Positions 1 to 64,000 of a DNA stretch of 64,000 nt are shown piece by piece. The notes under the pieces are model-generated. The model was given only the letters and a program-made list of their open reading frames with translations. It was not told where the DNA came from and did not search any database. The DNA comes from Macrostomum lignano. Lineage: Eukaryota. The stretch is from NCBI GenBank assembly GCA_002269645.1, contig NIVC01000337.1:310001-374000 (forward strand), written 5' to 3'. Both the position numbers and the translations under genes were made by a program. Within the stretch, counting starts at the first letter, position 1. Each line of letters begins with the position of its first letter.

Positions 1-1067
1 CAGACACATTGGGACAGACACATTGGGACAGACACATTGGGACAGACACATTGGGACAGACACATTGGGACAGACACATTGGGACAGACACATTGGGACA
101 GACACATTGGGACAGACACATTGGGACAGACACATTGGGACAGACACATTGGGACAGACGCATTGGGACAGACACATTGGGACAGACACATTGGGACAGA
201 CACATTGGGACAGACACATTGGGACAGACACATTGGGACAGACACATTGGGACAGACACATTGGGACAGACACATTGGGACAGACACATTGGGACAGACA
301 CATTGGGACAGACACATTGGGACAGACACATTGGGACAGACACATTGGGACAGACACATTGGGACAGACACATTGGGACAGACACATTGGGACAGACACA
401 TTGGGACAGACACATTGGGACAGACACATTGGGACAGACACATTGGGACAGACACATTGGGACAGACACATTGGGACAGACACATTGGGACAGACACATT
501 GGGACAGACACATTGGGACAGTCACATTGGGACAGTCACATTGGGACAGACACATTGGGACAGACACATTGGGACAGACACATTGGGACAGACACATTGG
601 GACAGACACATTGGGACAGACACATTGGGACAGACACATTGGGACAGACACATTGGGACAGACACATTGGGACAGACACATTGGGACAGACACATTGGGA
701 CAGACACATTGGGACAGACACATTGGGACAGACACATTGGGACAGTCACATTGGGACAGACACATTGGGACAGACACATTGGGACAGACACATTGGGACA
801 GACACATTGGGACAGACACATTGGGACAGACACATTGGGACAGACACATTGGGACAGACACATTGGGACAGACACATTGGGACAGACACATTGGGACAGA
901 CACATTGGGACAGACACATTGGGACAGTCACATTGGGACAGACACATTGGGACAGACACATTGGGACAGACACATTGGGACAGACACATTGGGACAGAGA
1001 CATTGGGACAGACACATTGGGATAGTCACATTGGGACAGACACATTGGGACAGACACATTGGGACAG
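1..1067. repeat. 14-bp minisatellite (CAGACACATTGGGA)n in intron 1 of the left VWA paralog
   Basis: Near-perfect 14-bp tandem units read directly. The array begins a few bases after the exon-1 donor at 1076 (minus strand) and explains the ORFs in all frames. Confidence 0.98.
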
Positions 1068-1076
1068 GCTTCTCAC

Positions 1077-1343
1077 CTTGACATTGGTGGAGAAGCTGAT
1101 GACGGCCGGCCTTGTTGCGGTCTCAGCAATCGGCAGGTGCTCGGCCATCGCCTGCAGGAATTTCTTCAAGTTGGCGAAGTCAGTCCGGGTCAGCGAGGAG
1201 GACACGTCGATGGCGAAGACGATCTCCAGCGGGCTGGGCTTGCAGGTCACGGAGCCGGCGGCCACCGGCTGCGGCGGGCAGACGGCGAGCAGGATGGCAA
1301 CAGCAGCCACCAGAGCGGCCAGGGCGTAACGACTTGTTGCCAT
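1077..1343 (-). CDS. Exon 1 of a secreted VWA-domain protein, paralog of the gene at 5210-10046; remaining exons lie left of the window
   Basis: ATG at 1343, hydrophobic signal peptide, VWA MIDAS motif DVSSS, donor CAAG|GTGAGA at 1077/1076. The mature part is essentially identical to 9792-10000. Confidence 0.88.
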
Positions 1344-1761
1344 GCTGTTGCTAGGCGGTAGCTTTGAGGGTAGGTTGATTTTTTAGGTGAGATTTCTTCA
1401 TACTCTTATAGAGAAATTTAGTTCTAATCTGAATCCAATACACCCACAGACTCGCTGTCAATGGCAACGATATCTGCATGCAGGTTTGACCCTGGGGGTC
1501 GCTGGCAGATATGGAGAATCAATGGGGGCCCGCTATCGAAAAATTTTTGGCTTTTTTTGGCTTCTGAAACGAATTAAAAAATCGTTATAGACAAATCTTT
1601 CAAAACAGTGCAGAAAAACTGAAATTTAATCTAAAACTTACTAACCCAGACAGGTTGACCTGTAGTTTGTACTTTCCGGGAGCATTTTGACTTTTAAATC
1701 CCAATATTAGTTTAACTGCGTGAATAATTTTTCAAATCAGTTTCATTTGTCTTTAGTATAT

Positions 1762-2741
1762 CAATTTGACTGTCACCAATTTGACTGTCACCAATTTGAC
1801 TGTCACCAATTTGACTGTCACCAATTTGACTGTCACCAATTTGATTGTCACCAATTTGACTGTCACCGATTTGACTGTCACCAATTTGACTGTCACCAAT
1901 TTGACTGTCCCCAATTTGATTGTCACCGATTTGACTGTCACCAATTTGACTGTCACCAATTTGAGTGTCACCAATTTGAGTGTCACCAATTTAACTGTCA
2001 CGAATTTGAGTGTCACCAATTTAACTGTCACCAATTTAACTGTCACCAATTTGAGTGTCACCAATTTGAGTGTCACCAATTTGAGTGTCACCAATTTGAC
2101 TGTCACCAATTTGACTGTCACCAATTTGATTGTCACCAATTTGACTGTCACCGATTTGACTGTCACCAATTTGACTGTCACCGATTTGACTGTCACCAAT
2201 TTGATTGTCACCAATTTGACTGTCACCGATTTGACTGTCACCAATTTGACTGTCACCAATTTGACTGTCACCAATTTGACTGTCACCAATTTGATTGTCA
2301 CCGATTTGACTGTCCCCAATTTGATTGTCACCAATTTGACTGTCACCGATTTGACTGTCACCAATTTGACTGTCACCAATTTGACTGTCACCAATTTGAC
2401 TGTCACCAATTTGATTGTCACCGATTTGACTGTCACCAATTTGACTGTCACCAATTTGACTGTCACCAATTTGAGTGTCACCAATTTGAGTGTCACCAAT
2501 TTAACTGTCACGAATTTGAGTGTCACCAATTTAACTGTCACCAATTTAACTGTCACCAATTTGACTGTCACCAATTCGAGTGTCACCAATTTGACAGTCA
2601 CCAATGAACTACAGTCACCAATGAATTACATTCACCAATGAACTACAGTCACCAATGAATTACATTCACCAATGAATTACAGTCACCAATGAATTACATT
2701 CACCAATGAATTACAGTCACCAATGAATTACAGTCACCAAT
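1762..2741. repeat. 15-bp minisatellite (TGTCACCAATTTGAC)n grading at ~2600 into a 17-bp unit (TCACCAATGAATTACAG)
   Basis: Units read directly; both share the TCACCAAT core. Confidence 0.97.
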
Positions 2742-2801
2742 GGCTCGGCATCAACACATCCAGCCTCTTATAAATATTATTGCTGCTTCGACTGCTTTCA
2801 G

Positions 2802-4421
2802 AACCCTGCTTCTCAGGAGGTGAAGCTGCAGTTTTTGTTTCGAAAGGTACTTGAAAGTGCCACAGTACGCTCGTGTGATGATGGGGTTTAGGCTGTGACA
2901 GAGTCTCTCACCAAACCGCCGCTTCTCCATACAGCAATGGTTCGATTCGCGGTTGCCGTGGCATGGCAAGTTCAACTCGACTTTTGACGATATTGAGGTC
3001 ATCCATGTGGCACCCGGTAAACTTTGGCAACCCGAAGCGACAACAAACTCTGAGTGAGTTGCGAGGAACACTGAGCCAATCGTGCCCACAGATACTAAAA
3101 TATCGAGATGAGCCACTCAGGCATACATCTTAGTAAAACAGCTTTCTACTTTCAGTTCAGTAGCAAAGAAGAATACATAAGCTATTTTAAAGGCAGCTGA
3201 AATGATTTGATAGGTTTAGAAGCCAGCGTAATCCAGGCGTGCACAGACGTGCATAGATGCAGGCGTAAACAACTTGCTAATTGGTTCAGCAATAATGTAC
3301 ATTAGCCAGTCATCTGAAATGTACATGGCAACTTTAGGCTGGAATTCCGAGAAAGGCAATAAAAATTGGGGAGGGGCGGGTCGGGGGTAGTGTGGATAGG
3401 CGCGGTGGGGGTTTAGGCTTGGGGTAAGAGTCAATAAATGAGCCCTGGCTTTAAAAATTCATTAAAATGCTTCAATTTAACTCACTACTGAACTGAAAGT
3501 AGTTAACACGCAAAAATGTGCTGATGGGCCCATCCAGTTATTCTAGTATCTGTGCTCGTGCCAGGAAAACCTTGAAAATAATTTCGATGCCATAATTGTT
3601 TCACTACGCAGGATGGAGCGGAAGGAGGTGGCGCCGAACCAGACGCCAGCTCGAATCGTGAGCGATGGGGCGGTCTATCACAGCAAGATGCTGCACGCCA
3701 CTTTCAAGTGTCAGATGGAAATGCTTTTCTTCCCGTTCGACAGTCAGAAATGCGGCCTAATCTTCAGCCCCCAGATGCAGAGCAGGTATGAAACATCGCT
3801 CGAGGTGGCTTCATTCCCAGATAACGGACCTGGAACCTACCTGACCAAGAGCAGCGAGTTTTGCGTACAGAAAATAATTATAGAAGAGCGTGTCATTGGT
3901 GACGGTTTCGATGCGGTTGACACGATCATCCTTGCGCTCGAATTTCAAGTAAGTCGGTATTGAAACAACCTTTTCCGTCTTGAACACGATCAAGAAGTCA
4001 AGAGGGCAAGAGGTTAGGAGGGCAAGAGGTAAAGAGGTCAAGAGGTCAGTAAGTCAAAAAATGTCGAATCGGGTATTCCCGACATCTGGCTGCCAAAAAC
4101 TTAGGTAATAGGTTTTGATTAGGGTCGGTGGTTCGATAGTTGGCAGTCAAACTGGGACAGTCAGATGTCGCTGGGAAGAAGAGATTGCAGCAGGTGGCTG
4201 CAAGCGCTGCTGATCAGCTAACTGACGTTTCCGACAACCCAGCGAGTCCATCTGGCAACGAGTGGGCCGCAGTAGTGGAATCGGCCGATAAAGTCTTCTA
4301 CTATGCTTATGCAGTTGCCACGGTGATTCCGGCTCTAGCAATCAACGCTCTTTATGCCACTACAAATGAGACTGAGTGTGTTCAAGGACTCTATGGCTCT
4401 TTGTTGGATGTGATCGACTGA
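2802..4421 (+). CDS. Cys-loop (pentameric ligand-gated ion channel, nAChR-like non-alpha) gene or pseudogene; partial, M1-M3 not found
   Basis: Exons 2802-2846, 2935-3053, 3612-3948 and 4140-4421 join in frame at canonical GT/AG. Motifs: QWFDSRLPW...IEVIHV...LWQPE, Cys-loop C-QMEMLFFPFDSQK-C (C-x13-C with FPFD), and pre-M4/M4 EWAAVVESADKVFYYAYAVATVIPALAI. No vicinal Cys in loop C. The 5' exon(s) were not identified. Confidence 0.8.
3087..3554. mobile_element. 468-bp MITE (8-bp TSD class, P or hAT superfamily) in a pLGIC intron
   Basis: Imperfect TIRs starting CACAGATACT at both ends; TSD ATCGTGCC/CTCGTGCC (7/8); reverse-complement homolog of 10788-11241. Confidence 0.88.
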
Positions 4422-5209
4422 CTGTGTAGCATCGCACCTTCAGGCTTATTGATTGACTAACGAGTAAATTGATACGGCACTGCAACACATCGAGACGAAA
4501 CCTGAGCAAACTATACGAATAATCTGGTTAAGGTGAAAACAATATCAACAGGATACTGGTAGCATCTCGAAACAATTCTCAAACTTTGCATGAAACGAGT
4601 AATAAGAATACTCAGCATAGCATCGCAGCTGTACATCCTGTGTGAGCGTGTGTATGATTGCGTGCCTGCGTACTGTATCTGTATGTGCTCAGCGGAATGG
4701 GTTGTGGGACCATATCGCACAAAACTTTGCCCCAAGACGCCGACAGCCTTCTGGCAATTGCAATTATCAATATTATTATTATTATAACCTCGTAAAAGCC
4801 AAAAAAACTTCAACAAGTATCAAATTCTCCTGTATTCATTAGACTGATTGATTGTGTAGTGACTGCTTGTTGCGTACACCTTTCTTGTTACGTCTATCGA
4901 TCTCTATTTTCTTTTGAACTGCCATCAGTTATCGACTTTATACCGAAACACTTATTTGCGTTCAATAAGGTTTCAAACCTACTTTCTAATTCTGCTTTCT
5001 AAATGAATAATTAATAATTTATTTAGCAAATAAAGTCTTCTGCTACTTTCATATCATTACCCCTCTAGCACAACAAGTGTACTGAGTAGTCTCTTTCATT
5101 AATATTTAACCTTGAAAGTTGTATAATAAGTAACTAAATTCATGATAAATTTTGTAAGGAAGTAGTCATATAGTAAGCATAACTATGCATATCCACGCGA
5201 GTGGCTGCT

Positions 5210-8200
5210 TCACGGCTTGGCGTTGGCGTCGGCGGTGATCACCCTCAGCAGCGGGCTGCCATTCTGCGCCTGGCAGCTGCAGTGGCCGAACAGGGCGCCA
5301 CGGTCGTCGTGGCACTTGAAGTTGGCGCTGCTGGAGGTGCCGTAGCACCGGTTCTCAGAGCCGGGGCACTCTGCAGAGAGATAGAGACTTGGTCACGCTC
5401 ATGCGCTTTTCAGCTACTGATAGAAAGTTTGAACAAGTAGTATCTTACCTTGAGCAGTGGGCTTGAACACTTCCGTCTGAGAGGTTGGCCGCTTGCAGAC
5501 GAAGGTGGCGCACTCGGACTTCCAGGTCTCACCCTCGTAGTACTGGTTGCCGTTGATGGGGTCGGTGCAGATCACCTCTGCGGGTCGGGATATAGCACGC
5601 ATGCGTGTATAATAAACAAGGAAAAAGATCACGGAAATCATGTACAGTAAGGACAGTGCAGCTCAATTTGAGCAATCTGTGTTTGATCGTTAATTTTTTC
5701 TTGCAAAATGCATTCTATCTACTTTCATTTAGGCCTATGAGTTCGTAGGGCTTTCTAGCTTTCGAAAAGGCACTTGGAGAGGCTCGATGGGACTGTCAAG
5801 TAAAACCTGCGATCTGTTAAACAGAATATTGCCAACGCCCTAGTTTCTAGCTATATTAGAGACGGCTACTATTTTCTCCAAAGAGGATGTTAGCCGTGCC
5901 ATCGCAAATCCCGTCCAACCGAAGCCATTGGCCCGGACGGCCTTCGCCCTTTGCTTCTCAAGCGCTTTGGACCCACCCAACAACATAACCGGATCTGCCC
6001 TGCAGCTAAAAGCCTAGAACGTTTACTGCTCCCAGGCTAGTAATTGTGAGGAGCTTCTGTCAGATGAAACCTCCGCAACGCACTGGGTTTACAGCAAGCA
6101 CTTGACACTGTCGACTACTGTGAGTTGCTACAAGGCCTGCAAAGTCCTACCACTCCAGCATGGCTCACTTAATGGGTGGTCAACTACATCTGCGGCCGTC
6201 AGGCACGGACTAACTTCAGGGCAGCGACATCTCGGCGCACTGTACATTTACACATGCATATATGGATGTCCCTCAGGGGCACCTCCATCAGCCCTTTGCT
6301 GTTTGCGCAGCTTTTGCGCAGGTCTAAATGCCAAAACTAAGTGAGCGAATTAGCCATGCACTGTTACAGCGGGAAAATGTCGGCGGGCAAAATTCCGACG
6401 GCCAAACAAATGCATCCCGAGGAAAAAGAGAGGAAAGCATATTACGAGCTACGAGTACAAAGCCTAGCCAAAGCTAAAGTACACACATTTTATCTAAGCC
6501 AAGCTACTAAACTTTCGCTAGCAAGCTGTTAAAAGTTTTGCCTGTCCGGTGAGGTTCTTGAGTCAATGGTTGGCCCTTTTTCCCCCCTATAAAGCCCCTT
6601 GTTTGTGTTCCACCCCAATTCAGTGCATGAGAGGCGAGAGCTCAAGTGCATGTGTGAAAACAACACATCGTCAACATGGAAACTCACTGCAAGGCGAGAT
6701 GGTTCGCGACACAATCTTCTTGTTGCAGCGGCCCTGAGCATCGAACTCGTACTTGATCTCGGTCACCTTCTGCAGGCTGTTGAAGCAAGTCGACACCACC
6801 CGCTTGGGCGGCAGGTCGCACAGGCTCGGATCTGGCGGTGTGATGCTCTCGCAGGTCTCCTCCGAGATCTTGGCAGCCCAGTCCATCAGCTTGTTGAAGT
6901 CCGTAGCGTAGAAGAGGTGGTCGGAGAGCGGCGGGGTCGCGATAGCCTGCAGCTCCTCTCTGGAGCGAAATGATTGATAAGTCGTGAGTCATATCTCAGG
7001 ACCATTCTATCCGGAAATCCAGATTAAAACTCTTATTCTGGGGTTACACTAAGAACTACTAGGGGTCCTTGGCACGCATTCAAGATTCCATTTCGTCTTC
7101 TGCTATATGTTAGCATGAAGCATGGCTAGTTATGGACGACGAGAAAATCGGCTTTGATATAGGGGCATAATGTGGGGGGCCGCAAGCAACCGCCAGCAAT
7201 TAGGCCATTGCGAGCCACTGAACCTGTGTGTCCGCGCGCGTGTGTATATGATAAACGTATGGATGAGCAATAAATTTACGAACATGGTGAGCATGTTTTT
7301 GGCTACTCACCACACGAAGAATCGGATACTGAAAGCAAGAATGCAACAAAAGACATTTTACGAGCCATACCGCACAAGTTCCCGATGGAACCTTTCTACA
7401 CCCAGAAGGTGGGATTGTATGCTCACCTCTTGAGGTCCTTGCCTACGCCAATCACAACGATGGTTGTGCCTTCGCTCTCCAGTTTGGCCGCCTCGCTGAT
7501 GGCATTGGCGCCGCGGTTGCTCTCGCCGTCGGTCATGAGGATGGCCATGCGGGACACGCCGGGACGGGAGAGCCGGCCGAGCTCTGTGCGAGCCTTGGCG
7601 ATGCCGTCGCCGGTGTTCGTCCACTGATTGACGCGCCTCTGCAGGGCCAGGATGCGCTGCAGCAGCTGCGGCTTGGAGCCGATGGAGCCCAGCGGGATGT
7701 CGTTCCACACGTTGGTGCCGAACACGATGACGCCGATGTGGATGGCGCCGGGACCGACCTTCATGTTGCTAACCATGCGGTGGACGAAGTTCACCTGCAG
7801 TCGCCAGTTCTGGTCATTGATGGAGCCGGAGCTGTCCAGGATGAACATGATCTCGGCCACTGGCTCCTTGCACTCTTCGATAGCATCTGCGGGCAAGTTG
7901 GAGCTAAGATTTTAGTGAGAGGTGTGGATGGCTGTACGTATATCACGGCAGATAGCAATTGATTGCGAATTTCGTCAGAGGAGCTCACCATCCAGCTATG
8001 GCTGGATGGTGGCGCAAAGGTTTCTATCCCTTCAGCAGGCACTCACTGCAGTCGGTCTCCTGCACGGATCGCCGGAGGACGCACTTCTGCTGCTTGACGT
8101 CATAGTCCTCCCAGGTGGTGACAATCTTGCGAACGCCGTTTACGCAGTCCTCAATTGTCACATCCACATCCTTGCAAAGGTGAGAGTTGCCTGTGGAGAG

Positions 8201-10046
8201 GGGCCGGGCATTTAAAATGGATAATACGAGAATAATGACCAAAAATACTGTTTGGTAGCTAATACGAAGTAATGATATATAATAATTGATTACACCTGCC
8301 CCAATGGGCAGATGTGCAACCGACAGCTCAGCCGCAGCTATTGCGCGGCGCATTTGAAGGCTGCGTACGGCTGTTCAGTCCAAGGACTGGGGGGTCACCA
8401 CCCAAAACCTCAATTATTTAGCTATCATTGCTGTTCACTCACCGCAGTACTTGTACTCGTAGGTGATGGCCTTCTCGCAGCGCTTCAGAGCTTTGTTGTG
8501 CGTCTTTTTGACGTTCACGATTCGCTGGGTGCCGCTGAAGCACTGGCCAGGGAAGCTCTCCTCGCCGAGGTCGTCGCAGCGCACGCTGCAGATGTCCTTC
8601 ACCATGTTGTCCACCAGAGCCTTCAGACCGTCGAAGTCGTGGATCATGGAGTAGTCATCTGAGCCGGCAATGGCCACCAGTTCGTCTCTTTGGGGTCGGG
8701 GAGGTGACGAGTTGAAGGGCTGGATTGGAACCCACCCAGTTTCACACCAGTCCCAATCCGTCCCAATCCTACAGTCCCACTTAAGTCCAATTCCCAGTGA
8801 TGCCAGCACTCACTTCAGCCAGATGTCGCCAATGCCGATGGCGTGAATGCGGACACCGGCGTTGCGCAGCTCCTCGGACTCGGAGCGCACCAGCGCGATG
8901 GCCTCGGCCCTGCTGCCCGGGTAGTTCGCCCGGCCGTCGGTGACCACCACGAGCAGCTTGGATGCTCCGGAACGGGACTTGGAGAAGACGGTGCGGCGCG
9001 CTGTCTGCATGGCGGAGCCAGTGGCGGTGAAGCCGCGATAGTACGGGATGGCCTCGATGCCGTTCTTGAAGCTCTGCAGATCGTTGGCATCGCCGAGGTC
9101 GACCTCCACCTGGTGCGGGGATTTGGATCAAATAAATCGACTTAAGGCGATTATTGATTAAGGACACAGACCCGAAAGTCAGTGCTGAAGAAGAAGCAAT
9201 GAATATTCTTTATGATCGATTCCAATCGGAATTATGAGTTTATGGATCGTCTGAATTACAGGCATGACCCTATGTTTAACATGTCCCTATGACCAATCCA
9301 CATGACCAGTCCCTATGACCAATCTCCATGACGTGGCCAGTATCTATGACCAATATCTTGACTAGTATCTATGATCAGTATCTCTGATCAATATCTATGG
9401 CCAGTATTATCTATGGTCATAGATACTGGCATTTATGACCATAGATACCAGTATTAACGATTAGTATCTATGACAAGAATCTATGACTATTATTTTGACC
9501 AGGTGCCACGACCAGTATCTATGACCAGTATTTATGACTCGTATTTATTTATCACCCGTATCTATGAACAGTGTTTATGATTAGTATTTATTTATAACCC
9601 GTATCTATGACCAGTATCTATGACCAGTCTCTCTGACCAGTCTCTCTGACCAGTATTTATGACTAGTATTTATGACCAATGCCCAGTACCAATGAGTATA
9701 AAACTCTGGCATGACCAGTGGCAGCAGCCAGTCTCAATGACAAGCAGCCCCTATGAAATCCCCCGCCTACAAGTTGAGCAGCTGGTCTCACCTTGACATT
9801 GGTGGAGAAGCTGATGACGGCCGGCCTTGTTGCGGTCTCAGCAATCGGCAGGTGCTCGGCCATCGCCTGCAGGAATTTCTTCAAGTTGGCGAAGTCAGTC
9901 CGGGTCAGCGAGGAGGACACGTCGATGGCGAAGACGATCTCCAGCGGGCTGGGCTTGCAGGTCACGGAGCCGGCGGCCACCGGCTGCGGCGGGCAGATGG
10001 CGAGCAGCGCGGCCAAGGCCGCCAGGAACGCCAGTCTGGTTGCCAT
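5210..10046 (-). CDS. Secreted 653-aa protein: signal peptide, VWA1, two 4-Cys modules, VWA2, third 4-Cys module, Cys-rich C-terminus
   Basis: Eight exons 10046-9792, 9109-8814, 8687-8443, 8190-8047, 7886-7427, 6959-6688, 5577-5449 and 5370-5210. All are GT/AG with matching phases and total 1962 nt, ending TGA. Both VWA domains have intact MIDAS (DVSSS/T/TDG and DSSGS/T/TDG). Confidence 0.92.
5870..6040 (+). mobile_element. Degenerate LINE reverse transcriptase fragment in VWA intron 6
   Basis: Frameshifted motifs EDVSRAI...AIGPDGLRPLLLK...AKSLERLLLPRL resemble the start of non-LTR RT. Confidence 0.5.
8281..8410 (-). mobile_element. 5'-truncated copy of the SINE at 51114-51410
   Basis: Shares TTACACCTGC...GGGCAGATGTGCAACCGACAGCTCAGCCGCAGC...GGCTGTTCAG with 51138-51210. 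Confidence 0.8.
9280..9720. repeat. Degenerate ~13-bp minisatellite (CCAGTATCTATGA) in VWA intron 1
   Basis: Recurring TATGACCAGTA units read directly. Confidence 0.85.
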
Positions 10047-10787
10047 GCTCAGTAGTTGCTAGGCAGAACAGAAGAAGACAAGGAGAAAGAAAAGGCTCTG
10101 GGAGACTCTCGGGTTTCGAACCGAATTGGAGTGCCCCGCATTTTAATGCCAGAATTTTGTGCGCGCTATCTGCTGCTCTGTCACCTGCCCGGGCCTTATC
10201 GGTAGTAGTGCTGTTGCCATAGCAACCAATTGGCCAAGCGACAGGTGCCATGGAGTCGGGCGGCAAGACGTCAACAAGCGGTGTTTCAGGTATTCATTAC
10301 TGCGAAAGATAAGCATTGACACACCTGCGATTATCTGTAGTCTTGAGACCCGCCCAGAGCCGAACTGTGCTGCTCAGTTGATTGAGAAAAAAAACATTTC
10401 TGAGCAATAAAATGCTAAACTGTCGCCTCGTAAATTCTCGGGGTTCATGACGGCAGGACTTGAGCCACTCAGCTGTGACAGCCCTATTCGCTGTTTCGCT
10501 AACCTTATCGGCAAATGTCTCAAGCACCCAAACGAGCATATCGAAAAGAGAGAGCTGAGAGTTATAAAAGTCTCGATTAAGCAGGGCAAATGATCTTAAA
10601 CTGAGACAGAAGGTTTGAAGTTTGTGGCGTACTGTCACTGTTTGGGCTTCATTCTGCTCGGCTTGTACTCGTACACATTTCTAACATTTAACATTAGAGC
10701 AACCTTACTATAACTCGGTGGGAACAACTTTGCGGGCAGAAATAGGAGTCGCCAAGAGCCCCTGAGTTTGGCACCCTTGCGTTAAAC

Positions 10788-11241
10788 CACAGATACTAGA
10801 ATAACTGGATGGGCCACTCAGCACATTTGCGTGTAAACTACTTTCAGTTCAGTAGTAAGTTAAACTGAAGCATTCTAATGTATTTTTAAAGTTTTAAAGC
10901 TAAGGCTCATTTATTGACTCTTACACCCCAAGCCTAAACCCTCCAAACCGCGCCTATCCACACTACCCCCAACCCGCCCCGCCCCAAATTTTATTGCCTT
11001 TCTCGGAATTCCAGCCTAAATCTGCCATGTACATTTCAGTGGACTGGCCAATGTACATTACTGCCGAACCAATTAGCAAGTTGTTTACGCCTACAAGCTT
11101 GGGCTTCTAAACTTATCAAATCATTTCAGCTGCCTTTAAAATAGCTTATGTAATTCTTCTTTGCTACTGAACTGAAAGTAGAAAGCTGTTTTACTAAGTA
11201 TGTATGGCTGAGTGGCCCATCTCGATATTTGAGAATCTGTG
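10788..11241. mobile_element. 454-bp MITE, same family as 3087-3554, opposite orientation
   Basis: Perfect 8-bp TSD CGTTAAAC (10780-10787 and 11242-11249); TIRs CACAGAT...GATGGGCCACTCAGC; internal inverted ACTTTCAGTTCAGTAG. Confidence 0.92.
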
Positions 11242-11541
11242 CGTTAAACCAATAAATTCCCTATTAATCATAATGCTTTAGTTTATTTCAGACTACTCAC
11301 ATTGCGACCTAAAGTTGCTTTTTGAAAGAACAAAAAGTTTAGCGCTCTTTTCTACTTCAACTGTAAGTAAATAAGTACTAGTAGAGTGTAGGTGACATAG
11401 CTCATATTTTATTTATGTAGAATAGAACACACAGCAGTGCTGACATTGAAAGCCGACAGGGAAAAGCTAAGAAAGTACGAGTAAAATCTAGTAGGGTGCC
11501 AGGTTCAGAGCGCGGCATCAGCTGACCAGCCCCAGCAGGGC

Positions 11542-13193
<1,652 letters not shown>

Positions 13194-13707
13194 GCCCGAG
13201 GACCCGATCTGGCAGTTGGCTGTCGAGAGGTCTCGGTCGGCTCTTTTCTCTCGCCTCGCTTTCTGAACGTCTTTTTTACTACCCATTCTCACCGGTTTGA
13301 AGCAAACCTTGCAGCAGCCAATGAGGACTCCAAGCAGTACTGGAGGACAATGAATGGCGTGGCCCAGTCTCTCTAGCTAGCTAGATGTACAGTGCAGCCC
13401 TCAGTCCAGTGTCTTTACTTAGCTCTTCATCAACTCACAGAAAAAGTCCACGCAATTATGACGCTAGCATTATTGGCATAACCATTACTGGATAGAAGAC
13501 TTTATAGCAGTCTCTCAGTCTGCTAGTGAGATAATTCTGCTGCATTAGTGGTGGCGCGCACTATTTTACCCAGTCTACCCAGAAATGAATTATTTATGAG
13601 TCCTTGACTGGAACAAAGATTTTGCCTGCAGTATTGAGTTCATTAGACACGACATTGCCCCTAGCCTAACACGGGAGCACTTCCCATGTAGACTAGAGGT
13701 ACACACG

Positions 13708-14810
13708 GTGGACCAAGCTGAGGATTTGGAGACAGCGGTGGACCAAGCTGAGGATTTGGAGACAGCGGTGGACCAAATTGAGGGTTTGGAGACAGCGGTG
13801 GACCAAGCTGAGGATTTGGAGACAGCGGTGGACCAAATTGAGGGTTTGGAGACAGCGGTGGACCAAGCTGAGGATTTGGAGACAGCGGTGGACCAAGCTG
13901 AGGATTTGGAGACAGCAGTAAACCAAGCTGAGGATTTGAAGACAGCGGTGGACCAAGCTGAGGATTTGGAGACAGCAGTAAACCAAGTTGAGGATTTGAA
14001 GACAGCGGTGGACCAAGCTGAGGATTTAGAGACAGCGGTGGACCAAGCTGAGGATTTGGAGACAGCGGTGGACCAAGCTGAGGATTTAGAGACAGCGGTG
14101 GACCAAGCTGAGGATTTGGAGACAGCGGTGGACCAAGTTGAGGATTTGGAGACAGCGATGGACCAAGTTGAGGGTTTGGAGACAGCGGTGGACCAAGTTG
14201 AGGATTTGAAGACAGCGGTGGACCAAGTTGAGGATTTGGAGACAGCGGTGGACCAAGTTGAGGATTTGGAGACAGCGGTGGACCAAGCTGAGGATTTGGA
14301 GACAGCGGTGGACCAAGCTGAGGATTTGGAGACAGCAGTAAACCAAGCTGAGGATTTGTAGACAGCGGTGGACCAAGCTGAGGATTTGGAGACAGCAGTA
14401 AACCAAGCTGAGGATTTGGAGACAGCGGTGGACCAAGCTGAGGATTTGGAGACAGCGGTGGACCAAGTTGAGGATTTGGAGACAGCGGTGGACCAAGTTG
14501 AGGATTTGGAGACAGCGGTGGACCAAGCTGAGGATTTGGAGACAGCAGTAAACCAAGCTGAGGATTTGGAGACAGCGGTGGACCAAGTTGAGGATTTGGA
14601 GACAGCGGTGGACCAAGCTGAGGATTTGGAGACAGCGGTGGACCAAGCTGAGGATTTGGAGACAGCGGTGGACCAAGCTGAGGATTTGGAGACAGCGGTG
14701 GACCAAGCTGAGGATTTGGAGACAGCAGTAAACCAAGTTGAGGATTTGAAGTCAGCAGCAAGTAAACAGAGGATTTGAAGTCAGCAGCAAGTAAACAGAG
14801 GATTTGAAGT
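13708..14810. repeat. 30-bp minisatellite (GACCAAGCTGAGGATTTGGAGACAGCGGTG)n ending in a related 29-bp unit
   Basis: About 35 units read directly; explains ORFs 13661-14917 and 13708-14778. Confidence 0.98.
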
Positions 14811-15161
14811 ACGTCAGTAGCAGGCCAAAGATCAGTAGTGAGTCCAAAAAAATCGACAAACAACAGAAGCCAGTTAAGTTTCTTACCAATAATAATCAGA
14901 GCACTGCTGCCAGACAAAAAGAGTTATTTAGCATCATTTTCACCGCTATATTTTATGTACACAGACAGAACAGGTTGACGCAACAGGCAGAGCGGAAATG
15001 CACCGGAAGCCAGCGGGATTCAAGCAGCTTGCGAGCAGTACACACAATTTAACTGGAAATTTACGAACTAAACCCAAGCATTGATTAGGAAAATTTGCAC
15101 AAGCCTAATTTGCTATGAAAATTGGAACTAGAGCTGTTTCATCGATTGCGCTAATTCTGTT

Positions 15162-15902
15162 TCACTCGAATTTCGTCCGCTTAGCCGGCGGTCCTTCGCT
15201 GTGCCGCCGATCGCCAAAGCCACCGCCTCGGCCGCCGCCGCGGTCAAAGCCGCCGCGACCGCCGCCGCGGTCAAAGCCGCCCCGACCGCCGCCGCGACCG
15301 CGGTCAAAGCCGCCACCGCGACCTCCGCGTCCACGGTCAAAGCCACCGCGACCGCCACCCCGCCCGCGATCAAAGCCGCCGCCGCGGCCGCCACCGCCTC
15401 GGCCCCTATCGAAGCCGCCCCGACCGCGGTCCCCGCCGCGTCCGCCCCTGCCGCCCCTCGGAGCGCCGCGCGGCTGCGGCAGAAACCTGGCTAACGGCAG
15501 CAGCTTCATGGAGTCGATGAACACCTTCGTGTCCTTGCCGAGCGACTGGCACTTCACGCCGGGCGCCATCTTTACGGAGAAGTACGCGTCCTTGATGGGA
15601 CCGAATATCTCGTCCACCTTGCCGATTTGCTCCTTGTTCTCCAGGAAGATGGGCGCATTGAAGTAGGGAATCTTCTCGTGCGTCAGCTTGCACACCATGT
15701 CCTCCACGCACGGCTGCATGAAGTAGCCGACCTCGTCCACGCTGGCCGGCGGGCCCTGGTCCTCGTACCGGCCGCCGCCTCCGCCACCGCGGCCGCCTCG
15801 GAAACCGCCGCCTCGGAAGCCGCCGCCGCGACCTCCGCGAAATCCGCCACCGCCGCCGCGACCTCCTCCGCGACCGCCGCCGCCACCGCCTCTGAATCCC
15901 AT
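15162..15902 (-). CDS. GAR1: H/ACA snoRNP subunit GAR1 (246 aa, intronless CDS; probable 47-nt 5'UTR intron 15951-15905)
   Basis: N- and C-terminal RGG/FRGG tracts flank the core [12 protein letters not shown]...[25 protein letters not shown]...YFSVK...[10 protein letters not shown]. Confidence 0.97.
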
Positions 15903-16026
15903 GGCTGCAAGCGACAAGTTGAATGAATAAAAAACTGATGTTGCTGCTTACGGCAGGCAACAAGTTATAAAATAATTTCTTCTTATCACTCAATGAAGCA
16001 GGCGACAAAAAACGAATCAATATCCC

Positions 16027-16530
16027 ATGGCGTCACTGCTGCATACATGAAACTAACTAGGGTCCTATGACGTCACTGCTGTATACATTAAACTAACTAG
16101 GGTTGTATGACGTCACTGCTGCATAAACGAAACTAACTAGAGTCCTATGACGTCACTGCTGCATACACGAAACTAACTAGGGTCCTTTGACGTCACTGCT
16201 GCATACATGAAACTAACTACTAGGGTCCTATGACGTCACTGCTGCATACATGAAACTAACTAGGGTCCTATGACGTCACTGCTGCATACATGAAACTAAC
16301 TAGGGTCCTATGACGTCACTGCTGCATACATGAAACTAACTAGGGTCCTATGACGTCACTGCTGCATACATGAAACTAACTAGGGTCCTATGACGTCACT
16401 GCTGCATACATGAAACTAACTAGAGTCCTATGACGTCACTGCTGCATACATGAAACTAACTAGGGTCCTATGACGTCACTGCTGTATAAATTAAACTAAC
16501 TAGGGTTGTATGACGTCACTGCTATATACA
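16027..16530. repeat. 40-bp minisatellite carrying TGACGTCA (CRE) in each unit
   Basis: Unit TGACGTCACTGCTGCATACATGAAACTAACTAGGGTCCTA; 12 perfect TGACGTCA counted (16068-16518). Confidence 0.97.
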
Positions 16531-16738
16531 GGAAACAAACTATAGACAAATGATGTCTCTTATAAACGCAGGATGAAATAAAGAAGTCAAGCCATTTTTA
16601 TTCTAATTTTCTCAATCATAAAACAAAATGAACTGCCTCAGTACGGCCCAGCAAAAAGTTATTATCGGTCGCATTTTCAATGCAATTGTTTCGCTTCTGT
16701 ACAAACCAGCACACAAACGCAAACGCACGCGCGCTAAC

Positions 16739-16764
16739 GGCGGGAAAATGCAGCTGCAGCCAAT
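16739..16764. promoter_or_regulatory. Candidate E2F site (GGCGGGAAAA) plus CCAAT box upstream of GAR1
   Basis: Consensus matches at 16739-16748 and 16759-16764; function is inferred only. Confidence 0.35.
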
Positions 16765-16994
16765 CGGGATTTTACCGCATAGAGACAGTTGCCATGCGGT
16801 AACAAGCGGGTAAAATATTAATTTTGGCTAACAGAACTGATGCACGATACGGATTTGGAGGGTGGAAATGCCGGGGAAAAAACAGAACTAGAGGGGCCAT
16901 CAGGGCCGTCAAAAATCAAATCCACGTTGCGTTTATGCTGCGTAGGAACAACTTTACCCTAGTAGTGGAATTTCCTCCAGCAAAGGGGTTTTAG

Positions 16995-17478
16995 TTACAT
17001 CTCTTCAGTAACTGAATTTCCCCATAGCAACAGATTTTCTCAGTAACTGAGTTTCCCCATAGCAACAGGAGCTTTCCTCAGTAGCTGAGTTCCCTCTAGC
17101 AACAGGAGATTCCCCGAGTAGCTGAGTTCCCCCTAGCAACAGGAGATTCCCCGAGTAGCTGAGTTCCCCCTAGCAACAGGAGCTTTCCTCAGTAACTGAG
17201 TTCCCCATAGCAACAGGAGCTTTCCTCAGTAGCTGAGTTCCCTCTAGCAACAGGAGATTCCCCGAGTAGCTGAGTTCCCCCTAGCAACAGGAGATTCCCC
17301 GAGTAGCTGAGTTCCCCCTAGCAACAGGAGCTTTCCTCAGTAACTGAGTTCCCCCATAGCAACAGAAGATTCCTTCAGTATCTGAGTTCCCCCTAGCAAC
17401 AGGAGCTTTCCTCAGTAACTGAGTTTCCCCATAGCAACAGGAGCTTTCCTCAGTAACTGAGTTCCCCTTAGCAACAGA
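16995..17478. repeat. ~37-bp minisatellite with internal hairpin (CTCAG-TAA-CTGAG), 3' of NOP58
   Basis: Units such as CTAGCAACAGGAGCTTTCCTCAGTAACTGAGTTCCCC read directly. Confidence 0.93.
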
Positions 17479-17655
17479 ATAATACAGCCTGCAGTCCAAC
17501 TCAATATAGATTTTGCAACTCAAGTAAAAATTGCTGCTACGCAGGTTGAGAAGCCCAAAATTCAAACAATAATAAAACGCATTTGTCAATTACGCCCAAA
17601 TAGTAACAGAATAGTTTTAAACAGCTAGCAACAGAGCCGAGGGCCCTGTTTTCCA

Positions 17656-20600
17656 TCAGGCCACGGACTGCCTGGCTTTCTTCTTTTTCTTCTTGTCGGA
17701 CTGGGGCGCCGCCGCCTCTTCTTCTTGAGGCTCCGCCGCGGCCGCCTCTTCGCGGTGCTTTTTCTTGGCCTTCTTGGCTGAGGCGGGCTGCTCCTCACCA
17801 GGCTCCTGCTTCACCTCCGCCTGCAATGCGAGTGCAAGGTGGGAAGTTCGTGATTTCGGGTCAGTCTAAAGTACAGTTCATCCTCTCGTAACTTGCATCG
17901 TTGCTCACTAGGAAACTTCTGTTTTCAGCTTTCACCGTTTCAGTTATCTTCTGTAACCCCACACTGATCCCATGGAGTCCCACACTGATCCCATGGAGTC
18001 CCACACTGATCTCGTGGATTCCCCACACTGATCCCATAGAGTCCCACACTGATCCCATGGAGTCCCACACTGATCCCATGGAGTCCCACACTGATCTCGT
18101 GGATTCCCCACACTGATCCCATAGAGTCCCACACTGATCCCATGGAGTCCCACACTGATCCCATGGAGTGCCACACTGATCCCATGGAGTCCCACACTGA
18201 TCCCATGGAGTCCCACACTGATCCCATGGAGTCCCACACTGATCCCATGGAGTCCCACACTGATCCCATGGAGTCCCACACTGATCCCATGGAGTCCCAC
18301 ACTGATCCCATGGAGTCCCACACTGATCCCATGGAGTCCCACACTGATGCCATGGAGTCCCACACTGATCCCATGGAGTCCCACACTGATCCCATGGAGT
18401 CCCACACTGATCCCATAGAGTCCCACACTGATCCCATGGAGTCCCACACTGATCTCATGGAATCCCACACTGATCTCGTGGATTCCCCACACTGATCCCA
18501 TGGAGTGCCACACTGATCCCATGGAGTCCCACACTGATCTCGTGGATTCCCCACACTGATCCCATGGAGTGCCACACTGATCCCATGGAGTCCCACACTG
18601 ATCTCATGGAATCCCACACTGATCTCGTGGATTCCCCACACTGATCCCATGGAGTGCCACACTGATCCCATGGAGTCCCACACTGATCTCGTGGATTCCC
18701 CACACTGATCCCATGGAGTGCCACACTGATCCCATGGAATCCCACACTGATCCCAGGGAATCCCCATACTGATCCCAGGGAATCCCCACACTGATTCCAG
18801 GGAATCCTCACACTGATCCCAAGGAAACCAACAAACTGATCCCAGGGAATTTTCATACTTCTCAAGGAAGTTTCATACTGACATATCATTTTCGTGAGTC
18901 CTTTTATACCCCAACAAATGCCGCAACAAGCGCAGCGCCACTCTCACCGCCTGCTCATCGCGCTGCTGCTTCTTTTTCTTCTTTGGCGGCGACGAAGCTG
19001 ACGCAGCCTCGGAGTCGCCGTCTCCGCCGACGGCTGCAGCCGGCCGCTTCTCGCCGCGCTGCTCGGCGTTGGCGGCCGAAGCGTCGGCGTCCCGCTTGCC
19101 GGTGTAGCCGGCGCCGGAGGGCCCGAAGTCCGGCACGAAGCGGTCCGACTGGGCGCGGGCCCGGCCGAGGCCGCCGCGGCCGCCGCCTCCGGACTCCAGG
19201 CTCTTGAGCCGGCGCTCCAGGTACGCCCTGCTGGCCAGGCCCATGTCCGGGCCGACGCTGTCGCCTTCGCCCAGTGCGTCAACGCGGATGGCCAGAGCGG
19301 TCTTGGCGGCCAGCATGCGGGAGATTTTGCCTTTGATCTTGGCGTTGGCCTGACCGACCAGGGAGGCGTGGTACAGCAGGCCGTACTTCGGAGTCTGGTG
19401 CTTGGTCTTGAGCGCGCGGAATAGCGCCTTCTCGGCGCCGAGAATCTGCACCGTTGATGACGGGTGCTTGGCCAGAGACAGCAGTGTGCCGGCGTGAGAG
19501 ATCAGGCGGGCGCCGACCAGCTCGCCGACCAGAACCGTCAGATTTGGCGCCACGGCATTCATGCGGCTGCGAATGTAGTCATAGAGCTGAGTCCGGTATT
19601 CGCTCATCTCGGACACCTGGTCGCACATTGAGTGCACTGCGACCAAATCCGCATCCGTCATCTCCGTGCCCAGCGACACCAAAGCGGCGTTGCGCACATC
19701 TTCAATTATCTGTGGGGAATGAGTTCGGGTTGGTGTACATGCTGGGATGGGATTGGCGTACATGCTGGGGATGGGATTGGCGTACATGCTGGGATGGGAT
19801 TGGCTTACATGCTGAGGATGGGATTGGCGTACATGCTGGGGATGGGATTGGCGTACATGCTGGGGATGGGATTGGTGTACATGCTGGGATGGGATTGGCT
19901 TACATGCTGGGATGGGATTGGCGTACATGCTGGGGATGGGATTGGTGTACATGCTGGGGATGGGATTGGCGTACATGCTGGGGATGGGATTGGCGTACAT
20001 GCTGGGGATGGGATGGGATGGTGTTAGAGTGTTTACAGAAACACTCATTTAGAACTCAGCAGACAGCAGAGTGAAGTCACACAAACCTCTTCCGGCAGGC
20101 ACTCGGTCAGGTCGGTGCTAATGGCATTCTCACGCAGTCCCATGGTTTTGACGGCTTTGACGTAGGCCTGGCCATCCTGCACAATCTTGGCCAGCTCGGG
20201 AAAGTGCCAGCCGTACATCTCCTTGACGCGCATCACGTAGTTGTTGGTTTCCTTGTCCAGGTCGTCCAGCAGGGAGATGGCCTGCACAATCATTGTGTCG
20301 ATCTTGTCGGGGCTGAACTTCAGCTTGTACCTGCAGGGTGTTGGCAGCGGGTTAATGGGTGAAGGAACAGAATTTATTGCTAATCAAGACAAAGAGTACA
20401 TGGATAAAAAACAATGGCTCGCTAATCTGGCATGGCCTATATTGACGAAGGAACATAATGGATTGCTAATTTAGTCAACAAAGAGCAAGATGGATTGCTA
20501 ATCTGGTCAACAAAGAGCAAGATGGATTGCTAATCTAGTCAACAAAGAGCAAGATGGATTGCTAATCTAGTCATCAGAGAGCAAGATGGATTGCTAATCT

Positions 20601-21434
20601 AGTCAACAAAGAGCAAGATGGATTGCTAATCTAGTCAACAGAGAGCAAGATGGATTGCTAATCTAGTCAACAAAGAGCAAGATGGATTGCTAATCTAGTC
20701 AACAAAGAGCAAGATGGATTGCTAATCTAGTCAACAAAGAGCAAGATGGACTGCTAATCTAGTCAACAAAGAGCAAGATGGATTGCTAATCTAGTCAACA
20801 GAGAGCAAGATGGATTGCTAATCTAGTCAACAAAGAGCAAGATGGATTGCTAATCTAGTCAACAGAGAGCAAGATGGATTGCTAATCTAGTCAACAAAGA
20901 GCAAGATGGATTGCTAATCTAGTCAACAAAGAGCAAGATGGATTGCTAATCCAGCCAAAACAGCTCGCACGCAATGTGAGCTTACCTGCTCAGGCTGTGC
21001 GCCAGTCCCAGCTGCATAGCCGCCATCTCTCGCGGCGCCACCTGGGGCAGCAGGGCGTCTATTTGGGACCGGATCGCCCGCACCAGCTCCATCACGGCCG
21101 AGCTGCACACGCAGCCGATGCCCAGCTTCTCCTTGATGGCGCTGCCCAGCCGAGAGTCGGCAACGCCGAGAACTCCGTCGAGCACTTCGGTGGTCTGCAG
21201 TTTGCGCAATGCCTTGCGCAGCTTCTTGCTGATGCGGCCCTCCAGCAGGGAAGTGGTGGCTGCCAGGGCCTCCGTAATGTCATCGAACTTGACAAACTGA
21301 CACAGCTGAACGGCCGAGGCGGCGGCGGAGGCGTCGGCAAAGTCGCCGAGCACATTCTGGCTCTCCACTAGCCGCTTCTCGTCTAGCACCTTGAAGATGG
21401 CGAAGCCGGCGGAGGACTCGAGTAGCACTAGCAT
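17656..21434 (-). CDS. NOP58: Box C/D snoRNP core protein NOP58 (539 aa)
   Basis: Exons 21434-20986, 20330-20087, 19709-18948 and 17820-17656 (1620 nt, in phase). Motifs [87 protein letters not shown]; Lys-rich tail. Confidence 0.96.
17957..18845. repeat. 21-bp minisatellite (CCCACACTGATCCCATGGAGT)n in NOP58 intron 3
   Basis: Read directly. Confidence 0.97.
19733..20020. repeat. 23-24-bp minisatellite (GGGATGGGATTGGCGTACATGCTG)n in NOP58 intron 2
   Basis: Read directly. Confidence 0.96.
20458..20952. repeat. 32-bp minisatellite (GATGGATTGCTAATCTAGTCAACAAAGAGCAA)n in NOP58 intron 1
   Basis: Read directly. Confidence 0.97.
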
Positions 21435-21689
21435 TGGGGAGCTGCGCCGCGGTTCATGCATACAGTGCATAGTTTTGTTTCCAGATCAGTAAGTCAAGGG
21501 GGCATTAGTCAGTGCTGCAATTTAAGACGCTCTCAAACTGGCCCTGAGCCAGTCCTGCCACTTGTATCTCAAATCCTCTCTACAAAATAGTACCGCTGTA
21601 ACCAAAACTTTCCCATATCCATCTCTTTTTCTCATAGCTTATCCACATCACTTAGCTAATTAATTTACTGATTAAAAATAAATTAAGCG

Positions 21690-22185
21690 TCATGTCAAAC
21701 ATAAAATAAGTCATGTCAGACAAAATAAGTGACGTCAAACATAAAAAAGTCATGTCAGACATAAAATAAGTCATGTCAAACATAAAAAAAGTCATGTCAG
21801 ACAAAATAAGTGACGTCAAACATAAAAAAGTCATGTCAGACAAAATAAGTGACGTCAAACATAAAAAAGTCATGTCAGACATAAAATAAATCATGTCAGA
21901 CATAAAATAAATCATGTCAGACATAAAATAAGTCATGTCAGACATAAAATAAATCATGTCAGACATAAAATAAATCATGTCAGACATAAAATAAGTCATG
22001 TCAGACATAAAATAAGTCATGTCAGACATAAAATAAATCATGTCAGACATACAATAAGTCATGTCAGACATAAAAAATAAGTCATGTCAGATATAAAATA
22101 AATCATGTCAGACATAAAATAAGTCATGTCAGACATAAAATAAGTCATGTCAGACATAAAATAAGTCATGTCAGACATAAAAGAA
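21690..22185. repeat. 20-21-bp minisatellite (GTCATGTCAGACATAAAATAA)n upstream of NOP58; three units carry TGACGTCA
   Basis: Read directly; TGACGTCA at 21730, 21811 and 21850. Confidence 0.96.
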
Positions 22186-22244
22186 GCGTCATGTAAAAAT
22201 AAATGAGGCGTCACGTGAAACTGTGCAGTGACTCTTTGGGAGAG

Positions 22245-22465
22245 TTACTGAGATGTCAAGGCTTACTGGGGGAATTGCTGAGATTCCAAGGCTTACTGGG
22301 GGAATTGCTGATTTTAAGGCTCATGGGGAGATAGCTGAGATGCCAAGGCTTATGGGGGAATAGCTGAGATGCCAAGGCTTATGGGGGAATAGCCAAGATG
22401 CCAAGGTTACAGGGGTATTGCTGATGTCAAGGCTGGGAGGGGGGAATTTTGAGATGTCAAGGCTA
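22245..22465. repeat. Degenerate ~28-bp tandem repeat (GCTGAGATGCCAAGGCTTATGGGGGAAT)
   Basis: Read directly; related units recur near 26790-26850. Confidence 0.75.
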
Positions 22466-22689
22466 AGGTCAGAAGCTACGAGCATACATGTAGTTTATTA
22501 AAAAATTGTACTCCATTCTTTGTTGGCTTCCCAATATGGGGTGCTTATTGCTAGTCATTCACCATAACTTAAGAGTTAAATATCAATAGTGATTCAAGTG
22601 CATCCCTAGGCCCCATGCATTGAAATTAAAAAAATATTCATCTGAACTTTAGTCCCCACCATTCCAACCATACAATAGAGAGCACAAGA

Positions 22690-23060
22690 AATACCCACAA
22701 GCGAATTGTCCACCAAGTTTTTTTCCTGCAGTGCATTTAGCCATGCGGCAGATTTTGTCTACCCAATGCTTAGTAAGTTTTAATAAAGAGATTTACCTGA
22801 TAAAAATGTTTTGATAGTAACTGCATATCAAATATATTTGGGGGGGGGGGCAATGCAGACAGAATCTAGCTGCCAAATTTGCTGCAGGAAAAAAGCATTG
22901 CAGGCAAACCTTGGTGGGAAAAAACTTGGTGGGCAATTCACTCGCGGGCAAATTGCACTGTGGGCAAATCTTGGCAGGCAATTTTCCATGGGCAATTCAC
23001 TCATAGGCAAAATGCTCTATAGGCAAATCTCTATGGGCAATTTGTCTGCAGGCTATTCTT
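22690..23060. repeat. Degenerate element with imperfect inverted repeat and GGCAAAT/GGCAATT short repeats
   Basis: GCGAATTGTCCACCAAGTTTTTT (~22702) is inverted relative to AAAAAACTTGGTGGGCAATTCACTCGC (~22918). Confidence 0.5.
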
Positions 23061-23592
23061 ATGGACCCCATGCAATATGAACATTGTGTCAAAAATCGAT
23101 TGCTTGAGTCCCTAACCCTAGCAAATAATACTCAATAGAGGACCTAGACATAGGAAATATATATATTCCGATAACTATACTTATCTATATGGCCTCTAAA
23201 AACTTCAACATCTTTAACTTCCTATAACCATATCCATAGCTATATACAGTAGAACTTTACTAAAAAACTAAGTAAATAGTACTCTATTATATACTTATAC
23301 AAATTAACTTGGCCAATTTTACTCAATGTCCATCATAAAATATATTAAAATGGTTTTTATTTATAAAAAAATATTTTCTCTTTTATTCCAATGCAGCACA
23401 ATATATTTGTTTTTAGACAGACTGAAAATTTGTATTTTGAATCAATGCAAAATCATATGGCTGGAATGAAAGATTTATCTTTAGCAAATAGCGCAACTTA
23501 GTGCTAGGCAGCTGTAATTTAGTCACAACTTAGTAGTTATGCAATTAAATTATCCTAGTAGTAATTTAATCAAACCAAAACTATGGCTGGTA

Positions 23593-24522
23593 TAGAGATG
23601 TTCCAAAAGCAAATTTTCTATCGAAATCGAAATCAAAATTGAAATTCGCTACTTTTTGAAATCAAAATCAAAATCGAAATTTTCCGAAATCGTAATTCAG
23701 AAAAACAAAGTTTAGTACAACCGACACTCACTTTTCTACTTTTGATTTACTGCTCATGCAAAACAAAATACATGTATGTTTAGCAGCAGTTTGTTTATTT
23801 TTGGCCACTAAATAAGTAGAATCCCTCATTGCCACTTTTAAATGCAAAATTTTTTTTTCGACGCAAAAGCTTCATATCTGTAAATGTGTTAAGTAATTTA
23901 TTTGAACTAGTGCCTTTAAAAGAAACACTAAGGCGCGTATATTGCATTACTAGATGGTATTAAAGCACGGCAGCAAAGTGCGCCTTTTCCCTGCTAGACA
24001 AAACAAATTTCTCTGCCTTTATCCGTCTAGGCGGTAGGGTATAGTGTGCATACTGAGTTGTACATATATAAAATGTACAGTGAAAATGTACATGTATCAC
24101 TGCATGACTAGCAATAACTAAGATCGTGTAAACGATAATGCATGTACATGTACGGTAAATGTACATATATATACTGTAAAATGCGAAAAAAATGCAATAT
24201 ATCAGCAGACGCTTTTGCAGCTTTAAAGTGCAACAAAATTTATGAAAATTTACAGTTCCATATGTACAAACTACCATGTTACATGTCCTACATGCATGGA
24301 ACAGTTTTAACAAATTCAAATAGTTTTACATGTAAAAATTGTATAATATCACTGATAAAAGACAGTAACAAAGTTCTAAAAAAACTAAAATCAGATAAAA
24401 ATTTCGGAAGTAGGCACTTCCAAAATTTTGACTTCTGAAATTTTTTCGAAATTGAAATTTGCTCTAAAAAAATCCAAATTTTGGAAAATTGAAATCGAAA
24501 TCGAAATTTCGGAACATCTCTA
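23593..24522. mobile_element. 930-bp non-autonomous hAT-type DNA transposon
   Basis: 12-bp TIR TAGAGATGTTCC, perfect 8-bp TSD GGCTGGTA (23585-23592 and 24523-24530), subterminal AAATCG/AAATTG arrays, no transposase ORF. Confidence 0.93.
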
Positions 24523-25424
24523 GGCTGGTAACCTACTTGTACTAAAAGCAATTGTAATAACAATGTTGGGCACCATTAATGAAAATCTTAACTTCCATTA
24601 ATGGCAAAAGCATTAGCGTTAAAACAAAAAATATTAACTTATTAACTCTTAATTTCATTAAGTTAACTGAAATAGTTATTTGTTAATAAGCATTAATCCA
24701 TTAAAGTTAACATAGAAAATACAGAAATTTGGCATTTTTTTCCAAGACTTTTATAATGCACTGTCTTTGTTTTTCTATCTTTTTAGCAAAACACAGGTTA
24801 TCTAAGGGATTTACAGGCCAAGAAAGTCAATAATAAATTCAAAAACATGTATGTATAATATTATTAAAACTAAGCATATGGAAAAGAGGTAACTTGTTTA
24901 TTTGAAACTTAAAAGCTAATTAGTTAATAATAAAATATGAATAAGAAGGCTGTTTTAGTAGCATTAGTAGACATAGAAAAAAGTTACAAAAGATTGGGAA
25001 AGAAGTGAATCAATTCTTTTCATTTTTATTTGCATATTATCAAGACTTTTAAATATGTCAGATAAGTATTTAATTGGAATTATACTGCTAGGCCTATCAC
25101 TTAGGCTTATAAAGTGGAGACCATGTAACCTATATATATATATGATATATCATTCTGCTCACAGAGTCACAGTGATACCAAGAAGCTAAATTTGGCAAAA
25201 ATGTTATAAAAATTGGACCTGGGATAGGAGAGAATTAGCAAAGGGACAATTTGAATTAGGGACTATTATGTTAATTTAACCTCATAAGGTAAGAGTCTCT
25301 AATTATCCCTTTGCTCATTCTCTTATCCTGAGGTCTAACTTTAGTAACTTTTTTGTCAAATCTAGGCCTAGCTTTTTGGTATTACTACATATAAATATAA
25401 GCAAATTGATATATCATTTATACA

Positions 25425-25722
25425 CATAGATTACTTGGGCTCTACTTTATAAGCTTAAGTTGACAAGCCCTTTCAGGTTGCGCTATTAGTTATATAGGCC
25501 CAATAATTATAATAGAATTTTTTTATATATTCCTATAAATATAAATATAATATTTATTTATATTTAGTATATTGGTTCCCAGGTCCAATAGCAATATAAA
25601 TATAATATTTATAGGAATATATAAAAAAATTCTATTATAATTATTGGGCCTATATAACTAATAGCGCAACCTGAAAGGGCTTGTCAACTTAAGCTTATAA
25701 AGTAGAGCCCAAGTAATCTATG
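25425..25722. repeat. Long inverted repeat: ~118-bp perfect arms (25425-25542, 25605-25722) with ~62-bp spacer
   Basis: Arm-by-arm reverse complement checked by eye: CATAGATTACTTGGGC...TCCTATAAATAT versus ATATTTATAGGA...GCCCAAGTAATCTATG. Confidence 0.93.
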
Positions 25723-27394
25723 GTCATCATGAATGATTTAATTAGTCATTCAGTGCAGATGAATGGCTAACAGGCTAAACATGATTGACAAATAATTTTG
25801 GCTTGAACCAAATGTGCAGTCGCCATAAATTCTAGGCCCTAGTTAACAAAATGCCAGTTGATGAAATGCCAGTTGACAAAATGTCCTGGAACCTAAAAAA
25901 ATCTGTCCAGCCTAGCCTAGGCTTATTAAGCAATTGAATGAATAAATCAGAATTCCACCCATTCTTTTTATTAGAAATCGCGTTAGGCCTAGTGGGAAAA
26001 ATCTAAAAGTGGGATAAACAATTTTTAAACAAGTGGAAAATCTAGCTGAAGCTGTTAATCAATTACTTAAACAAATATTCAATTGCAATGTATGAAAACA
26101 ACACGTGTCAAGATAAAAGTTTCTTAATGAAATTTCGTAGGCAAGACAAAACAAATCTTAAGAGCATAACGCGGATCGTTACTGGAGTGTTCGCTAAAAC
26201 CCGTAAAACTTTAAAACAGAGACGCTAGCTATTGCAAGCCAATTTAAACCAATAGTGATTAAGTCACATCTAGTCATGCCTTCATTTTTCAATATTCTGA
26301 CAGGTTAGAAAATAAACGTATGTGTGCCGACTAAATTTCTCGATCATACATATGCAGTAGGGCCCTTTTCTTCGGGTAGCGAATACAAAAAATAGCCCGA
26401 TGATTAGTCTGATGATTATTCGCTCTAACTCTACTGCTGATATTTGGTCGTAAAGCCAGTTTTAAACACCAGAAAGGGCTCTAATTAGTTAGCTTAACTT
26501 TTGTCATCATTTATACCTCATTCCGGATTAACTTACTTAGATTCTAAAGGGTTTTTTGCGCTCTTGGAGTGACTGCATCCATTGTTTGAAAGACTAAGAC
26601 AAAAGACTTTCCCTACGAGTTTTAGTGATATAGCGTGTAATTAATTTTTTTTATTTGTCAGAAGCCTTTAAGTCTACTTTACTATTACTTTCATATGTGA
26701 AGAGCGCGGTTAGAGGTATGGTTTAGCTACTATAGAAGGAACCCCCCTGTTGAACATAAAAGACTCATTGTCATGTCAAGACTCATGACTCATTGGGGAA
26801 TTGCTGTAATGTTGTGGCTCTTATGGAGGGTTTACTGAGATGCCAAGGGCAATTGGTAGAAAAAGGTAAGCAAAAGCAAAAGGTAGAAATGTAGGAGTTA
26901 GGGTTAAGCTGCCATACGGCTTAAAGCGAGGCTTCGATGCCAAAGCTCACAGGGGATGCTGATACCTTTTAGGCTCAGATAGCTGCATGGCTTTCAGGGC
27001 TGATGCTTTTTTATTTAACATTTTTCTTATGATACTAACAATAATCGTGATTGTAGGCCAAAACCGACATTATGTTTACATATTAAAAGAATTTTACTCC
27101 ATCGTTTGTTGCCTCCCCAACGGGGCCGGGGGTCGCTGATTGCTAGTCACATTTAGTTTCTGAGAATTCAATATTGTAACAGTGCTTTCTGGTGTATAGA
27201 GAGAGGCTGGCCAGCACAAGAAACCTCTGTAAAATTTTCTCTCTATATCCCTGCATGGTCAATGCGATTCAGTCCCAGCAGTGTCCTTTGCAGCGGCAAC
27301 GACTTATTGAGATTGACGGCAAAAAGGCACTGGTTAGCAGGTTAGTGGGCAGAGGCTCTTCTAGCCGGAAACCCGACTTCGAGAGAGCTGCAGG

Positions 27395-28736
27395 CAGCGG
27401 TGTCGGAACATATTTCAAAGTGGGGGGGCTATTGGTGGGAGGGCACATTGCAAATAATTTCTTTAAATCTAAAGGCACCCAAACTCCTGCTATTATATCA
27501 GTTTGTGAAATTGTGACAACCAGGCCGATTTTCAATTTTGAGTTGGAAGTGGATTGCGGCGGACTCGGAATTTCGATCAGAGACGCCAAAGTGAACCGAT
27601 AAATACTAATAAAACAGGGATTGGCAAACTCCGGCCTGAGGGCCAAATGTGGCCTGCAAAGCCTCTCTATCCGGCCCTCGGATCCTTTAAATCTTCACAA
27701 TAGCAATCCGGCCCGCTCGATGTTTGTCTCTTCTCAGCTCTCTTCTCATATTCTCTCTTGTTCTCTCCTCTCCTCTCTCTTCTCCTCTCCTCTCTCTTCT
27801 CCTCTCCTCTCTCCTTTCCTCTCCTCACCTCTCTAATCTCCTATCCTCTCTCCTCTCCTCTCCTCTCCTCTTCTCTCCTCTCTTCTCTCATCTCCTCTCC
27901 TCTCTACTCTCCTCACCTCTCTCATCTCCTCTCCTCTCTCCTCTCCTGTCCTCTCTTCTCTCCTCTCCTCTTTCCTCTCATCTTTTCTTTCCTCTTCTCC
28001 TCCTCTCCTCTCCTCCCCTCTCCTTTCCTCTCTTTCTTTCCTTTCATCTCCTCACCTCTCTCCTCTCCCTTTTCTCTCCATTCTCTTCTCCCTTCCCTCT
28101 TCTCTCCTCTCTCTCCTATTTCGTCTCTCCTCTCCTCATCCATCTCCCCTCTCCAATTTTATCTCTCTTCGTGTCTACTCTCTTCTCCTTTATTCCTTCA
28201 CCTCTCCTCTCTCCTTTCCTCTCCTCTCCTTTCCTCTCCTCTCCTTTCCTCTCCTCTTTTCTCTCCTCTCCTCTCTCCTCTTATCTTGTCTTTCCTTTCC
28301 TTCTCCTCTCCTCGCCTCTCCTTTCTATTCCCTATTCTCTACTCTATTCTCTATCCTCTCTCCCTTCTCTTGCCAGCAGTCAGGGACTCCTGGGCGCGTT
28401 TTGCTTACGGGGGCCCAGCGAAGCAAACCCAGAAGGGCAGTCATTGCGCCACGCTAGGTTCTCAATCTGGCCCTTAAGGTGAAAAGTTTGCTGACCAATG
28501 CACTAAAAGCACTAGGCTTATGCACATTAGATCAAAACTGTAGTGGAATGGAGATTGAGAACAACATGAACTATTATATCAGCTGATACCCCCTTAGCTT
28601 CCAAGACTCAGAAAAGCCAGAGCCTAAAACCAGTCGACACTTGTTTAAAATTCAAAAAGGGCACTTGCTGGATCATGCTAAAAAGTGGGGGGGGGCTCCA
28701 GCGTTTCTCCCGTACCCCCCGGTTCCGACACCCCTG
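27395..28736. mobile_element. 1342-bp non-autonomous hAT-type element containing a nested element
   Basis: 15-bp TIR CAG(C/G)GGTGTCGGAAC; perfect TSD GCTGCAGG (27387-27394 and 28737-28744). Confidence 0.92.
27615..28500. mobile_element. Older hAT (Charlie-like) element nested in 27395-28736, with an internal CT-rich expansion (27722-28368)
   Basis: Left end CAGGGATTGGCAAACTCCGGCCTGAGGGCCAAATGTGGCC and right end AAAAGTTTGCTGACCAATG resemble Charlie-type termini; degenerate TSD TAATAAAA/CACTAAAA. Confidence 0.6.
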
Positions 28737-29563
28737 GCTGCAGGTTTGGTGAGTTCGCAAGAGTTGATTGAAGCGGATTAGGTTAATTCCCCGATTAGTT
28801 GAATTCCACCTTTTCAATTCTCCCTGCTTGTGTCTCACTGCTCGTCACATCTTTGCAACCTTGGAGCTGACCATCAATCAGGAGTGGGAGCTGCCAGAGC
28901 GCTAAGCGGTTAGTTGCGATTAGTTTCTGCCCTCTGAGGTCCGAATAACCTTCGATCAAAGATTTTAGAAGGCGGAGCCCAGCACCATAAAAACTCTCCA
29001 GGATCCCAAGATTCGCGATCGAGGGCCATAGAGTAAAAGTATGCACATTTATTTTCCCAGTTTATTAGCATTCAAATTTTGCGTGAACCAGTAAAGCTGT
29101 TGTCTGTATAGAAACGTTAAAACGCTATCAGTGCATAGCGCGAATCTCTTTGAACGAAGATATGAGCAGAAATGCAGATATGCAGATAAGCGCTGGTTAA
29201 CCCGCAAACACGACACGCTCTCACGAGAAACCATGCACTAACACCTGTTCCCAGCAGCCATCATTTTCCATCGAAACACCTGCATTCATGTGTCAATTAA
29301 AGAATTTTTTCCACCGCAATATGGCATTTTTACCCACGCATATCGATTGATTTCAATTTCAACCATGTCTTCTTAGAAAGCCACTAATCAGAAAGCCACG
29401 AGTCAGAATAATTGGCACCTCAAACAATACTAAAATATGACAAGAGGCGTTTCAAAACCAGAAAAAGCTGGTTCGTTGATTGACAATTGTTTGTGCTGTG
29501 CATAAAAAAGAAAATTTTGAAGTAGTTTTGTCGCTGTTTGCTGACAAAACTATCTCCCAAGCC

Positions 29564-30505
29564 ATGCTGGGCGGCACCCATCTGACGGTCATTTCTATCC
29601 TTTTTAGCAGCGCCGACTGCCTGATTCGCGGCGTCAGCTCCGGTGTCTGCTTCAACTCGACTCTAGCAATTCGAGCTGCTGGAACTCGACGCTCTCTGCT
29701 TGACTGCTTTCTGAGCTTCGAGTCGCAGCAGCCGACAGGTCTGTGGCTGGCTCAGTTCGAAGAATCTACCGGACTATGCTACCAGTTTGCCTACCAGTCG
29801 GTGTGTTTCTTGCTCCAGCAGCCCGGTAGCGGTTGTCAGGTGATGCATAGCTCTCGGCTGAACATCAATCAGGCCGCTTCCCGATTCTCGGCCGTGTGGG
29901 AGGCCGCCGAAGCCGTCATGGACAGCGTCGTGTGCGGCCAGGCTCCACTGCAGGCTCATGATGTCGAATGGACAAGTAACGGAGCGCGGCTGTCGAACCT
30001 GACCAGCTCGTATCTGCAAGCGATCAACGCAACAAGCTTTACTGCTAGCAAGTCGCTGACGTGGATCGTTAGAGCCAGTCGAACAAATGGGGTTCGTTGC
30101 TTCCTGGAGTTCACTGACTGCAACACTGGCGGGATCGGCGCCAACCTGTGGGAAGCTTCCGAGAAAAGCGGCGGCGCTCGTCGTTTGCTAAGCCGACTGT
30201 CATCCTCAATTCTGATTGAGAGCTCTGAAATGATTTTACCAGACGATCCATACCAGCTTGTTGACGTCGGAGTTGCCTATAACGGGACGGTCAACCAACT
30301 GAATCTGTACTTCAATGGCCGGTTTCTGACTCCCGGTGGGGTATACATTGACTACTCTGGCAGTCCGAGTGTAAATGTTATGTCCTGCTTGAAAATTGGT
30401 CGACGAACAAGCTCCCACGGCTGGCTTGCTGGCATGGTGCAGGTGGTGGCGCTCTCCAAGGAGTATCTGAGTGAAGAAGAAATTCGTCTGCTGTTCTTGA
30501 ACTGA
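29564..30505 (+). CDS. Intronless secreted protein (313 aa) with a C-terminal LamG/ConA-like (pentraxin-like) domain and a possible degenerate PAN-like N-terminal module
   Basis: Signal-like MLGGTHLTVISILFSSADC; VAYNGTVNQLNLYFNG...LKIG...GMVQVVALSKEYLSEEEIRLLF matches the LamG_3-type pattern; coding-like composition. Confidence 0.7.
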   Translation: MLGGTHLTVISILFSSADCLIRGVSSGVCFNSTLAIRAAGTRRSLLDCFLSFESQQPTGLWLAQFEESTGLCYQFAYQSVCFLLQQPGSGCQVMHSSRLNINQAASRFSAVWEAAEAVMDSVVCGQAPLQAHDVEWTSNGARLSNLTSSYLQAINATSFTASKSLTWIVRASRTNGVRCFLEFTDCNTGGIGANLWEASEKSGGARRLLSRLSSSILIESSEMILPDDPYQLVDVGVAYNGTVNQLNLYFNGRFLTPGGVYIDYSGSPSVNVMSCLKIGRRTSSHGWLAGMVQVVALSKEYLSEEEIRLLFLN

Positions 30506-31192
30506 TGATGGAGAAACTGCAAGTCAATCTCTATGGAGAATTCTATTCGAAAAACTGGTCTCTCGCGATCGAAATTATCCTTAGAAAAGAGGAAGCACTA
30601 CATAAACCGTGGTCATAATAATAACTATTTATAAGCAGAAATGCAATACGAATGACTTTAGCTCGTATAATATTTAATACAAGCTTCAATCGGATTAAAA
30701 CAAATAAACTGTGAGAACGAACCCTATTTTAACCTGGACCTGATTGATTCATTAGCGCAATGCCATATATATGGGCACTACAATTGCAGTATAAAACTTG
30801 TTTCCTTCTGGTTTGCTAGTCTGCCAAGCAAATTGACCTAGAAAATTATCGCCTGATCTCACGCCTGAGTAAAATTTAACTGGCGAGTTCTGCGCATAAG
30901 TAAGCATTCATGCAACTGGATCGGCACTCATTTAACGCGTGATAGCGACGTTGCGCCAAAGAGCGTTATGGTAGTTTGGTCTTTTACTCGTATTGCTTGG
31001 AGAGGCACTTTAAAGTCTTATCGATTCGGTGCCAGTTTTCAGGTGCCGAAGACACTGGACTGCGCCACTTTCTTTAACGCGGTGATAATATTTAAACTCT
31101 AAAAAAACGCAAAGTATGAAAAGCGCGCTGGCTCAGCTGATTTCGCCGCTTTTAAAATTAGAAAAATAATCAGAAAATTTGACACTATCAAA

Positions 31193-34091
31193 ATGAAAGA
31201 GCCAATTGAACTGAAGTCGATTGTCACCGAGCGGAGACTGCTGAAGTATCCCGAAGTGTTCGGTAGTTTGGACCGAGGTAACTATACGCAATAGGCCGTA
31301 TGAATAAAATGAGCAATTGCTCAGACTCACACAAAATCTCAAGTCAGTATGAAAAAACGGAGCAGTGAACTCCGAGCAACAGCTCATGAGTTTTGACTTG
31401 AAAGTTGTTGTTCCGAGTGTCAGCGAAAAAATCCGGGGCTGAGCAAACTCTCCGGTCTGTATGAATAAACTCGGGCCATAGACAATCTTTTCTGAGCTGC
31501 AACTCACAAAATGTTGAGGCAGCCCTCTGCCTGCCTCAGCCATCTATACTCTAGTGGTTGCTGTAACTAGCGCTTTCTAGTTGCTGATGTTCTTTGATTG
31601 AGTTCTTTGGCAGTATGGCTGAGTTCTTTGCTGCACGTGCTCCCGCTCGACGGAAGTTCTATCCGGAGCGCCGATCTTCCGACTTGACTAGAGACACGGA
31701 GTATGGTCGACTCTACCGATTTTCTCGCACCAACGTGCAGTATCTGGCCGATTATAAAGAAGCTCAAGGGGAAAACAGAAAGAAGGATTCTACATAAAAC
31801 ACAAAGCATATACTCGTAGCATACTCTTAGAAAACAACATTTTTGTCTATGGTTCAAAGTATCGCAATATTGGAGTTACAACTCTGAGACCAAAAGTCTG
31901 AACTCTGACTAGGAGTCCCAACTTTATTCATACTGACCTTGAGCAGATGCTCCGACTCGGAGCAAAAGCTCAGACCTGAGCAGTAGCTCAGTCTCAGCGT
32001 TTAAGCTTGAACTCGCAAGTTATTGCTCATTTTATTCATACGGCCTAGGTCAAATGTCAAGGGAAATTAGAACTTAATTCAACTACGAGCGTAGGCTATG
32101 CCGAAGCTTTCAGCCTTGTAGTACACTAATTATCCTGAACATAAAACCCAAGAAAAATGAGCATGGGTCCATGGCAGGCCATCAATACCATCTGCTATCG
32201 AGTATTCGCCATTGGACGATTTTTTCCAAACTTTTCCCAGGATGTTCTCTTACAAAGGTTTTGTACGTGAAGCCCGTTCCCGAGAAGCCCGAGAAGGTGT
32301 CGCTTGAAATGGCAGTTTATGCCAATAGCGACTTTGAACACGTGCTCGACTGGCTCGTTGCCAGGGCAACCGAAGAGGGCGTCATTAAAACTGCCGGACG
32401 AAAGCTTCGCGTCACTGGTGTCGGCGGCGAAAAGTTCAAGAATGAAATTGCAGCAACGACCTGCATGGGGTGAGTTATTTCGTGAGCCTTGGCTGATAGA
32501 CTTGAAGTTTACATGTAGATGGTGGGTGATCAGCTATTTTTGCACATTGCGCCAACAGGATTGAATTCGTGGACGAGATCATGAGCCACCAGACCGGAGG
32601 TCACTTCCTGCTGAACAACTATGAAGACGACGTCTTTTGCTATGCGGATGGGCGGACAGCGGAGGAATCCAAGCCACCTGTTGAACTGCCACCGTGGATT
32701 GCTGCCTTGCAGAGTCGCATTGATGAGATTTTCACGTCGGCTGATGGTCATCGGCTGCCAGTGATCTTTGGTTTCTGTGGATCCGGCACAGTTATAAACA
32801 AGGTGCGCGTGCTTCAAAACAGTGTCGAAACTGCCTCATGCAAAGGTTTGGCTCTCAGTTCCATGTTGCCGTTTTGATTTAGTTTGAAGCGGCTTTTTAA
32901 TTTCAGAAAAGCTGTAGTTGCTGTCTGTAGTGAGCGAGAGACAAGCCGGTTAGGTCTAGTCTATTGGAAGAAGTTGGGTGCAAGTTGTCCTGCTTGTCCT
33001 GCTTGTCCTGCATATATATTCGCTACAATGAGAAGAGAAGCACACCTCGCATCTCGTTTCGATTTTCCCTCCAGCTAAATGAGGACGGTACAGCTGATAT
33101 GCTCGGCGTCCACTGGTTCGGTGGCAAGAGCTTCCTAGGCCTGTCGCACATGTTACTGGGCACAAACAACTATGATGAGATCATGGAGCTGGCTGCCAGA
33201 GGTGACAGGGGTAATGTGGACACTCAGGCGAAGGAGATGATCGATCAGGACGCTAAAGCCGAGTACAGGATGCTACCCGGCGATTTTCCGATGTTTCCGT
33301 TCGGCAAGTCATCAGAGGGCGCCAGTAAGTTCCAAAGCGAATACTTTAAAGCTCCAAGATTTCTTTCAAAAGACTCGAATGCCTGATTCGGATGTATCAT
33401 GACTATCGACAAAAGTAAATCCGACAATTTTGAGCAGTTCCGACTGGCAGTTTTCGCCGCGAAGACGTGGCTGCGGCTGTGGTCGGTTGCATAGTCTCCG
33501 GCCTGCTGACCCAAGTGGCCGCCTACTGCAAGTTGCACCGTATTCGCAGAGTCTACCTTGGCGGAAACTTCTTCCGAGCCAAAGTGGCCAGAGACATTCT
33601 GAGGGACTGTGCTGAAACTGTGCCGACCTATGTAAGGCTTGTCATTGGTTATAAAACTGACATAGCTAATCACTTTTCTGGGATTTTTGGGATTCATGAA
33701 ATTGTTCTGGAGTTCAGTTTCTGAGTCACATCGCTCTGAGGTTTATGCGCATGCATATGGAATAAGATTTGCTTGTAGATTTTTTAACGAAAGAACCAGT
33801 GAAACTTGTACTTTGTTTATTTGAAGTTGTCAATATTGATTGGTGAAAGTGACTCAAAAGGAAGTTCTTTGCTACCTACTTTAGCAAGGACTAATTAAGT
33901 AGTTAAAGTAGTTTATGTGCTCTAGTTAATGCGTTATCCACAGCAAGTAATCCATTTCATTGCAGCGGCCTCTGCGCTTCCATTTCATGTCCAACGGCCA
34001 CACCGGCTGTCTGGGTGCCTTGCAGGCGTCGGCTGCGGACGCCGCGGAGATGCGGGCCAAGCTGAGCTCCATGAAGGTGGATGAGAAGTGA
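31193..34091 (+). CDS. PANK: Divergent eukaryotic type II pantothenate kinase (375 aa)
   Basis: Exons 31193-31277, 32241-32469, 32559-32802, 33075-33324, 33438-33631 and 33966-34091 (1128 nt, in phase). Motifs FGSLDRGCSLTKVLY, VTGVGGEKF, VDE..GGHFL, GSG, GGKSFLGL, ELAARGDRGNVD, VYLGGNF and GHTGCLGAL align with the fumble/PanK family. Confidence 0.87.
31294..32045 (+). mobile_element. 752-bp TIR element (PIF/Harbinger-like deletion derivative) in PanK intron 1
   Basis: Perfect 24-bp TIR GGCCGTATGAATAAAATGAGCAAT flanked by TA. Internal ORF 31594-31797 (RRKFYPERR...EYGRLYRFSRTNVQYLAD) resembles the HARBI1-type transposase N-terminus. Confidence 0.72.
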
Positions 34092-36406
34092 ACATCTTCG
34101 CTGCAAGTGTCGCGCACCTGCTGAAAACGAGCTTGACTTCGGGACGTAAAAGTGCCACTGAAAACGGCGAAAAATGATGATGCTGTGACTTTAAAATGCG
34201 TGAATGAAATAAAATCGTGACTGCTCTACTGATCGACGTGATGGAACTGAGTATCTAGCCCGCGCTTTGTAAAATTTAGAAATTCAGTGACGTACAAACA
34301 TAGAGTTTGCCTGACTCTTCTCATAGATGTAGCCATGAAATTTTTATCCGAAACAAATTTCTGAGGGATAATTTGTGCCTGACTTATTTAAGCCCAAAAT
34401 CGGCCCCTTCGGGCAAAATGTCTAAGTTAAACGATGTCACACGAAGCATGCGTTCTGTCGCCAGCTGGTTTAGTAGCTTCCAAATTAATGATCAGCAGCA
34501 TTTTCCGGCTTTAAAGAAACATTTTACGCCAGAGTAACCCGGAATTTTCCGATCCCGGGATCCCGGACCTGCTCATAAGACGTTCCAGGATATCCCGGAC
34601 TTAGGGGCCGAGTCCCGGGCTCTCGGATCGACTTCCCTGTCAATTGTTAAGTACGCTTGTATATTCATTCCCAAGGCTAATCGGAAAATCCATGATTTAA
34701 TAGCTAACTTTGAACAAATCAATACAAAGCAAATTTGTTCAAAAAAAGATGAATCAAAAACCAAAAACAATCCAAGGCGTTCTAAATTACCGCCTTGGCA
34801 TAAAGTAGTTCAAAAATTACCTGGCGATGGGGTTGTCCGGACAGGGAAGTGACACTCCCCCCAAAAATAGGGCCCTGGTGAACCAGGCCAAGCCAGTTTG
34901 TTTCCAAAAATTTGCTTGGTAAGAAAAATTTGCTGTGTGCACAGAATTGTCTGTGATTTTGAAATAGCAATAACAGATTTTGACAATGTTGGTCTCGTTT
35001 TAAAGCTCAGAATAAATTTCCACAACTGACACAAAAATGAGCACGAGTTCAGAACTTATGTGACACGAAAGTTAAAAGATAGGATTTTTAGCATGCTAGA
35101 AAATTGAACTTGAAAGTTGTGATGCAGAAAATCTTTGATTTTTATTTAGTCGTACAACTTGGTTTTTTAAAAAGTAACCCCTTTCAATTGTCGCCAGTTT
35201 CTTTAAAATTCGTTAAAAAATAAGAAAGTTTCAGAATATTGTAGTTTTGGGGGTGCCTCCAGTGTTCCCAAGCTGGGAGCTTAGTAAAGATTTCGGCTAT
35301 ATTGATCCAAAAAGTATGTTGCAGGAAGGACGGAAAAGTTTCCGTTGATTCTTCGTACCTTTGTTTATCCAACGAGTTGGCTGGGAACTTCGAAATGAAT
35401 TGAGAAGTTTGCCAAGTCGATAGATCGTAAAGTCAACAGATTCAGAAAGCGATCACAGAGGATGCGATTCGGGGATAATTTCTTAAAATTACGTTGTTAC
35501 AGTGAATTTACGAGCCTCGTAAAATTGCCTCGATGAATATATGGGAATCAAATTAAAGGAAAGAGTTTAAAACTATTTCAGAAAAGATGTCGGCTTCAAA
35601 TTACGAGTAAATGTCTCGTATTTCGTAAACTTTGTTGGTTTAAATTGGAATTGTAAAATCGTTGCTGAAGTACTCGTAGACTTTCGGTCTGCCTGTAAAC
35701 CAGATCCAAGCAGCGAATATTAACAAAATAGTAATACATAGGGGTATTTTTATATGCAAAAGCGTCATAATCATAAGTCCGTAGGCTAATCTTCACTTGA
35801 TCAAAGCTCTATTGCAGTTTAGCAGTCGAAATTTTTATGGAACGCATTGTGGTTAAAATGGTAGAAAATAGCTTGGTATTTCTACTGTTAAGTCGCAGTT
35901 CGTTGAAAATAAAAAAGCTGATCAGCTAACATAATAATAGAAGCGCTTTTAAATGTCGAATACAGGTAGTACTGTTACTCGTGGATAGTAGTATCGCAAT
36001 GTAGTTAGGGCTCGGAGTTAGGATAGATTCGTGCTTCAAGCAAAATTTTGGTACATTGCTGCTAGCATAAAAAGTGTGAAATTTGACAACTACAAGCCAA
36101 GCCAAGTCTGCTTAAAGGTACCCGTGAGCTCAGACAGCGGAAAACAACAAAGAATTAAAAACTGCAAGGCGATCTACTACATTTAGGAGAATTCCTTTAA
36201 AAAAACCAAGCAAAAGATAAGCAAAATTAAAAATGTTTCTGCAGCAAAAGGTAATAAGCTATTCAAAAAAACTTTAGATAAGCAAACCTGCGAAACTTGT
36301 CACTTCGAACAAGTTTAAGAGTGCAAGAATGCTACTTTATACTGTAGTTGACGATATCTGTATCGCGTATCTATAAACCGCAATGGTCGCGAGGTAAAAA
36401 TGTTTT

Positions 36407-39256
36407 TCACTTGGCAACAGCCGACACAACGGTAGCAGCAGGGTTATTGGTGTAGAACTGGATGTTGTTCTCTGCCTCGGGCCTCGCGTACACTGCGTAC
36501 AGCTTCGGAGCGAACAGGATCGACAGCAGCAGCGCGTGCGTGAGGCTGGACGAGAACGCAAGCAGCAACATTGCGGTAGTCAGAGAGCTGGCCGAAAGAG
36601 CGGACGGAACGAACGCCGACCACAAGAAGAGGCCGGACACTCCGCAAGCCAGGATGCACTTGGTGTCGTGAAAGTTGTCCGGAAGCGATCGGGTCTTCAG
36701 CGACAGGCCGCACGTGACAGTCAGGATCAGCAGGTTACAGCACAGCGGAGTCCAGAATGCCGTGGTCGCGATCGCGCAGTTCTTCTCCACGACTGGTCGG
36801 ACCGAAGGATCGGTCACAATCTGTTTGAGCTCCGAGCTCAGTGGTCGGAACACGGTCACTCCGCTAAGCAGCAGGCACTGCAATGCACCGCATGGATGGG
36901 TTCTAATCTCATTTGCTGGTGCGTGTCATATGCTCGTAGCTACACATTTGTCCTACAGCATGTCCTGCGTTTGTCCTACAGCATGTCCTGCATTTGTCCT
37001 ACAGCATGTCCTACATTTGTCCAACAGCATGTCCTGAATTTGTCCTACAGCATGTCCTGCATTTGTCCTACAGCATGTCCTGCATTTGTCCTACAGAATA
37101 TCCTGCATTTGTCTTTAAAGCATGTCCTGAATTTGTCCTACAGCATGTCCTGCATTTGTCCTACAGAATTTCCTCACCATTCCAAAAATGACTGCGGCCA
37201 GCATCATCAGCATCGGCTTCTGTCGCGCGAGCCAAGGTACCGGACGACCCACTCTGGATGCAGAGAAGATCAGATGGACGCGAAGGGTCTTCACCAACTG
37301 ACTCGCGTAGCAAGCAGTCAGGCTGAGCTGGAATGCGCAGTTCAAAGCATTGCACATTACGTGCGAGCTGTCTACAGCGAACAGACCGAGACACGCTAGA
37401 CCGAGGAGGTTCCCACACATGCACGTGACGGACAAGTGTATCGACGAGGCCTTGATGAGCTTGTGGTGTCGACGGTTGATGAACAGAGCGAGCACGACGA
37501 CCAGGAAGATCGAGAGTAGAGCGAGACATGCCAGCAGCACAGGAAACTGCAGTCCGTCTCTCCACGCGTACACCGGTATCGACTCGCAGCTCAGCCGGTC
37601 TTGACTGGGCCAGTGAAACTCCGAACACGACAGACACGACTTGCCATCATCCGACACGATCTCCTGCTTGAAGCACGGCTTGCACGTAAAGCAGCAAGCA
37701 TCTGTCTCCAACTTGATTTCGCCAGCACTGCACGGAGCACTGCAGAATGACTTTGGCAGTTCCGACTGAGCTGCATGCTGATCGGAGCTCGAGTTCTGCC
37801 ACCATCGAATAGGTGTGAGGTCGCTCAACGTAAGACCGGCTGACTCCGTCCACGTTCCGACCTTCACCAACTGACCGTCCGGCTGCTCCTGACGAATCTC
37901 GTAGGCCGGCGATCCGTCACCGCTCGAGTCGAAGCTCACGTTTCCGGTTCGCATGAAAGGGAAGCTGGAGTTCGCAAGCAGCTTCATCACCTTCGGACCT
38001 GTGACACATGCACTCACAGCCGTAACATTCGGCCACTTTGTCGCGCAATCGATCAGAGCGACACGCTCGATACACGAGACCAGAATGTTGATTGAGTCCA
38101 GAAGTCTTGCGACAGGAGCCACCTCAGAGTCGATTGATAGACTCGACTTTGAGCCGACTCTACAACTGCCGTCAGAGCAGCACGATGCAGCGCTATCCAA
38201 TGTGCAGTTGAAGAGAAGTCGGAGCAGTTGTTCGCCGAACGGATAGCCGAGGACCTCAGACCCGTTCAGTGAGTGGTAGAACTGGATGAGGTCGGGCGTG
38301 GCGAACTTTGTAAACGAGGTATAGATCGCACCCGTGGTGAAATGTTTGTAGGCAACGGAATTCGCATCCGTTGTGATGATAACTCCTTTTCTGCTACTTA
38401 TCACTTGGAGTACAAACTCAGGCATTTTGCTAAACGTGTCAAACATAAGAAAGCCACGCAGGTGGGGGTACTGACTCATCTGGGTGTCGACATCCTCCTT
38501 TGTCAAAAACATGTTGATAGGTAAAGTGAAAGCCACGCACACTGTCTGACCGAATTTGCTACTTTGCTGAAGCAGTAGACGCGTGTTCTGGAGCAGTCCT
38601 CTACCGTACACATCGTCTCTGTGCACGATTCCTACCATGGTCCAGTTGAAGTACTGCACGAGGTGTACGACTGCCTTGGCCTGGTAGCTGTCAGGAGCTA
38701 CTTGACGGAACACGTTGGGGTAGAGCGTCTTGTCCGACAGAGCATCGCTGCTGCACTCGTTTCCGACCTGCGGCATGGAGTAGAGAGACAGCTGACGGGA
38801 CACCAGCTGCGTCTCGCTGCTACGCCAGCCCGACACGACGGCATGAACGAAGTAGAACTTTTCTCCGAGGCTGGACACTACCTGGTCGCAGAATCCGGCA
38901 GCCGCATCAAGGCCGGTCGGGTGTGTCCATGCGGGCCTTATCCGCTTCAGCATGTCCACCAGACGACGGTCCAGGTAGCACGGATCAAGATGGAGCAGAC
39001 CGAGGCGGAGATTGCGACTGGTCCATTTCGCATTGATGAGTTTAGCAGCGTAGTGCGGTGCCAGATTGCGCAGAAAAATTTGTTCGCTTATCATTGAATT
39101 GTGAGTGTCACAGTATTTATTCACACTTTGCAGAACGGCTAAGTTGATGAGGCCGTTCGGGACGCATAGCACCTGTCCAGGGTGGTACTCTACATTCTGG
39201 GCTGTAACTGTGTGCAAAAGATAAAGCGCAACAACTGTGGTTGCTGAGAGGGCCAT
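36407..39256 (-). CDS. Class C GPCR (mGluR/CaSR/taste-receptor-like), copy A, 849 aa
   Basis: Exons 39256-37178 and 36877-36407. Signal peptide, Venus flytrap domain (SDALSDKTLYPNVFRQVAPD...FNWT), Cys-rich domain (FCSAPC...CCFTCKPC), 7TM with VKTLRV, KTRSLPDNFHDTK and LFAPKLY. Confidence 0.95.
36950..37170. repeat. ~23-bp minisatellite (CAGCATGTCCTGCATTTGTCCTA) in the GPCR A intron; homologous arrays at ~47975-48200 and ~59800-60060
   Basis: Read directly in all three paralog introns. Confidence 0.93.
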
Positions 39257-42200
39257 CGTTGCTAAAAATTTGCTAGTTTTTTTCCGTTAAGACAGAAGAA
39301 AGAGGCAGTCCGTTTTGGCAGTTTAATTTTATGTTGAGCCCGAGACTGCCAGCAATTGGCTGCTGGCCAACCCGTGGGCGCCTTTCATCGGTTCAATTTT
39401 TATAGGCTCCTATTGTGCGACTCTGATGGAGATGGTTTCTGTCGTGGAACCGGATAGAGCTGGCTGACGAAGGTTTTTAGCTGAGTGATGTATGCGATCT
39501 TGGCTTTTACCAGAGTGTCAAACAGTCTAAGAGGAAATATAATTTACTAGCGTATGCAACCCAATAGGTAGCTATAAATTTGTCTCTTCGTTTGCGGATA
39601 CAGGGCCATAAGGTCTAACGCAAACACTCAACTCATGATCCTTCCGATCTCTCTCGGCCTCATCAACCACTCATCAGTCTCTGCGACAGTTAACCAGGTC
39701 CAACCAGCTACAGGTGAGAGCTCGCCAAAAGTAAACAGCCCTGTCCATTGTTCAAGTTTGGCCAGATAAAACAGAGGAAGAGAGCGAAAAAGATCTTTTA
39801 GCCTAAAACAGGAAAATTTAGTGAGCCAGCAAATATCGTATCAGCATGGCATTCCCCCTATTGGGCCTGAGCTCTAGCAGGCCGGTCATCAGGCCCTTTG
39901 CGCATGATGCAGCAGATTCGGACAATGAAGAGCAAAGGCTGGATGAATGCTCCTCTCAGTCATTGCTTCACCGGTGTCATTTGCTATGTCCCATTTAGAA
40001 TAGAGCTTGGCCGAATGATTTTTGCTAGCCAAGTTTGCAGCTCATTGCGGGTGATTCTGAGTATTACTTGGGATTAACTTGGATGTAAAAAGTCTGATAT
40101 ATGCCAACACTGATGACTTTGCGGCACCCAAAACAAAGCAACTCGAAAACCTACAAAATGGTTTAATACAAACGACCAAATGCTTGTTCCTGTCTTAGCG
40201 GGTGTAGCTCGTACTCAAAGTTTTACTTTTACCTGTTTTAATTAGTTTAAAAAGTTACTCGAGACAATTGTGTCGCTTAGGCCACTCTATTGTGGGATCG
40301 TTTCGTGGTGTGGCAGTTCGGTCCTGTAACAGTTTTTTATATGACAGCTTGGTCATGTAACCTTCTTTCGTGTGACATTTCGGTCATAACCCTTTTGTCG
40401 TGTGGCAATTTGGTCATGTACTCGTATATCACCAAAACTGCATCAGTCAGCGATATTTGAAAACTACACAATAACAAGAGAGTTTGAAAACTTATTGGTG
40501 AGAAAATATTTTGAACGCCTGTATGCAAGTTTCATGTGAACACTTAGCTAGATCAGAGCCGTGCGGCATTAGGCAGCTCCACCAGTATCGCAGCAGTACT
40601 GCTGTCGCAGATCTTGGGTGTTGATGTCAGCAGTTTTCGTGTGAGCTTGACGCTCTAAGTGCAAGCCAACTTCATCAGGCTGAATTTCTCCGTTTTTCGC
40701 TTGTGCAAACCATTAGGCTGGCAAGCACAATGAACTTCCGTTTTGCACTGGTCTTGCTGTCCTGAGATGATCTGTTGATTGTCGATGTTCGTGCTGCTGA
40801 GATCGTTGATGCTGCTTCTGCTGCTGCTGTTGTTTTTGTTGTTATTGACGGGCCCAGCTGGGTCACCTGGTCATTGGGCCGACGGGGACGGTCTAGCTGC
40901 AACATGGCACAGCCAGTCGTCATTGTCCCGCTCGCCTCTGGACAGGGGCCTTGCACCACCGCGTCGCCGCGCAAGTGTGCAGAGGGCATGTCGGCGAGCT
41001 TGCCACCAGGTCCACCAGGGTCAACCCCAGCGGAACCGTAATACCAGCTTTCGTGTCCGTAGCCAGCGGACCTTCCACGCCACGCCTGACAGTCCAGCAC
41101 CGGCGGCCAGCCCCGATGGGGTCTAGCCAGTGTCTGGAGCTGCTCAGAGCCCTGCTGGATGTGAGGCTGCTGCTGCTGCTGGTGTAAGCCGAACTAAGTT
41201 GGGTGTGCCTTAGACAGAGGCTAGCGTTCGCAACGTTGGCGCCTACTTTTTAACTTTGGTCCCCTCGCTCCAGGCTCACGTTGGGTCCTCTCGTTGCCGT
41301 CCAGCCTCGGCCAGGTTACACGACCAGGTGCCCTAGGCCTAGCCTAATTCCGGTTCCTAATCCTAATCCTATCAACATTTTCCTATGGCTCATAAGGCTA
41401 TTCGTCATTTCGTAGGAAATTTTATTGTTCGCCAAAATACATTGAACAAAAGATCACTACAAGCTCGAATGTTTATTTTAGTTTATTTATTTGTCCGAGA
41501 TTTCGTCAACCGGGGTAAAAAAGAGTCTGCTACAGCTTCTTGTAAATTGTTCTCTGGATTGTACGAGGCGAGAATTCATATTTACTAGCCTCCCAAGTGA
41601 GTCGGGGCAGCAGTTGAAGCTGCGCTGAGTACATTGCACAAGGGGAGAGCGAGGTGCAGCGGAAAGCAAAGAGAGACGCGTCGTCAGAGTTGACGATGCC
41701 CCTTGGCGTTTGAAAAGCACGCACCTGCAGTACAATAGCAACCCCCAACCCCGATCTAGCGACCAGTGTACACACGTACACTACAAAGGTTAGAGAGCAG
41801 ATCAGTGTGCAAGACAACCCTAGCCACGTACACCCGATGGAAGGCGCCGCAGTTACACTTGTCCTCTTTTGAATGCATGACTTTCATACCGCATGTAGCG
41901 AGGGTAAAGAAAGCATTAATACATTTGCTAGTGTATTAATGTTTGCACGGTAGACGTTAGGATTGGACCCAGTGTGATACCAACCTCTTGTACTAGAGGT
42001 CTCAGGCTCGATTTTCAGGCTCGAGGAGTGACATCGAGGGCCAGCTGGGCATGGAGTGAGTAACGTCTCCATATTACTATATTTTGTTAGTCAAACTGAC
42101 GTAAAGAAAAGCACGAATTACTTATTGCCATTTCATATTTATTTGTAACTCTCCGTTCGGCCGCGTAGGATCGAAATCATGAGCGAGATTTTCTACCAGC

Positions 42201-42789
42201 AACGCGGACCCAAATTCCCAGAGTTTTGATGGTGCTTCATTTCACTACGAGGAAAATAGGGCAAAGCCAGGCGGCCAACCCACCACTGGATAAGTGCCCG
42301 TGAGTGGTCGCCATCCAAAGCCGCATAAATCAACTGTTCAAAGCAGACGACGCGTCACTAACTACATGCGATCTCCGCTTTCTTCAGAACCGCATCGGTA
42401 TTCAGCAAGGCGCGCGCCAGTCTGTCAATGGCTTTCAAGCTTTATTCACCATAATGCACTTTTTCTCAGTTGACTTTTGAAGACAACTGTCCGTGAAGAC
42501 GCCAATAAGTCATCAGATTCATGAATAAAGTCATTTTTCAACGCAATACTGATGCATAAAAATTGAGCATAAAATCATTATTGATTCAATGTGCATTATG
42601 TTGAGCCGTGAGCCGCGCTACTCGTGTCAAAAGTTTATTACACTTAAATGAGAATAAAACACATTTTCCACATGCAACCAGATAACAACTGTAGGACGGT
42701 ACGAGTACATCTGACGTACTCGCCACTAGCTGGTTTCGCGGGCAAAAGCACTCTGACTGTCCAAAGTTCTACTGGGCACCAATAGCTGC

Positions 42790-43260
42790 GACCAGCTGAT
42801 GGAGTTGGCAGCCGCGGCGACCGGGCGTCACGTTGACCCGCTGGCGAAGGAGATGATGGAGCAGGGCGTGAAGCCTACATCGGAACACCTTCCCGTGTGG
42901 CGCTGCGTCGCGGGCGACCCGCTCCAATTGTTTCCGGATCCACTCAACTTGTGAGAAGATAGCGCAATCACCAGAGACTCGGTCTACCGCTTCGGCCTAG
43001 ATCTGAATGATAAATGTGCAGTGTGCGAGGAAACCCGATAGCGCTGTTCACCTCCTCATCGACTGCCCGGATTATCAACCGGCTCGTAGTCAGGTCTGGG
43101 GAGGTGGCTGCATCGACATAGACGACATCTTCAGAGACGCGAGCCTCATCTGCCGCTACCTTCGCAATGTGGGCCGCACGGACCCGCCCATTGACGATCT
43201 TGGCGGACGGACAGCTGCCCCTTGCCGCGGGCGAGGACAGGCGGGAGTGAAGAGAGAAAG
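42790..43260 (+). mobile_element. 5'-truncated, frameshifted 3' end of an RNase H-bearing non-LTR retrotransposon
   Basis: VDPLAKE (end of RNase H) followed by CAVCEE.DSAVHLLIDCPDYQPAR (terminal CCHC-type motif of LINE ORF2). Confidence 0.7.
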
Positions 43261-45494
43261 AGAGAGCAGGGTTTTGAACTCAGAGTATCGGATGATTCCA
43301 GGCGAGATTCGGATCTTCCATTTGGCAAGGCGTCAGATGGGGCCTGTAAGTTGGCTGGCAATTTACACTAGCTTTGCGCTTGATGTTGACCTTACAATCT
43401 GATCACGGATGCGAACAGTTCCATCAGGCGCTGTCAGCCGAGAATACTGCCTGGGTCGGCTATGAGGTGCCTCTGTGACCTCACTCTGCCAAAACACACG
43501 AGTCCCCCGAGTTTACTTAGGTGGAAACTTTCTTGACCAAGAAATTATGCCTGCCGCGTGAGTTCGTCAACCATTGCAACAGCTCATGTGAAAGAAATGG
43601 GCTCAGTGCTGAGCGCTTCTCATCGCTGTCTTGACAGAAAACAGTTTTAATCAGCAAATTTTAAAACGAGTCAAATACATATTAGCAAATATGAACGGAT
43701 GCTAAGCTGTACAGTAGCTACAGCTGATTTCACGTTGATTTGGATTGCTTAGGCTCATCTGAAACTATCAGCCAAACTGCGAACTTCCAAAATCTTTTTG
43801 ATTCAGCACGTACGCTCGTATTTTAGATTTTTTCTTACTCATTACAGCAGTTTTTGCGCTTTCAGTTTTCTCCAACAGCCACACTGGTGCCTGAGAACCC
43901 TGCAAGCTTCATCTAATGACGATATGGGATTTAGCTGACCCTGTCACAGAATATACACAGAATAGCGATTCGGCAGTCTCTATGAAAGCGAAATAAATTG
44001 CACTTGCACTACTAACGTTGTGAAGCTGATAAGTAGTTGCGATTTTTTAACGCGAGTTGAATGTAAAAGTCGAGCTCAAGATAGCCTTTGAAGCTTTGAG
44101 TCGTCGTTTTGACGCTGCAGCATGAATGCTGCGCTATCATTGTAATTAATTTGTTCATAATGGTGCGTGCGCAAAGTCAGCAGCAGTAGTAACAACTGTT
44201 ATAACCTCATTGCCATATATATGTAAGCTAAAAAACAAAAGTAACAAACATATAACAACAGGTTAAGTTTTAGCCCTGCACGCAAGGCAGGAAATACCAG
44301 GCGCCAACAGAAATTGCAAATCTCATGCAATCACACTCATCCGCTTGAACTTCCCTGATTGCTCACTGCAAAATGCTCGCCCATGCTTTCTCTCCTGAGC
44401 ACAATCCTGCGCCATTGCAGCAATGGTGTAAGCGCAGCTTCGAAAACAGCCTTGCAATGCCCATCACGCATCTCTCTGAGTGCTCTGCAGTGCAATGAGT
44501 CGCAATAATGATGCATTCATTGGCCAATAATTTGCTGATTCTGTGTGACACACCAGCATGCATGAACTTTGGCACTTCCAGCAATTTGAATTAGCGTTCC
44601 ATCTCAGTGACAGCTCTGATTGTAGAGTGTTCTACCTCCCTCAAAAAGTGATAAAATTGTTAACGTACTACTTACATAGTAGTAAGACAAGTAGCATGTA
44701 TAAGAATAAGCGTTGAATCACATATATATTTTTAATCAACCAATCAGAAGAGCGAAAAACAACATTATTTTTAGCAACCAACCAATCACGTGTGTGACCT
44801 ACATTTGTCAGTTCAAACCCCACCTACGATTCATTCATTCGGCTTGCACCCGGATGAACCAATCAAAGATATCTAAAAATAGCTCAGCTACGGTAACAAT
44901 CATGCGCGCTTACACTAGACTAGTTGCTTAACTTTCTACCCTGTCATCTTGACAGCAACCAAAGCGTGACCCTTTGACATTTACGAAAAAGGTGATGGAC
45001 GACCTCGAGAGAGGTCCATTTGCCTATAAATACAAGTGGTCCGAAGCGGACCGGAGCCATAGACGAGACGAGAGGAGAAGCTCCGAAGAGGAAGCCTTAG
45101 GAGGACTTCCTGATCACCAAGTCAATCGAGACTCGCGTCGAGTTGTTGCGGTAAGTAAGCCTTGCTCATTTGCGCCCGTGGTTTGAGTCGACTCACTCAA
45201 ACTGAGTGATAGTGTTAGAGTCTGTTGAGACTCTTGAGTCCATCTGAGACTCCATTGGTTGTAGTCACCCGAAGGACTACCCTAAAAGATCTTAGAGGAT
45301 CTATTAGAGATTACCGGAGCAATACCTAGAGTGCATTGAGGCACTACTAGAAGGAGAAGGCTTAAGTGAAACCGCAGATCGGCGCAGGGTACCCATTGTT
45401 GACACGAGGCCTCTGATTGGTCCTGACTGCAGATACCGGCCGGAAACAAATTCATCGGAAGTAAAAGAAGATACAGGACCAGATCAACCGATTC

Positions 45495-46075
45495 TAGACG
45501 TCTACACTTCCTGAAGGACAGGAACGCAACAGATTGCAACAGAACTACAAGGAGATCTCTCAAATCGGACTCAAGGGAACAGATACCTTCATTTGATAAC
45601 TGGGTTGCCTAGCAAAGTAGCTAGAAGTAATTGTTCCTTGATTACTGAGAAAGTCTTGGTAGTAAGGAACACATCATGATAACTGCTCGGCTTGGAATGG
45701 CTAAGCTGTCATCGCACTTGCACTTCAGTCGCAGGAAGCGTGTCCGATCAAATTGCTCCCTTCAGTTCTTGCTGGCACACCTCACACTTGCACTTGGTTT
45801 CAAAGAAGCGGAACAGCAACCAACCGCCGACATATGCGCACTTCTCGTGATCTAAGTCATCCGATGTAGCAAAGAGCTCATCACCTGCTTCTGTGAGATC
45901 TGAGTCACAAGTGTTGCTCTGAATGGTGGACTGGATCTGGAGCTTCTTGGCTCACTGCAGCCTTGGATGCTCTCTGGCTGCTGGAAACCGGTGAAATTTA
46001 GTGCCCGGCGGACACTTGTCGGCGTAGTTGAGGCATCCGTACGCAGCGCACTGAAGCCTCGAAGCAGACGCAGGC
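45495..46075 (-). mobile_element. Degenerate P-element/THAP9-like transposase C-terminal remnant
   Basis: Broken frames give FSALRT...TPTSVRRAL, CAYVGGWLL...CKCEVCQQEL and FLRLK...LAIPSRAVIMMC, matching P-superfamily C-terminal motifs. Confidence 0.6.
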
Positions 46076-46391
46076 ATGCAAAAACAGTATCACAATAAGC
46101 TGCGTATTCAAACTCTAGCAGATATGCCTTCGGTATTAGCACTTTTGAAGCCAAACCTAGCTTCAGCAGCACTAGCTTGTGCCATTAAGAATGCAATACA
46201 ACAAATGCAGTCTAGCGCGATCAAAAATGCATTTGACCTGCATGCTTTCATGCCACAAGCTCGTGCTAGAAAGCCCAAGGCATGCTGTCTATGGCACTAA
46301 CTTAGAGCGCAGAGGCAGCAGAAGCCAGGGCCAGCCTTAAGGTAGTTTCTAAAAATAGAACAGTTTAGAAGGGGGGTGGGTTGGTTCTATC

Positions 46392-46418
46392 CATAGATAG
46401 AATGTTTTAGTATCTGTG
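46392..46418. mobile_element. 27-bp micro-element flanked by the 8-bp direct repeat GTTCTATC
   Basis: CATAGATA...TATCTGTG termini; its right end is the reverse complement of CACAGATACTAAAA, identical to the MITE end at 3087. Confidence 0.65.
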
Positions 46419-46899
46419 GTTCTATCAAGCCTTTCTATATTCTGTGGGACAAACCCGCAATAAATGGCAAAGAATTGGTAAAGTGCCATTCAGCCTACTT
46501 AGTCTTTCTTCACAACAAGAGTAGCCAGAATAGAATATCATTCTTGTGCAAGAAATTTTCTCAAAATGCGGGATTCGCCATTCTGTGTGTATTCTGTGAC
46601 CCTGATTGTGCCGCAGGCGAGATAAGTCAGCAAGGTGAATCGACAAACATTTGCTTGAATGCCTGTATAAATCTGAGCAGACTGTTAACTGACTCCGTGA
46701 CCTGTTGTGTTCTGCTTGAGTAAATCCAACATACTCATTTTTAACCTCTGGCATGCTTTCTGCTGTTGGCTGTCAGCTATTATGCACTAATGTAAAGAAA
46801 ATGATTTTACGCTCGTAAACTTTATAATCATATTTATATAAATAAAGAAAAAATTATAAAGCTTTTACTGCAATCAGGTCTTCCTGGCTAGTCACCCGG

Positions 46900-47015
46900 T
46901 CTTCCTGTCATCGATTCTTCCAGTCGTACGGTTCTCCAGTCTTTTGATCTTCCTTCTGGTCTTCCAGTCTCCCGTTCTTCCAGTCTTCCATCTTCCAGTC
47001 TTCCGCTCTTCCAAG
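46900..47015. repeat. Low-complexity TCTTCCAG-type repeat
   Basis: Read directly. Confidence 0.7.
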
Positions 47016-47436
47016 TCGCGGTGCAGGTATTGCAATTAAAGCGGATCTGTCCAGCTCTGATAAATTTGTTCAAGAGCAAAGGCGTCGCAATGCTATGACA
47101 ATTATTAAGTTTTTAAGCTTCCTAGTGAAGTTAAAAAAGTGTAGACGACGAAACTCTTTAAACTAAATCATAGGAAACTGTGACTTAGTGTGCAGGTTTA
47201 AAAATTACACAAGGCTAAAGTGTAGCGTCGGTTGAACAACTTTGAATAACTCAGAATAAGTTTGCATGCTGGATAAAATATCACAATTAGGGGCGTTTAA
47301 CCAAACAGCATACACTTCAGAATTCAAAAAAATCGATTAAACTAAAAACACGCTATTGTGCATACCAAACGAAATCAATGCTCAAAACTCTGCATTTAGT
47401 TGCAATGAGTCAAAGGTCCCTAGTCACTAAGAGTCA

Positions 47437-50285
47437 CTAAGACCTTGATGCCATAACGGTAGTAGCAGGGTTATTGGTGTAGAACTGGATGTTGTTCTCT
47501 GCCTCGGGCCTCGCGTACACTGCGTACAGCTTCGGAGCGAACAGGATCGACAGCAGCAGCGCGTGCGTGAGGCTGGACGAGAACGCAAGCAGCAACATTG
47601 CGGTAGTCAGAGAGCTGGCCGAAAGAGCGGACGGAACGAACGCCGACCACAAGAAGAGGCCGGACACTCCACAAGCCAGGATGCACTTGGTGTCGTGAAA
47701 GTTGTCCGGAAGCGATCGGGTCTTCAGCGACAGGCCGCACGTGACGGTCAGGATCAGCAGGTTGCAGCACAGCGGAGCCCAGAACGCCGTGGTCGCGATC
47801 GCGCAGTTCTTCTCCACGACTGGTCGGACCGAAGGATCGGTCACAAGCTGTTTGAGCTCCGAGCTCAGTGGTCGGAACACGGTCACTCCACTAAGCAGCA
47901 GGCACTGCAATGCCCCGCATGGATGGGTTCTAATCTCATTTGCTGGTGCGTGTCATATGCTCGTAGCTACACATTTGTCCTACAGCATGTCCTGCGTTTG
48001 TCCTACAGCATGTCCTGCATTTGTCCTACAGCATGTCCTGAATTTGTCCTACAGAATATCCTGCATTTGTCTTTAAAGCATGTCCTGAATTTGTCCAACA
48101 GCATGTCCTGAATTTGTCTTTAAAGCATGTCCTGAATTTGTCTTTAAAGCATGTCCTGAATTTGTCCTACAACATCTCATGCATTTGTCCTACAGAATTT
48201 CCTCACCATTCCGAAAATGACTGCGGCCAGCATCATCAGCATCGGCTTCTGTCGCGCGAGCCAAGGTACCGGACGACCCACTCTCGATGCAGAGAAGATC
48301 AGATGGACGCGAAGGGTCTTCACCAACTGACTCGCGTAGCAAGCAGTCAGGCTGAGCTGGAATGCGCAGTTCAAAGCATTGCACATTACGTGCGAGCTGT
48401 CTACAACGAACAGACCGAGACACGCTAGACCGAGAAGGTTCCCACACATGCACGTGACGGACAAGTGTATCGACGAGGCCTTGATGAGCTTGTGGTGTCG
48501 ACGGTTGATGAACAGAGCGAGCACGACGACCAGGAAGATCGTGAGTAGAGCGAGACATGCCAGCAGCACAGGAAACTGCAGTCCGTCTCTCCACGCGTAC
48601 ACCGGTATCGACTCGCAGCTCAGCCGGTCTTGACTGGGCCAGTGAAACTCCGAACACGACAGACACGACTTGCCATCATCGGACACGATCTCCTGTTTGA
48701 AGCACGGCTTGCACGTAAAGCAGCAAGCATCTGTCTCCAACTTGATCTCGCCAGCACTGCACGGAGCACTGCAGAATGACTTTGGCAGTTCCGACTGAGC
48801 TGCATGCCGATCGAAGCTCGAGTTCTGCCACCATCGAATAGGTGTGAGGTCGCTCAACGTAAGACCGGCTGACTCCGTCCACGTTCCGACCTTCACCAGC
48901 TGACCGTCTGGCTGCTCCTGACGAATCTCGTAGGCCGGCGATCCGTCACCGTTCAAGTCGAAGCTCACGTTTCCGGTTCGCATGAAAGGGAAGCTGGAGT
49001 TCGCAAGCAGCTTCATCACCTTCGGGCCTGTGACACATGCACTCACAGCCGTAACATTCGGCCACTTTGTCGCGCAATCGACCAGAGCGACGCTCTCGAT
49101 ACACGAGACCAGAATGTTGATTGAGTCCAGAAGTCTTGCGACAGGAGCCACCTCAGAGTCGATTGATAGACTCGACTTTGAGCCGACTCTGCAACTGCCG
49201 TCAGAGCAGCACAATGCAGCGCTATCCAATGTGCAGTTGAAGAGAAGTCGGAGCAGTTGTTCGCCGAACGGATAGCCGAGGACCTCAGATCCGTTCAGCG
49301 AGTGGTAGAAGTGGATGAGGTCGGGCGTGGCGAACTTTGTAAACGAGGTATAGATGGCACCCGTGGTGAAATGTTTGTAGGCAACGGAATTCGCATCCGT
49401 TGTGATGATAACTCCTTTTCTGCCACTTATCGCTTGGAGTAAGAATTCTGGAATGCTACTAAAGGTATCGAATACAAGAAAGCCACGCAGGTAGGGGTAC
49501 TGACTCATCTGGGTGTCGACATCCTCCTTTGTCAAAAACATGTTGATAGGTAAAGTGAAAGCCACGCACACTGTCTGACCGAATTTGCTACTTTGCTGAA
49601 GCAGTAGACGCGTGTTCTGGAGCAGTCCTCTACCGTACACATCGTCTCTGTGCACGATTCCTACCATGGTCCAGTTGAAGTACTGCACGAGGTCTACGAC
49701 TGCCTTGGCCTGGTAGCTGTCGGGAGCTACTTGACGGAATACGTTGGGGTAGAGCGTCTTGTCCGACAGAGCATCGCTGCTGCACTCGTTTCCGACCTGC
49801 GGCATGGAGTAGAGAGACAGCTGACGGGACACCAGCTGCGTCTCGCTGCTACGCCAGCCCGACACGACGGCATGAACGAAGTAGAACTTTTCTCCGAGGC
49901 TGGACACTACCTGGTCGCAGAATCCGGCAGCCGCATCAAGGCCGGTCGGGTGTGTCCATGCCGGCCTAATCCGCTTCAGCATGTCCACCAGACGACGGTC
50001 CAGGTAGCACGGATCAAGATGGAGCAGACCGAGGCGGAGATTGCGACTGATCCATTTTGCATTGATGTGTTTAGCAGCGTAGTGCGGTGCCAGATTGCGT
50101 AGAAAGATAGATTCTGTGAGCTTCGCTCCAGGTGTGTCGCAGTAGAACTGTGTGCTCTCTAATACGGCTAAATTAATTATTCCGCTTGCGATGCACAGTT
50201 GCTGTCCGGGAAGGTACGTGACAGTTTGAGATGCAAGTCCAAGAACTAGAGTATAAGCAATTGCAGCTGCTGTCAGTGAAGTCAT
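47437..50285 (-). CDS. Class C GPCR, copy B, 848 aa
   Basis: Exons 50285-48207 and 47904-47437; same architecture as copy A. Confidence 0.95.
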
Positions 50286-51113
50286 ACTTACTGTCTCTGC
50301 TACGAAGGGCGGATACTTAGCAGGATTTTTCTTATGACTTAAGTATCAAATCGGGAAGCCACGCCCATGCCCTCGGCAACCAATGAAGCGTGAGGCCTTA
50401 ATCAGTGCAATCGATTGGCAACGTTTGGTTTCAATTTCTTCCGTCGTGCAAGCTCGATCTGCACAAGGAATTTCAGAGCAATTAAAATTTAAACTCATGG
50501 ATTTTCGATAAAAGCCTTTAAGACTAGATTGATCGCAGCAGAGTATATTGATCGATGAGAATTATTGACTGTGCTCTCAAAACTCAATTTGTTTCTGCTT
50601 CATGTACGAGCTGGCATTATTGCAAGAAGTGAAATCGAGGAGCATCAAAAGAAGGAAATCGTTGGTAAATGTTTTAAAAACGTTTTTTGTTACATTTTTT
50701 AAAACCCACAGGGATCAGCTTTTCAGCTACCTTTGATAAACGAAAAGAGTTGATAATTTTTCTCGTATTTTTTCTAGTCAGTCAATGTTTACGAAATCGA
50801 TTCAGTGAGTTAAACCGACATATTCACAGGCCATTTGCTGTTGTCAACCCGAGGTTCTCGAGGTCAATGACATTTAAGAAATCATTGACTGTCGCTCAGC
50901 TCAGCTCAAGGTGACAAGGTGATAAGATAACACGATTGGCTCTGTCACTCTGACACGCAACTGATAACGACTGATTTCAACGTAAAATGCACCGCTATTG
51001 TTCTCACTTGGGAGTTCATGGTTGACAATATTTTGTTGAACCCTTTTTAATATGAGACGCTATGCCAGCCTTTAAGTACACGCTCTTCAGACAGTTCACG
51101 CATTCCACGATGC

Positions 51114-51410
51114 AATAATAATAATAATAAATAATTGGTTACACCTGCTCCAAAGGGCAGATGTGCAACCGACAGCTCAGCCGCAGCTGAAGGCTGCTTA
51201 CGGCTGTTCAGTTTAGGAATTGGGGGTCGCCACACACACCCTAAACTACCCCAGCGAGTTCTGGTGCCCATTTTACAGCTGGGTGAACTGAAGCAATACA
51301 GAGTTCAGCGTCTTGCTCAAGGACACAAATTTTTCCGAGTGGGTCGAGAATCGAACCCCCGACCTTTCAGTCGTGAGTCCAACGCTCCAAAAACTAGACT
51401 AAAACCCCTC
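51114..51410 (-). mobile_element. tRNA-derived SINE with a Deu/Nin-type central domain and (TTA)n tail
   Basis: On the minus strand: A-box TAGTCTAG, B-box GGTTCGATTCT, then TGTGTCCTTGAGCAAGAC...CCCAGCTGTAAAATGGG; AAT repeat tail at 51114-51135. Confidence 0.85.
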
Positions 51411-52379
51411 ACTAGGCTACAACCCCGATGTAACTGTAGAAATTTTTTGTGAACATGCGCTTGGGCTAAATTAACAAACAATTAAAATTAAGACTCCCAG
51501 TTCTCATCGACTATTTGAATACGGTTTAGCTTTGAATTTTATAGAACAAAAAATTGTTATTAATAGTAATTTATACTTAATTTTTGCTTTTTCGACCACT
51601 AATTTCACTCTCTCTGACTAGAGGCTGTGGAGATATCAGGAGCTTCCTTCGCCAGGCAGTATAGCCCAGGGTTTTACCGAGAGCTGCATGATTTTATCAC
51701 GACTCTACAAGCTGACTAAATCCATGTTGTAACAGCTGATTCAATTTTCGAGTTCACACGAGAAGAAAATGTAGCTGGCGTGGCTTGTACACGTATGCTG
51801 GGGTCGAATTTTAGGGAATTTTATACAGGATAATCTACTGTAAAATTGGGAGTTGCCCTCAAAGATGTCAAGAGGCAGACGGACATAAAAGAAGGGGGTT
51901 CCGAACGGGTGACTACTGACAGACGGGTGAAGGACAGCGTCTGCAACCTTTGACCGCCAAGCAGGAAATATCGAGTGCCTTCCTTGAACCTCGAGAGCCA
52001 ATTCAATCAATTTTAGCGTTGAGACAGTTTCAGTGGCTTTGTCGCCAAATTGAGACATTGAGAGTAACTATTCATTCCAAGATGACTGAGCAGATATCAG
52101 CAAGTACAAGATAATTTTTCAATGCAATCGATTAGTCTGATGGAGCCATCAACTCTTAAAATCTATAAAGATATCTTCCTGGCAACGACAAACATTATCA
52201 TTATTTCTTTGCGTGTCAATGTCTTTTTGACCATGCGCCTAATTTACTTCAGTACCTCCTCAAGCTCTGAAGTTTGAGCCCTTTTCTTGGGGACGATAGA
52301 TTTTGATAACTCCATTGCCCTACTTAATTACTTAACTCGTAGGTACTACTTAATTACTACTGACGAAGGGCACAGGCAC

Positions 52380-54790
52380 CAATCGCAACCCCAAGCTAAC
52401 ACAGAATTAAAGACGCTAGCCTCGGGCTGCGCCCACCCGGCGTCTGTAATCTTCATCCGGCCGGTGTCCCGGACGAATGCGCACAGGTCACGGATCCGGT
52501 CCAGGCTGTCCAGGGTGGTCAGCTCGTCCAGCCTTAGCGGGCATTCGAGATGGTGTCTCCGCGCTTCGTTGAAGTGCGGGCAGAAGGTGACGTGGTGCGC
52601 GGCAGTTCTGGGTTAAATGGGAGAGCAGTTTTTTCTCTTTTCTTAAATATGTCTCTGGAAGAAGCCAAGGTCAGTGATGGCCATGGACATCTTCCTGAGG
52701 TCAGTTTACTCTAGGAGATTAGGTGTTTATGGCAGGCATTGCCGTTCGTGTTTGCCATTATTCCGAGCAGTGCAGCTGGTGTTGATGTCCTAAAAATTTG
52801 TGAGTGGCGCAGTTGACGGATTATTTCGGGGCAGGCAGCTTGATCGACGGGTGCGCTCTACCCGGGATGCTGCCTCGTTTGGCGAGTTGATCCAACAGCT
52901 CACTGCCAAGGATGTTGTTGTGGCCTGGTTTCCAGAGCACGTTGATCTTTTTAAGGATCGCTAGCTTTAGCTTTGTACAGCTGCTTTTAACATTGATTTA
53001 TGGCCATGACTTCGGATTGAAAAACCGAGATGAAGGCTCTCTTGCAGGATCGCCTCACCCTTATGGAAAACGGCGATGCCCGCACCGGCCATGCTATCGC
53101 ACAGGATCCGTCAGTGAATCAGTGGGTGCCCTGACTTCTCCCGGTTAACGCCCACATCCAGTGGGTGGCTACCTCGCGGCGGGATGGTGTACCTGAGTCT
53201 TTTCCTGGGATGAGCGAGGGGTTTACAGACCCACCTACAGTACGTACAGGTTGAGGTGGATGTGTTGAAGATCGCAACGGATATAATCCAGGTGGGGAAT
53301 AAGCGTCCTCTCAGGGATAAAGCCGAGGGGAGTTAGAGAGTTAGTAATGGCTTTATCACAGATTAAGCGCGTGGCACCTCTTATCGCCTCAGCTCGGATA
53401 ACCAGGTGCAGCGGAATTGTTACGTTTGTGGAAGAATTTGAAGACGAAGACTTAGGAAGATTTGAATTGTAGTATTTTATTTGCTGCAGCGGCTCGTAGC
53501 GCTTGTATTCCTTTTAATAAAGAAGCTATCGAATCTTAAAACAAAAGAAAGATACAGTTGCATTGAGTCCCTAGGAACCATAGACTAATAAATAAGCTTA
53601 GAAATATAAAGAAGATGTCAGCAGATCAAATATGCAACAGGAGGCATGTTGAGGATGGTGTTGAGCCCCTCGTATGGGGTAGATGAGTTCGCATGATGGC
53701 TCCGCGAGAGTGCATCCCTAGATTTTGTTTCCATGACTAGGGAGATGCCCCTAGCATTGATGGTAAGGTTCCACATGCTCCACTTCCGCTTCGTGGTGAA
53801 GATAATGGCCACAGTCGTGGCGGTGCTAATATAGCTTTTTGCAAGCCATTTGATACTACGAGCAAGCAATTTAATAATCAGTGGCTCAAAGATGCCGAGC
53901 TGCTCATTGTCCTAGAGGAAGTCGTCCATGTGGGTGACGGTGCCTTCCATCTGGGCGTCAGTCAGTGTCCCGCTGGCCGCGCGTACACAAATCTTATCTA
54001 GAGGCTCAGCCGCGACCTTGGCGTAAGAGCTGGCCGTCTCTCTACCCACGGAGCGCTTCGGATCCAGAGGGGCAATGATACGGTCTTCCAGCTTCTGGGC
54101 AGTGCTGGGGGCCGTGCTGGCCGCGCCATCGCGCTGCGTGATGGCATCGCCACCTAGGTCTCCACTGGTGGGAATAGAAGTTTCCCTGCTTGGGGTAGCA
54201 TCCGCGCGAGGTACGTGGAGAGAATAGCCTCCTAGTTGGAGGTTTGGTGGATTTTTGAACCCCCCTCCCGACCGCAGGAGCATGTAATTCAAAATCCACA
54301 AAAATGGCTGAAATGGGGAAGAGAAGATTGTTAGAAATTAATAAAAAACAGTTCGGCGCCTGGATATACCCCCAGTCAGCCAGAGGCTAACACCTGCGAA
54401 CTCCGACGAACTCCGACGAACAGAAGGAAGGCTTTGGGTCACCGTCTTTAACCAGGGTTTCCTTCCTGACCAAGCTCCGGAAGGCGCCTGGTCCACACTC
54501 TACAAGATGAGGGGCGGGTCGGGTGCAGGGTCGGGTTCACAATGCCAGGTCGGGTTGACTGTCAGCACTGCTTCCCCTCTTCCACAGGTCCGGCACTTGT
54601 GAACCCTTTCACTATTCACCTTGCAGCCTACCCCAAGAATAGGCAGCGGGGGGGGACCCCGTCGCCCACCAGTAGAGCGAAAGGAAGGCGAGCTCGCCTT
54701 CGGAAAAGGCGAAAAGCTGGCAGATGTTACAGAGTCCCTCAATTTGCAGGCGCCCTTAGCTCTCTTCATTACCCTAAGAGGTACTTTTGT
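52380..54790 (-). mobile_element. Degenerate, internally deleted RNase H-bearing LINE
   Basis: Minus strand carries an ORF1-like segment with SYAKVAA (54300-53620), RNase H motifs FTDGS..AGAGIA (~53110) and INVLWKPGHNNILGSELLDQLAKRG (~52900), and terminal [16 protein letters not shown] (~52600). Confidence 0.8.
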
Positions 54791-56375
54791 ACTTTGAAGT
54801 TGGATTCACAAAGGAAGATTTATCTCGTTCTTCTCTGTGTTAAAACTCGCCATAACTTTCGGCTTAAAATACGCAGAAAACCGTTGCTCAAACGTATTTT
54901 GCTTAAGGAATAGCATGAAACATTGTACGGGCTAATATGGTAGCTCCTAGTTTTGATCCATCATAAACATCGCAATTTGATCCTATTCGGAGTGTCATAT
55001 ATGTGAGATTATGGCTTAACAACTTCAACTAACAACCCATCTTGTCGTGAATGTGGATGCATTGACCTACTCGTAGTACTCGTAGATTTGAAATGCATCT
55101 TTAATCGCAAATACACATGGGAATTGCGACAGCTTAGCTCCTGGTTTAAATCCTGCAGCGCCCATGACGATCAATTTCAAGCTTTTCCTGCTCGTCGAGG
55201 TTTTATCACAGGCTTGAGTAGTTTAAGCTTAACTAACTCAAATTTCTGGGCGCAACTGATAGATTTCTTGCTGCTTCACTTCATACGTGTATCAAGAAAT
55301 TCAATCTGATAAATGGCTTGCAATAAGCAACCGTTAAAAGGTGGCGCTACGAGCGCTCACCACTGCACATTGCACAAGCATGGACTATACTGAGGGAAGG
55401 ACAATGTCAATATTTTAATAACTCATTCAGTGGTTATTCTCTCTCCCTTTAGTCGCTATTCTCGCTAAATTTCTGTCAACTTTTAATGTCAATTGTGCAA
55501 AAATGTGTTCGCAATACACATAGGAGATCGACTTAATCACGGAAATGCTGCTCAGGAACACCACCTTGAGACAGTGATAGGCCGAAAGGGCTGATTGGAT
55601 CTTCGGATGGTAAGATATTCTACGTTCATAAGTTATAAATCTCATATTGAAACATCAAGAATATTTCCTGCAATATCTGCTGCAGCAATTAACTTTTTTA
55701 CTACATGTCTCTACCGAAGATTGCAGTGACGTGACACCACATAGCAAAATCCAATATCCATCAACTCTCAAACCCGTGATTGCTTAGTAAGGGTGGGGAA
55801 AATCTCTGATCGATAAGGTAAAATGTTACAAAGCATGGATTTAATTTTCGGTTTCGTCCAGACCTAACAGATGTGACTATTCAGCTGGAATATCAGAAAG
55901 GAACGCTCGATAAATGAGAAATGCAAATTCATCTCTCATCTTTCATCAATTCACTCTACGCAGGGAGTAGACAGTCGAATTGCGCTGAAACTTTGCTCAT
56001 TCTGCCTGGAATGCTGAGCCAGATCCGATGTTAGTCGCAAATCTATTATTGCAAGCTGAAACTTGTGAACCAGCGCACGCTGTAGGAACAGCGTTCTGAC
56101 CATTACCGTAATGAAACTGCAGCGAAGCACGCGAATCAATATCCTGATAAAACCGTGCCCACGTTTCAGCTTTATCACAACCCGTTCCCCAATATTCTGG
56201 TCAAAAATCTGATTGGGTCAAAAAAGTTTCGACAGTATGAAGCCGGACAGACATCTCTTTAGGCCAAATATAAAAAACTGCACGACTTTACCGAGAAAAA
56301 TGCATTCTTGACGCCTCGTACAGGCCCGTGAAGCAGTTAACCGTCTTGACAAAACGAGTCGAAAGTCCTACTAAC

Positions 56376-59300
56376 ATGGTATCTTGGATAACCAGCCGTA
56401 TCTTTGTATACACGTTTTTATTGAGCACTCTGGCAGCTCCATCGTCTGAACAGCAACTGCAAAAGCAGCAGCTGAGCTGCCATTCAGGCAGCCTGTTCAG
56501 CTTGGCTGTGGTGCAGACCTCCCGATACCAGTGCAACTCGCCAGCGAATGTCCTGACGGAAGTCGAGTTTCTTCGGTCACTAACTCCGATCTATGCATTA
56601 AGGTTGACCAACAAGCGTCTTAAAGGCACTCTGCCGTCAACGCTAGCAGCACATCCTGCCATTGGAATGGTGTTTTTGGATACCTGTCTTGACCAGCAGG
56701 CCACCGTGAGCCTCGCCAAGCACTTACGACCAGCTGGGCTATCAGGAATTTCCTCCGCAAACCTCTGTAACCTGGTTATACCGCTCCTGGGTGCAAACTT
56801 CTACCCGGTGCATGCCGTGGCCGCTGGCTGGTACAGCAGCACCACTCAGCTGGTGTCCACCTTGATTTCTGCGCACAGAATCCCGCAGCTTGCCACAGAG
56901 GCTAGCAGCGATGCCCTGTCAGATAAGGTCGAGTTCCCCAATGTCTACCGGCTGGTTCCACCAGACAGCTACCAGGCAAAAGCTGCTGTCGATCTCATTC
57001 TACGACTCAATTGGACATACATTGGCATACTGTACCGAGATGATGTGTATGGGCGATAGGGGTGTTCGGGTCGGTCATTTTTTCGGGGTTCGGGGTTTAC
57101 CCCGAACCCGGTACCCCTACCCCGAACCCCGAACCCCGTCCCAAACATTTCTTCCAACCCCGAACCCCGAACCCGGTACCAAAACCCGACCCGACCCCGA
57201 ACGTAACCCCGAACATTTTCACGCTTATTTTGGTCAATCATTTTAATAAATTAATACACTTTTTCCACCGATAAAGGTACAATATTAATTTGTATTTCAC
57301 TTCAATTGTAAGCCTTTTGGGCGCGACGTTAGCTCATGAATGACTTGGGACAAACACAGTTTATATTTGTTGGATAAGTGTAAATTATATTGCACAATTC
57401 TTATCCTTCAGCTTCAGGAAATTCAAACTGTAATTGTTAGTTACAATGTTAGTTAATTCGGTCCTTTGTCATTTATTTTCAGTAGATGCTAGATAGTAGA
57501 CTACATACTGGGCTCATAGACAAAGTAAATGAATAATAATAGTAATATTACATCTATGAGTTTATTTAAGCTGCAAAAATAGAGTACAATAAAATTAGAT
57601 TATACCCTGTAGTGCAGATATCAGTAGAGATAGAACTAGAGCGATAAAGAGATAGCACAGATAAAACAATGAAACAATGAAACAGGAGAGTTAATCACAA
57701 ATATATATTTATTTTTACTTTTGACTACAGTTAACAGTAAGTCAGTAGTGGTATAACAGAATTGCTATGTAAAAACTAAAGTGACGTCTTTACATAAAAT
57801 TGTATGCTGATATGAGTAGGTAATCATTGTGATAATTGATTATTGGCGACTGATGCGTGGAGAATAATAGTGTATTTATAAATTTTAAGCTTCCTCATCC
57901 AATCCAGAAGTTCAGACCATGTTACACGTAGCACATGTAAAATTATTACTGAACGAAATTTTTTAAATCATCAACTGCAAGACTGAATGGGTCGAAAAAC
58001 GACAATCCTTATTTACCAGAAAGTGTAAATGAATCCATGGTTCTATCTGCTATTTCCGTTTCAAATTGTATGTAAAATATAACTTAAGTTGTATCTGAAA
58101 CTCAATGCATATCTTTCGCATTGTGGATTTTGCATAAGGAGTAAAAAGTGCTTGAAAATACTCTTGAGAATGATAATTGTTCAAAACCACGAAAACCCCG
58201 AAAACCCGGTGGCCAAACCCGACCCGAACCCCGAACCCGGTACCCCTACCCCGAACCCCGAACCCGACCCGGAACACCTACCCCGAACCCCGAACCCGGT
58301 ACCAAAACCCGACCCGAAACCCGACCCGACCCCGAACCCCGAACACCCCTAATGGGCGAGGCTTGTTGCAGAGCACACGTCTGCTTCTGCAGTCGGCTCA
58401 GCTCTCTGGAAGTAACAAAAGCGTTTGCATCGCCTTTATGTCAGCCATCAACACTTTCACGCCCGTGTCTGAAGTTTTACAGACGATTCGGGAACGAAAA
58501 CACCTGAAAGCTTTTTTGATTTATGAACTCTTCGAACATCTACCTGAACCAATTCTTACTGAAGTTTTTAACGAGGGAGGAATTATTGTAACCTCAGACA
58601 CAAATACAGTGCCCTACAAAAAGTTCACACAAGGTGCTCTCTACATCTCCTTCCCATCATTTTCCACGCCCGACCTCATCCAGTTCTACCACTCGCTGAA
58701 CGGATCTGAGGTCCTCGGCTATCCGTTCGGCGAACAACTGCTCCGACTTCTCTTCAACTGCACATTGGATAGCGCTGCATTGTGCTGCTCTGACGGCAGT
58801 TGTAGAATCGGCTCAAAGTCGAGTCTATCAATCGACTCTGAGGTTGCTCCTGTCGCAAGACTTCTGGACTCAATCAATATTCTGGTCTCGTGTATCGAGC
58901 GTATCGCTCTGGTTGATTGCGCGACAAAGTGGCCGAATGTTACGGCTGTGAGTGCATGTGTCACAGGTCCGAAGGTGATGAAGCTGCTTGCGAACTCCAG
59001 ATTCCCTTTCTTGAGAACCGGAAACGTGAGCTTCGACTTGAACGGTGACGGATCGCCGGCCTACGAGATTCGTCAGGAGCAGCCAGACGGTCAGCTGGTG
59101 AAGGTCGGAACGTGGACGGAGTCAGCCGGTCTTACGTTGAGCGACCTCACACCTATTCGATGGTGGCAGAACTCGAGCTTCGATCGGCATGCAGCTCAGT
59201 CGGAACTGCCAAAGTCATTCTGCAGTGCTCCGTGCAGTGCTGGCGAGATCAAGTTGGAGACAGATGCTTGCTGCTTTACGTGCAAGCCGTGCTTCAAACA

Positions 59301-60607
59301 GGAGATCGTGTCCGATGATGGCAAGTCGTGTCTGTCGTGTTCGGAGTTTCACTGGCCCAGTCAAGACCGGCTGAGCTGCGAGTCGATACCGGTGTACGCG
59401 TGGAGAGACGGACTGCAGTTTCCTGTGCTGCTGGCATGTCTCGCTCTACTCACGATCTTCCTGGTCGTCGTGCTCGCTCTGTTCATCAACCGTCGACACC
59501 ACAAGCTCATCAAGGCCTCGTCGATACACTTGTCCGTCACGTGCATGTGTGGGAACCTTCTCGGTCTAGCGTGTCTCGGTCTGTTCGTTGTAGACAGCTC
59601 GCACGTAATGTGCAATGCTTTGAACTGCGCATTCCAGCTCAGCCTGACTGCTTGCTACGCGAGTCAGTTGGTGAAGACCCTTCGCGTCCATCTGATCTTC
59701 TCTGCATCGAGAGTGGGTCGTCCGGTACCTTGGCTCGCGCGACAGAAGCCGATGCTGATGATGCTGGCCGCAGTCATTTTCGGAATGGTGAGGAAATTCT
59801 GTAGGACAAATGCATGAGATGCTGTAGGACAAATTCAGGACATGCTTTAAAGACAAATGCAGGAAATTCTGTAGGACAAATGTAGGACATACTGTAGGAC
59901 AAATGCAGGACATGTTGTAGGACAAATGCAGGACATGCTGTAGGAAAATTGCAAGACATACTGTAGGACGAATACAGGACATACTGTAGGACAAATGCAG
60001 GACATGTTGTAGGACAAATGCAGGACATGCTGTAGGAAAAATGCAGGACATGCTGTTGGAAAAATGTGTAGCTATGAATATATGACAGGCATCTGAAATG
60101 AGATTAGAACCCATCCATGCGGTGCATTTATTTCAGTGCCTGCTGCTTAGTGGAGTGACCGTGTTCCGACCACTGAGCTCGGAGCTCAAACAGCTTGTGA
60201 CCGATCCTTCGGTCCGACCAGTCGTGGAGAAGAACTGCGCGATCGCGACCACGGCGTTCTGGGCTCCGCTGTGCTGCAACCTGCTGATCCTGACTGTCAC
60301 GTGCGGCCTGTCGCTGAAGACCCGATCGCTTCCAGACAACTTTCACGACACCAAGTGCATCCTGGCTTGTGGAGTGTCCGGCCTCTTCTTGTGGTCGGCG
60401 TTCGTTCCGTCCGCTCTTTCGGCCAGCTCTCTGACTACCGCAATGTTGCTGCTTGCGTTCTCGTCCAGCATCACGCACGCGCTGCTGCTGTCGATCCTGT
60501 TCGCTCCGAAGCTGTACGCAGTGTACGCGAGGCCCGAGGCAGAGAACAACATCCAGTTCTACACCAATAACCCTGCAACCATATCTACTACTCCAACTAT
60601 GCAGTAG
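56376..60607 (+). pseudogene. Class C GPCR, copy C, interrupted in exon 1 by a DNA transposon (otherwise an open 859-aa frame)
   Basis: Segments 56376-57056 and 58360-59787 rejoin as DDVYGR|GLLQ once the insert and one TSD are removed; exon 2 is 60137-60607. The insertion creates TAG at 57057. Confidence 0.9.
57057..58351. mobile_element. 1295-bp non-autonomous hAT-type element inside the GPCR C coding exon
   Basis: 14-bp TIR TAGGGGTGTTCGGG; perfect TSD ATGGGCGA (57049-57056 and 58352-58359); CCCGAAC subterminal arrays; AT-rich core with no transposase. Confidence 0.96.
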
Positions 60608-60939
60608 GAATTTAATGGTAAAGAATTCTTTGGATATGGATAAAAATATGAATGTAAGGAAGCCGGTTTTTTAATTTGGTATTGCACTGTGCATGCAGAG
60701 TCAAGTACTGGTAGCGGAATTGTGTTCTTTTGCTGTTGTGTAATTGACAGTTTAAAAATATCTTTCGCATCCATTGTTTCAGAGTATTAGTGTGTATCAA
60801 TGCAAGTAATTCGTTACGAGAGTTAAATAGGAACGAAATATTTTAAGATTTCTTCTTGGGTCTTTGAGTTTATTTACCATTAGCTCTTTGAGTCCTACAT
60901 GTAAAATATGCTCACTTTTGCTCTAAGAGTTCATGTAAC

Positions 60940-61650
60940 ATCTGCTCTATGAGTCCCATGTAGCGCATGCTCGACAATGGGTCCTATGTACACGTAACAC
61001 TTGCTCTACTATGAGTCCCTTGACTTAGCAACAGGGCTGTCCCGGAGGGGGACACTATGAGTCCCATGTATCACTTGCTCTATGAGTCCCATGTAACACT
61101 GGCTCTACTATGAGTCCCATGTATCACCTGCTCTATGAATCTTATGTAACCCTTTCTCTATGAGTCCCATGTAACAGATGCTCTATGAGTCTCATGTAGC
61201 CCTTTCTCTATGAGTCCTATGTAACACTTGCTCTACTATGAGTCCCACGTAACACTTGCTCTACTATAAGTCCCACGTAACACTTGCTCTACTATGAGTC
61301 CCACGTAACACTTGCTCTACTATGAGTCTAATGTAATACTTGCTCTACTATGAGTCCCATGTATCACCTGCTCTATGAATCTTATGTAACCCTTTCTCTA
61401 TGAGTCCCATGTAACAGATGCTCTATGAGTCTCATGTAGCACTTTCTCTATGAGTCCTATGTAACACTTGCTCTACTATGAGTCCCACGTAACACTTGCT
61501 CTACCATGAGTCTCATGTAATACTTGCTCTACTATGAGTCCCATATATCACCTGCTCTATGAGTCCTATGTAACACTTGCTCTACTATGAATCCCATGTA
61601 ACACTTGCTCCATGAGTCCTATGTAACTATTGCTTTATGAATTATATCTA
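60940..61650. repeat. 25-28-bp minisatellite (ACTATGAGTCCCATGTAACACTTGCTCT) with a ~240-bp higher-order duplication
   Basis: Read directly; the block starting ~61111 recurs at ~61351. Confidence 0.93.
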
Positions 61651-61974
61651 ACACTAGTGTCAAGAGCTATATTTTTTTTGTACCTTGTATTTATGGACTA
61701 ATTTGTATTTTTAGCATACTACCACGATCTAGTATCTGTAAACATAAAATGTACCGCTTATTGGAAACATAACCTCCACCAAGAACCAAAAAGTGTTGCA
61801 AAATACGTGGACAGCCCAGTCTGTTCATTCTAATCCGCTTCAGTTTTCCATAGAAGAGAGTCTAATATCAGATAATGATGGGGCTAACAAGTACAACAAT
61901 GACTACTGTGACAAGTGAGAAGTCAAATCCAATTCAAGTGAGAAGTGAGAAGTAGAGATGAAGATTCGTAACCG

Positions 61975-63648
61975 TCAAAAGCTGCCCACAATGACCCGTG
62001 CATCAGAGTCGCAGTTCTCCTCCGCTGGACTGTATGCGGGGTTTTCCACGCCTCCATTGCTGGATGTTGTCTGGTCGGTTGGATGGATTGAGGATGGCGG
62101 CAGTGGCGCCGGTTGAGGCGGCGATCGCGGCGGCAGCGGCGGTGGCTCCGGCTGTTCGCCGCTCGCTGGCGAAGGTTGCTCCCTCCTGCGAAAGAAACGT
62201 CGAGCCCGAGTCGGTAGTGGCATCGGCGGGGGCTCGGTCAGCTCTTCGTAGGCGACCGTGCTGACTCCGCCGCTTGGACTGGCAGGGTTGGGCCTCTCGT
62301 ACTCGGCATAAACCTCGGTCTTTGTCGTGTCACTCGACACTGCTACAGAGAGGGCAGACAAGTTTGCAGCCATTCGGCGATAGTAAAGAAATACAGCAAC
62401 GATGGCAATGGCAGCCATGACTGTCAGGCTTGTGACGACAGACGTAGCTATGATGAGTCCAGTATGCGGCGGTTGAGATGGAGGCTGCTGTAGCTGCCGC
62501 GCCACTGTTGGTGTCGGTGTCGCCAGCTGACGCAGTGTCGGGCAGACATCCACCTTCGCTAGCAGCTTTTCCTCCAGGCTGGCACAAGCAGCCCCGGAAA
62601 TGCCAGACGGTAGAACGAACGTCGGCGGTGAGCAGATGCAGACAAACGGGTTCGCCACAAGGCTGAGCTCCTGTAGATCCGGCAGAAGTTCGCTCCCCAG
62701 ACTGGGTGGCGCTTTTCGCACACAGTTACCGTCTAAGCTGAGGCGTTGCAGCATCCGTAGCGGCCACACAGCCGGCCAAACGATGGAGTCCGTGAGTCCT
62801 CTCGCACCTCCGTCATCTTCGCTGCAGTTGAGCACATGAGGATCGGAGCCAAGCTGCAGCTCTTTTAAGTTTGGTAATCGGCGCAGAATCAGTTCCCAGC
62901 CTCCGCGTGACTCAGAGTCACCATCAACCACCAGCGTCTTGGCTAGAGTCGGGGCAGTAATCTCTAGCCGTCTAAGACTACCTCCTAGTTGATCAAATGC
63001 GGCAGCCTCAATTCTGTAGAGCTGCGTTCGAGTTAGCCGCAGTGATTCCAGGGCCTTTAAATTGTAGAAATCGCTCGCTCTGATTACAGATAGGCCACCG
63101 CCAGAGACGTCAAGCTCCTGAAGCATTTCCAAACCAGCAAGCTGGTTCGGTAACGAGTCCAGCTGTCTTAGTCCAGCCATCCGGAGACGGCGCAGACGTC
63201 TCAAACCTTCCAGACCGTCGCAGGTGGAGTCGGACAGCCCCGTGCCACTGAGGTCGAGCTCCAGAAGAGTTTCTGCCGCGCCAGTCAGACTGTCTGCGGC
63301 CAGGCTCGCCAGACGGGCGTTAGCTGACAAGTCTAGCTGGCGTAGTCCGCTGGCATTGACGAATGCGCCGCGATTCAAGATGCGGATTTGATTGCCGGCC
63401 AACAGCAGAATATGCGGCCGGAGCTCCCGGTCTAGCAATGGCGGCAACGACAGATCACAGTTGGTGCAGTCAACCTGTCGGGCGCCGGAAGACTCCTTCA
63501 GGCGGCAGCATTGGCGACTGTCTCTAAGGTTTTCGAGTGTCAAGTAGACTGTCACATCAGAGGGTTGCTGCTGCAGTTGCACAGTTGTAGCGCAGGTAAC
63601 GCAAATGATGAGGATAAGAGCACTGCGATGAAAGTTCGACGACGGCAT
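61975..63648 (-). CDS. Intronless LRR single-pass transmembrane receptor (557 aa from the ATG at 63648)
   Basis: Signal MPSSNFHRSALILIICVTCA, LRRNT (CC...VDC...DL), LxxLxLxxN repeats, LRRCT ANPFVCIC, TM GLIIATSVVTSLTVMAAIAIVAVFLYY, cytoplasmic Tyr motifs, Pro-rich tracts and NPAY. Confidence 0.92.
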   Translation of the reverse strand: MPSSNFHRSALILIICVTCATTVQLQQQPSDVTVYLTLENLRDSRQCCRLKESSGARQVDCTNCDLSLPPLLDRELRPHILLLAGNQIRILNRGAFVNASGLRQLDLSANARLASLAADSLTGAAETLLELDLSGTGLSDSTCDGLEGLRRLRRLRMAGLRQLDSLPNQLAGLEMLQELDVSGGGLSVIRASDFYNLKALESLRLTRTQLYRIEAAAFDQLGGSLRRLEITAPTLAKTLVVDGDSESRGGWELILRRLPNLKELQLGSDPHVLNCSEDDGGARGLTDSIVWPAVWPLRMLQRLSLDGNCVRKAPPSLGSELLPDLQELSLVANPFVCICSPPTFVLPSGISGAACASLEEKLLAKVDVCPTLRQLATPTPTVARQLQQPPSQPPHTGLIIATSVVTSLTVMAAIAIVAVFLYYRRMAANLSALSVAVSSDTTKTEVYAEYERPNPASPSGGVSTVAYEELTEPPPMPLPTRARRFFRRREQPSPASGEQPEPPPLPPRSPPQPAPLPPSSIHPTDQTTSSNGGVENPAYSPAEENCDSDARVIVGSF

Positions 63649-64000
63649 AGTGAGGGCTGGGCACTTTTTTGGACCCTCTATGTCTCTATTTTTTGCGGCT
63701 TGTTGGTCTGCCACTTTCTTTTTTTATTGGGTATCGAATTGCCTTTGCAGTTCGGGTTACCAGCAAAGTGTCACTAGGAGAGAGAAAATCCTTTCTAAAT
63801 AGCGATGTCCAGCCAAAACAATGCAAATTAATGCTAAACATCCAATGCAAATCGACCCACCCTGAGCCTTGTTTTTACTTTTTGGTTGTGCTCACTGCTT
63901 ACCCCGAATGCTAATTGATGAAGCCGTTTTCCGTGTTGCTTCCCCTTTCTTCTTCCATCTGCTGCCCTGCTGCAGGAACTCTTCTACAAAGTGTACGTTT

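What the first reader, a model, noticed from the sequence alone, without database searches (positions are those of the whole stretch)
2802..4421. Cys-loop receptor whose ligand-binding domain appears to splice straight to M4, with no pore-forming M1-M3
Seen: three in-phase ECD exons end at ...LALEFQ|GTAAGT (3948). The next AG (4139) opens in frame into LAVKLG...EWAAVVESADKVFYYAYAVATVIPALAI, a typical pre-M4/M4 segment. The 191-nt gap has stops in all frames and no hydrophobic coding segment. Known: pLGICs need M1-M3 for the pore, and soluble AChBP-type decoys exist. Inference: the product would be a single-pass, membrane-tethered ligand-binding decoy with inverted M4 topology. Alternatives are a clean exon-deletion pseudogene or a mis-assembly. 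There are no stops or frameshifts in the retained exons.
Basis: partly seen in the sequence, partly recalled or inferred. Interest (0 to 1): 0.72.

Follow-up and report, generated by a model that had tools for sequence, protein, structure and literature searches.

The report
Doubly truncated Cys-loop receptor gene remnant
This is a leftover piece of a neurotransmitter-gated channel gene that keeps most of its ligand-binding part and its last membrane helix, but has lost the pore-forming helices and also its start, so it is most likely a dead gene fragment, not a new kind of receptor.

Summary
Four in-frame exons (2802-2846, 2935-3053, 3612-3948, 4140-4421) read as 260 codons without a stop. 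They encode a Cys-loop receptor ligand-binding domain from strand beta2 to beta10, followed directly by the pre-M4/M4/C-tail segment. No M1-M3 coding sequence exists in the 191-nt gap or anywhere else in the 64-kb window.

The closest relatives are an orphan receptor family of the flatworm Macrostomum lignano (27-41% identity over the ligand-binding part). Every relative examined has a normal M1-M3 exactly where the window has the gap.

About 65-70 residues (signal peptide, helix alpha1, strand beta1) are absent from the window. The first exon has no start codon. Satellite arrays and the start of a divergent VWA gene occupy the upstream space.

The gap looks like a scar: a short intron stump, a (TCAAGAGG)n microsatellite, then a second GTAAGTC followed by 91 nt, the gene's usual intron size.

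The retained exons show no decay and keep 86% of family-conserved positions. The truncation is therefore either recent or the remnant is still used.

Best reading: a gene relic truncated at both ends of the pore region (confidence about 0.6). A working tethered decoy or dominant-negative subunit is not excluded (about 0.1).

The parts
2802..2846 (+). 45-nt micro-exon encoding strand beta2 (NPASQEVKLQFLFRK). It opens at acceptor TTTCAG|AAC in phase 0 and has no ATG.
   Evidence: It aligns to DSATQEIVLQPWFNL of M. lignano P0003 and to the same segment of P0156. The Pfam match begins at residue 3, profile position 43.
2935..3053 (+). Exon encoding QWFDSRLPWHGKFNSTF...LWQPEATTNSE (the W.D.RL.W motif and loop A region).
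   Evidence: tblastn with six relatives, E down to 7e-9; phmmer E = 4.9e-5.
3087..3554 (.). 468-bp MITE-like insertion inside intron 2 (3054-3611). It has 34-nt terminal inverted repeats and an 8-bp target duplication. Without it the intron is about 82 nt.
   Evidence: 85% identical copy at 10788-11241 on the minus strand; inverted repeats; alignment with flanks.
3612..3948 (+). Main ligand-binding exon, from after loop A to strand beta10. Cys-loop at 3709-3753, family-conserved EFC Cys at 3862-3864. It ends ...ILALEFQ|GTAAGT, exactly where relatives continue with R-R-S-x-FY of M1.
3949..4139 (+). 191-nt gap where the M1-M3 coding sequence should be. It holds donor GTAAGTC at 3949, the (TCAAGAGG)n microsatellite at 3990-4057, a second GTAAGTC at 4049, and acceptor TAG at 4137-4139. 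The stretch 4049-4139 is 91 nt, the size of the gene's other introns.
   Evidence: Stops in all frames and both GTAAGT positions; microsatellite; no M1-M3 similarity.
4140..4421 (+). Last exon: tail of the intracellular loop, pre-M4 motif EWAAVVESADKVF (from 4260), M4 (about 4293-4358), conserved tail Cys (4377-4379) and C-tail ...GLYGSLLDVID, stop TGA at 4419-4421.
   Evidence: Alignment to P0157 residues 287-372; hydropathy; AlphaFold2 helices at residues 176-199 and 209-246; coordinates.
1762..2742 (.). 15-mer and 17-mer satellite arrays that end 60 nt upstream of the first retained exon, where the missing 5' exon(s) would be expected.
   Evidence: Tandem Repeats Finder; no N-terminal pLGIC similarity in 1-2801.
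1077..1343 (-). First exon of a divergently transcribed VWA-domain gene ([11 protein letters not shown]... with a signal-peptide-like start). It bounds the space available for 5' exons of the receptor gene.
   Evidence: Sequence; Pfam VWA E = 5.5e-9.

Best explanation
This is a non-processed remnant of a Cys-loop (pentameric ligand-gated channel) gene. It belongs to an orphan family best represented in the flatworm Macrostomum lignano, and it has been truncated twice.

1. The 5' exon(s) for the signal peptide, helix alpha1 and strand beta1 are gone. Satellite arrays sit where they should be.
2. The exon(s) for M1-M3 and the start of the intracellular loop (about 104-113 residues) were deleted between two introns. 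The deletion left the upstream donor, a short intron stump, a microsatellite, and the complete downstream intron with its own GTAAGTC donor and its acceptor.

Both surviving splice sites are in phase 0, so the beta10 exon can join the M4 exon in frame. That join is a by-product of the deletion, not a design.

The locus cannot make a channel because it has no pore helices. As it stands it cannot make a secreted ligand-binding domain either, because it has no start codon, signal peptide or beta1 strand. If it is transcribed, the likely outcome is an untranslated RNA or a cytosolic, misfolded product.

Shown: the exon anatomy, the absence of M1-M3 and of the N-terminus from the window, and the homology of each retained part. 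Inferred: the order and mechanism of the deletions, and the loss of function.
For: - Relatives run ...ALKFQ-RRSAFY(M1)...M3...FLNRL-VTGRK...M4. The window runs ...ALEFQ|gap|LAVKLGQSD-VAGKK...M4. Nine residues stand where P0157 has 113.
- Every relative examined has a normal Neur_chan_memb domain.
- tblastn and family profiles against the six-frame translation of all 64 kb find no M1-M3 and no N-terminal exon. The positive control scored E = 5e-23.
- The gap holds a second GTAAGTC at 4049. Only 10 GTAAGT occur on this strand in 64 kb, so about 0.03 are expected in the gap. The stretch 4049-4139 is 91 nt, against 88 nt for intron 1 and about 82 nt for intron 2 once its MITE is removed.
- A microsatellite sits at the presumed junction.
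- The M. lignano model P0003 jumps from DFCVMN to RKALFY. This points to an intron just before the M1 exon in the family, at the same place as donor 3948.
- The upstream space is taken by satellites and by the start of a divergent VWA gene.
- The reading frame has no ATG before codon 56.
Against: - The retained 260 codons have no stop or frameshift.
- They keep 24 of 28 family-conserved ligand-binding-domain columns (86%), within the 77-93% range of full-length paralogs.
- The C-tail motif is conserved to the last residues.
- AlphaFold2 folds the product confidently, mean pLDDT 82.6.
- All four acceptors and three donors are canonical.
- The acceptor at 2802 (TTTCAG) fits the M. lignano spliced-leader acceptor motif, and that leader ends in ATG (PMC8629364), which would be in frame.
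- 5' exons could lie beyond the left edge of the window.
- No transcript, read or orthologue data were available.
Confidence: 0.6

Rival explanations
1. The locus is a functional pore-less receptor derivative. It would be expressed either from 5' exons outside the window or by spliced-leader trans-splicing at 2802. It would act as a membrane-tethered ligand-binding decoy, or as a dominant-negative partner that co-assembles with full-length subunits, by analogy with human dupalpha7 (CHRFAM7A).
For: - The retained exons are intact and as conserved as in working paralogs.
- The join is in frame with canonical splice sites.
- The model is confident, with a beta-sandwich plus a long M4 helix.
- TTTCAG|AAC fits the M. 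lignano trans-splice acceptor motif [T/C]TNCAG, and the M. lignano leader ends in ATG, which would be in frame.
- Truncated receptor genes with regulatory roles are known (CHRFAM7A, PMC8998457).
Against: - No signal peptide, alpha1 or beta1 exists in the window. A leader-supplied ATG would give a cytosolic, non-secreted domain in which the Cys-loop disulfide is unlikely to form.
- No relative among the 150 best hits, nor the two further M. lignano relatives, shows a ligand-binding domain joined directly to M4.
- The gap looks like a deletion scar.
- dupalpha7 keeps M1-M4, which is how it co-assembles. This product lacks them.
- It is not shown that the window's organism uses such a leader; none was found in the window.
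Confidence: 0.12
2. The structure is an assembly artefact. The true locus is a full-length receptor gene, and the assembler collapsed or dropped sequence at the (TCAAGAGG)n microsatellite (M1-M3 exons) and at the long satellite arrays (5' exons).
For: Both missing parts abut simple repeats: the microsatellite at 3990-4057 and the satellites at 1762-2742. Such repeats are typical sites of assembly error. The retained exons are undecayed.
Against: - A short microsatellite of about 60 nt is well within read length for any modern platform.
- The gap keeps an orderly intron-stump / intron structure rather than an abrupt break.
- The sequence upstream of the satellites is a coherent, differently oriented gene.
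- This could not be tested here because no reads were available.
Confidence: 0.13
3. The gap is not a single intron. A 54-nt in-frame mini-exon (3995-4048, KSRGQEVRRARGKEVKRS) is spliced in between beta10 and M4, using AG at 3993-3994 and the second donor at 4049.
For: The stretch is open, runs from phase 0 to phase 0, and is bounded by AG and GTAAGTC.
Against: - It consists of the 8-mer microsatellite, so its openness follows from purine-rich composition.
- It has no similarity to any part of the family.
- The upstream intron would be only 46 nt, against 82-91 nt for the others.
- Either way it adds no transmembrane helix, so the main conclusion does not change.
Confidence: 0.05

Closest known systems
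Orphan Cys-loop receptor family of Macrostomum lignano (UniProt A0A1I8... models; P0157, P0156, P0001, P0003, P0005, P0006 here)
   Same: The ligand-binding domain is 27-41% identical, the same range as the paralogs show among themselves. Shared motifs are W.D.RL.W.GKFNS, LWQP, FPFD.Q.C, EFC, EW..VV.ADK.F and the tail C..G...SL.D. The exon starts at Q-W and at E|ME.K match breaks seen in the M. lignano gene models.
   Different: All of them carry M1-M3 (LPSILLLAIS...PPECGERVSFSITIVLSMCVFLQL...) and an N-terminal SPDE..L..YN..VRPPPDNG.AN.V.V segment. The window has neither. The window is not from the annotated M. lignano proteome: its own proteins are absent from the databases.
5-HT3A and nicotinic acetylcholine receptors (cation-selective branch of pentameric ligand-gated channels)
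   Same: These are the best solved-structure matches of the family profile (5-HT3A, E = 1e-53) and of the window model (6be1_A, TM-score 0.63 on the query). The beta-sandwich with a C-x13-C loop and the MA/M4 helices are shared.
   Different: There are no M1-M3 helices and no N-terminal helix or beta1 strand. The loop-B tryptophan is absent from the whole flatworm family (alignment). The ligand is unknown.
Acetylcholine-binding proteins of molluscs and annelids (soluble decoys; from my own knowledge, Smit et al. 2001)
   Same: Both are a ligand-binding domain of this superfamily without a pore.
   Different: Acetylcholine-binding proteins are complete, secreted domains with a signal peptide and no membrane helix. 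This product lacks the signal peptide and beta1 and keeps M4.
CHRFAM7A / dupalpha7 (human partial duplication of CHRNA7 exons 5-10; PMC8998457; PDB 9qto is listed)
   Same: Both are partial copies of a receptor gene that lack the N-terminal part of the ligand-binding domain. dupalpha7 shows that such a fragment can have a regulatory (dominant-negative) role.
   Different: dupalpha7 gained new 5' exons (FAM7A) that supply a start codon, and it keeps all four membrane helices. This locus has no visible start and lacks M1-M3.
Non-processed (duplicated or unitary) pseudogenes with exon loss
   Same: Introns are retained and essential exons are deleted. A mobile element sits in an intron and simple repeats sit at the breakpoints.
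   Different: The retained exons carry no disabling mutation, so the truncation is young or the remnant is still constrained.

Membership tests
[quoted passage not shown] | Extracellular Neur_chan_LBD domain with a C-x13-C loop | tested here: met
   Pfam PF02931 E = 2.2e-20. CQMEMLFFPFDSQKC lies at 3709-3753. The match covers only profile positions 43-160, and beta8-beta10 are supported by relatives. The domain is incomplete at its N-terminus.
[quoted passage not shown] | Pore-forming transmembrane helices M1-M3 (Neur_chan_memb) | tested here: not met
   No Pfam match. No tblastn or family-profile hit anywhere in the 64 kb; best E = 1.4.
[quoted passage not shown] | Signal peptide, N-terminal helix and strand beta1 | tested here: not met
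   No hit with a family N-terminal profile (best E = 0.23, at an unrelated site) or with tblastn. No ATG precedes codon 56.
[quoted passage not shown] | C-terminal M4 helix preceded by an amphipathic pre-M4 segment | tested here: met
   Alignment to P0157 residues 287-372, E = 7e-11. Hydropathy peak at residues 219-240. AlphaFold2 helices at 176-199 and 209-246.
Acetylcholine-binding-protein-type soluble decoy | Complete, secreted ligand-binding domain with a signal peptide and no membrane segment | tested here: not met
   The N-terminus and signal peptide are absent. M4 is present.
Acetylcholine-binding-protein-type soluble decoy | Aromatic ligand-binding box (loop B Trp and others) | tested here: inconclusive
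   The position 7 residues after the second Cys-loop cysteine is Q in the window and in P0157, and I in P0001 (alignment). The family's ligand is unknown, so this says little about binding in general.
Dominant-negative partial-duplicate subunit (dupalpha7 type) | Retains M1-M4, so that it can co-assemble into pentamers | tested here: not met
   M1-M3 are absent.
Dominant-negative partial-duplicate subunit (dupalpha7 type) | Expressed from acquired 5' exons or a promoter | not testable with these tools
   No transcript data were available. The only hints are TATAAATA at 2770-2777 and a trans-splice-like acceptor at 2802.
Non-processed pseudogene / gene relic | Loss of parts indispensable for the parental function, with introns retained | tested here: met
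   Three introns are retained. The M1-M3 exons and the 5' exons are missing.
Non-processed pseudogene / gene relic | Relaxed constraint (stops, frameshifts, loss of conserved residues) in what remains | tested here: not met
   There are no stops or frameshifts. 86% of family-conserved columns are kept, against 77-93% in paralogs. dN/dS was not computable because no close orthologue was found.

The most novel reading that the evidence does not exclude
The remnant is a living gene. It would be expressed from an upstream exon outside the window, or by trans-splicing of a leader that ends in ATG onto the phase-0 acceptor at 2802. It would give a pore-less protein made of a ligand-binding domain and M4, which regulates full-length receptors of its family as a tethered decoy or an assembly poison. 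That would be a naturally evolved single-pass derivative of a pentameric channel subunit.
Probability: 0.1. Interest if true: 0.65.

Novelty: new member of a known kind. Interest (0 to 1): 0.25.

Why it matters
If this is a relic, as seems most likely, it matters mainly for annotation. Gene predictors will be tempted to call a 260-residue receptor here, or to fuse it with neighbours. The flatworm receptor family it belongs to is already poorly modelled: the M. lignano models are fused tandem arrays and skip a 15-residue micro-exon. If it proves to be expressed and conserved, it would be a rare natural case of a channel subunit reduced to a ligand-binding domain on a single helix. That would bear on how decoys such as acetylcholine-binding proteins and regulators such as dupalpha7 arise from channel genes.

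Tried and rejected
- A word-indexed protein search with the 260-residue product gave no hit. With a family alignment it gave four hits, two of them M. lignano.
- I tried to fetch genomic loci of relatives to map their introns. The M. lignano models P0001, P0005 and P0009 are not on record.
- P0151, listed as a member of one M. lignano protein cluster, turned out to be a 35-residue ORF on a bacterial contig.
- Identifying the organism failed. A window GPCR has only a distant insect hit, an exact look-up of the LRR protein found nothing, and Rfam found nothing in the window.
- No spliced-leader RNA gene is in the window.
- The bacterial promoter and terminator scan is irrelevant to this eukaryotic locus.
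- The literature searches did not return a paper on natural subunits made of a ligand-binding domain plus M4. The Tribolium paper does not discuss truncated variants.
- I rejected M1-M3 being hidden in intron 2. That intron is a MITE plus about 82 nt.
- I rejected a retrocopy, because introns are present.
- The possible disulfide between the EFC cysteine and the tail cysteine could not be checked, because model coordinates are not exposed.

Full report
**What is in the sequence.** The window is eukaryotic: spliced genes, minisatellites, and no Rfam or bacterial features.

Four segments on the plus strand join in frame:
- 2802-2846: acceptor TTTCAG|AAC, donor AAG|GTACTT.
- 2935-3053: acceptor ATACAG|CAA, donor CTGA|GTGAGT, ends in phase 2.
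- 3612-3948: acceptor ACGCAG|G, donor CAA|GTAAGT, ends in phase 0.
- 4140-4421: acceptor GATAG|TTG, stop TGA at 4419-4421.

The 783 nt give 260 residues without a stop. Pfam places residues 3-122 in Neur_chan_LBD (E = 2.2e-20), starting only at profile position 43. The Cys-loop CQMEMLFFPFDSQKC is intact at 3709-3753.

The 191-nt interval 3949-4139 has stops in all three frames.

**Relatives.** A word-indexed search found nothing. An exhaustive HMMER search found 490 proteins with E <= 0.001.

The best hits are Macrostomum lignano proteins. Several of them are fused models of tandem receptor genes. A second search added P0156 and P0157.

P0157 is the closest. Identity is 41% over the family alignment of the ligand-binding part (40% in the pairwise BLASTP), and the C-terminal part aligns from V-x-G-[KR]-K through M4 to the tail motif C..G...SL.D... 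Paralogs within M. lignano are only 27-42% identical to one another, and the window sequence falls in that range.

The family profile is closest to 5-HT3A and nicotinic receptors among solved structures. The family lacks the loop-B tryptophan (alignment), so its ligand is unknown.

The window's own proteins are absent from the databases. The source is therefore not the annotated M. lignano proteome. A related flatworm is my inference and was not shown.

**What is missing in the middle.** In P0157 the chain runs ...VDAVILALKFQ-RRSAFYVTNLLFPSILLL...(M1-M3)...ALFLNRL-VTGRK...M4. In the window it runs ...VDTIILALEFQ | LAVKLGQSD-VAGKK...M4. Nine residues stand where P0157 has 113.

Every relative for which both parts could be placed has the usual 200-odd residues between the ligand-binding domain and M4, and a Neur_chan_memb domain.

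The M1-M3 segment is the most conserved part of the family. Even so, tblastn with six relatives and a family M1-M3 profile against the six-frame translation of all 64 kb gave nothing better than E = 1.4. The ligand-binding exons scored 5e-23 in the same set-up.

**What is missing at the start.** Relatives begin with a signal peptide, then SPDE..L..L....YN..VRPPPDNG.AN.V.V (helix alpha1 and strand beta1), in all about 65-70 residues.

The first retained exon corresponds to a 15-residue beta2 micro-exon: DSATQEIVLQPWFNL in P0003 against NPASQEVKLQFLFRK here. Neither tblastn nor an N-terminal family profile finds the earlier part anywhere in the window.

The frame has no ATG before codon 56, at 3613. 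The two earlier ATGs in the spliced sequence open short out-of-frame reading frames (my reading).

Upstream of 2802 lie 60 unique bases, then 15-mer and 17-mer satellites (1762-2742). Beyond them are 420 bases with no similarity, and then the first exon of a divergent VWA gene (1077-1343, minus strand). With the gene's usual introns of 82-91 nt, the missing exon would fall inside the satellite array.

**Anatomy of the gap.** Intron 1 is 88 nt. Intron 2 is 558 nt, but 468 of these are a MITE-like element with 34-nt inverted repeats and an 8-bp target duplication. A second copy lies at 10788-11241. About 82 nt of native intron remain.

The gap begins with GTAAGTC at 3949 and contains a second GTAAGTC at 4049. 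Only ten GTAAGT occur on this strand in the whole window, so about 0.03 are expected in the gap. From 4049 to the acceptor is 91 nt, the native intron size. Between the two donors lie 46 nt of intron-like sequence and the microsatellite (TCAAGAGG)n.

I read this as intron stump, then scar, then intact downstream intron. That is an in-place deletion of the M1-M3 exon(s).

Artefacts of the M. lignano gene models agree with introns at the same places. P0003 jumps from DFCVMN to RKALFY, which puts an exon start just before M1. The second unit of P0157 starts at E|MEIKDV, which matches the window's exon 3 start. No genomic locus of any relative could be fetched to confirm this.

The 54 nt at 3995-4048 are open and run from phase 0 to phase 0 (KSRGQEVRRARGKEVKRS). 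They are made of the microsatellite and resemble nothing in the family.

**State of what remains.** There is no decay. The window sequence keeps 24 of 28 columns that are conserved among seven relatives (86%). The same leave-one-out test gives 77-93% for the relatives themselves.

AlphaFold2 models the product with mean pLDDT 82.6. Strands span residues 6-172, and helices span 176-199 and 209-246. Its best structural match is 5-HT3A.

This shows that the exons were under selection for most of their history. It cannot tell a recent truncation from continuing constraint. No orthologue close enough for dN/dS was found.

**Can it be expressed?** The acceptor TTTCAG|AAC fits the M. lignano spliced-leader acceptor motif [T/C]TNCAG. 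The M. lignano leader ends in ATG (PMC8629364), and joined at 2802 that ATG would be in frame. A TATAAATA lies at 2770-2777. These are hints only, and the organism is unknown.

A leader-supplied start would still give no signal peptide. The ligand-binding domain would then be cytosolic, with M4 in its native in-to-out orientation. It would not be an extracellular decoy.

Such an exon could only lie beyond the left edge of the window, with the VWA gene nested in that intron.

**Verdict.**
- Most likely (about 0.6): a gene relic truncated on both sides of the retained ligand-binding exons.
- Assembly error at the two repeat-flanked breakpoints (about 0.13). This cannot be tested without reads.
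- A functional pore-less derivative (about 0.12).
- A mini-exon variant (about 0.05), which does not change the main point.

Truncated receptor genes with regulatory roles do exist (CHRFAM7A, PMC8998457). They keep the membrane helices that this locus lacks. Soluble acetylcholine-binding proteins (my own knowledge) have the complete secreted domain that this locus lacks.

The finding is real but ordinary in kind. Its value lies in correct annotation and in a modest chance of a genuinely unusual protein.

Noticed in passing
window 3087-3554 and 10788-11241 (minus strand): Two copies (85% identical) of a 468-bp MITE-like element with 34-nt terminal inverted repeats (CACAGATAC...) and 8-bp target duplications ((A/C)TCGTGCC and GTTTAACG). 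This is suggestive of a hAT-type element. One copy fills most of intron 2 of the receptor remnant.
   Followed up: partly
window 3949-4139: A second GTAAGTC donor-like motif lies at 4049, exactly 91 nt before the acceptor. A 54-nt open stretch running from phase 0 to phase 0 (3995-4048, KSRGQEVRRARGKEVKRS) is built from the (TCAAGAGG)n microsatellite.
   Followed up: partly
window 2770-2802: TATAAATA lies at 2770-2777, about 25-30 nt upstream of the first retained exon. The acceptor TTTCAG at 2796-2801 fits the M. lignano spliced-leader acceptor motif. That leader ends in ATG, which would be in frame with the exon.
   Followed up: partly
window 1-1067, 1762-2605, 2594-2742: Three long, very regular minisatellite arrays: a 14-mer with 76 copies at 98% match, a 15-mer with 56 copies, and a 17-mer with 9 copies. 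Similar coding-looking satellites occur elsewhere, for example at about 11.6-12.1 kb, 13.7-14.9 kb, 17.9-18.8 kb and 27.7-28.5 kb.
   Followed up: no
window 37115-39256 (-), 48177-50285 (-), 56328-59817 (+), with second exons at 36407-36883, 47437-47910 and 60098-60607: Three closely related class-C GPCR paralogs (ANF_receptor + NCD3G + 7tm_3), two in tandem and one inverted. Each has a long first exon and a separate exon for the second half of the 7TM domain. The only database hit is a distant insect mGluR (27% identity).
   Followed up: partly
Macrostomum lignano proteins P0001, P0003, P0153, P0157 (UniProt A0A1I8...): The public models of this receptor family are fusions of two or three tandem genes. 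Most of them skip the 15-residue beta2 micro-exon, which only P0003 and P0156 include. The family is badly annotated.
   Followed up: partly
window 3862-3864 and 4377-4379; P0156, P0157, P0001, P0003: A single cysteine in the EFC motif of the ligand-binding domain and a single cysteine just after M4 are found in the window and in most full-length relatives examined. They may form a disulfide that ties the extracellular C-tail to the domain.
   Followed up: no
L001 4009-4116 (JGI metagenome contig Ga0485102_07071531): A 35-residue ORF on a clearly bacterial contig (IclR, Peptidase_S51 and TctC neighbours) is filed in the same 90% cluster as a M. lignano receptor fragment. This is presumably a spurious cluster membership.
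   Followed up: yes
window 1077-1343 (-), 7426-7896 (-), about 5190-5600 (-), 15165-15917 (-), 18876-21470 (-), 61978-63714 (-): Neighbouring genes are two VWA-domain genes, a small Cys-rich gene tail-to-tail with the receptor remnant, Gar1, a Nop56/58-type gene (NOP5NT + Nop domains), and an LRR single-pass membrane protein. No other receptor gene of this superfamily is in the window, so the remnant is isolated and not part of a tandem array.
   Followed up: partly

Follow-up and report, generated by a model that had tools for sequence, protein, structure and literature searches.

Mosaic structure of three mGluR-like receptor genes in Macrostomum lignano and its probable origin by gene conversion

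Three class C G-protein-coupled receptor (GPCR) genes, here called A, B and C, lie within one 64,000-nucleotide stretch of the Macrostomum lignano genome (contig NIVC01000337.1, positions 310,001 to 374,000; hereafter the window, in whose coordinates all positions are given). They are nearly identical over their downstream parts and strongly diverged upstream, which raises the question of how one gene can carry two such different degrees of relatedness. The first-pass annotation of this DNA had attributed the pattern to gene conversion that keeps the signalling module uniform while the ligand-binding lobe diversifies, as in a chemosensory receptor repertoire. Its descriptive claims were all reproduced, with one correction, concerning the N-termini of A and B, and one omission, a transposon in C. 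We consider repeated ectopic gene conversion among old paralogues to be very probably the best explanation of the mosaic, and selection on the ligand-binding lobe a more doubtful part of the reading.

Receptor genes of the window and the insertion in C

A, B and C are mGluR-like genes with the architecture of flytrap, cysteine-rich domain (CRD) and seven-transmembrane domain (7TM), and tblastn found these three receptor copies in the window. Pfam searches detected ANF_receptor, NCD3G and 7tm_3 in all three. The flytrap was matched by ANF_receptor with E values of 7.4e-23 in A and 4.4e-18 in the 5' piece of C, and NCD3G lay between flytrap and 7TM with 40.3 bits in A and 41.8 bits in C (cut-off, 38.9). 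The 7tm_3 profile was complete over its 251 positions, exon 1 covering positions 10-126 and exon 2 positions 129-251, and the full-length alignment to mGluR chains reached TM7.

Gene A (36407-39256, minus strand) has a spliced coding sequence of 849 amino acids without an internal stop. According to the open reading frame and Pfam, its exon 1 (37178..39256) encodes the signal peptide, flytrap, CRD and first half of 7tm_3, and ends at the donor site ...VIFGM|GTGAGG. The intron (36878..37177, 300 bp) has GT...CAG boundaries and contains a minisatellite of 10 copies of a 23-bp unit at 36945-37174 (TRF), and exon 2 (36407..36877, stop codon included) encodes the second half of 7tm_3 and a short tail. 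Gene B (47437-50285, minus strand; 848 amino acids after splicing) consists of exon 1 (48207..50285, from the open reading frame and gene model), a 302-bp intron (47905..48206) with 10 copies of the 23-bp unit at 47973-48203 (TRF), and exon 2 (47437..47904, with the stop codon). A and B are thus arranged in tandem and in like orientation, with start codons 11.0 kb apart. Gene C (56376-60607, plus strand) has its first exon split by a transposon at 57057-58351 into a 5' piece (56376..57056), which encodes diverged flytrap and begins at a likely start methionine at 56376 in a reading frame open from 56328, and a 3' piece (58360..59787), which is diverged to 58663 and homogenised from 58664. A 349-bp intron (59788..60136) with 12 copies of the 23-bp unit at 59791-60066 (TRF) and exon 2 (60137..60607, including the stop codon) follow. 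The C-terminal tails are very short, with 9-10 residues past the NNPA motif.

The receptor genes are intron-poor, and the region is rich in minisatellites. Long antisense open reading frames (e.g., 36536-37399, plus strand) were rejected as genes and regarded as by-products of the minisatellite and codon composition. In the intergenic DNA of the window, no further receptor fragments were found by tblastn, nor any notable open reading frames, and Rfam and tRNA scans of the window were empty. The window also encodes NOP58, with 60-72% matches in animals, fungi and plants.

The insertion in the flytrap of C had been missed in the first-pass annotation. It is a 1295-bp element (57057..58351) flanked by two 8-bp copies of the target site duplication (TSD) ATGGGCGA, at 57049-57056, the last bases of the 5' piece, and at 58352..58359. 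Its terminal inverted repeats (TIRs) are perfect over 14 bp (TAGGGGTGTTCGGG / CCCGAACACCCCTA, 100% complementary), and within the window the TIR motif occurs at these two sites only. Excision of the element together with one TSD copy restores DDVYGRGLLQ in frame. The 8-bp TSD, short perfect TIRs starting with TAG, as in the typical hAT TIR consensus, and subterminal short repeats, here of the CCCCGAA type, are shared with non-autonomous hAT elements, and the element is accordingly called hAT-like, an assignment to the superfamily made from TSD length and TIR form alone. In contrast to hAT elements, it has no transposase open reading frame and no other copy in the window: no open reading frame of at least 150 amino acids was found within 57057-58351, so the element would be non-autonomous, if it is a hAT at all.

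We also considered the 1.3-kb interruption as an intron. This was rejected, since there is no GT at its 5' edge, its first triplet is an in-frame TAG stop codon, and it is bounded by perfect TIRs and a TSD. One cryptic splice, judged by eye, would shift the frame or remove the conserved VYGRGLLQ. Its sequence suggests that C is most probably either a pseudogene of recent origin or a null allele created by the insertion.

The nearest relative among 1.84 billion representative proteins, P0122, had 45% identity and is used here as a distant proxy only, not as an orthologue. P0122 is itself a junk-fused protein, which, together with the paucity of introns and the wealth of minisatellites, led us to consider a dinoflagellate origin of the DNA; this was dropped, since the dinoflagellate spliced-leader sequence matches nowhere in the window, even at 3 mismatches. 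Named relatives included mGluR-like proteins from chiton and annelid species and also bichir CASR arrays, and for A, a word-indexed protein search yielded just one match, a coral CaSR-like protein (22%). Exact look-ups of the A and B open reading frames and of P0122 in a gene index returned nothing, as did a metagenome scan with the shared module, and no orthologous locus was found in the protein and contig collections searched. Among solved structures, the best relatives were mGluR3, mGluR5 and mGluR2 (E values of 1e-54 to 1e-50), followed by CaSR (1e-35) and T1R2 (1e-22), which matched mostly via CRD and 7TM; the three genes are therefore closer to mGluRs than to the CaSR/V2R/OlfC/T1R clade. 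At the positions aligned with mGluR3 S151/S152, T174, Y222, D301 and K389, which we take to be ligand contacts, the residues are S/S, S, Y, D and R. A and B are the same at all five positions. In C, four of the five are kept within the part that is diverged from A and B, and the remaining one belongs to the shared tract.

Boundaries between diverged and shared parts

The sliding-window identity comparison that the first-pass annotation had proposed as a check revealed abrupt breakpoints and not uniform divergence. At the tract edges, a few bases separate an identity of about 0.45 from one of about 0.97, and the pairwise breakpoints had maximum chi-square values of 631-912. Outside the tracts, the 5' and 3' flanks of A, B and C are mutually unrelated.

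Between A and B, 100-bp windows had identities of 0.41-0.60 upstream of A 39076 / B 50105 and of 0.97-1.00 downstream; the change falls in the FLRNLAPHY motif, where the onset had been placed before. From there, the homogenised tract runs over A 36425..39076 and B 47452..50105 (both minus strand) at 96.99% identity over 2654 bp in blastn, intron included. Upstream, the first ~60 codons had been described as completely different and as swapped or diverged. The divergence is real (about 50% DNA identity; pS 0.80, pN 0.37), but these N-termini are homologous, with 42% amino acid identity, and are old diverged homologues instead of unrelated sequence swapped in.

The boundary of C at TPDLIQFY was found as claimed: identity of C with A and B was 0.39-0.69 through 58663 and 0.95-1.00 from 58664. 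The three-way homogenised tract covers C 58664..60576 (plus strand), A 38302-36438 and B 49331-47465. All three genes diverge just past NNPA, at A 36437 / B 47464 / C 60577; beyond this point, A and B continue to match over another 13 bp, and within about 15 bp all three have diverged. B and C form an inverted pair with ~2-kb arms (B 47465-49381 and C 60576-58613, 94.3% identical), the indels of which are located in the intronic minisatellite. Diagnostic sites alternate along the tract, C agreeing with A at IQFY and CIER and with B at ALCC, DLNGD and SFDRH.

The short divergent patch within the A/B tract is also genuine. In this island (A 38395..38464, minus strand; B 49424-49493), 16 of 70 bp differ (pS 0.45, pN 0.13), and the surrounding A/B sequence is 99-100% identical. 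In the alignment to mGluR3 and mGluR5 chains, the island spans a strand-loop-helix that matches a lobe-2 loop, which in these mGluRs presumably contacts the ligand. It may have been brought in as a short tract by a paralogue located beyond the window, or it may be a stretch left unconverted. That it merely preserves the initial A/B divergence is doubtful, because its pS of 0.45 is lower than the 0.80 of the N-terminus (Fisher p=0.026, with small numbers).

The first-pass annotation summarised the arrangement as diverged flytraps on a CRD+7TM chassis. The unconverted parts do all lie in the flytrap, but the tracts ignore domain borders. The A/B tract begins at codon ~62 and takes in nearly the whole flytrap, and the C tract begins at codon ~328 of A, inside the flytrap. 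All three genes consequently have a homogenised final third of the flytrap (~180 codons), and the shared unit is not CRD+7TM.

Exchange among paralogues and the alternatives

We compared synonymous and nonsynonymous differences (Nei-Gojobori) in the two kinds of segments. In the diverged parts, pS was 0.78-0.80 and pN 0.35-0.37, that is, synonymous sites are saturated. In the shared part, dS was 0.048 for A-B (0.045-0.055 in the A/B tract), 0.054 for A-C and 0.026 for B-C, with dN/dS of about 0.2, and the shared unit contains the 300-349-bp intron with its minisatellite. Since synonymous and intronic sites are homogenised as well, the near-identity does not come from selective constraint. P0122 pointed the same way. 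Between FLRN and TPDL, it was 47-48% identical to A, B and C, the same as A is to C; from TPDL to the CRD, in the CRD and in the 7TM, it was 36-38%, 44% and 53% identical to them, whereas A, B and C are mutually 95-100% identical there. The shared third of the flytrap is thus the segment least conserved relative to P0122.

Three-way site patterns were spatially clustered and mutually incompatible. With a, b and c denoting sites at which only A, only B or only C differs, the order along the tract was baaabcccbbcacbccc, 16 a, b-rich minisatellite sites, 11 c and aaaaabcac. Neither the longest single-pattern run of 16 nor the run count was matched in 100,000 permutations (p<1e-5 each). The run corresponds to an 807-bp stretch in which B and C are identical (C 59015..59821, plus strand; B 48979-48173) and A differs at 16 sites; by its sequence identity, this stretch appears to be the most recent exchange. 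GC3 was 0.70-0.71 in the three-way tract and 0.55 in the unconverted flytrap of C (p=1.5e-5), and over the same codons it was 0.65 in A, where they are converted, and 0.525 in C, where they are not (p=0.003), although differences in domain composition confound this contrast in part. The same contrast was applied to fugu protocadherins as a test for regional conversion (PMC1852091). Homogenised synonymous sites and intron beside saturated N-termini and diverged flanks, clustered patterns and raised GC3 together argue that gene conversion lies behind the mosaic, as first proposed.

The most probable history starts from three old paralogues, with flanks and unexchanged coding parts at synonymous saturation, among which several rounds of ectopic (non-allelic) conversion copied internal segments together with the intron. 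It requires a minimum of three to four events: an A-B tract spanning 2.65 kb or more, from codon ~62 to slightly beyond NNPA; a ~1.9-kb tract that pulled C into the A/B pool from TPDLIQFY on; an exchange between B and C that is very recent and covers at least 0.8 kb as well as exon 2; and shorter exchanges that produced the alternating sites and, towards the 3' end of the intron, a stretch in which A equals B. The tracts probably end together on the 3' side because alignable homology stops there, the tails and 3' flanks being unrelated, which is the simplest reason; the common end could also be the fixed edge of a copied cassette. C was hit later by the hAT-like transposon, yet remains able to participate in conversion. 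Because the comparison is confined to three copies, with no orthologous locus found, the direction, number and age of the events depend on the model.

What conversion spares may be chosen by selection, which would favour exchange in CRD+7TM and oppose it in the ligand lobe, as suits a chemosensory repertoire. This is possible, and we hold it with considerable doubt. The N-terminal 60 codons of A and B, the first ~330 codons of C and the 70-bp island all belong to the flytrap, and the island aligns with the mGluR3/mGluR5 lobe-2 loop, which we assume to contact the ligand. A comparable regional pattern in protocadherin clusters has been read as selection (PMC1852091). On the other hand, tract ends lie off the domain borders, leaving nearly the whole flytrap common to A and B and its last ~180 codons common to all three, and pN/pS in the island is about 0.3; dN/dS above 1 is not measurable, because pS is saturated. 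A and B do not differ at any of the five mGluR3-aligned positions treated as ligand contacts, the closest solved relatives are mGluRs and not the CaSR/T1R group, and with three copies randomly placed tract ends would often look alike. Neutral conversion limited by homology may account for the uniform module as an alternative to selection. In an extended version that we think unlikely, the genes would belong to a larger, hitherto undescribed invertebrate mGluR-like family in which selection spares only the N-terminus up to FLR and the island, the minisatellite intron initiates recombination, and killed copies such as C act as donors.

Chimaeras formed by unequal crossing-over, or by partial duplication with replacement through template switching, would fit the tandem, like-oriented A and B, with their starts 11.0 kb apart, and the single 3' edge common to all tracts. 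A crossover, however, should leave shared sequence in one flank, and none of the copies has a related flank on either side; a series of nested tracts involving different partners is also required, and a crossover between B and C would invert the interval and yield no chimaera, because the two are inverted. We therefore regard this origin as very unlikely. An artefact of assembly or polishing, through collapse of paralogues or haplotypes or mixing of consensus sequences, may affect the fine detail: mis-polishing can produce the 807 bp of perfect B/C identity and single-site alternation, and short-read polishing across paralogues could be a partial cause of the latter. As a source of the near-identity, it is highly improbable. 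The three copies lie in one gap-free contig without N, and in each of them the flanks are unique, as is the 5' coding part, which continues in frame into the shared part. Most of the shared part shows differences of 2-4%, the minisatellites vary in copy number (10/10/12), one copy carries a private transposon, and polishing is unable to yield jumps from 0.45 to 0.97. Purifying selection or codon-level constraint in the 3' two-thirds without any exchange, to which the general conservation of CRD and 7TM in class C receptors and a dN/dS of about 0.2 might point, is practically excluded by the drop of dS from saturation to 0.03-0.05, the shared intron, the clustered site patterns and the mere 36-53% identity of P0122 over the same segments, lowest in the shared flytrap third.

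Consequences and comparison with known systems

With conversion as the preferred explanation, trees of the 7TM or of full-length sequences will make A, B and C look like duplicates of very recent date, whereas by the flytrap they are as old as the split from the closest relative known. The proper annotation of C is a copy disrupted by a transposon, not a three-exon gene, and short-read mapping and variant calling will be unreliable across the ~2-kb shared unit. The unconverted island is a candidate pocket loop, as suggested by its alignment. Gene conversion in clustered families is already well known, and A, B and C are a new example without a new mechanism: a small, clean instance of regional concerted evolution from a non-vertebrate cluster of class C GPCR genes.

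Within the same receptor class, conversion among recently expanded neighbours was detected by a fragment-permutation test in subfamily 9 of the V2R-like OlfC receptors of channel catfish (PMC6588630). The two systems share the receptor class and conversion between neighbouring paralogues; A, B and C differ in being nearer to mGluRs than to CaSR/T1R and in their two-exon structure, and a domain-restricted pattern was not seen in the passages of the catfish study used here (PMC6588630).

By sequence, the closer counterparts are mGluR2, mGluR3 and mGluR5, with the same flytrap, CRD and 7TM and full-length alignment at an E value of about 1e-54. Identity to them is only about 25-30%, and the tails of A, B and C are very short. 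Vertebrate mGluR genes are dispersed, whereas A, B and C form a tandem cluster under concerted evolution.

For regional conversion in protocadherins, PMC1852091 cites Noonan et al. (2004). Such conversion occurs in the clustered variable exons of fugu, zebrafish and human, where, as in A, B and C, a divergent 5' part encoding the N-terminal ectodomain and a near-identical 3' part lie within one exon (PMC1852091). In both systems, identity reaches synonymous sites and GC3 is higher in the homogenised part (PMC1852091). Unlike the protocadherins, A, B and C are class C GPCR genes, their tract takes in an intron and a second exon, and there are only three copies, one pair of which is inverted, without shared constant exons.

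Architecture and boundaries of the three receptor genes

The neighbouring paralogues A, B, and C each encode the full class C GPCR architecture, that is, ANF_receptor (the flytrap), NCD3G (the nine-cysteine domain), and 7tm_3 in Pfam. Two-exon models were built from splice sites read in the sequence: gene A on the minus strand (39256-37178 and 36877-36407, 849 aa), gene B on the minus strand (50285-48207 and 47904-47437, 848 aa), and gene C on the plus strand (probable start 56376, end 60607). A and B are in tandem, 11.0 kb from start codon to start codon, and B and C lie head to head, 6.1 kb from start to start. No further receptor copies or fragments were found in the window by tblastn. Among solved structures, mGluRs are the best relatives (E 1e-54), followed by CaSR (1e-35) and T1R2 (1e-22); named receptor relatives include mGluR-like proteins of a chiton and an annelid and bichir CASR arrays. 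In each gene, a single intron (300 bp in A, 302 bp in B, 349 bp in C) interrupts the 7TM region between VIFGM and CLLLSG. The bulk of this intron, inside the converted unit, is a minisatellite with a 23-bp unit (CATTTGTCCTACAGCATGTCCTG; A 36945-37174, B 47973-48203, C 59791-60066; 10, 10, and 12 copies), in which A groups with C, not with B.

Using blastn and a three-way MAFFT alignment, with identity in 100-bp windows, we recovered all boundaries proposed in the first-pass annotation. Identity between A and B is 0.41-0.60 upstream and over the first ~60 codons and 0.97-1.00 from A 39076/B 50105 (FLRNLAPHY) onwards, in a block of 2654 bp with 96.99% identity. This block is broken by a 70-bp island with 16 differences (A 38395-38464/B 49424-49493). 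C is 0.39-0.69 identical to A and B up to 58663 and switches abruptly to 0.95-1.00 from 58664, at TPDLIQFY. All three diverge right after NNPA (A 36437/B 47464/C 60577), past which A and B are alike for 13 bp more; the flanks are unrelated. The A and B N-termini had been described as completely different, but they are diverged homologues with 42% amino-acid identity and common landmarks (C...NLAV...YC...E..FLR).

Exchange versus constraint

Diverged segments are saturated at synonymous sites (pS 0.78-0.80, pN 0.35-0.37), whereas dS from TPDL to NNPA is 0.048 for A-B, 0.054 for A-C, and 0.026 for B-C, with dN/dS of ~0.2, and the shared unit includes the intron. As a control for constraint, we used P0122 (UniParc UPI0007A15616), which at 45% identity was the nearest relative in a set of 1.84 billion representative proteins. 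Its receptor part occupies C-terminal residues ~1206-2024 of a 2024-aa predicted protein. The N-terminal 1200 residues of P0122 resemble junk translation and reverse-transcriptase fragments, and it lacks the intron position of A, B, and C or reads through the intron. From FLRN to TPDL, amino-acid identity of P0122 to the three genes is 47-48%, that of A-C and B-C 48%, and that of A-B 96%. Identity to P0122 is 36-38% from TPDL to the cysteine-rich domain (CRD), 44% in the CRD, and 53% in the 7TM region, whereas that among A, B, and C is 95-97%, 100%, and 98-100%, respectively. Relative to P0122, conservation is lowest in the last third of the flytrap, yet this segment is one of those homogenised among the three genes.

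Substitutions in the three-way tract (TPDLIQFY to NNPA) were coded by the odd copy (a, only A differs and B = C; b, only B; c, only C). Their order is baaabcccbbcacbccc, 16 consecutive a, b-rich minisatellite sites, 11 c in a row in the 3' portion of the intron, and aaaaabcac in exon 2. Neither the longest run nor the run count was ever matched in 100,000 permutations, with or without the minisatellite sites. A stretch of 807 bp shows no difference between B and C (B 48979-48173 = C 59015-59821). GC3 is 0.70-0.71 in the three-way tract versus 0.55 in the unconverted flytrap of C (p=1.5e-5), and 0.50 and 0.38 in the N-termini of A and B; for the same codons from FLRN to TPDL, it is 0.65 in A (converted) versus 0.525 in C (unconverted; p=0.003). 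For fugu protocadherins, raised GC3 served as an argument for regional conversion (PMC1852091). Synonymous sites, the shared intron, the P0122 control, site patterns, and GC3 thus support gene conversion, as first proposed, and indicate that the near-identity of A, B, and C reflects exchange, not constraint.

Most likely, A, B, and C would be old duplicates, and two tracts, a long one between A and B and one of ~1.9 kb that involved C, would have pooled their 3' two-thirds at a depth of roughly dS 0.05. A very recent second B-C exchange would account for the 807 identical bp and most of exon 2, and shorter events for the mixed patterns at 58683-59014 and the A=B stretch in the 3' portion of the intron. 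This history would require no fewer than three to four events. The simplest reading of the common 3' end is that alignable homology runs out there, since neither the tails nor the 3' flanks can be aligned. The island (pS 0.45, pN 0.13) is less diverged than the A/B N-termini (pS 0.80; Fisher p=0.026, small numbers). This would make a short tract from an unseen, intermediately distant paralogue more likely than a simple relic.

Assembly, an insertion in C, and surrounding sequence

Polishing errors could inflate the single-site alternation among the copies, but could not produce the large-scale mosaic. The contig is gap-free, and every copy is marked by unique flanks and a private minisatellite length, with a private transposon in C as well. 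This element, missed by the first-pass annotation, spans 57057-58351 (1295 bp) and shows three hallmarks of a transposon: 14-bp terminal inverted repeats that match perfectly, subterminal repeats of the CCCCGAA type, and an 8-bp target-site duplication; the junctions read ...GTGTATGGGCGA/TAGGGGTGTTCGGG...CCCGAACACCCCTA/ATGGGCGA/GGCTTG (slashes mark junctions). Its opening triplet is TAG, in frame with C. Inverted repeats, duplication, and this initial stop led us to reject an intron as the explanation for the 1.3-kb interruption of the flytrap. When the element and one copy of the duplication are deleted in silico, DDVYGRGLLQ is restored, as in A and B. The element contains no transposase ORF. 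hAT elements have 8-bp duplications and short TAG... inverted repeats, and the insertion in C is hAT-like in these respects. C has no other stops or frameshifts, and the coding changes private to it within the shared part comprise 5 non-synonymous and 5 synonymous ones; the disruption is therefore recent, or this is an insertion allele. Private substitutions of C in 58664-60576 are strongly AT-biased (19 G/C-to-A/T versus 1 reverse), a bias not seen in A (11:12) or B (11:6). This fits relaxed, mutation-driven decay or exclusion of C from GC-biased exchanges.

Long minisatellite arrays (units ~14 to 40 bp, copies 80-99% identical) are unusually abundant in the window, at 1-1067, 1762-2742, 11633-12134, 13699-14810, 16023-16545, 17002-17479, 17946-18850, 19727-20014, 20458-20958, 21678-22203, 27727-28372, and 61054-61655, and they account for numerous spurious long ORFs on either strand. 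Two adjoining minus-strand genes encode snoRNP proteins: an apparently single-exon GAR1 homologue (15162-15917; Pfam Gar1, E 7e-27) and the C-terminal part of NOP58 (18873-20048; Pfam Nop, E 1e-60; best database identity ~68-72%), whose ORF enters a minisatellite at its 5' end. Just downstream of C, a single minus-strand ORF (61975-63714) encodes a 579-aa protein with leucine-rich repeats, a predicted transmembrane stretch, and a tail rich in proline. The ORF at 29480-30505 (plus strand, 341 aa) had no Pfam match. The region 22001-26000 is sharply AT-rich (GC 0.30-0.35; the rest averages ~0.47). A 222-bp direct repeat (1071-1292 and 9786-10007, 99.5% identity) and a ~470-bp inverted repeat (3087-3554 and 11241-10788, 86% identity) may be dispersed repeat or transposon copies.

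The ligand-binding domain and known systems

The first reading also held that a diverse flytrap sits on a uniform CRD and 7TM chassis. Conversion is upheld, but this picture holds only in part: the A/B tract spans almost the whole flytrap, and the last ~180 flytrap codons are common to all three genes. At positions aligned to S151/S152, T174, Y222, D301, and K389 in solved mGluR3 chains, which we take to bind the amino-acid moiety, A and B both have S/S, S, Y, D, and R. C retains all but the last of these within its diverged region; the last is located inside the shared tract. Differences between A and B are therefore confined to the signal peptide with ~40 mature residues, the island, and scattered single sites. 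The island aligns to a strand-loop-helix with ...CFCEGMT... (mGluR5) and ...LFMRSDD... (mGluR3), presumably a lobe-2 ligand contact. As judged from alignment, it would be the sole place where the specificity argument has some footing, and it is offered as a lead. Tract placement may reflect selection or neutral, homology-limited conversion, and the chemosensory role put forward in the first reading is hypothetical.

Among class C chemoreceptor paralogues, a study of catfish OlfC genes reports conversion (PMC6588630). Divergent 5' and homogenised 3' ends within one exon are the textbook picture for clustered protocadherins (PMC1852091), which the A/B/C cluster resembles in both respects. The cluster is a fresh example of already known regional conversion.
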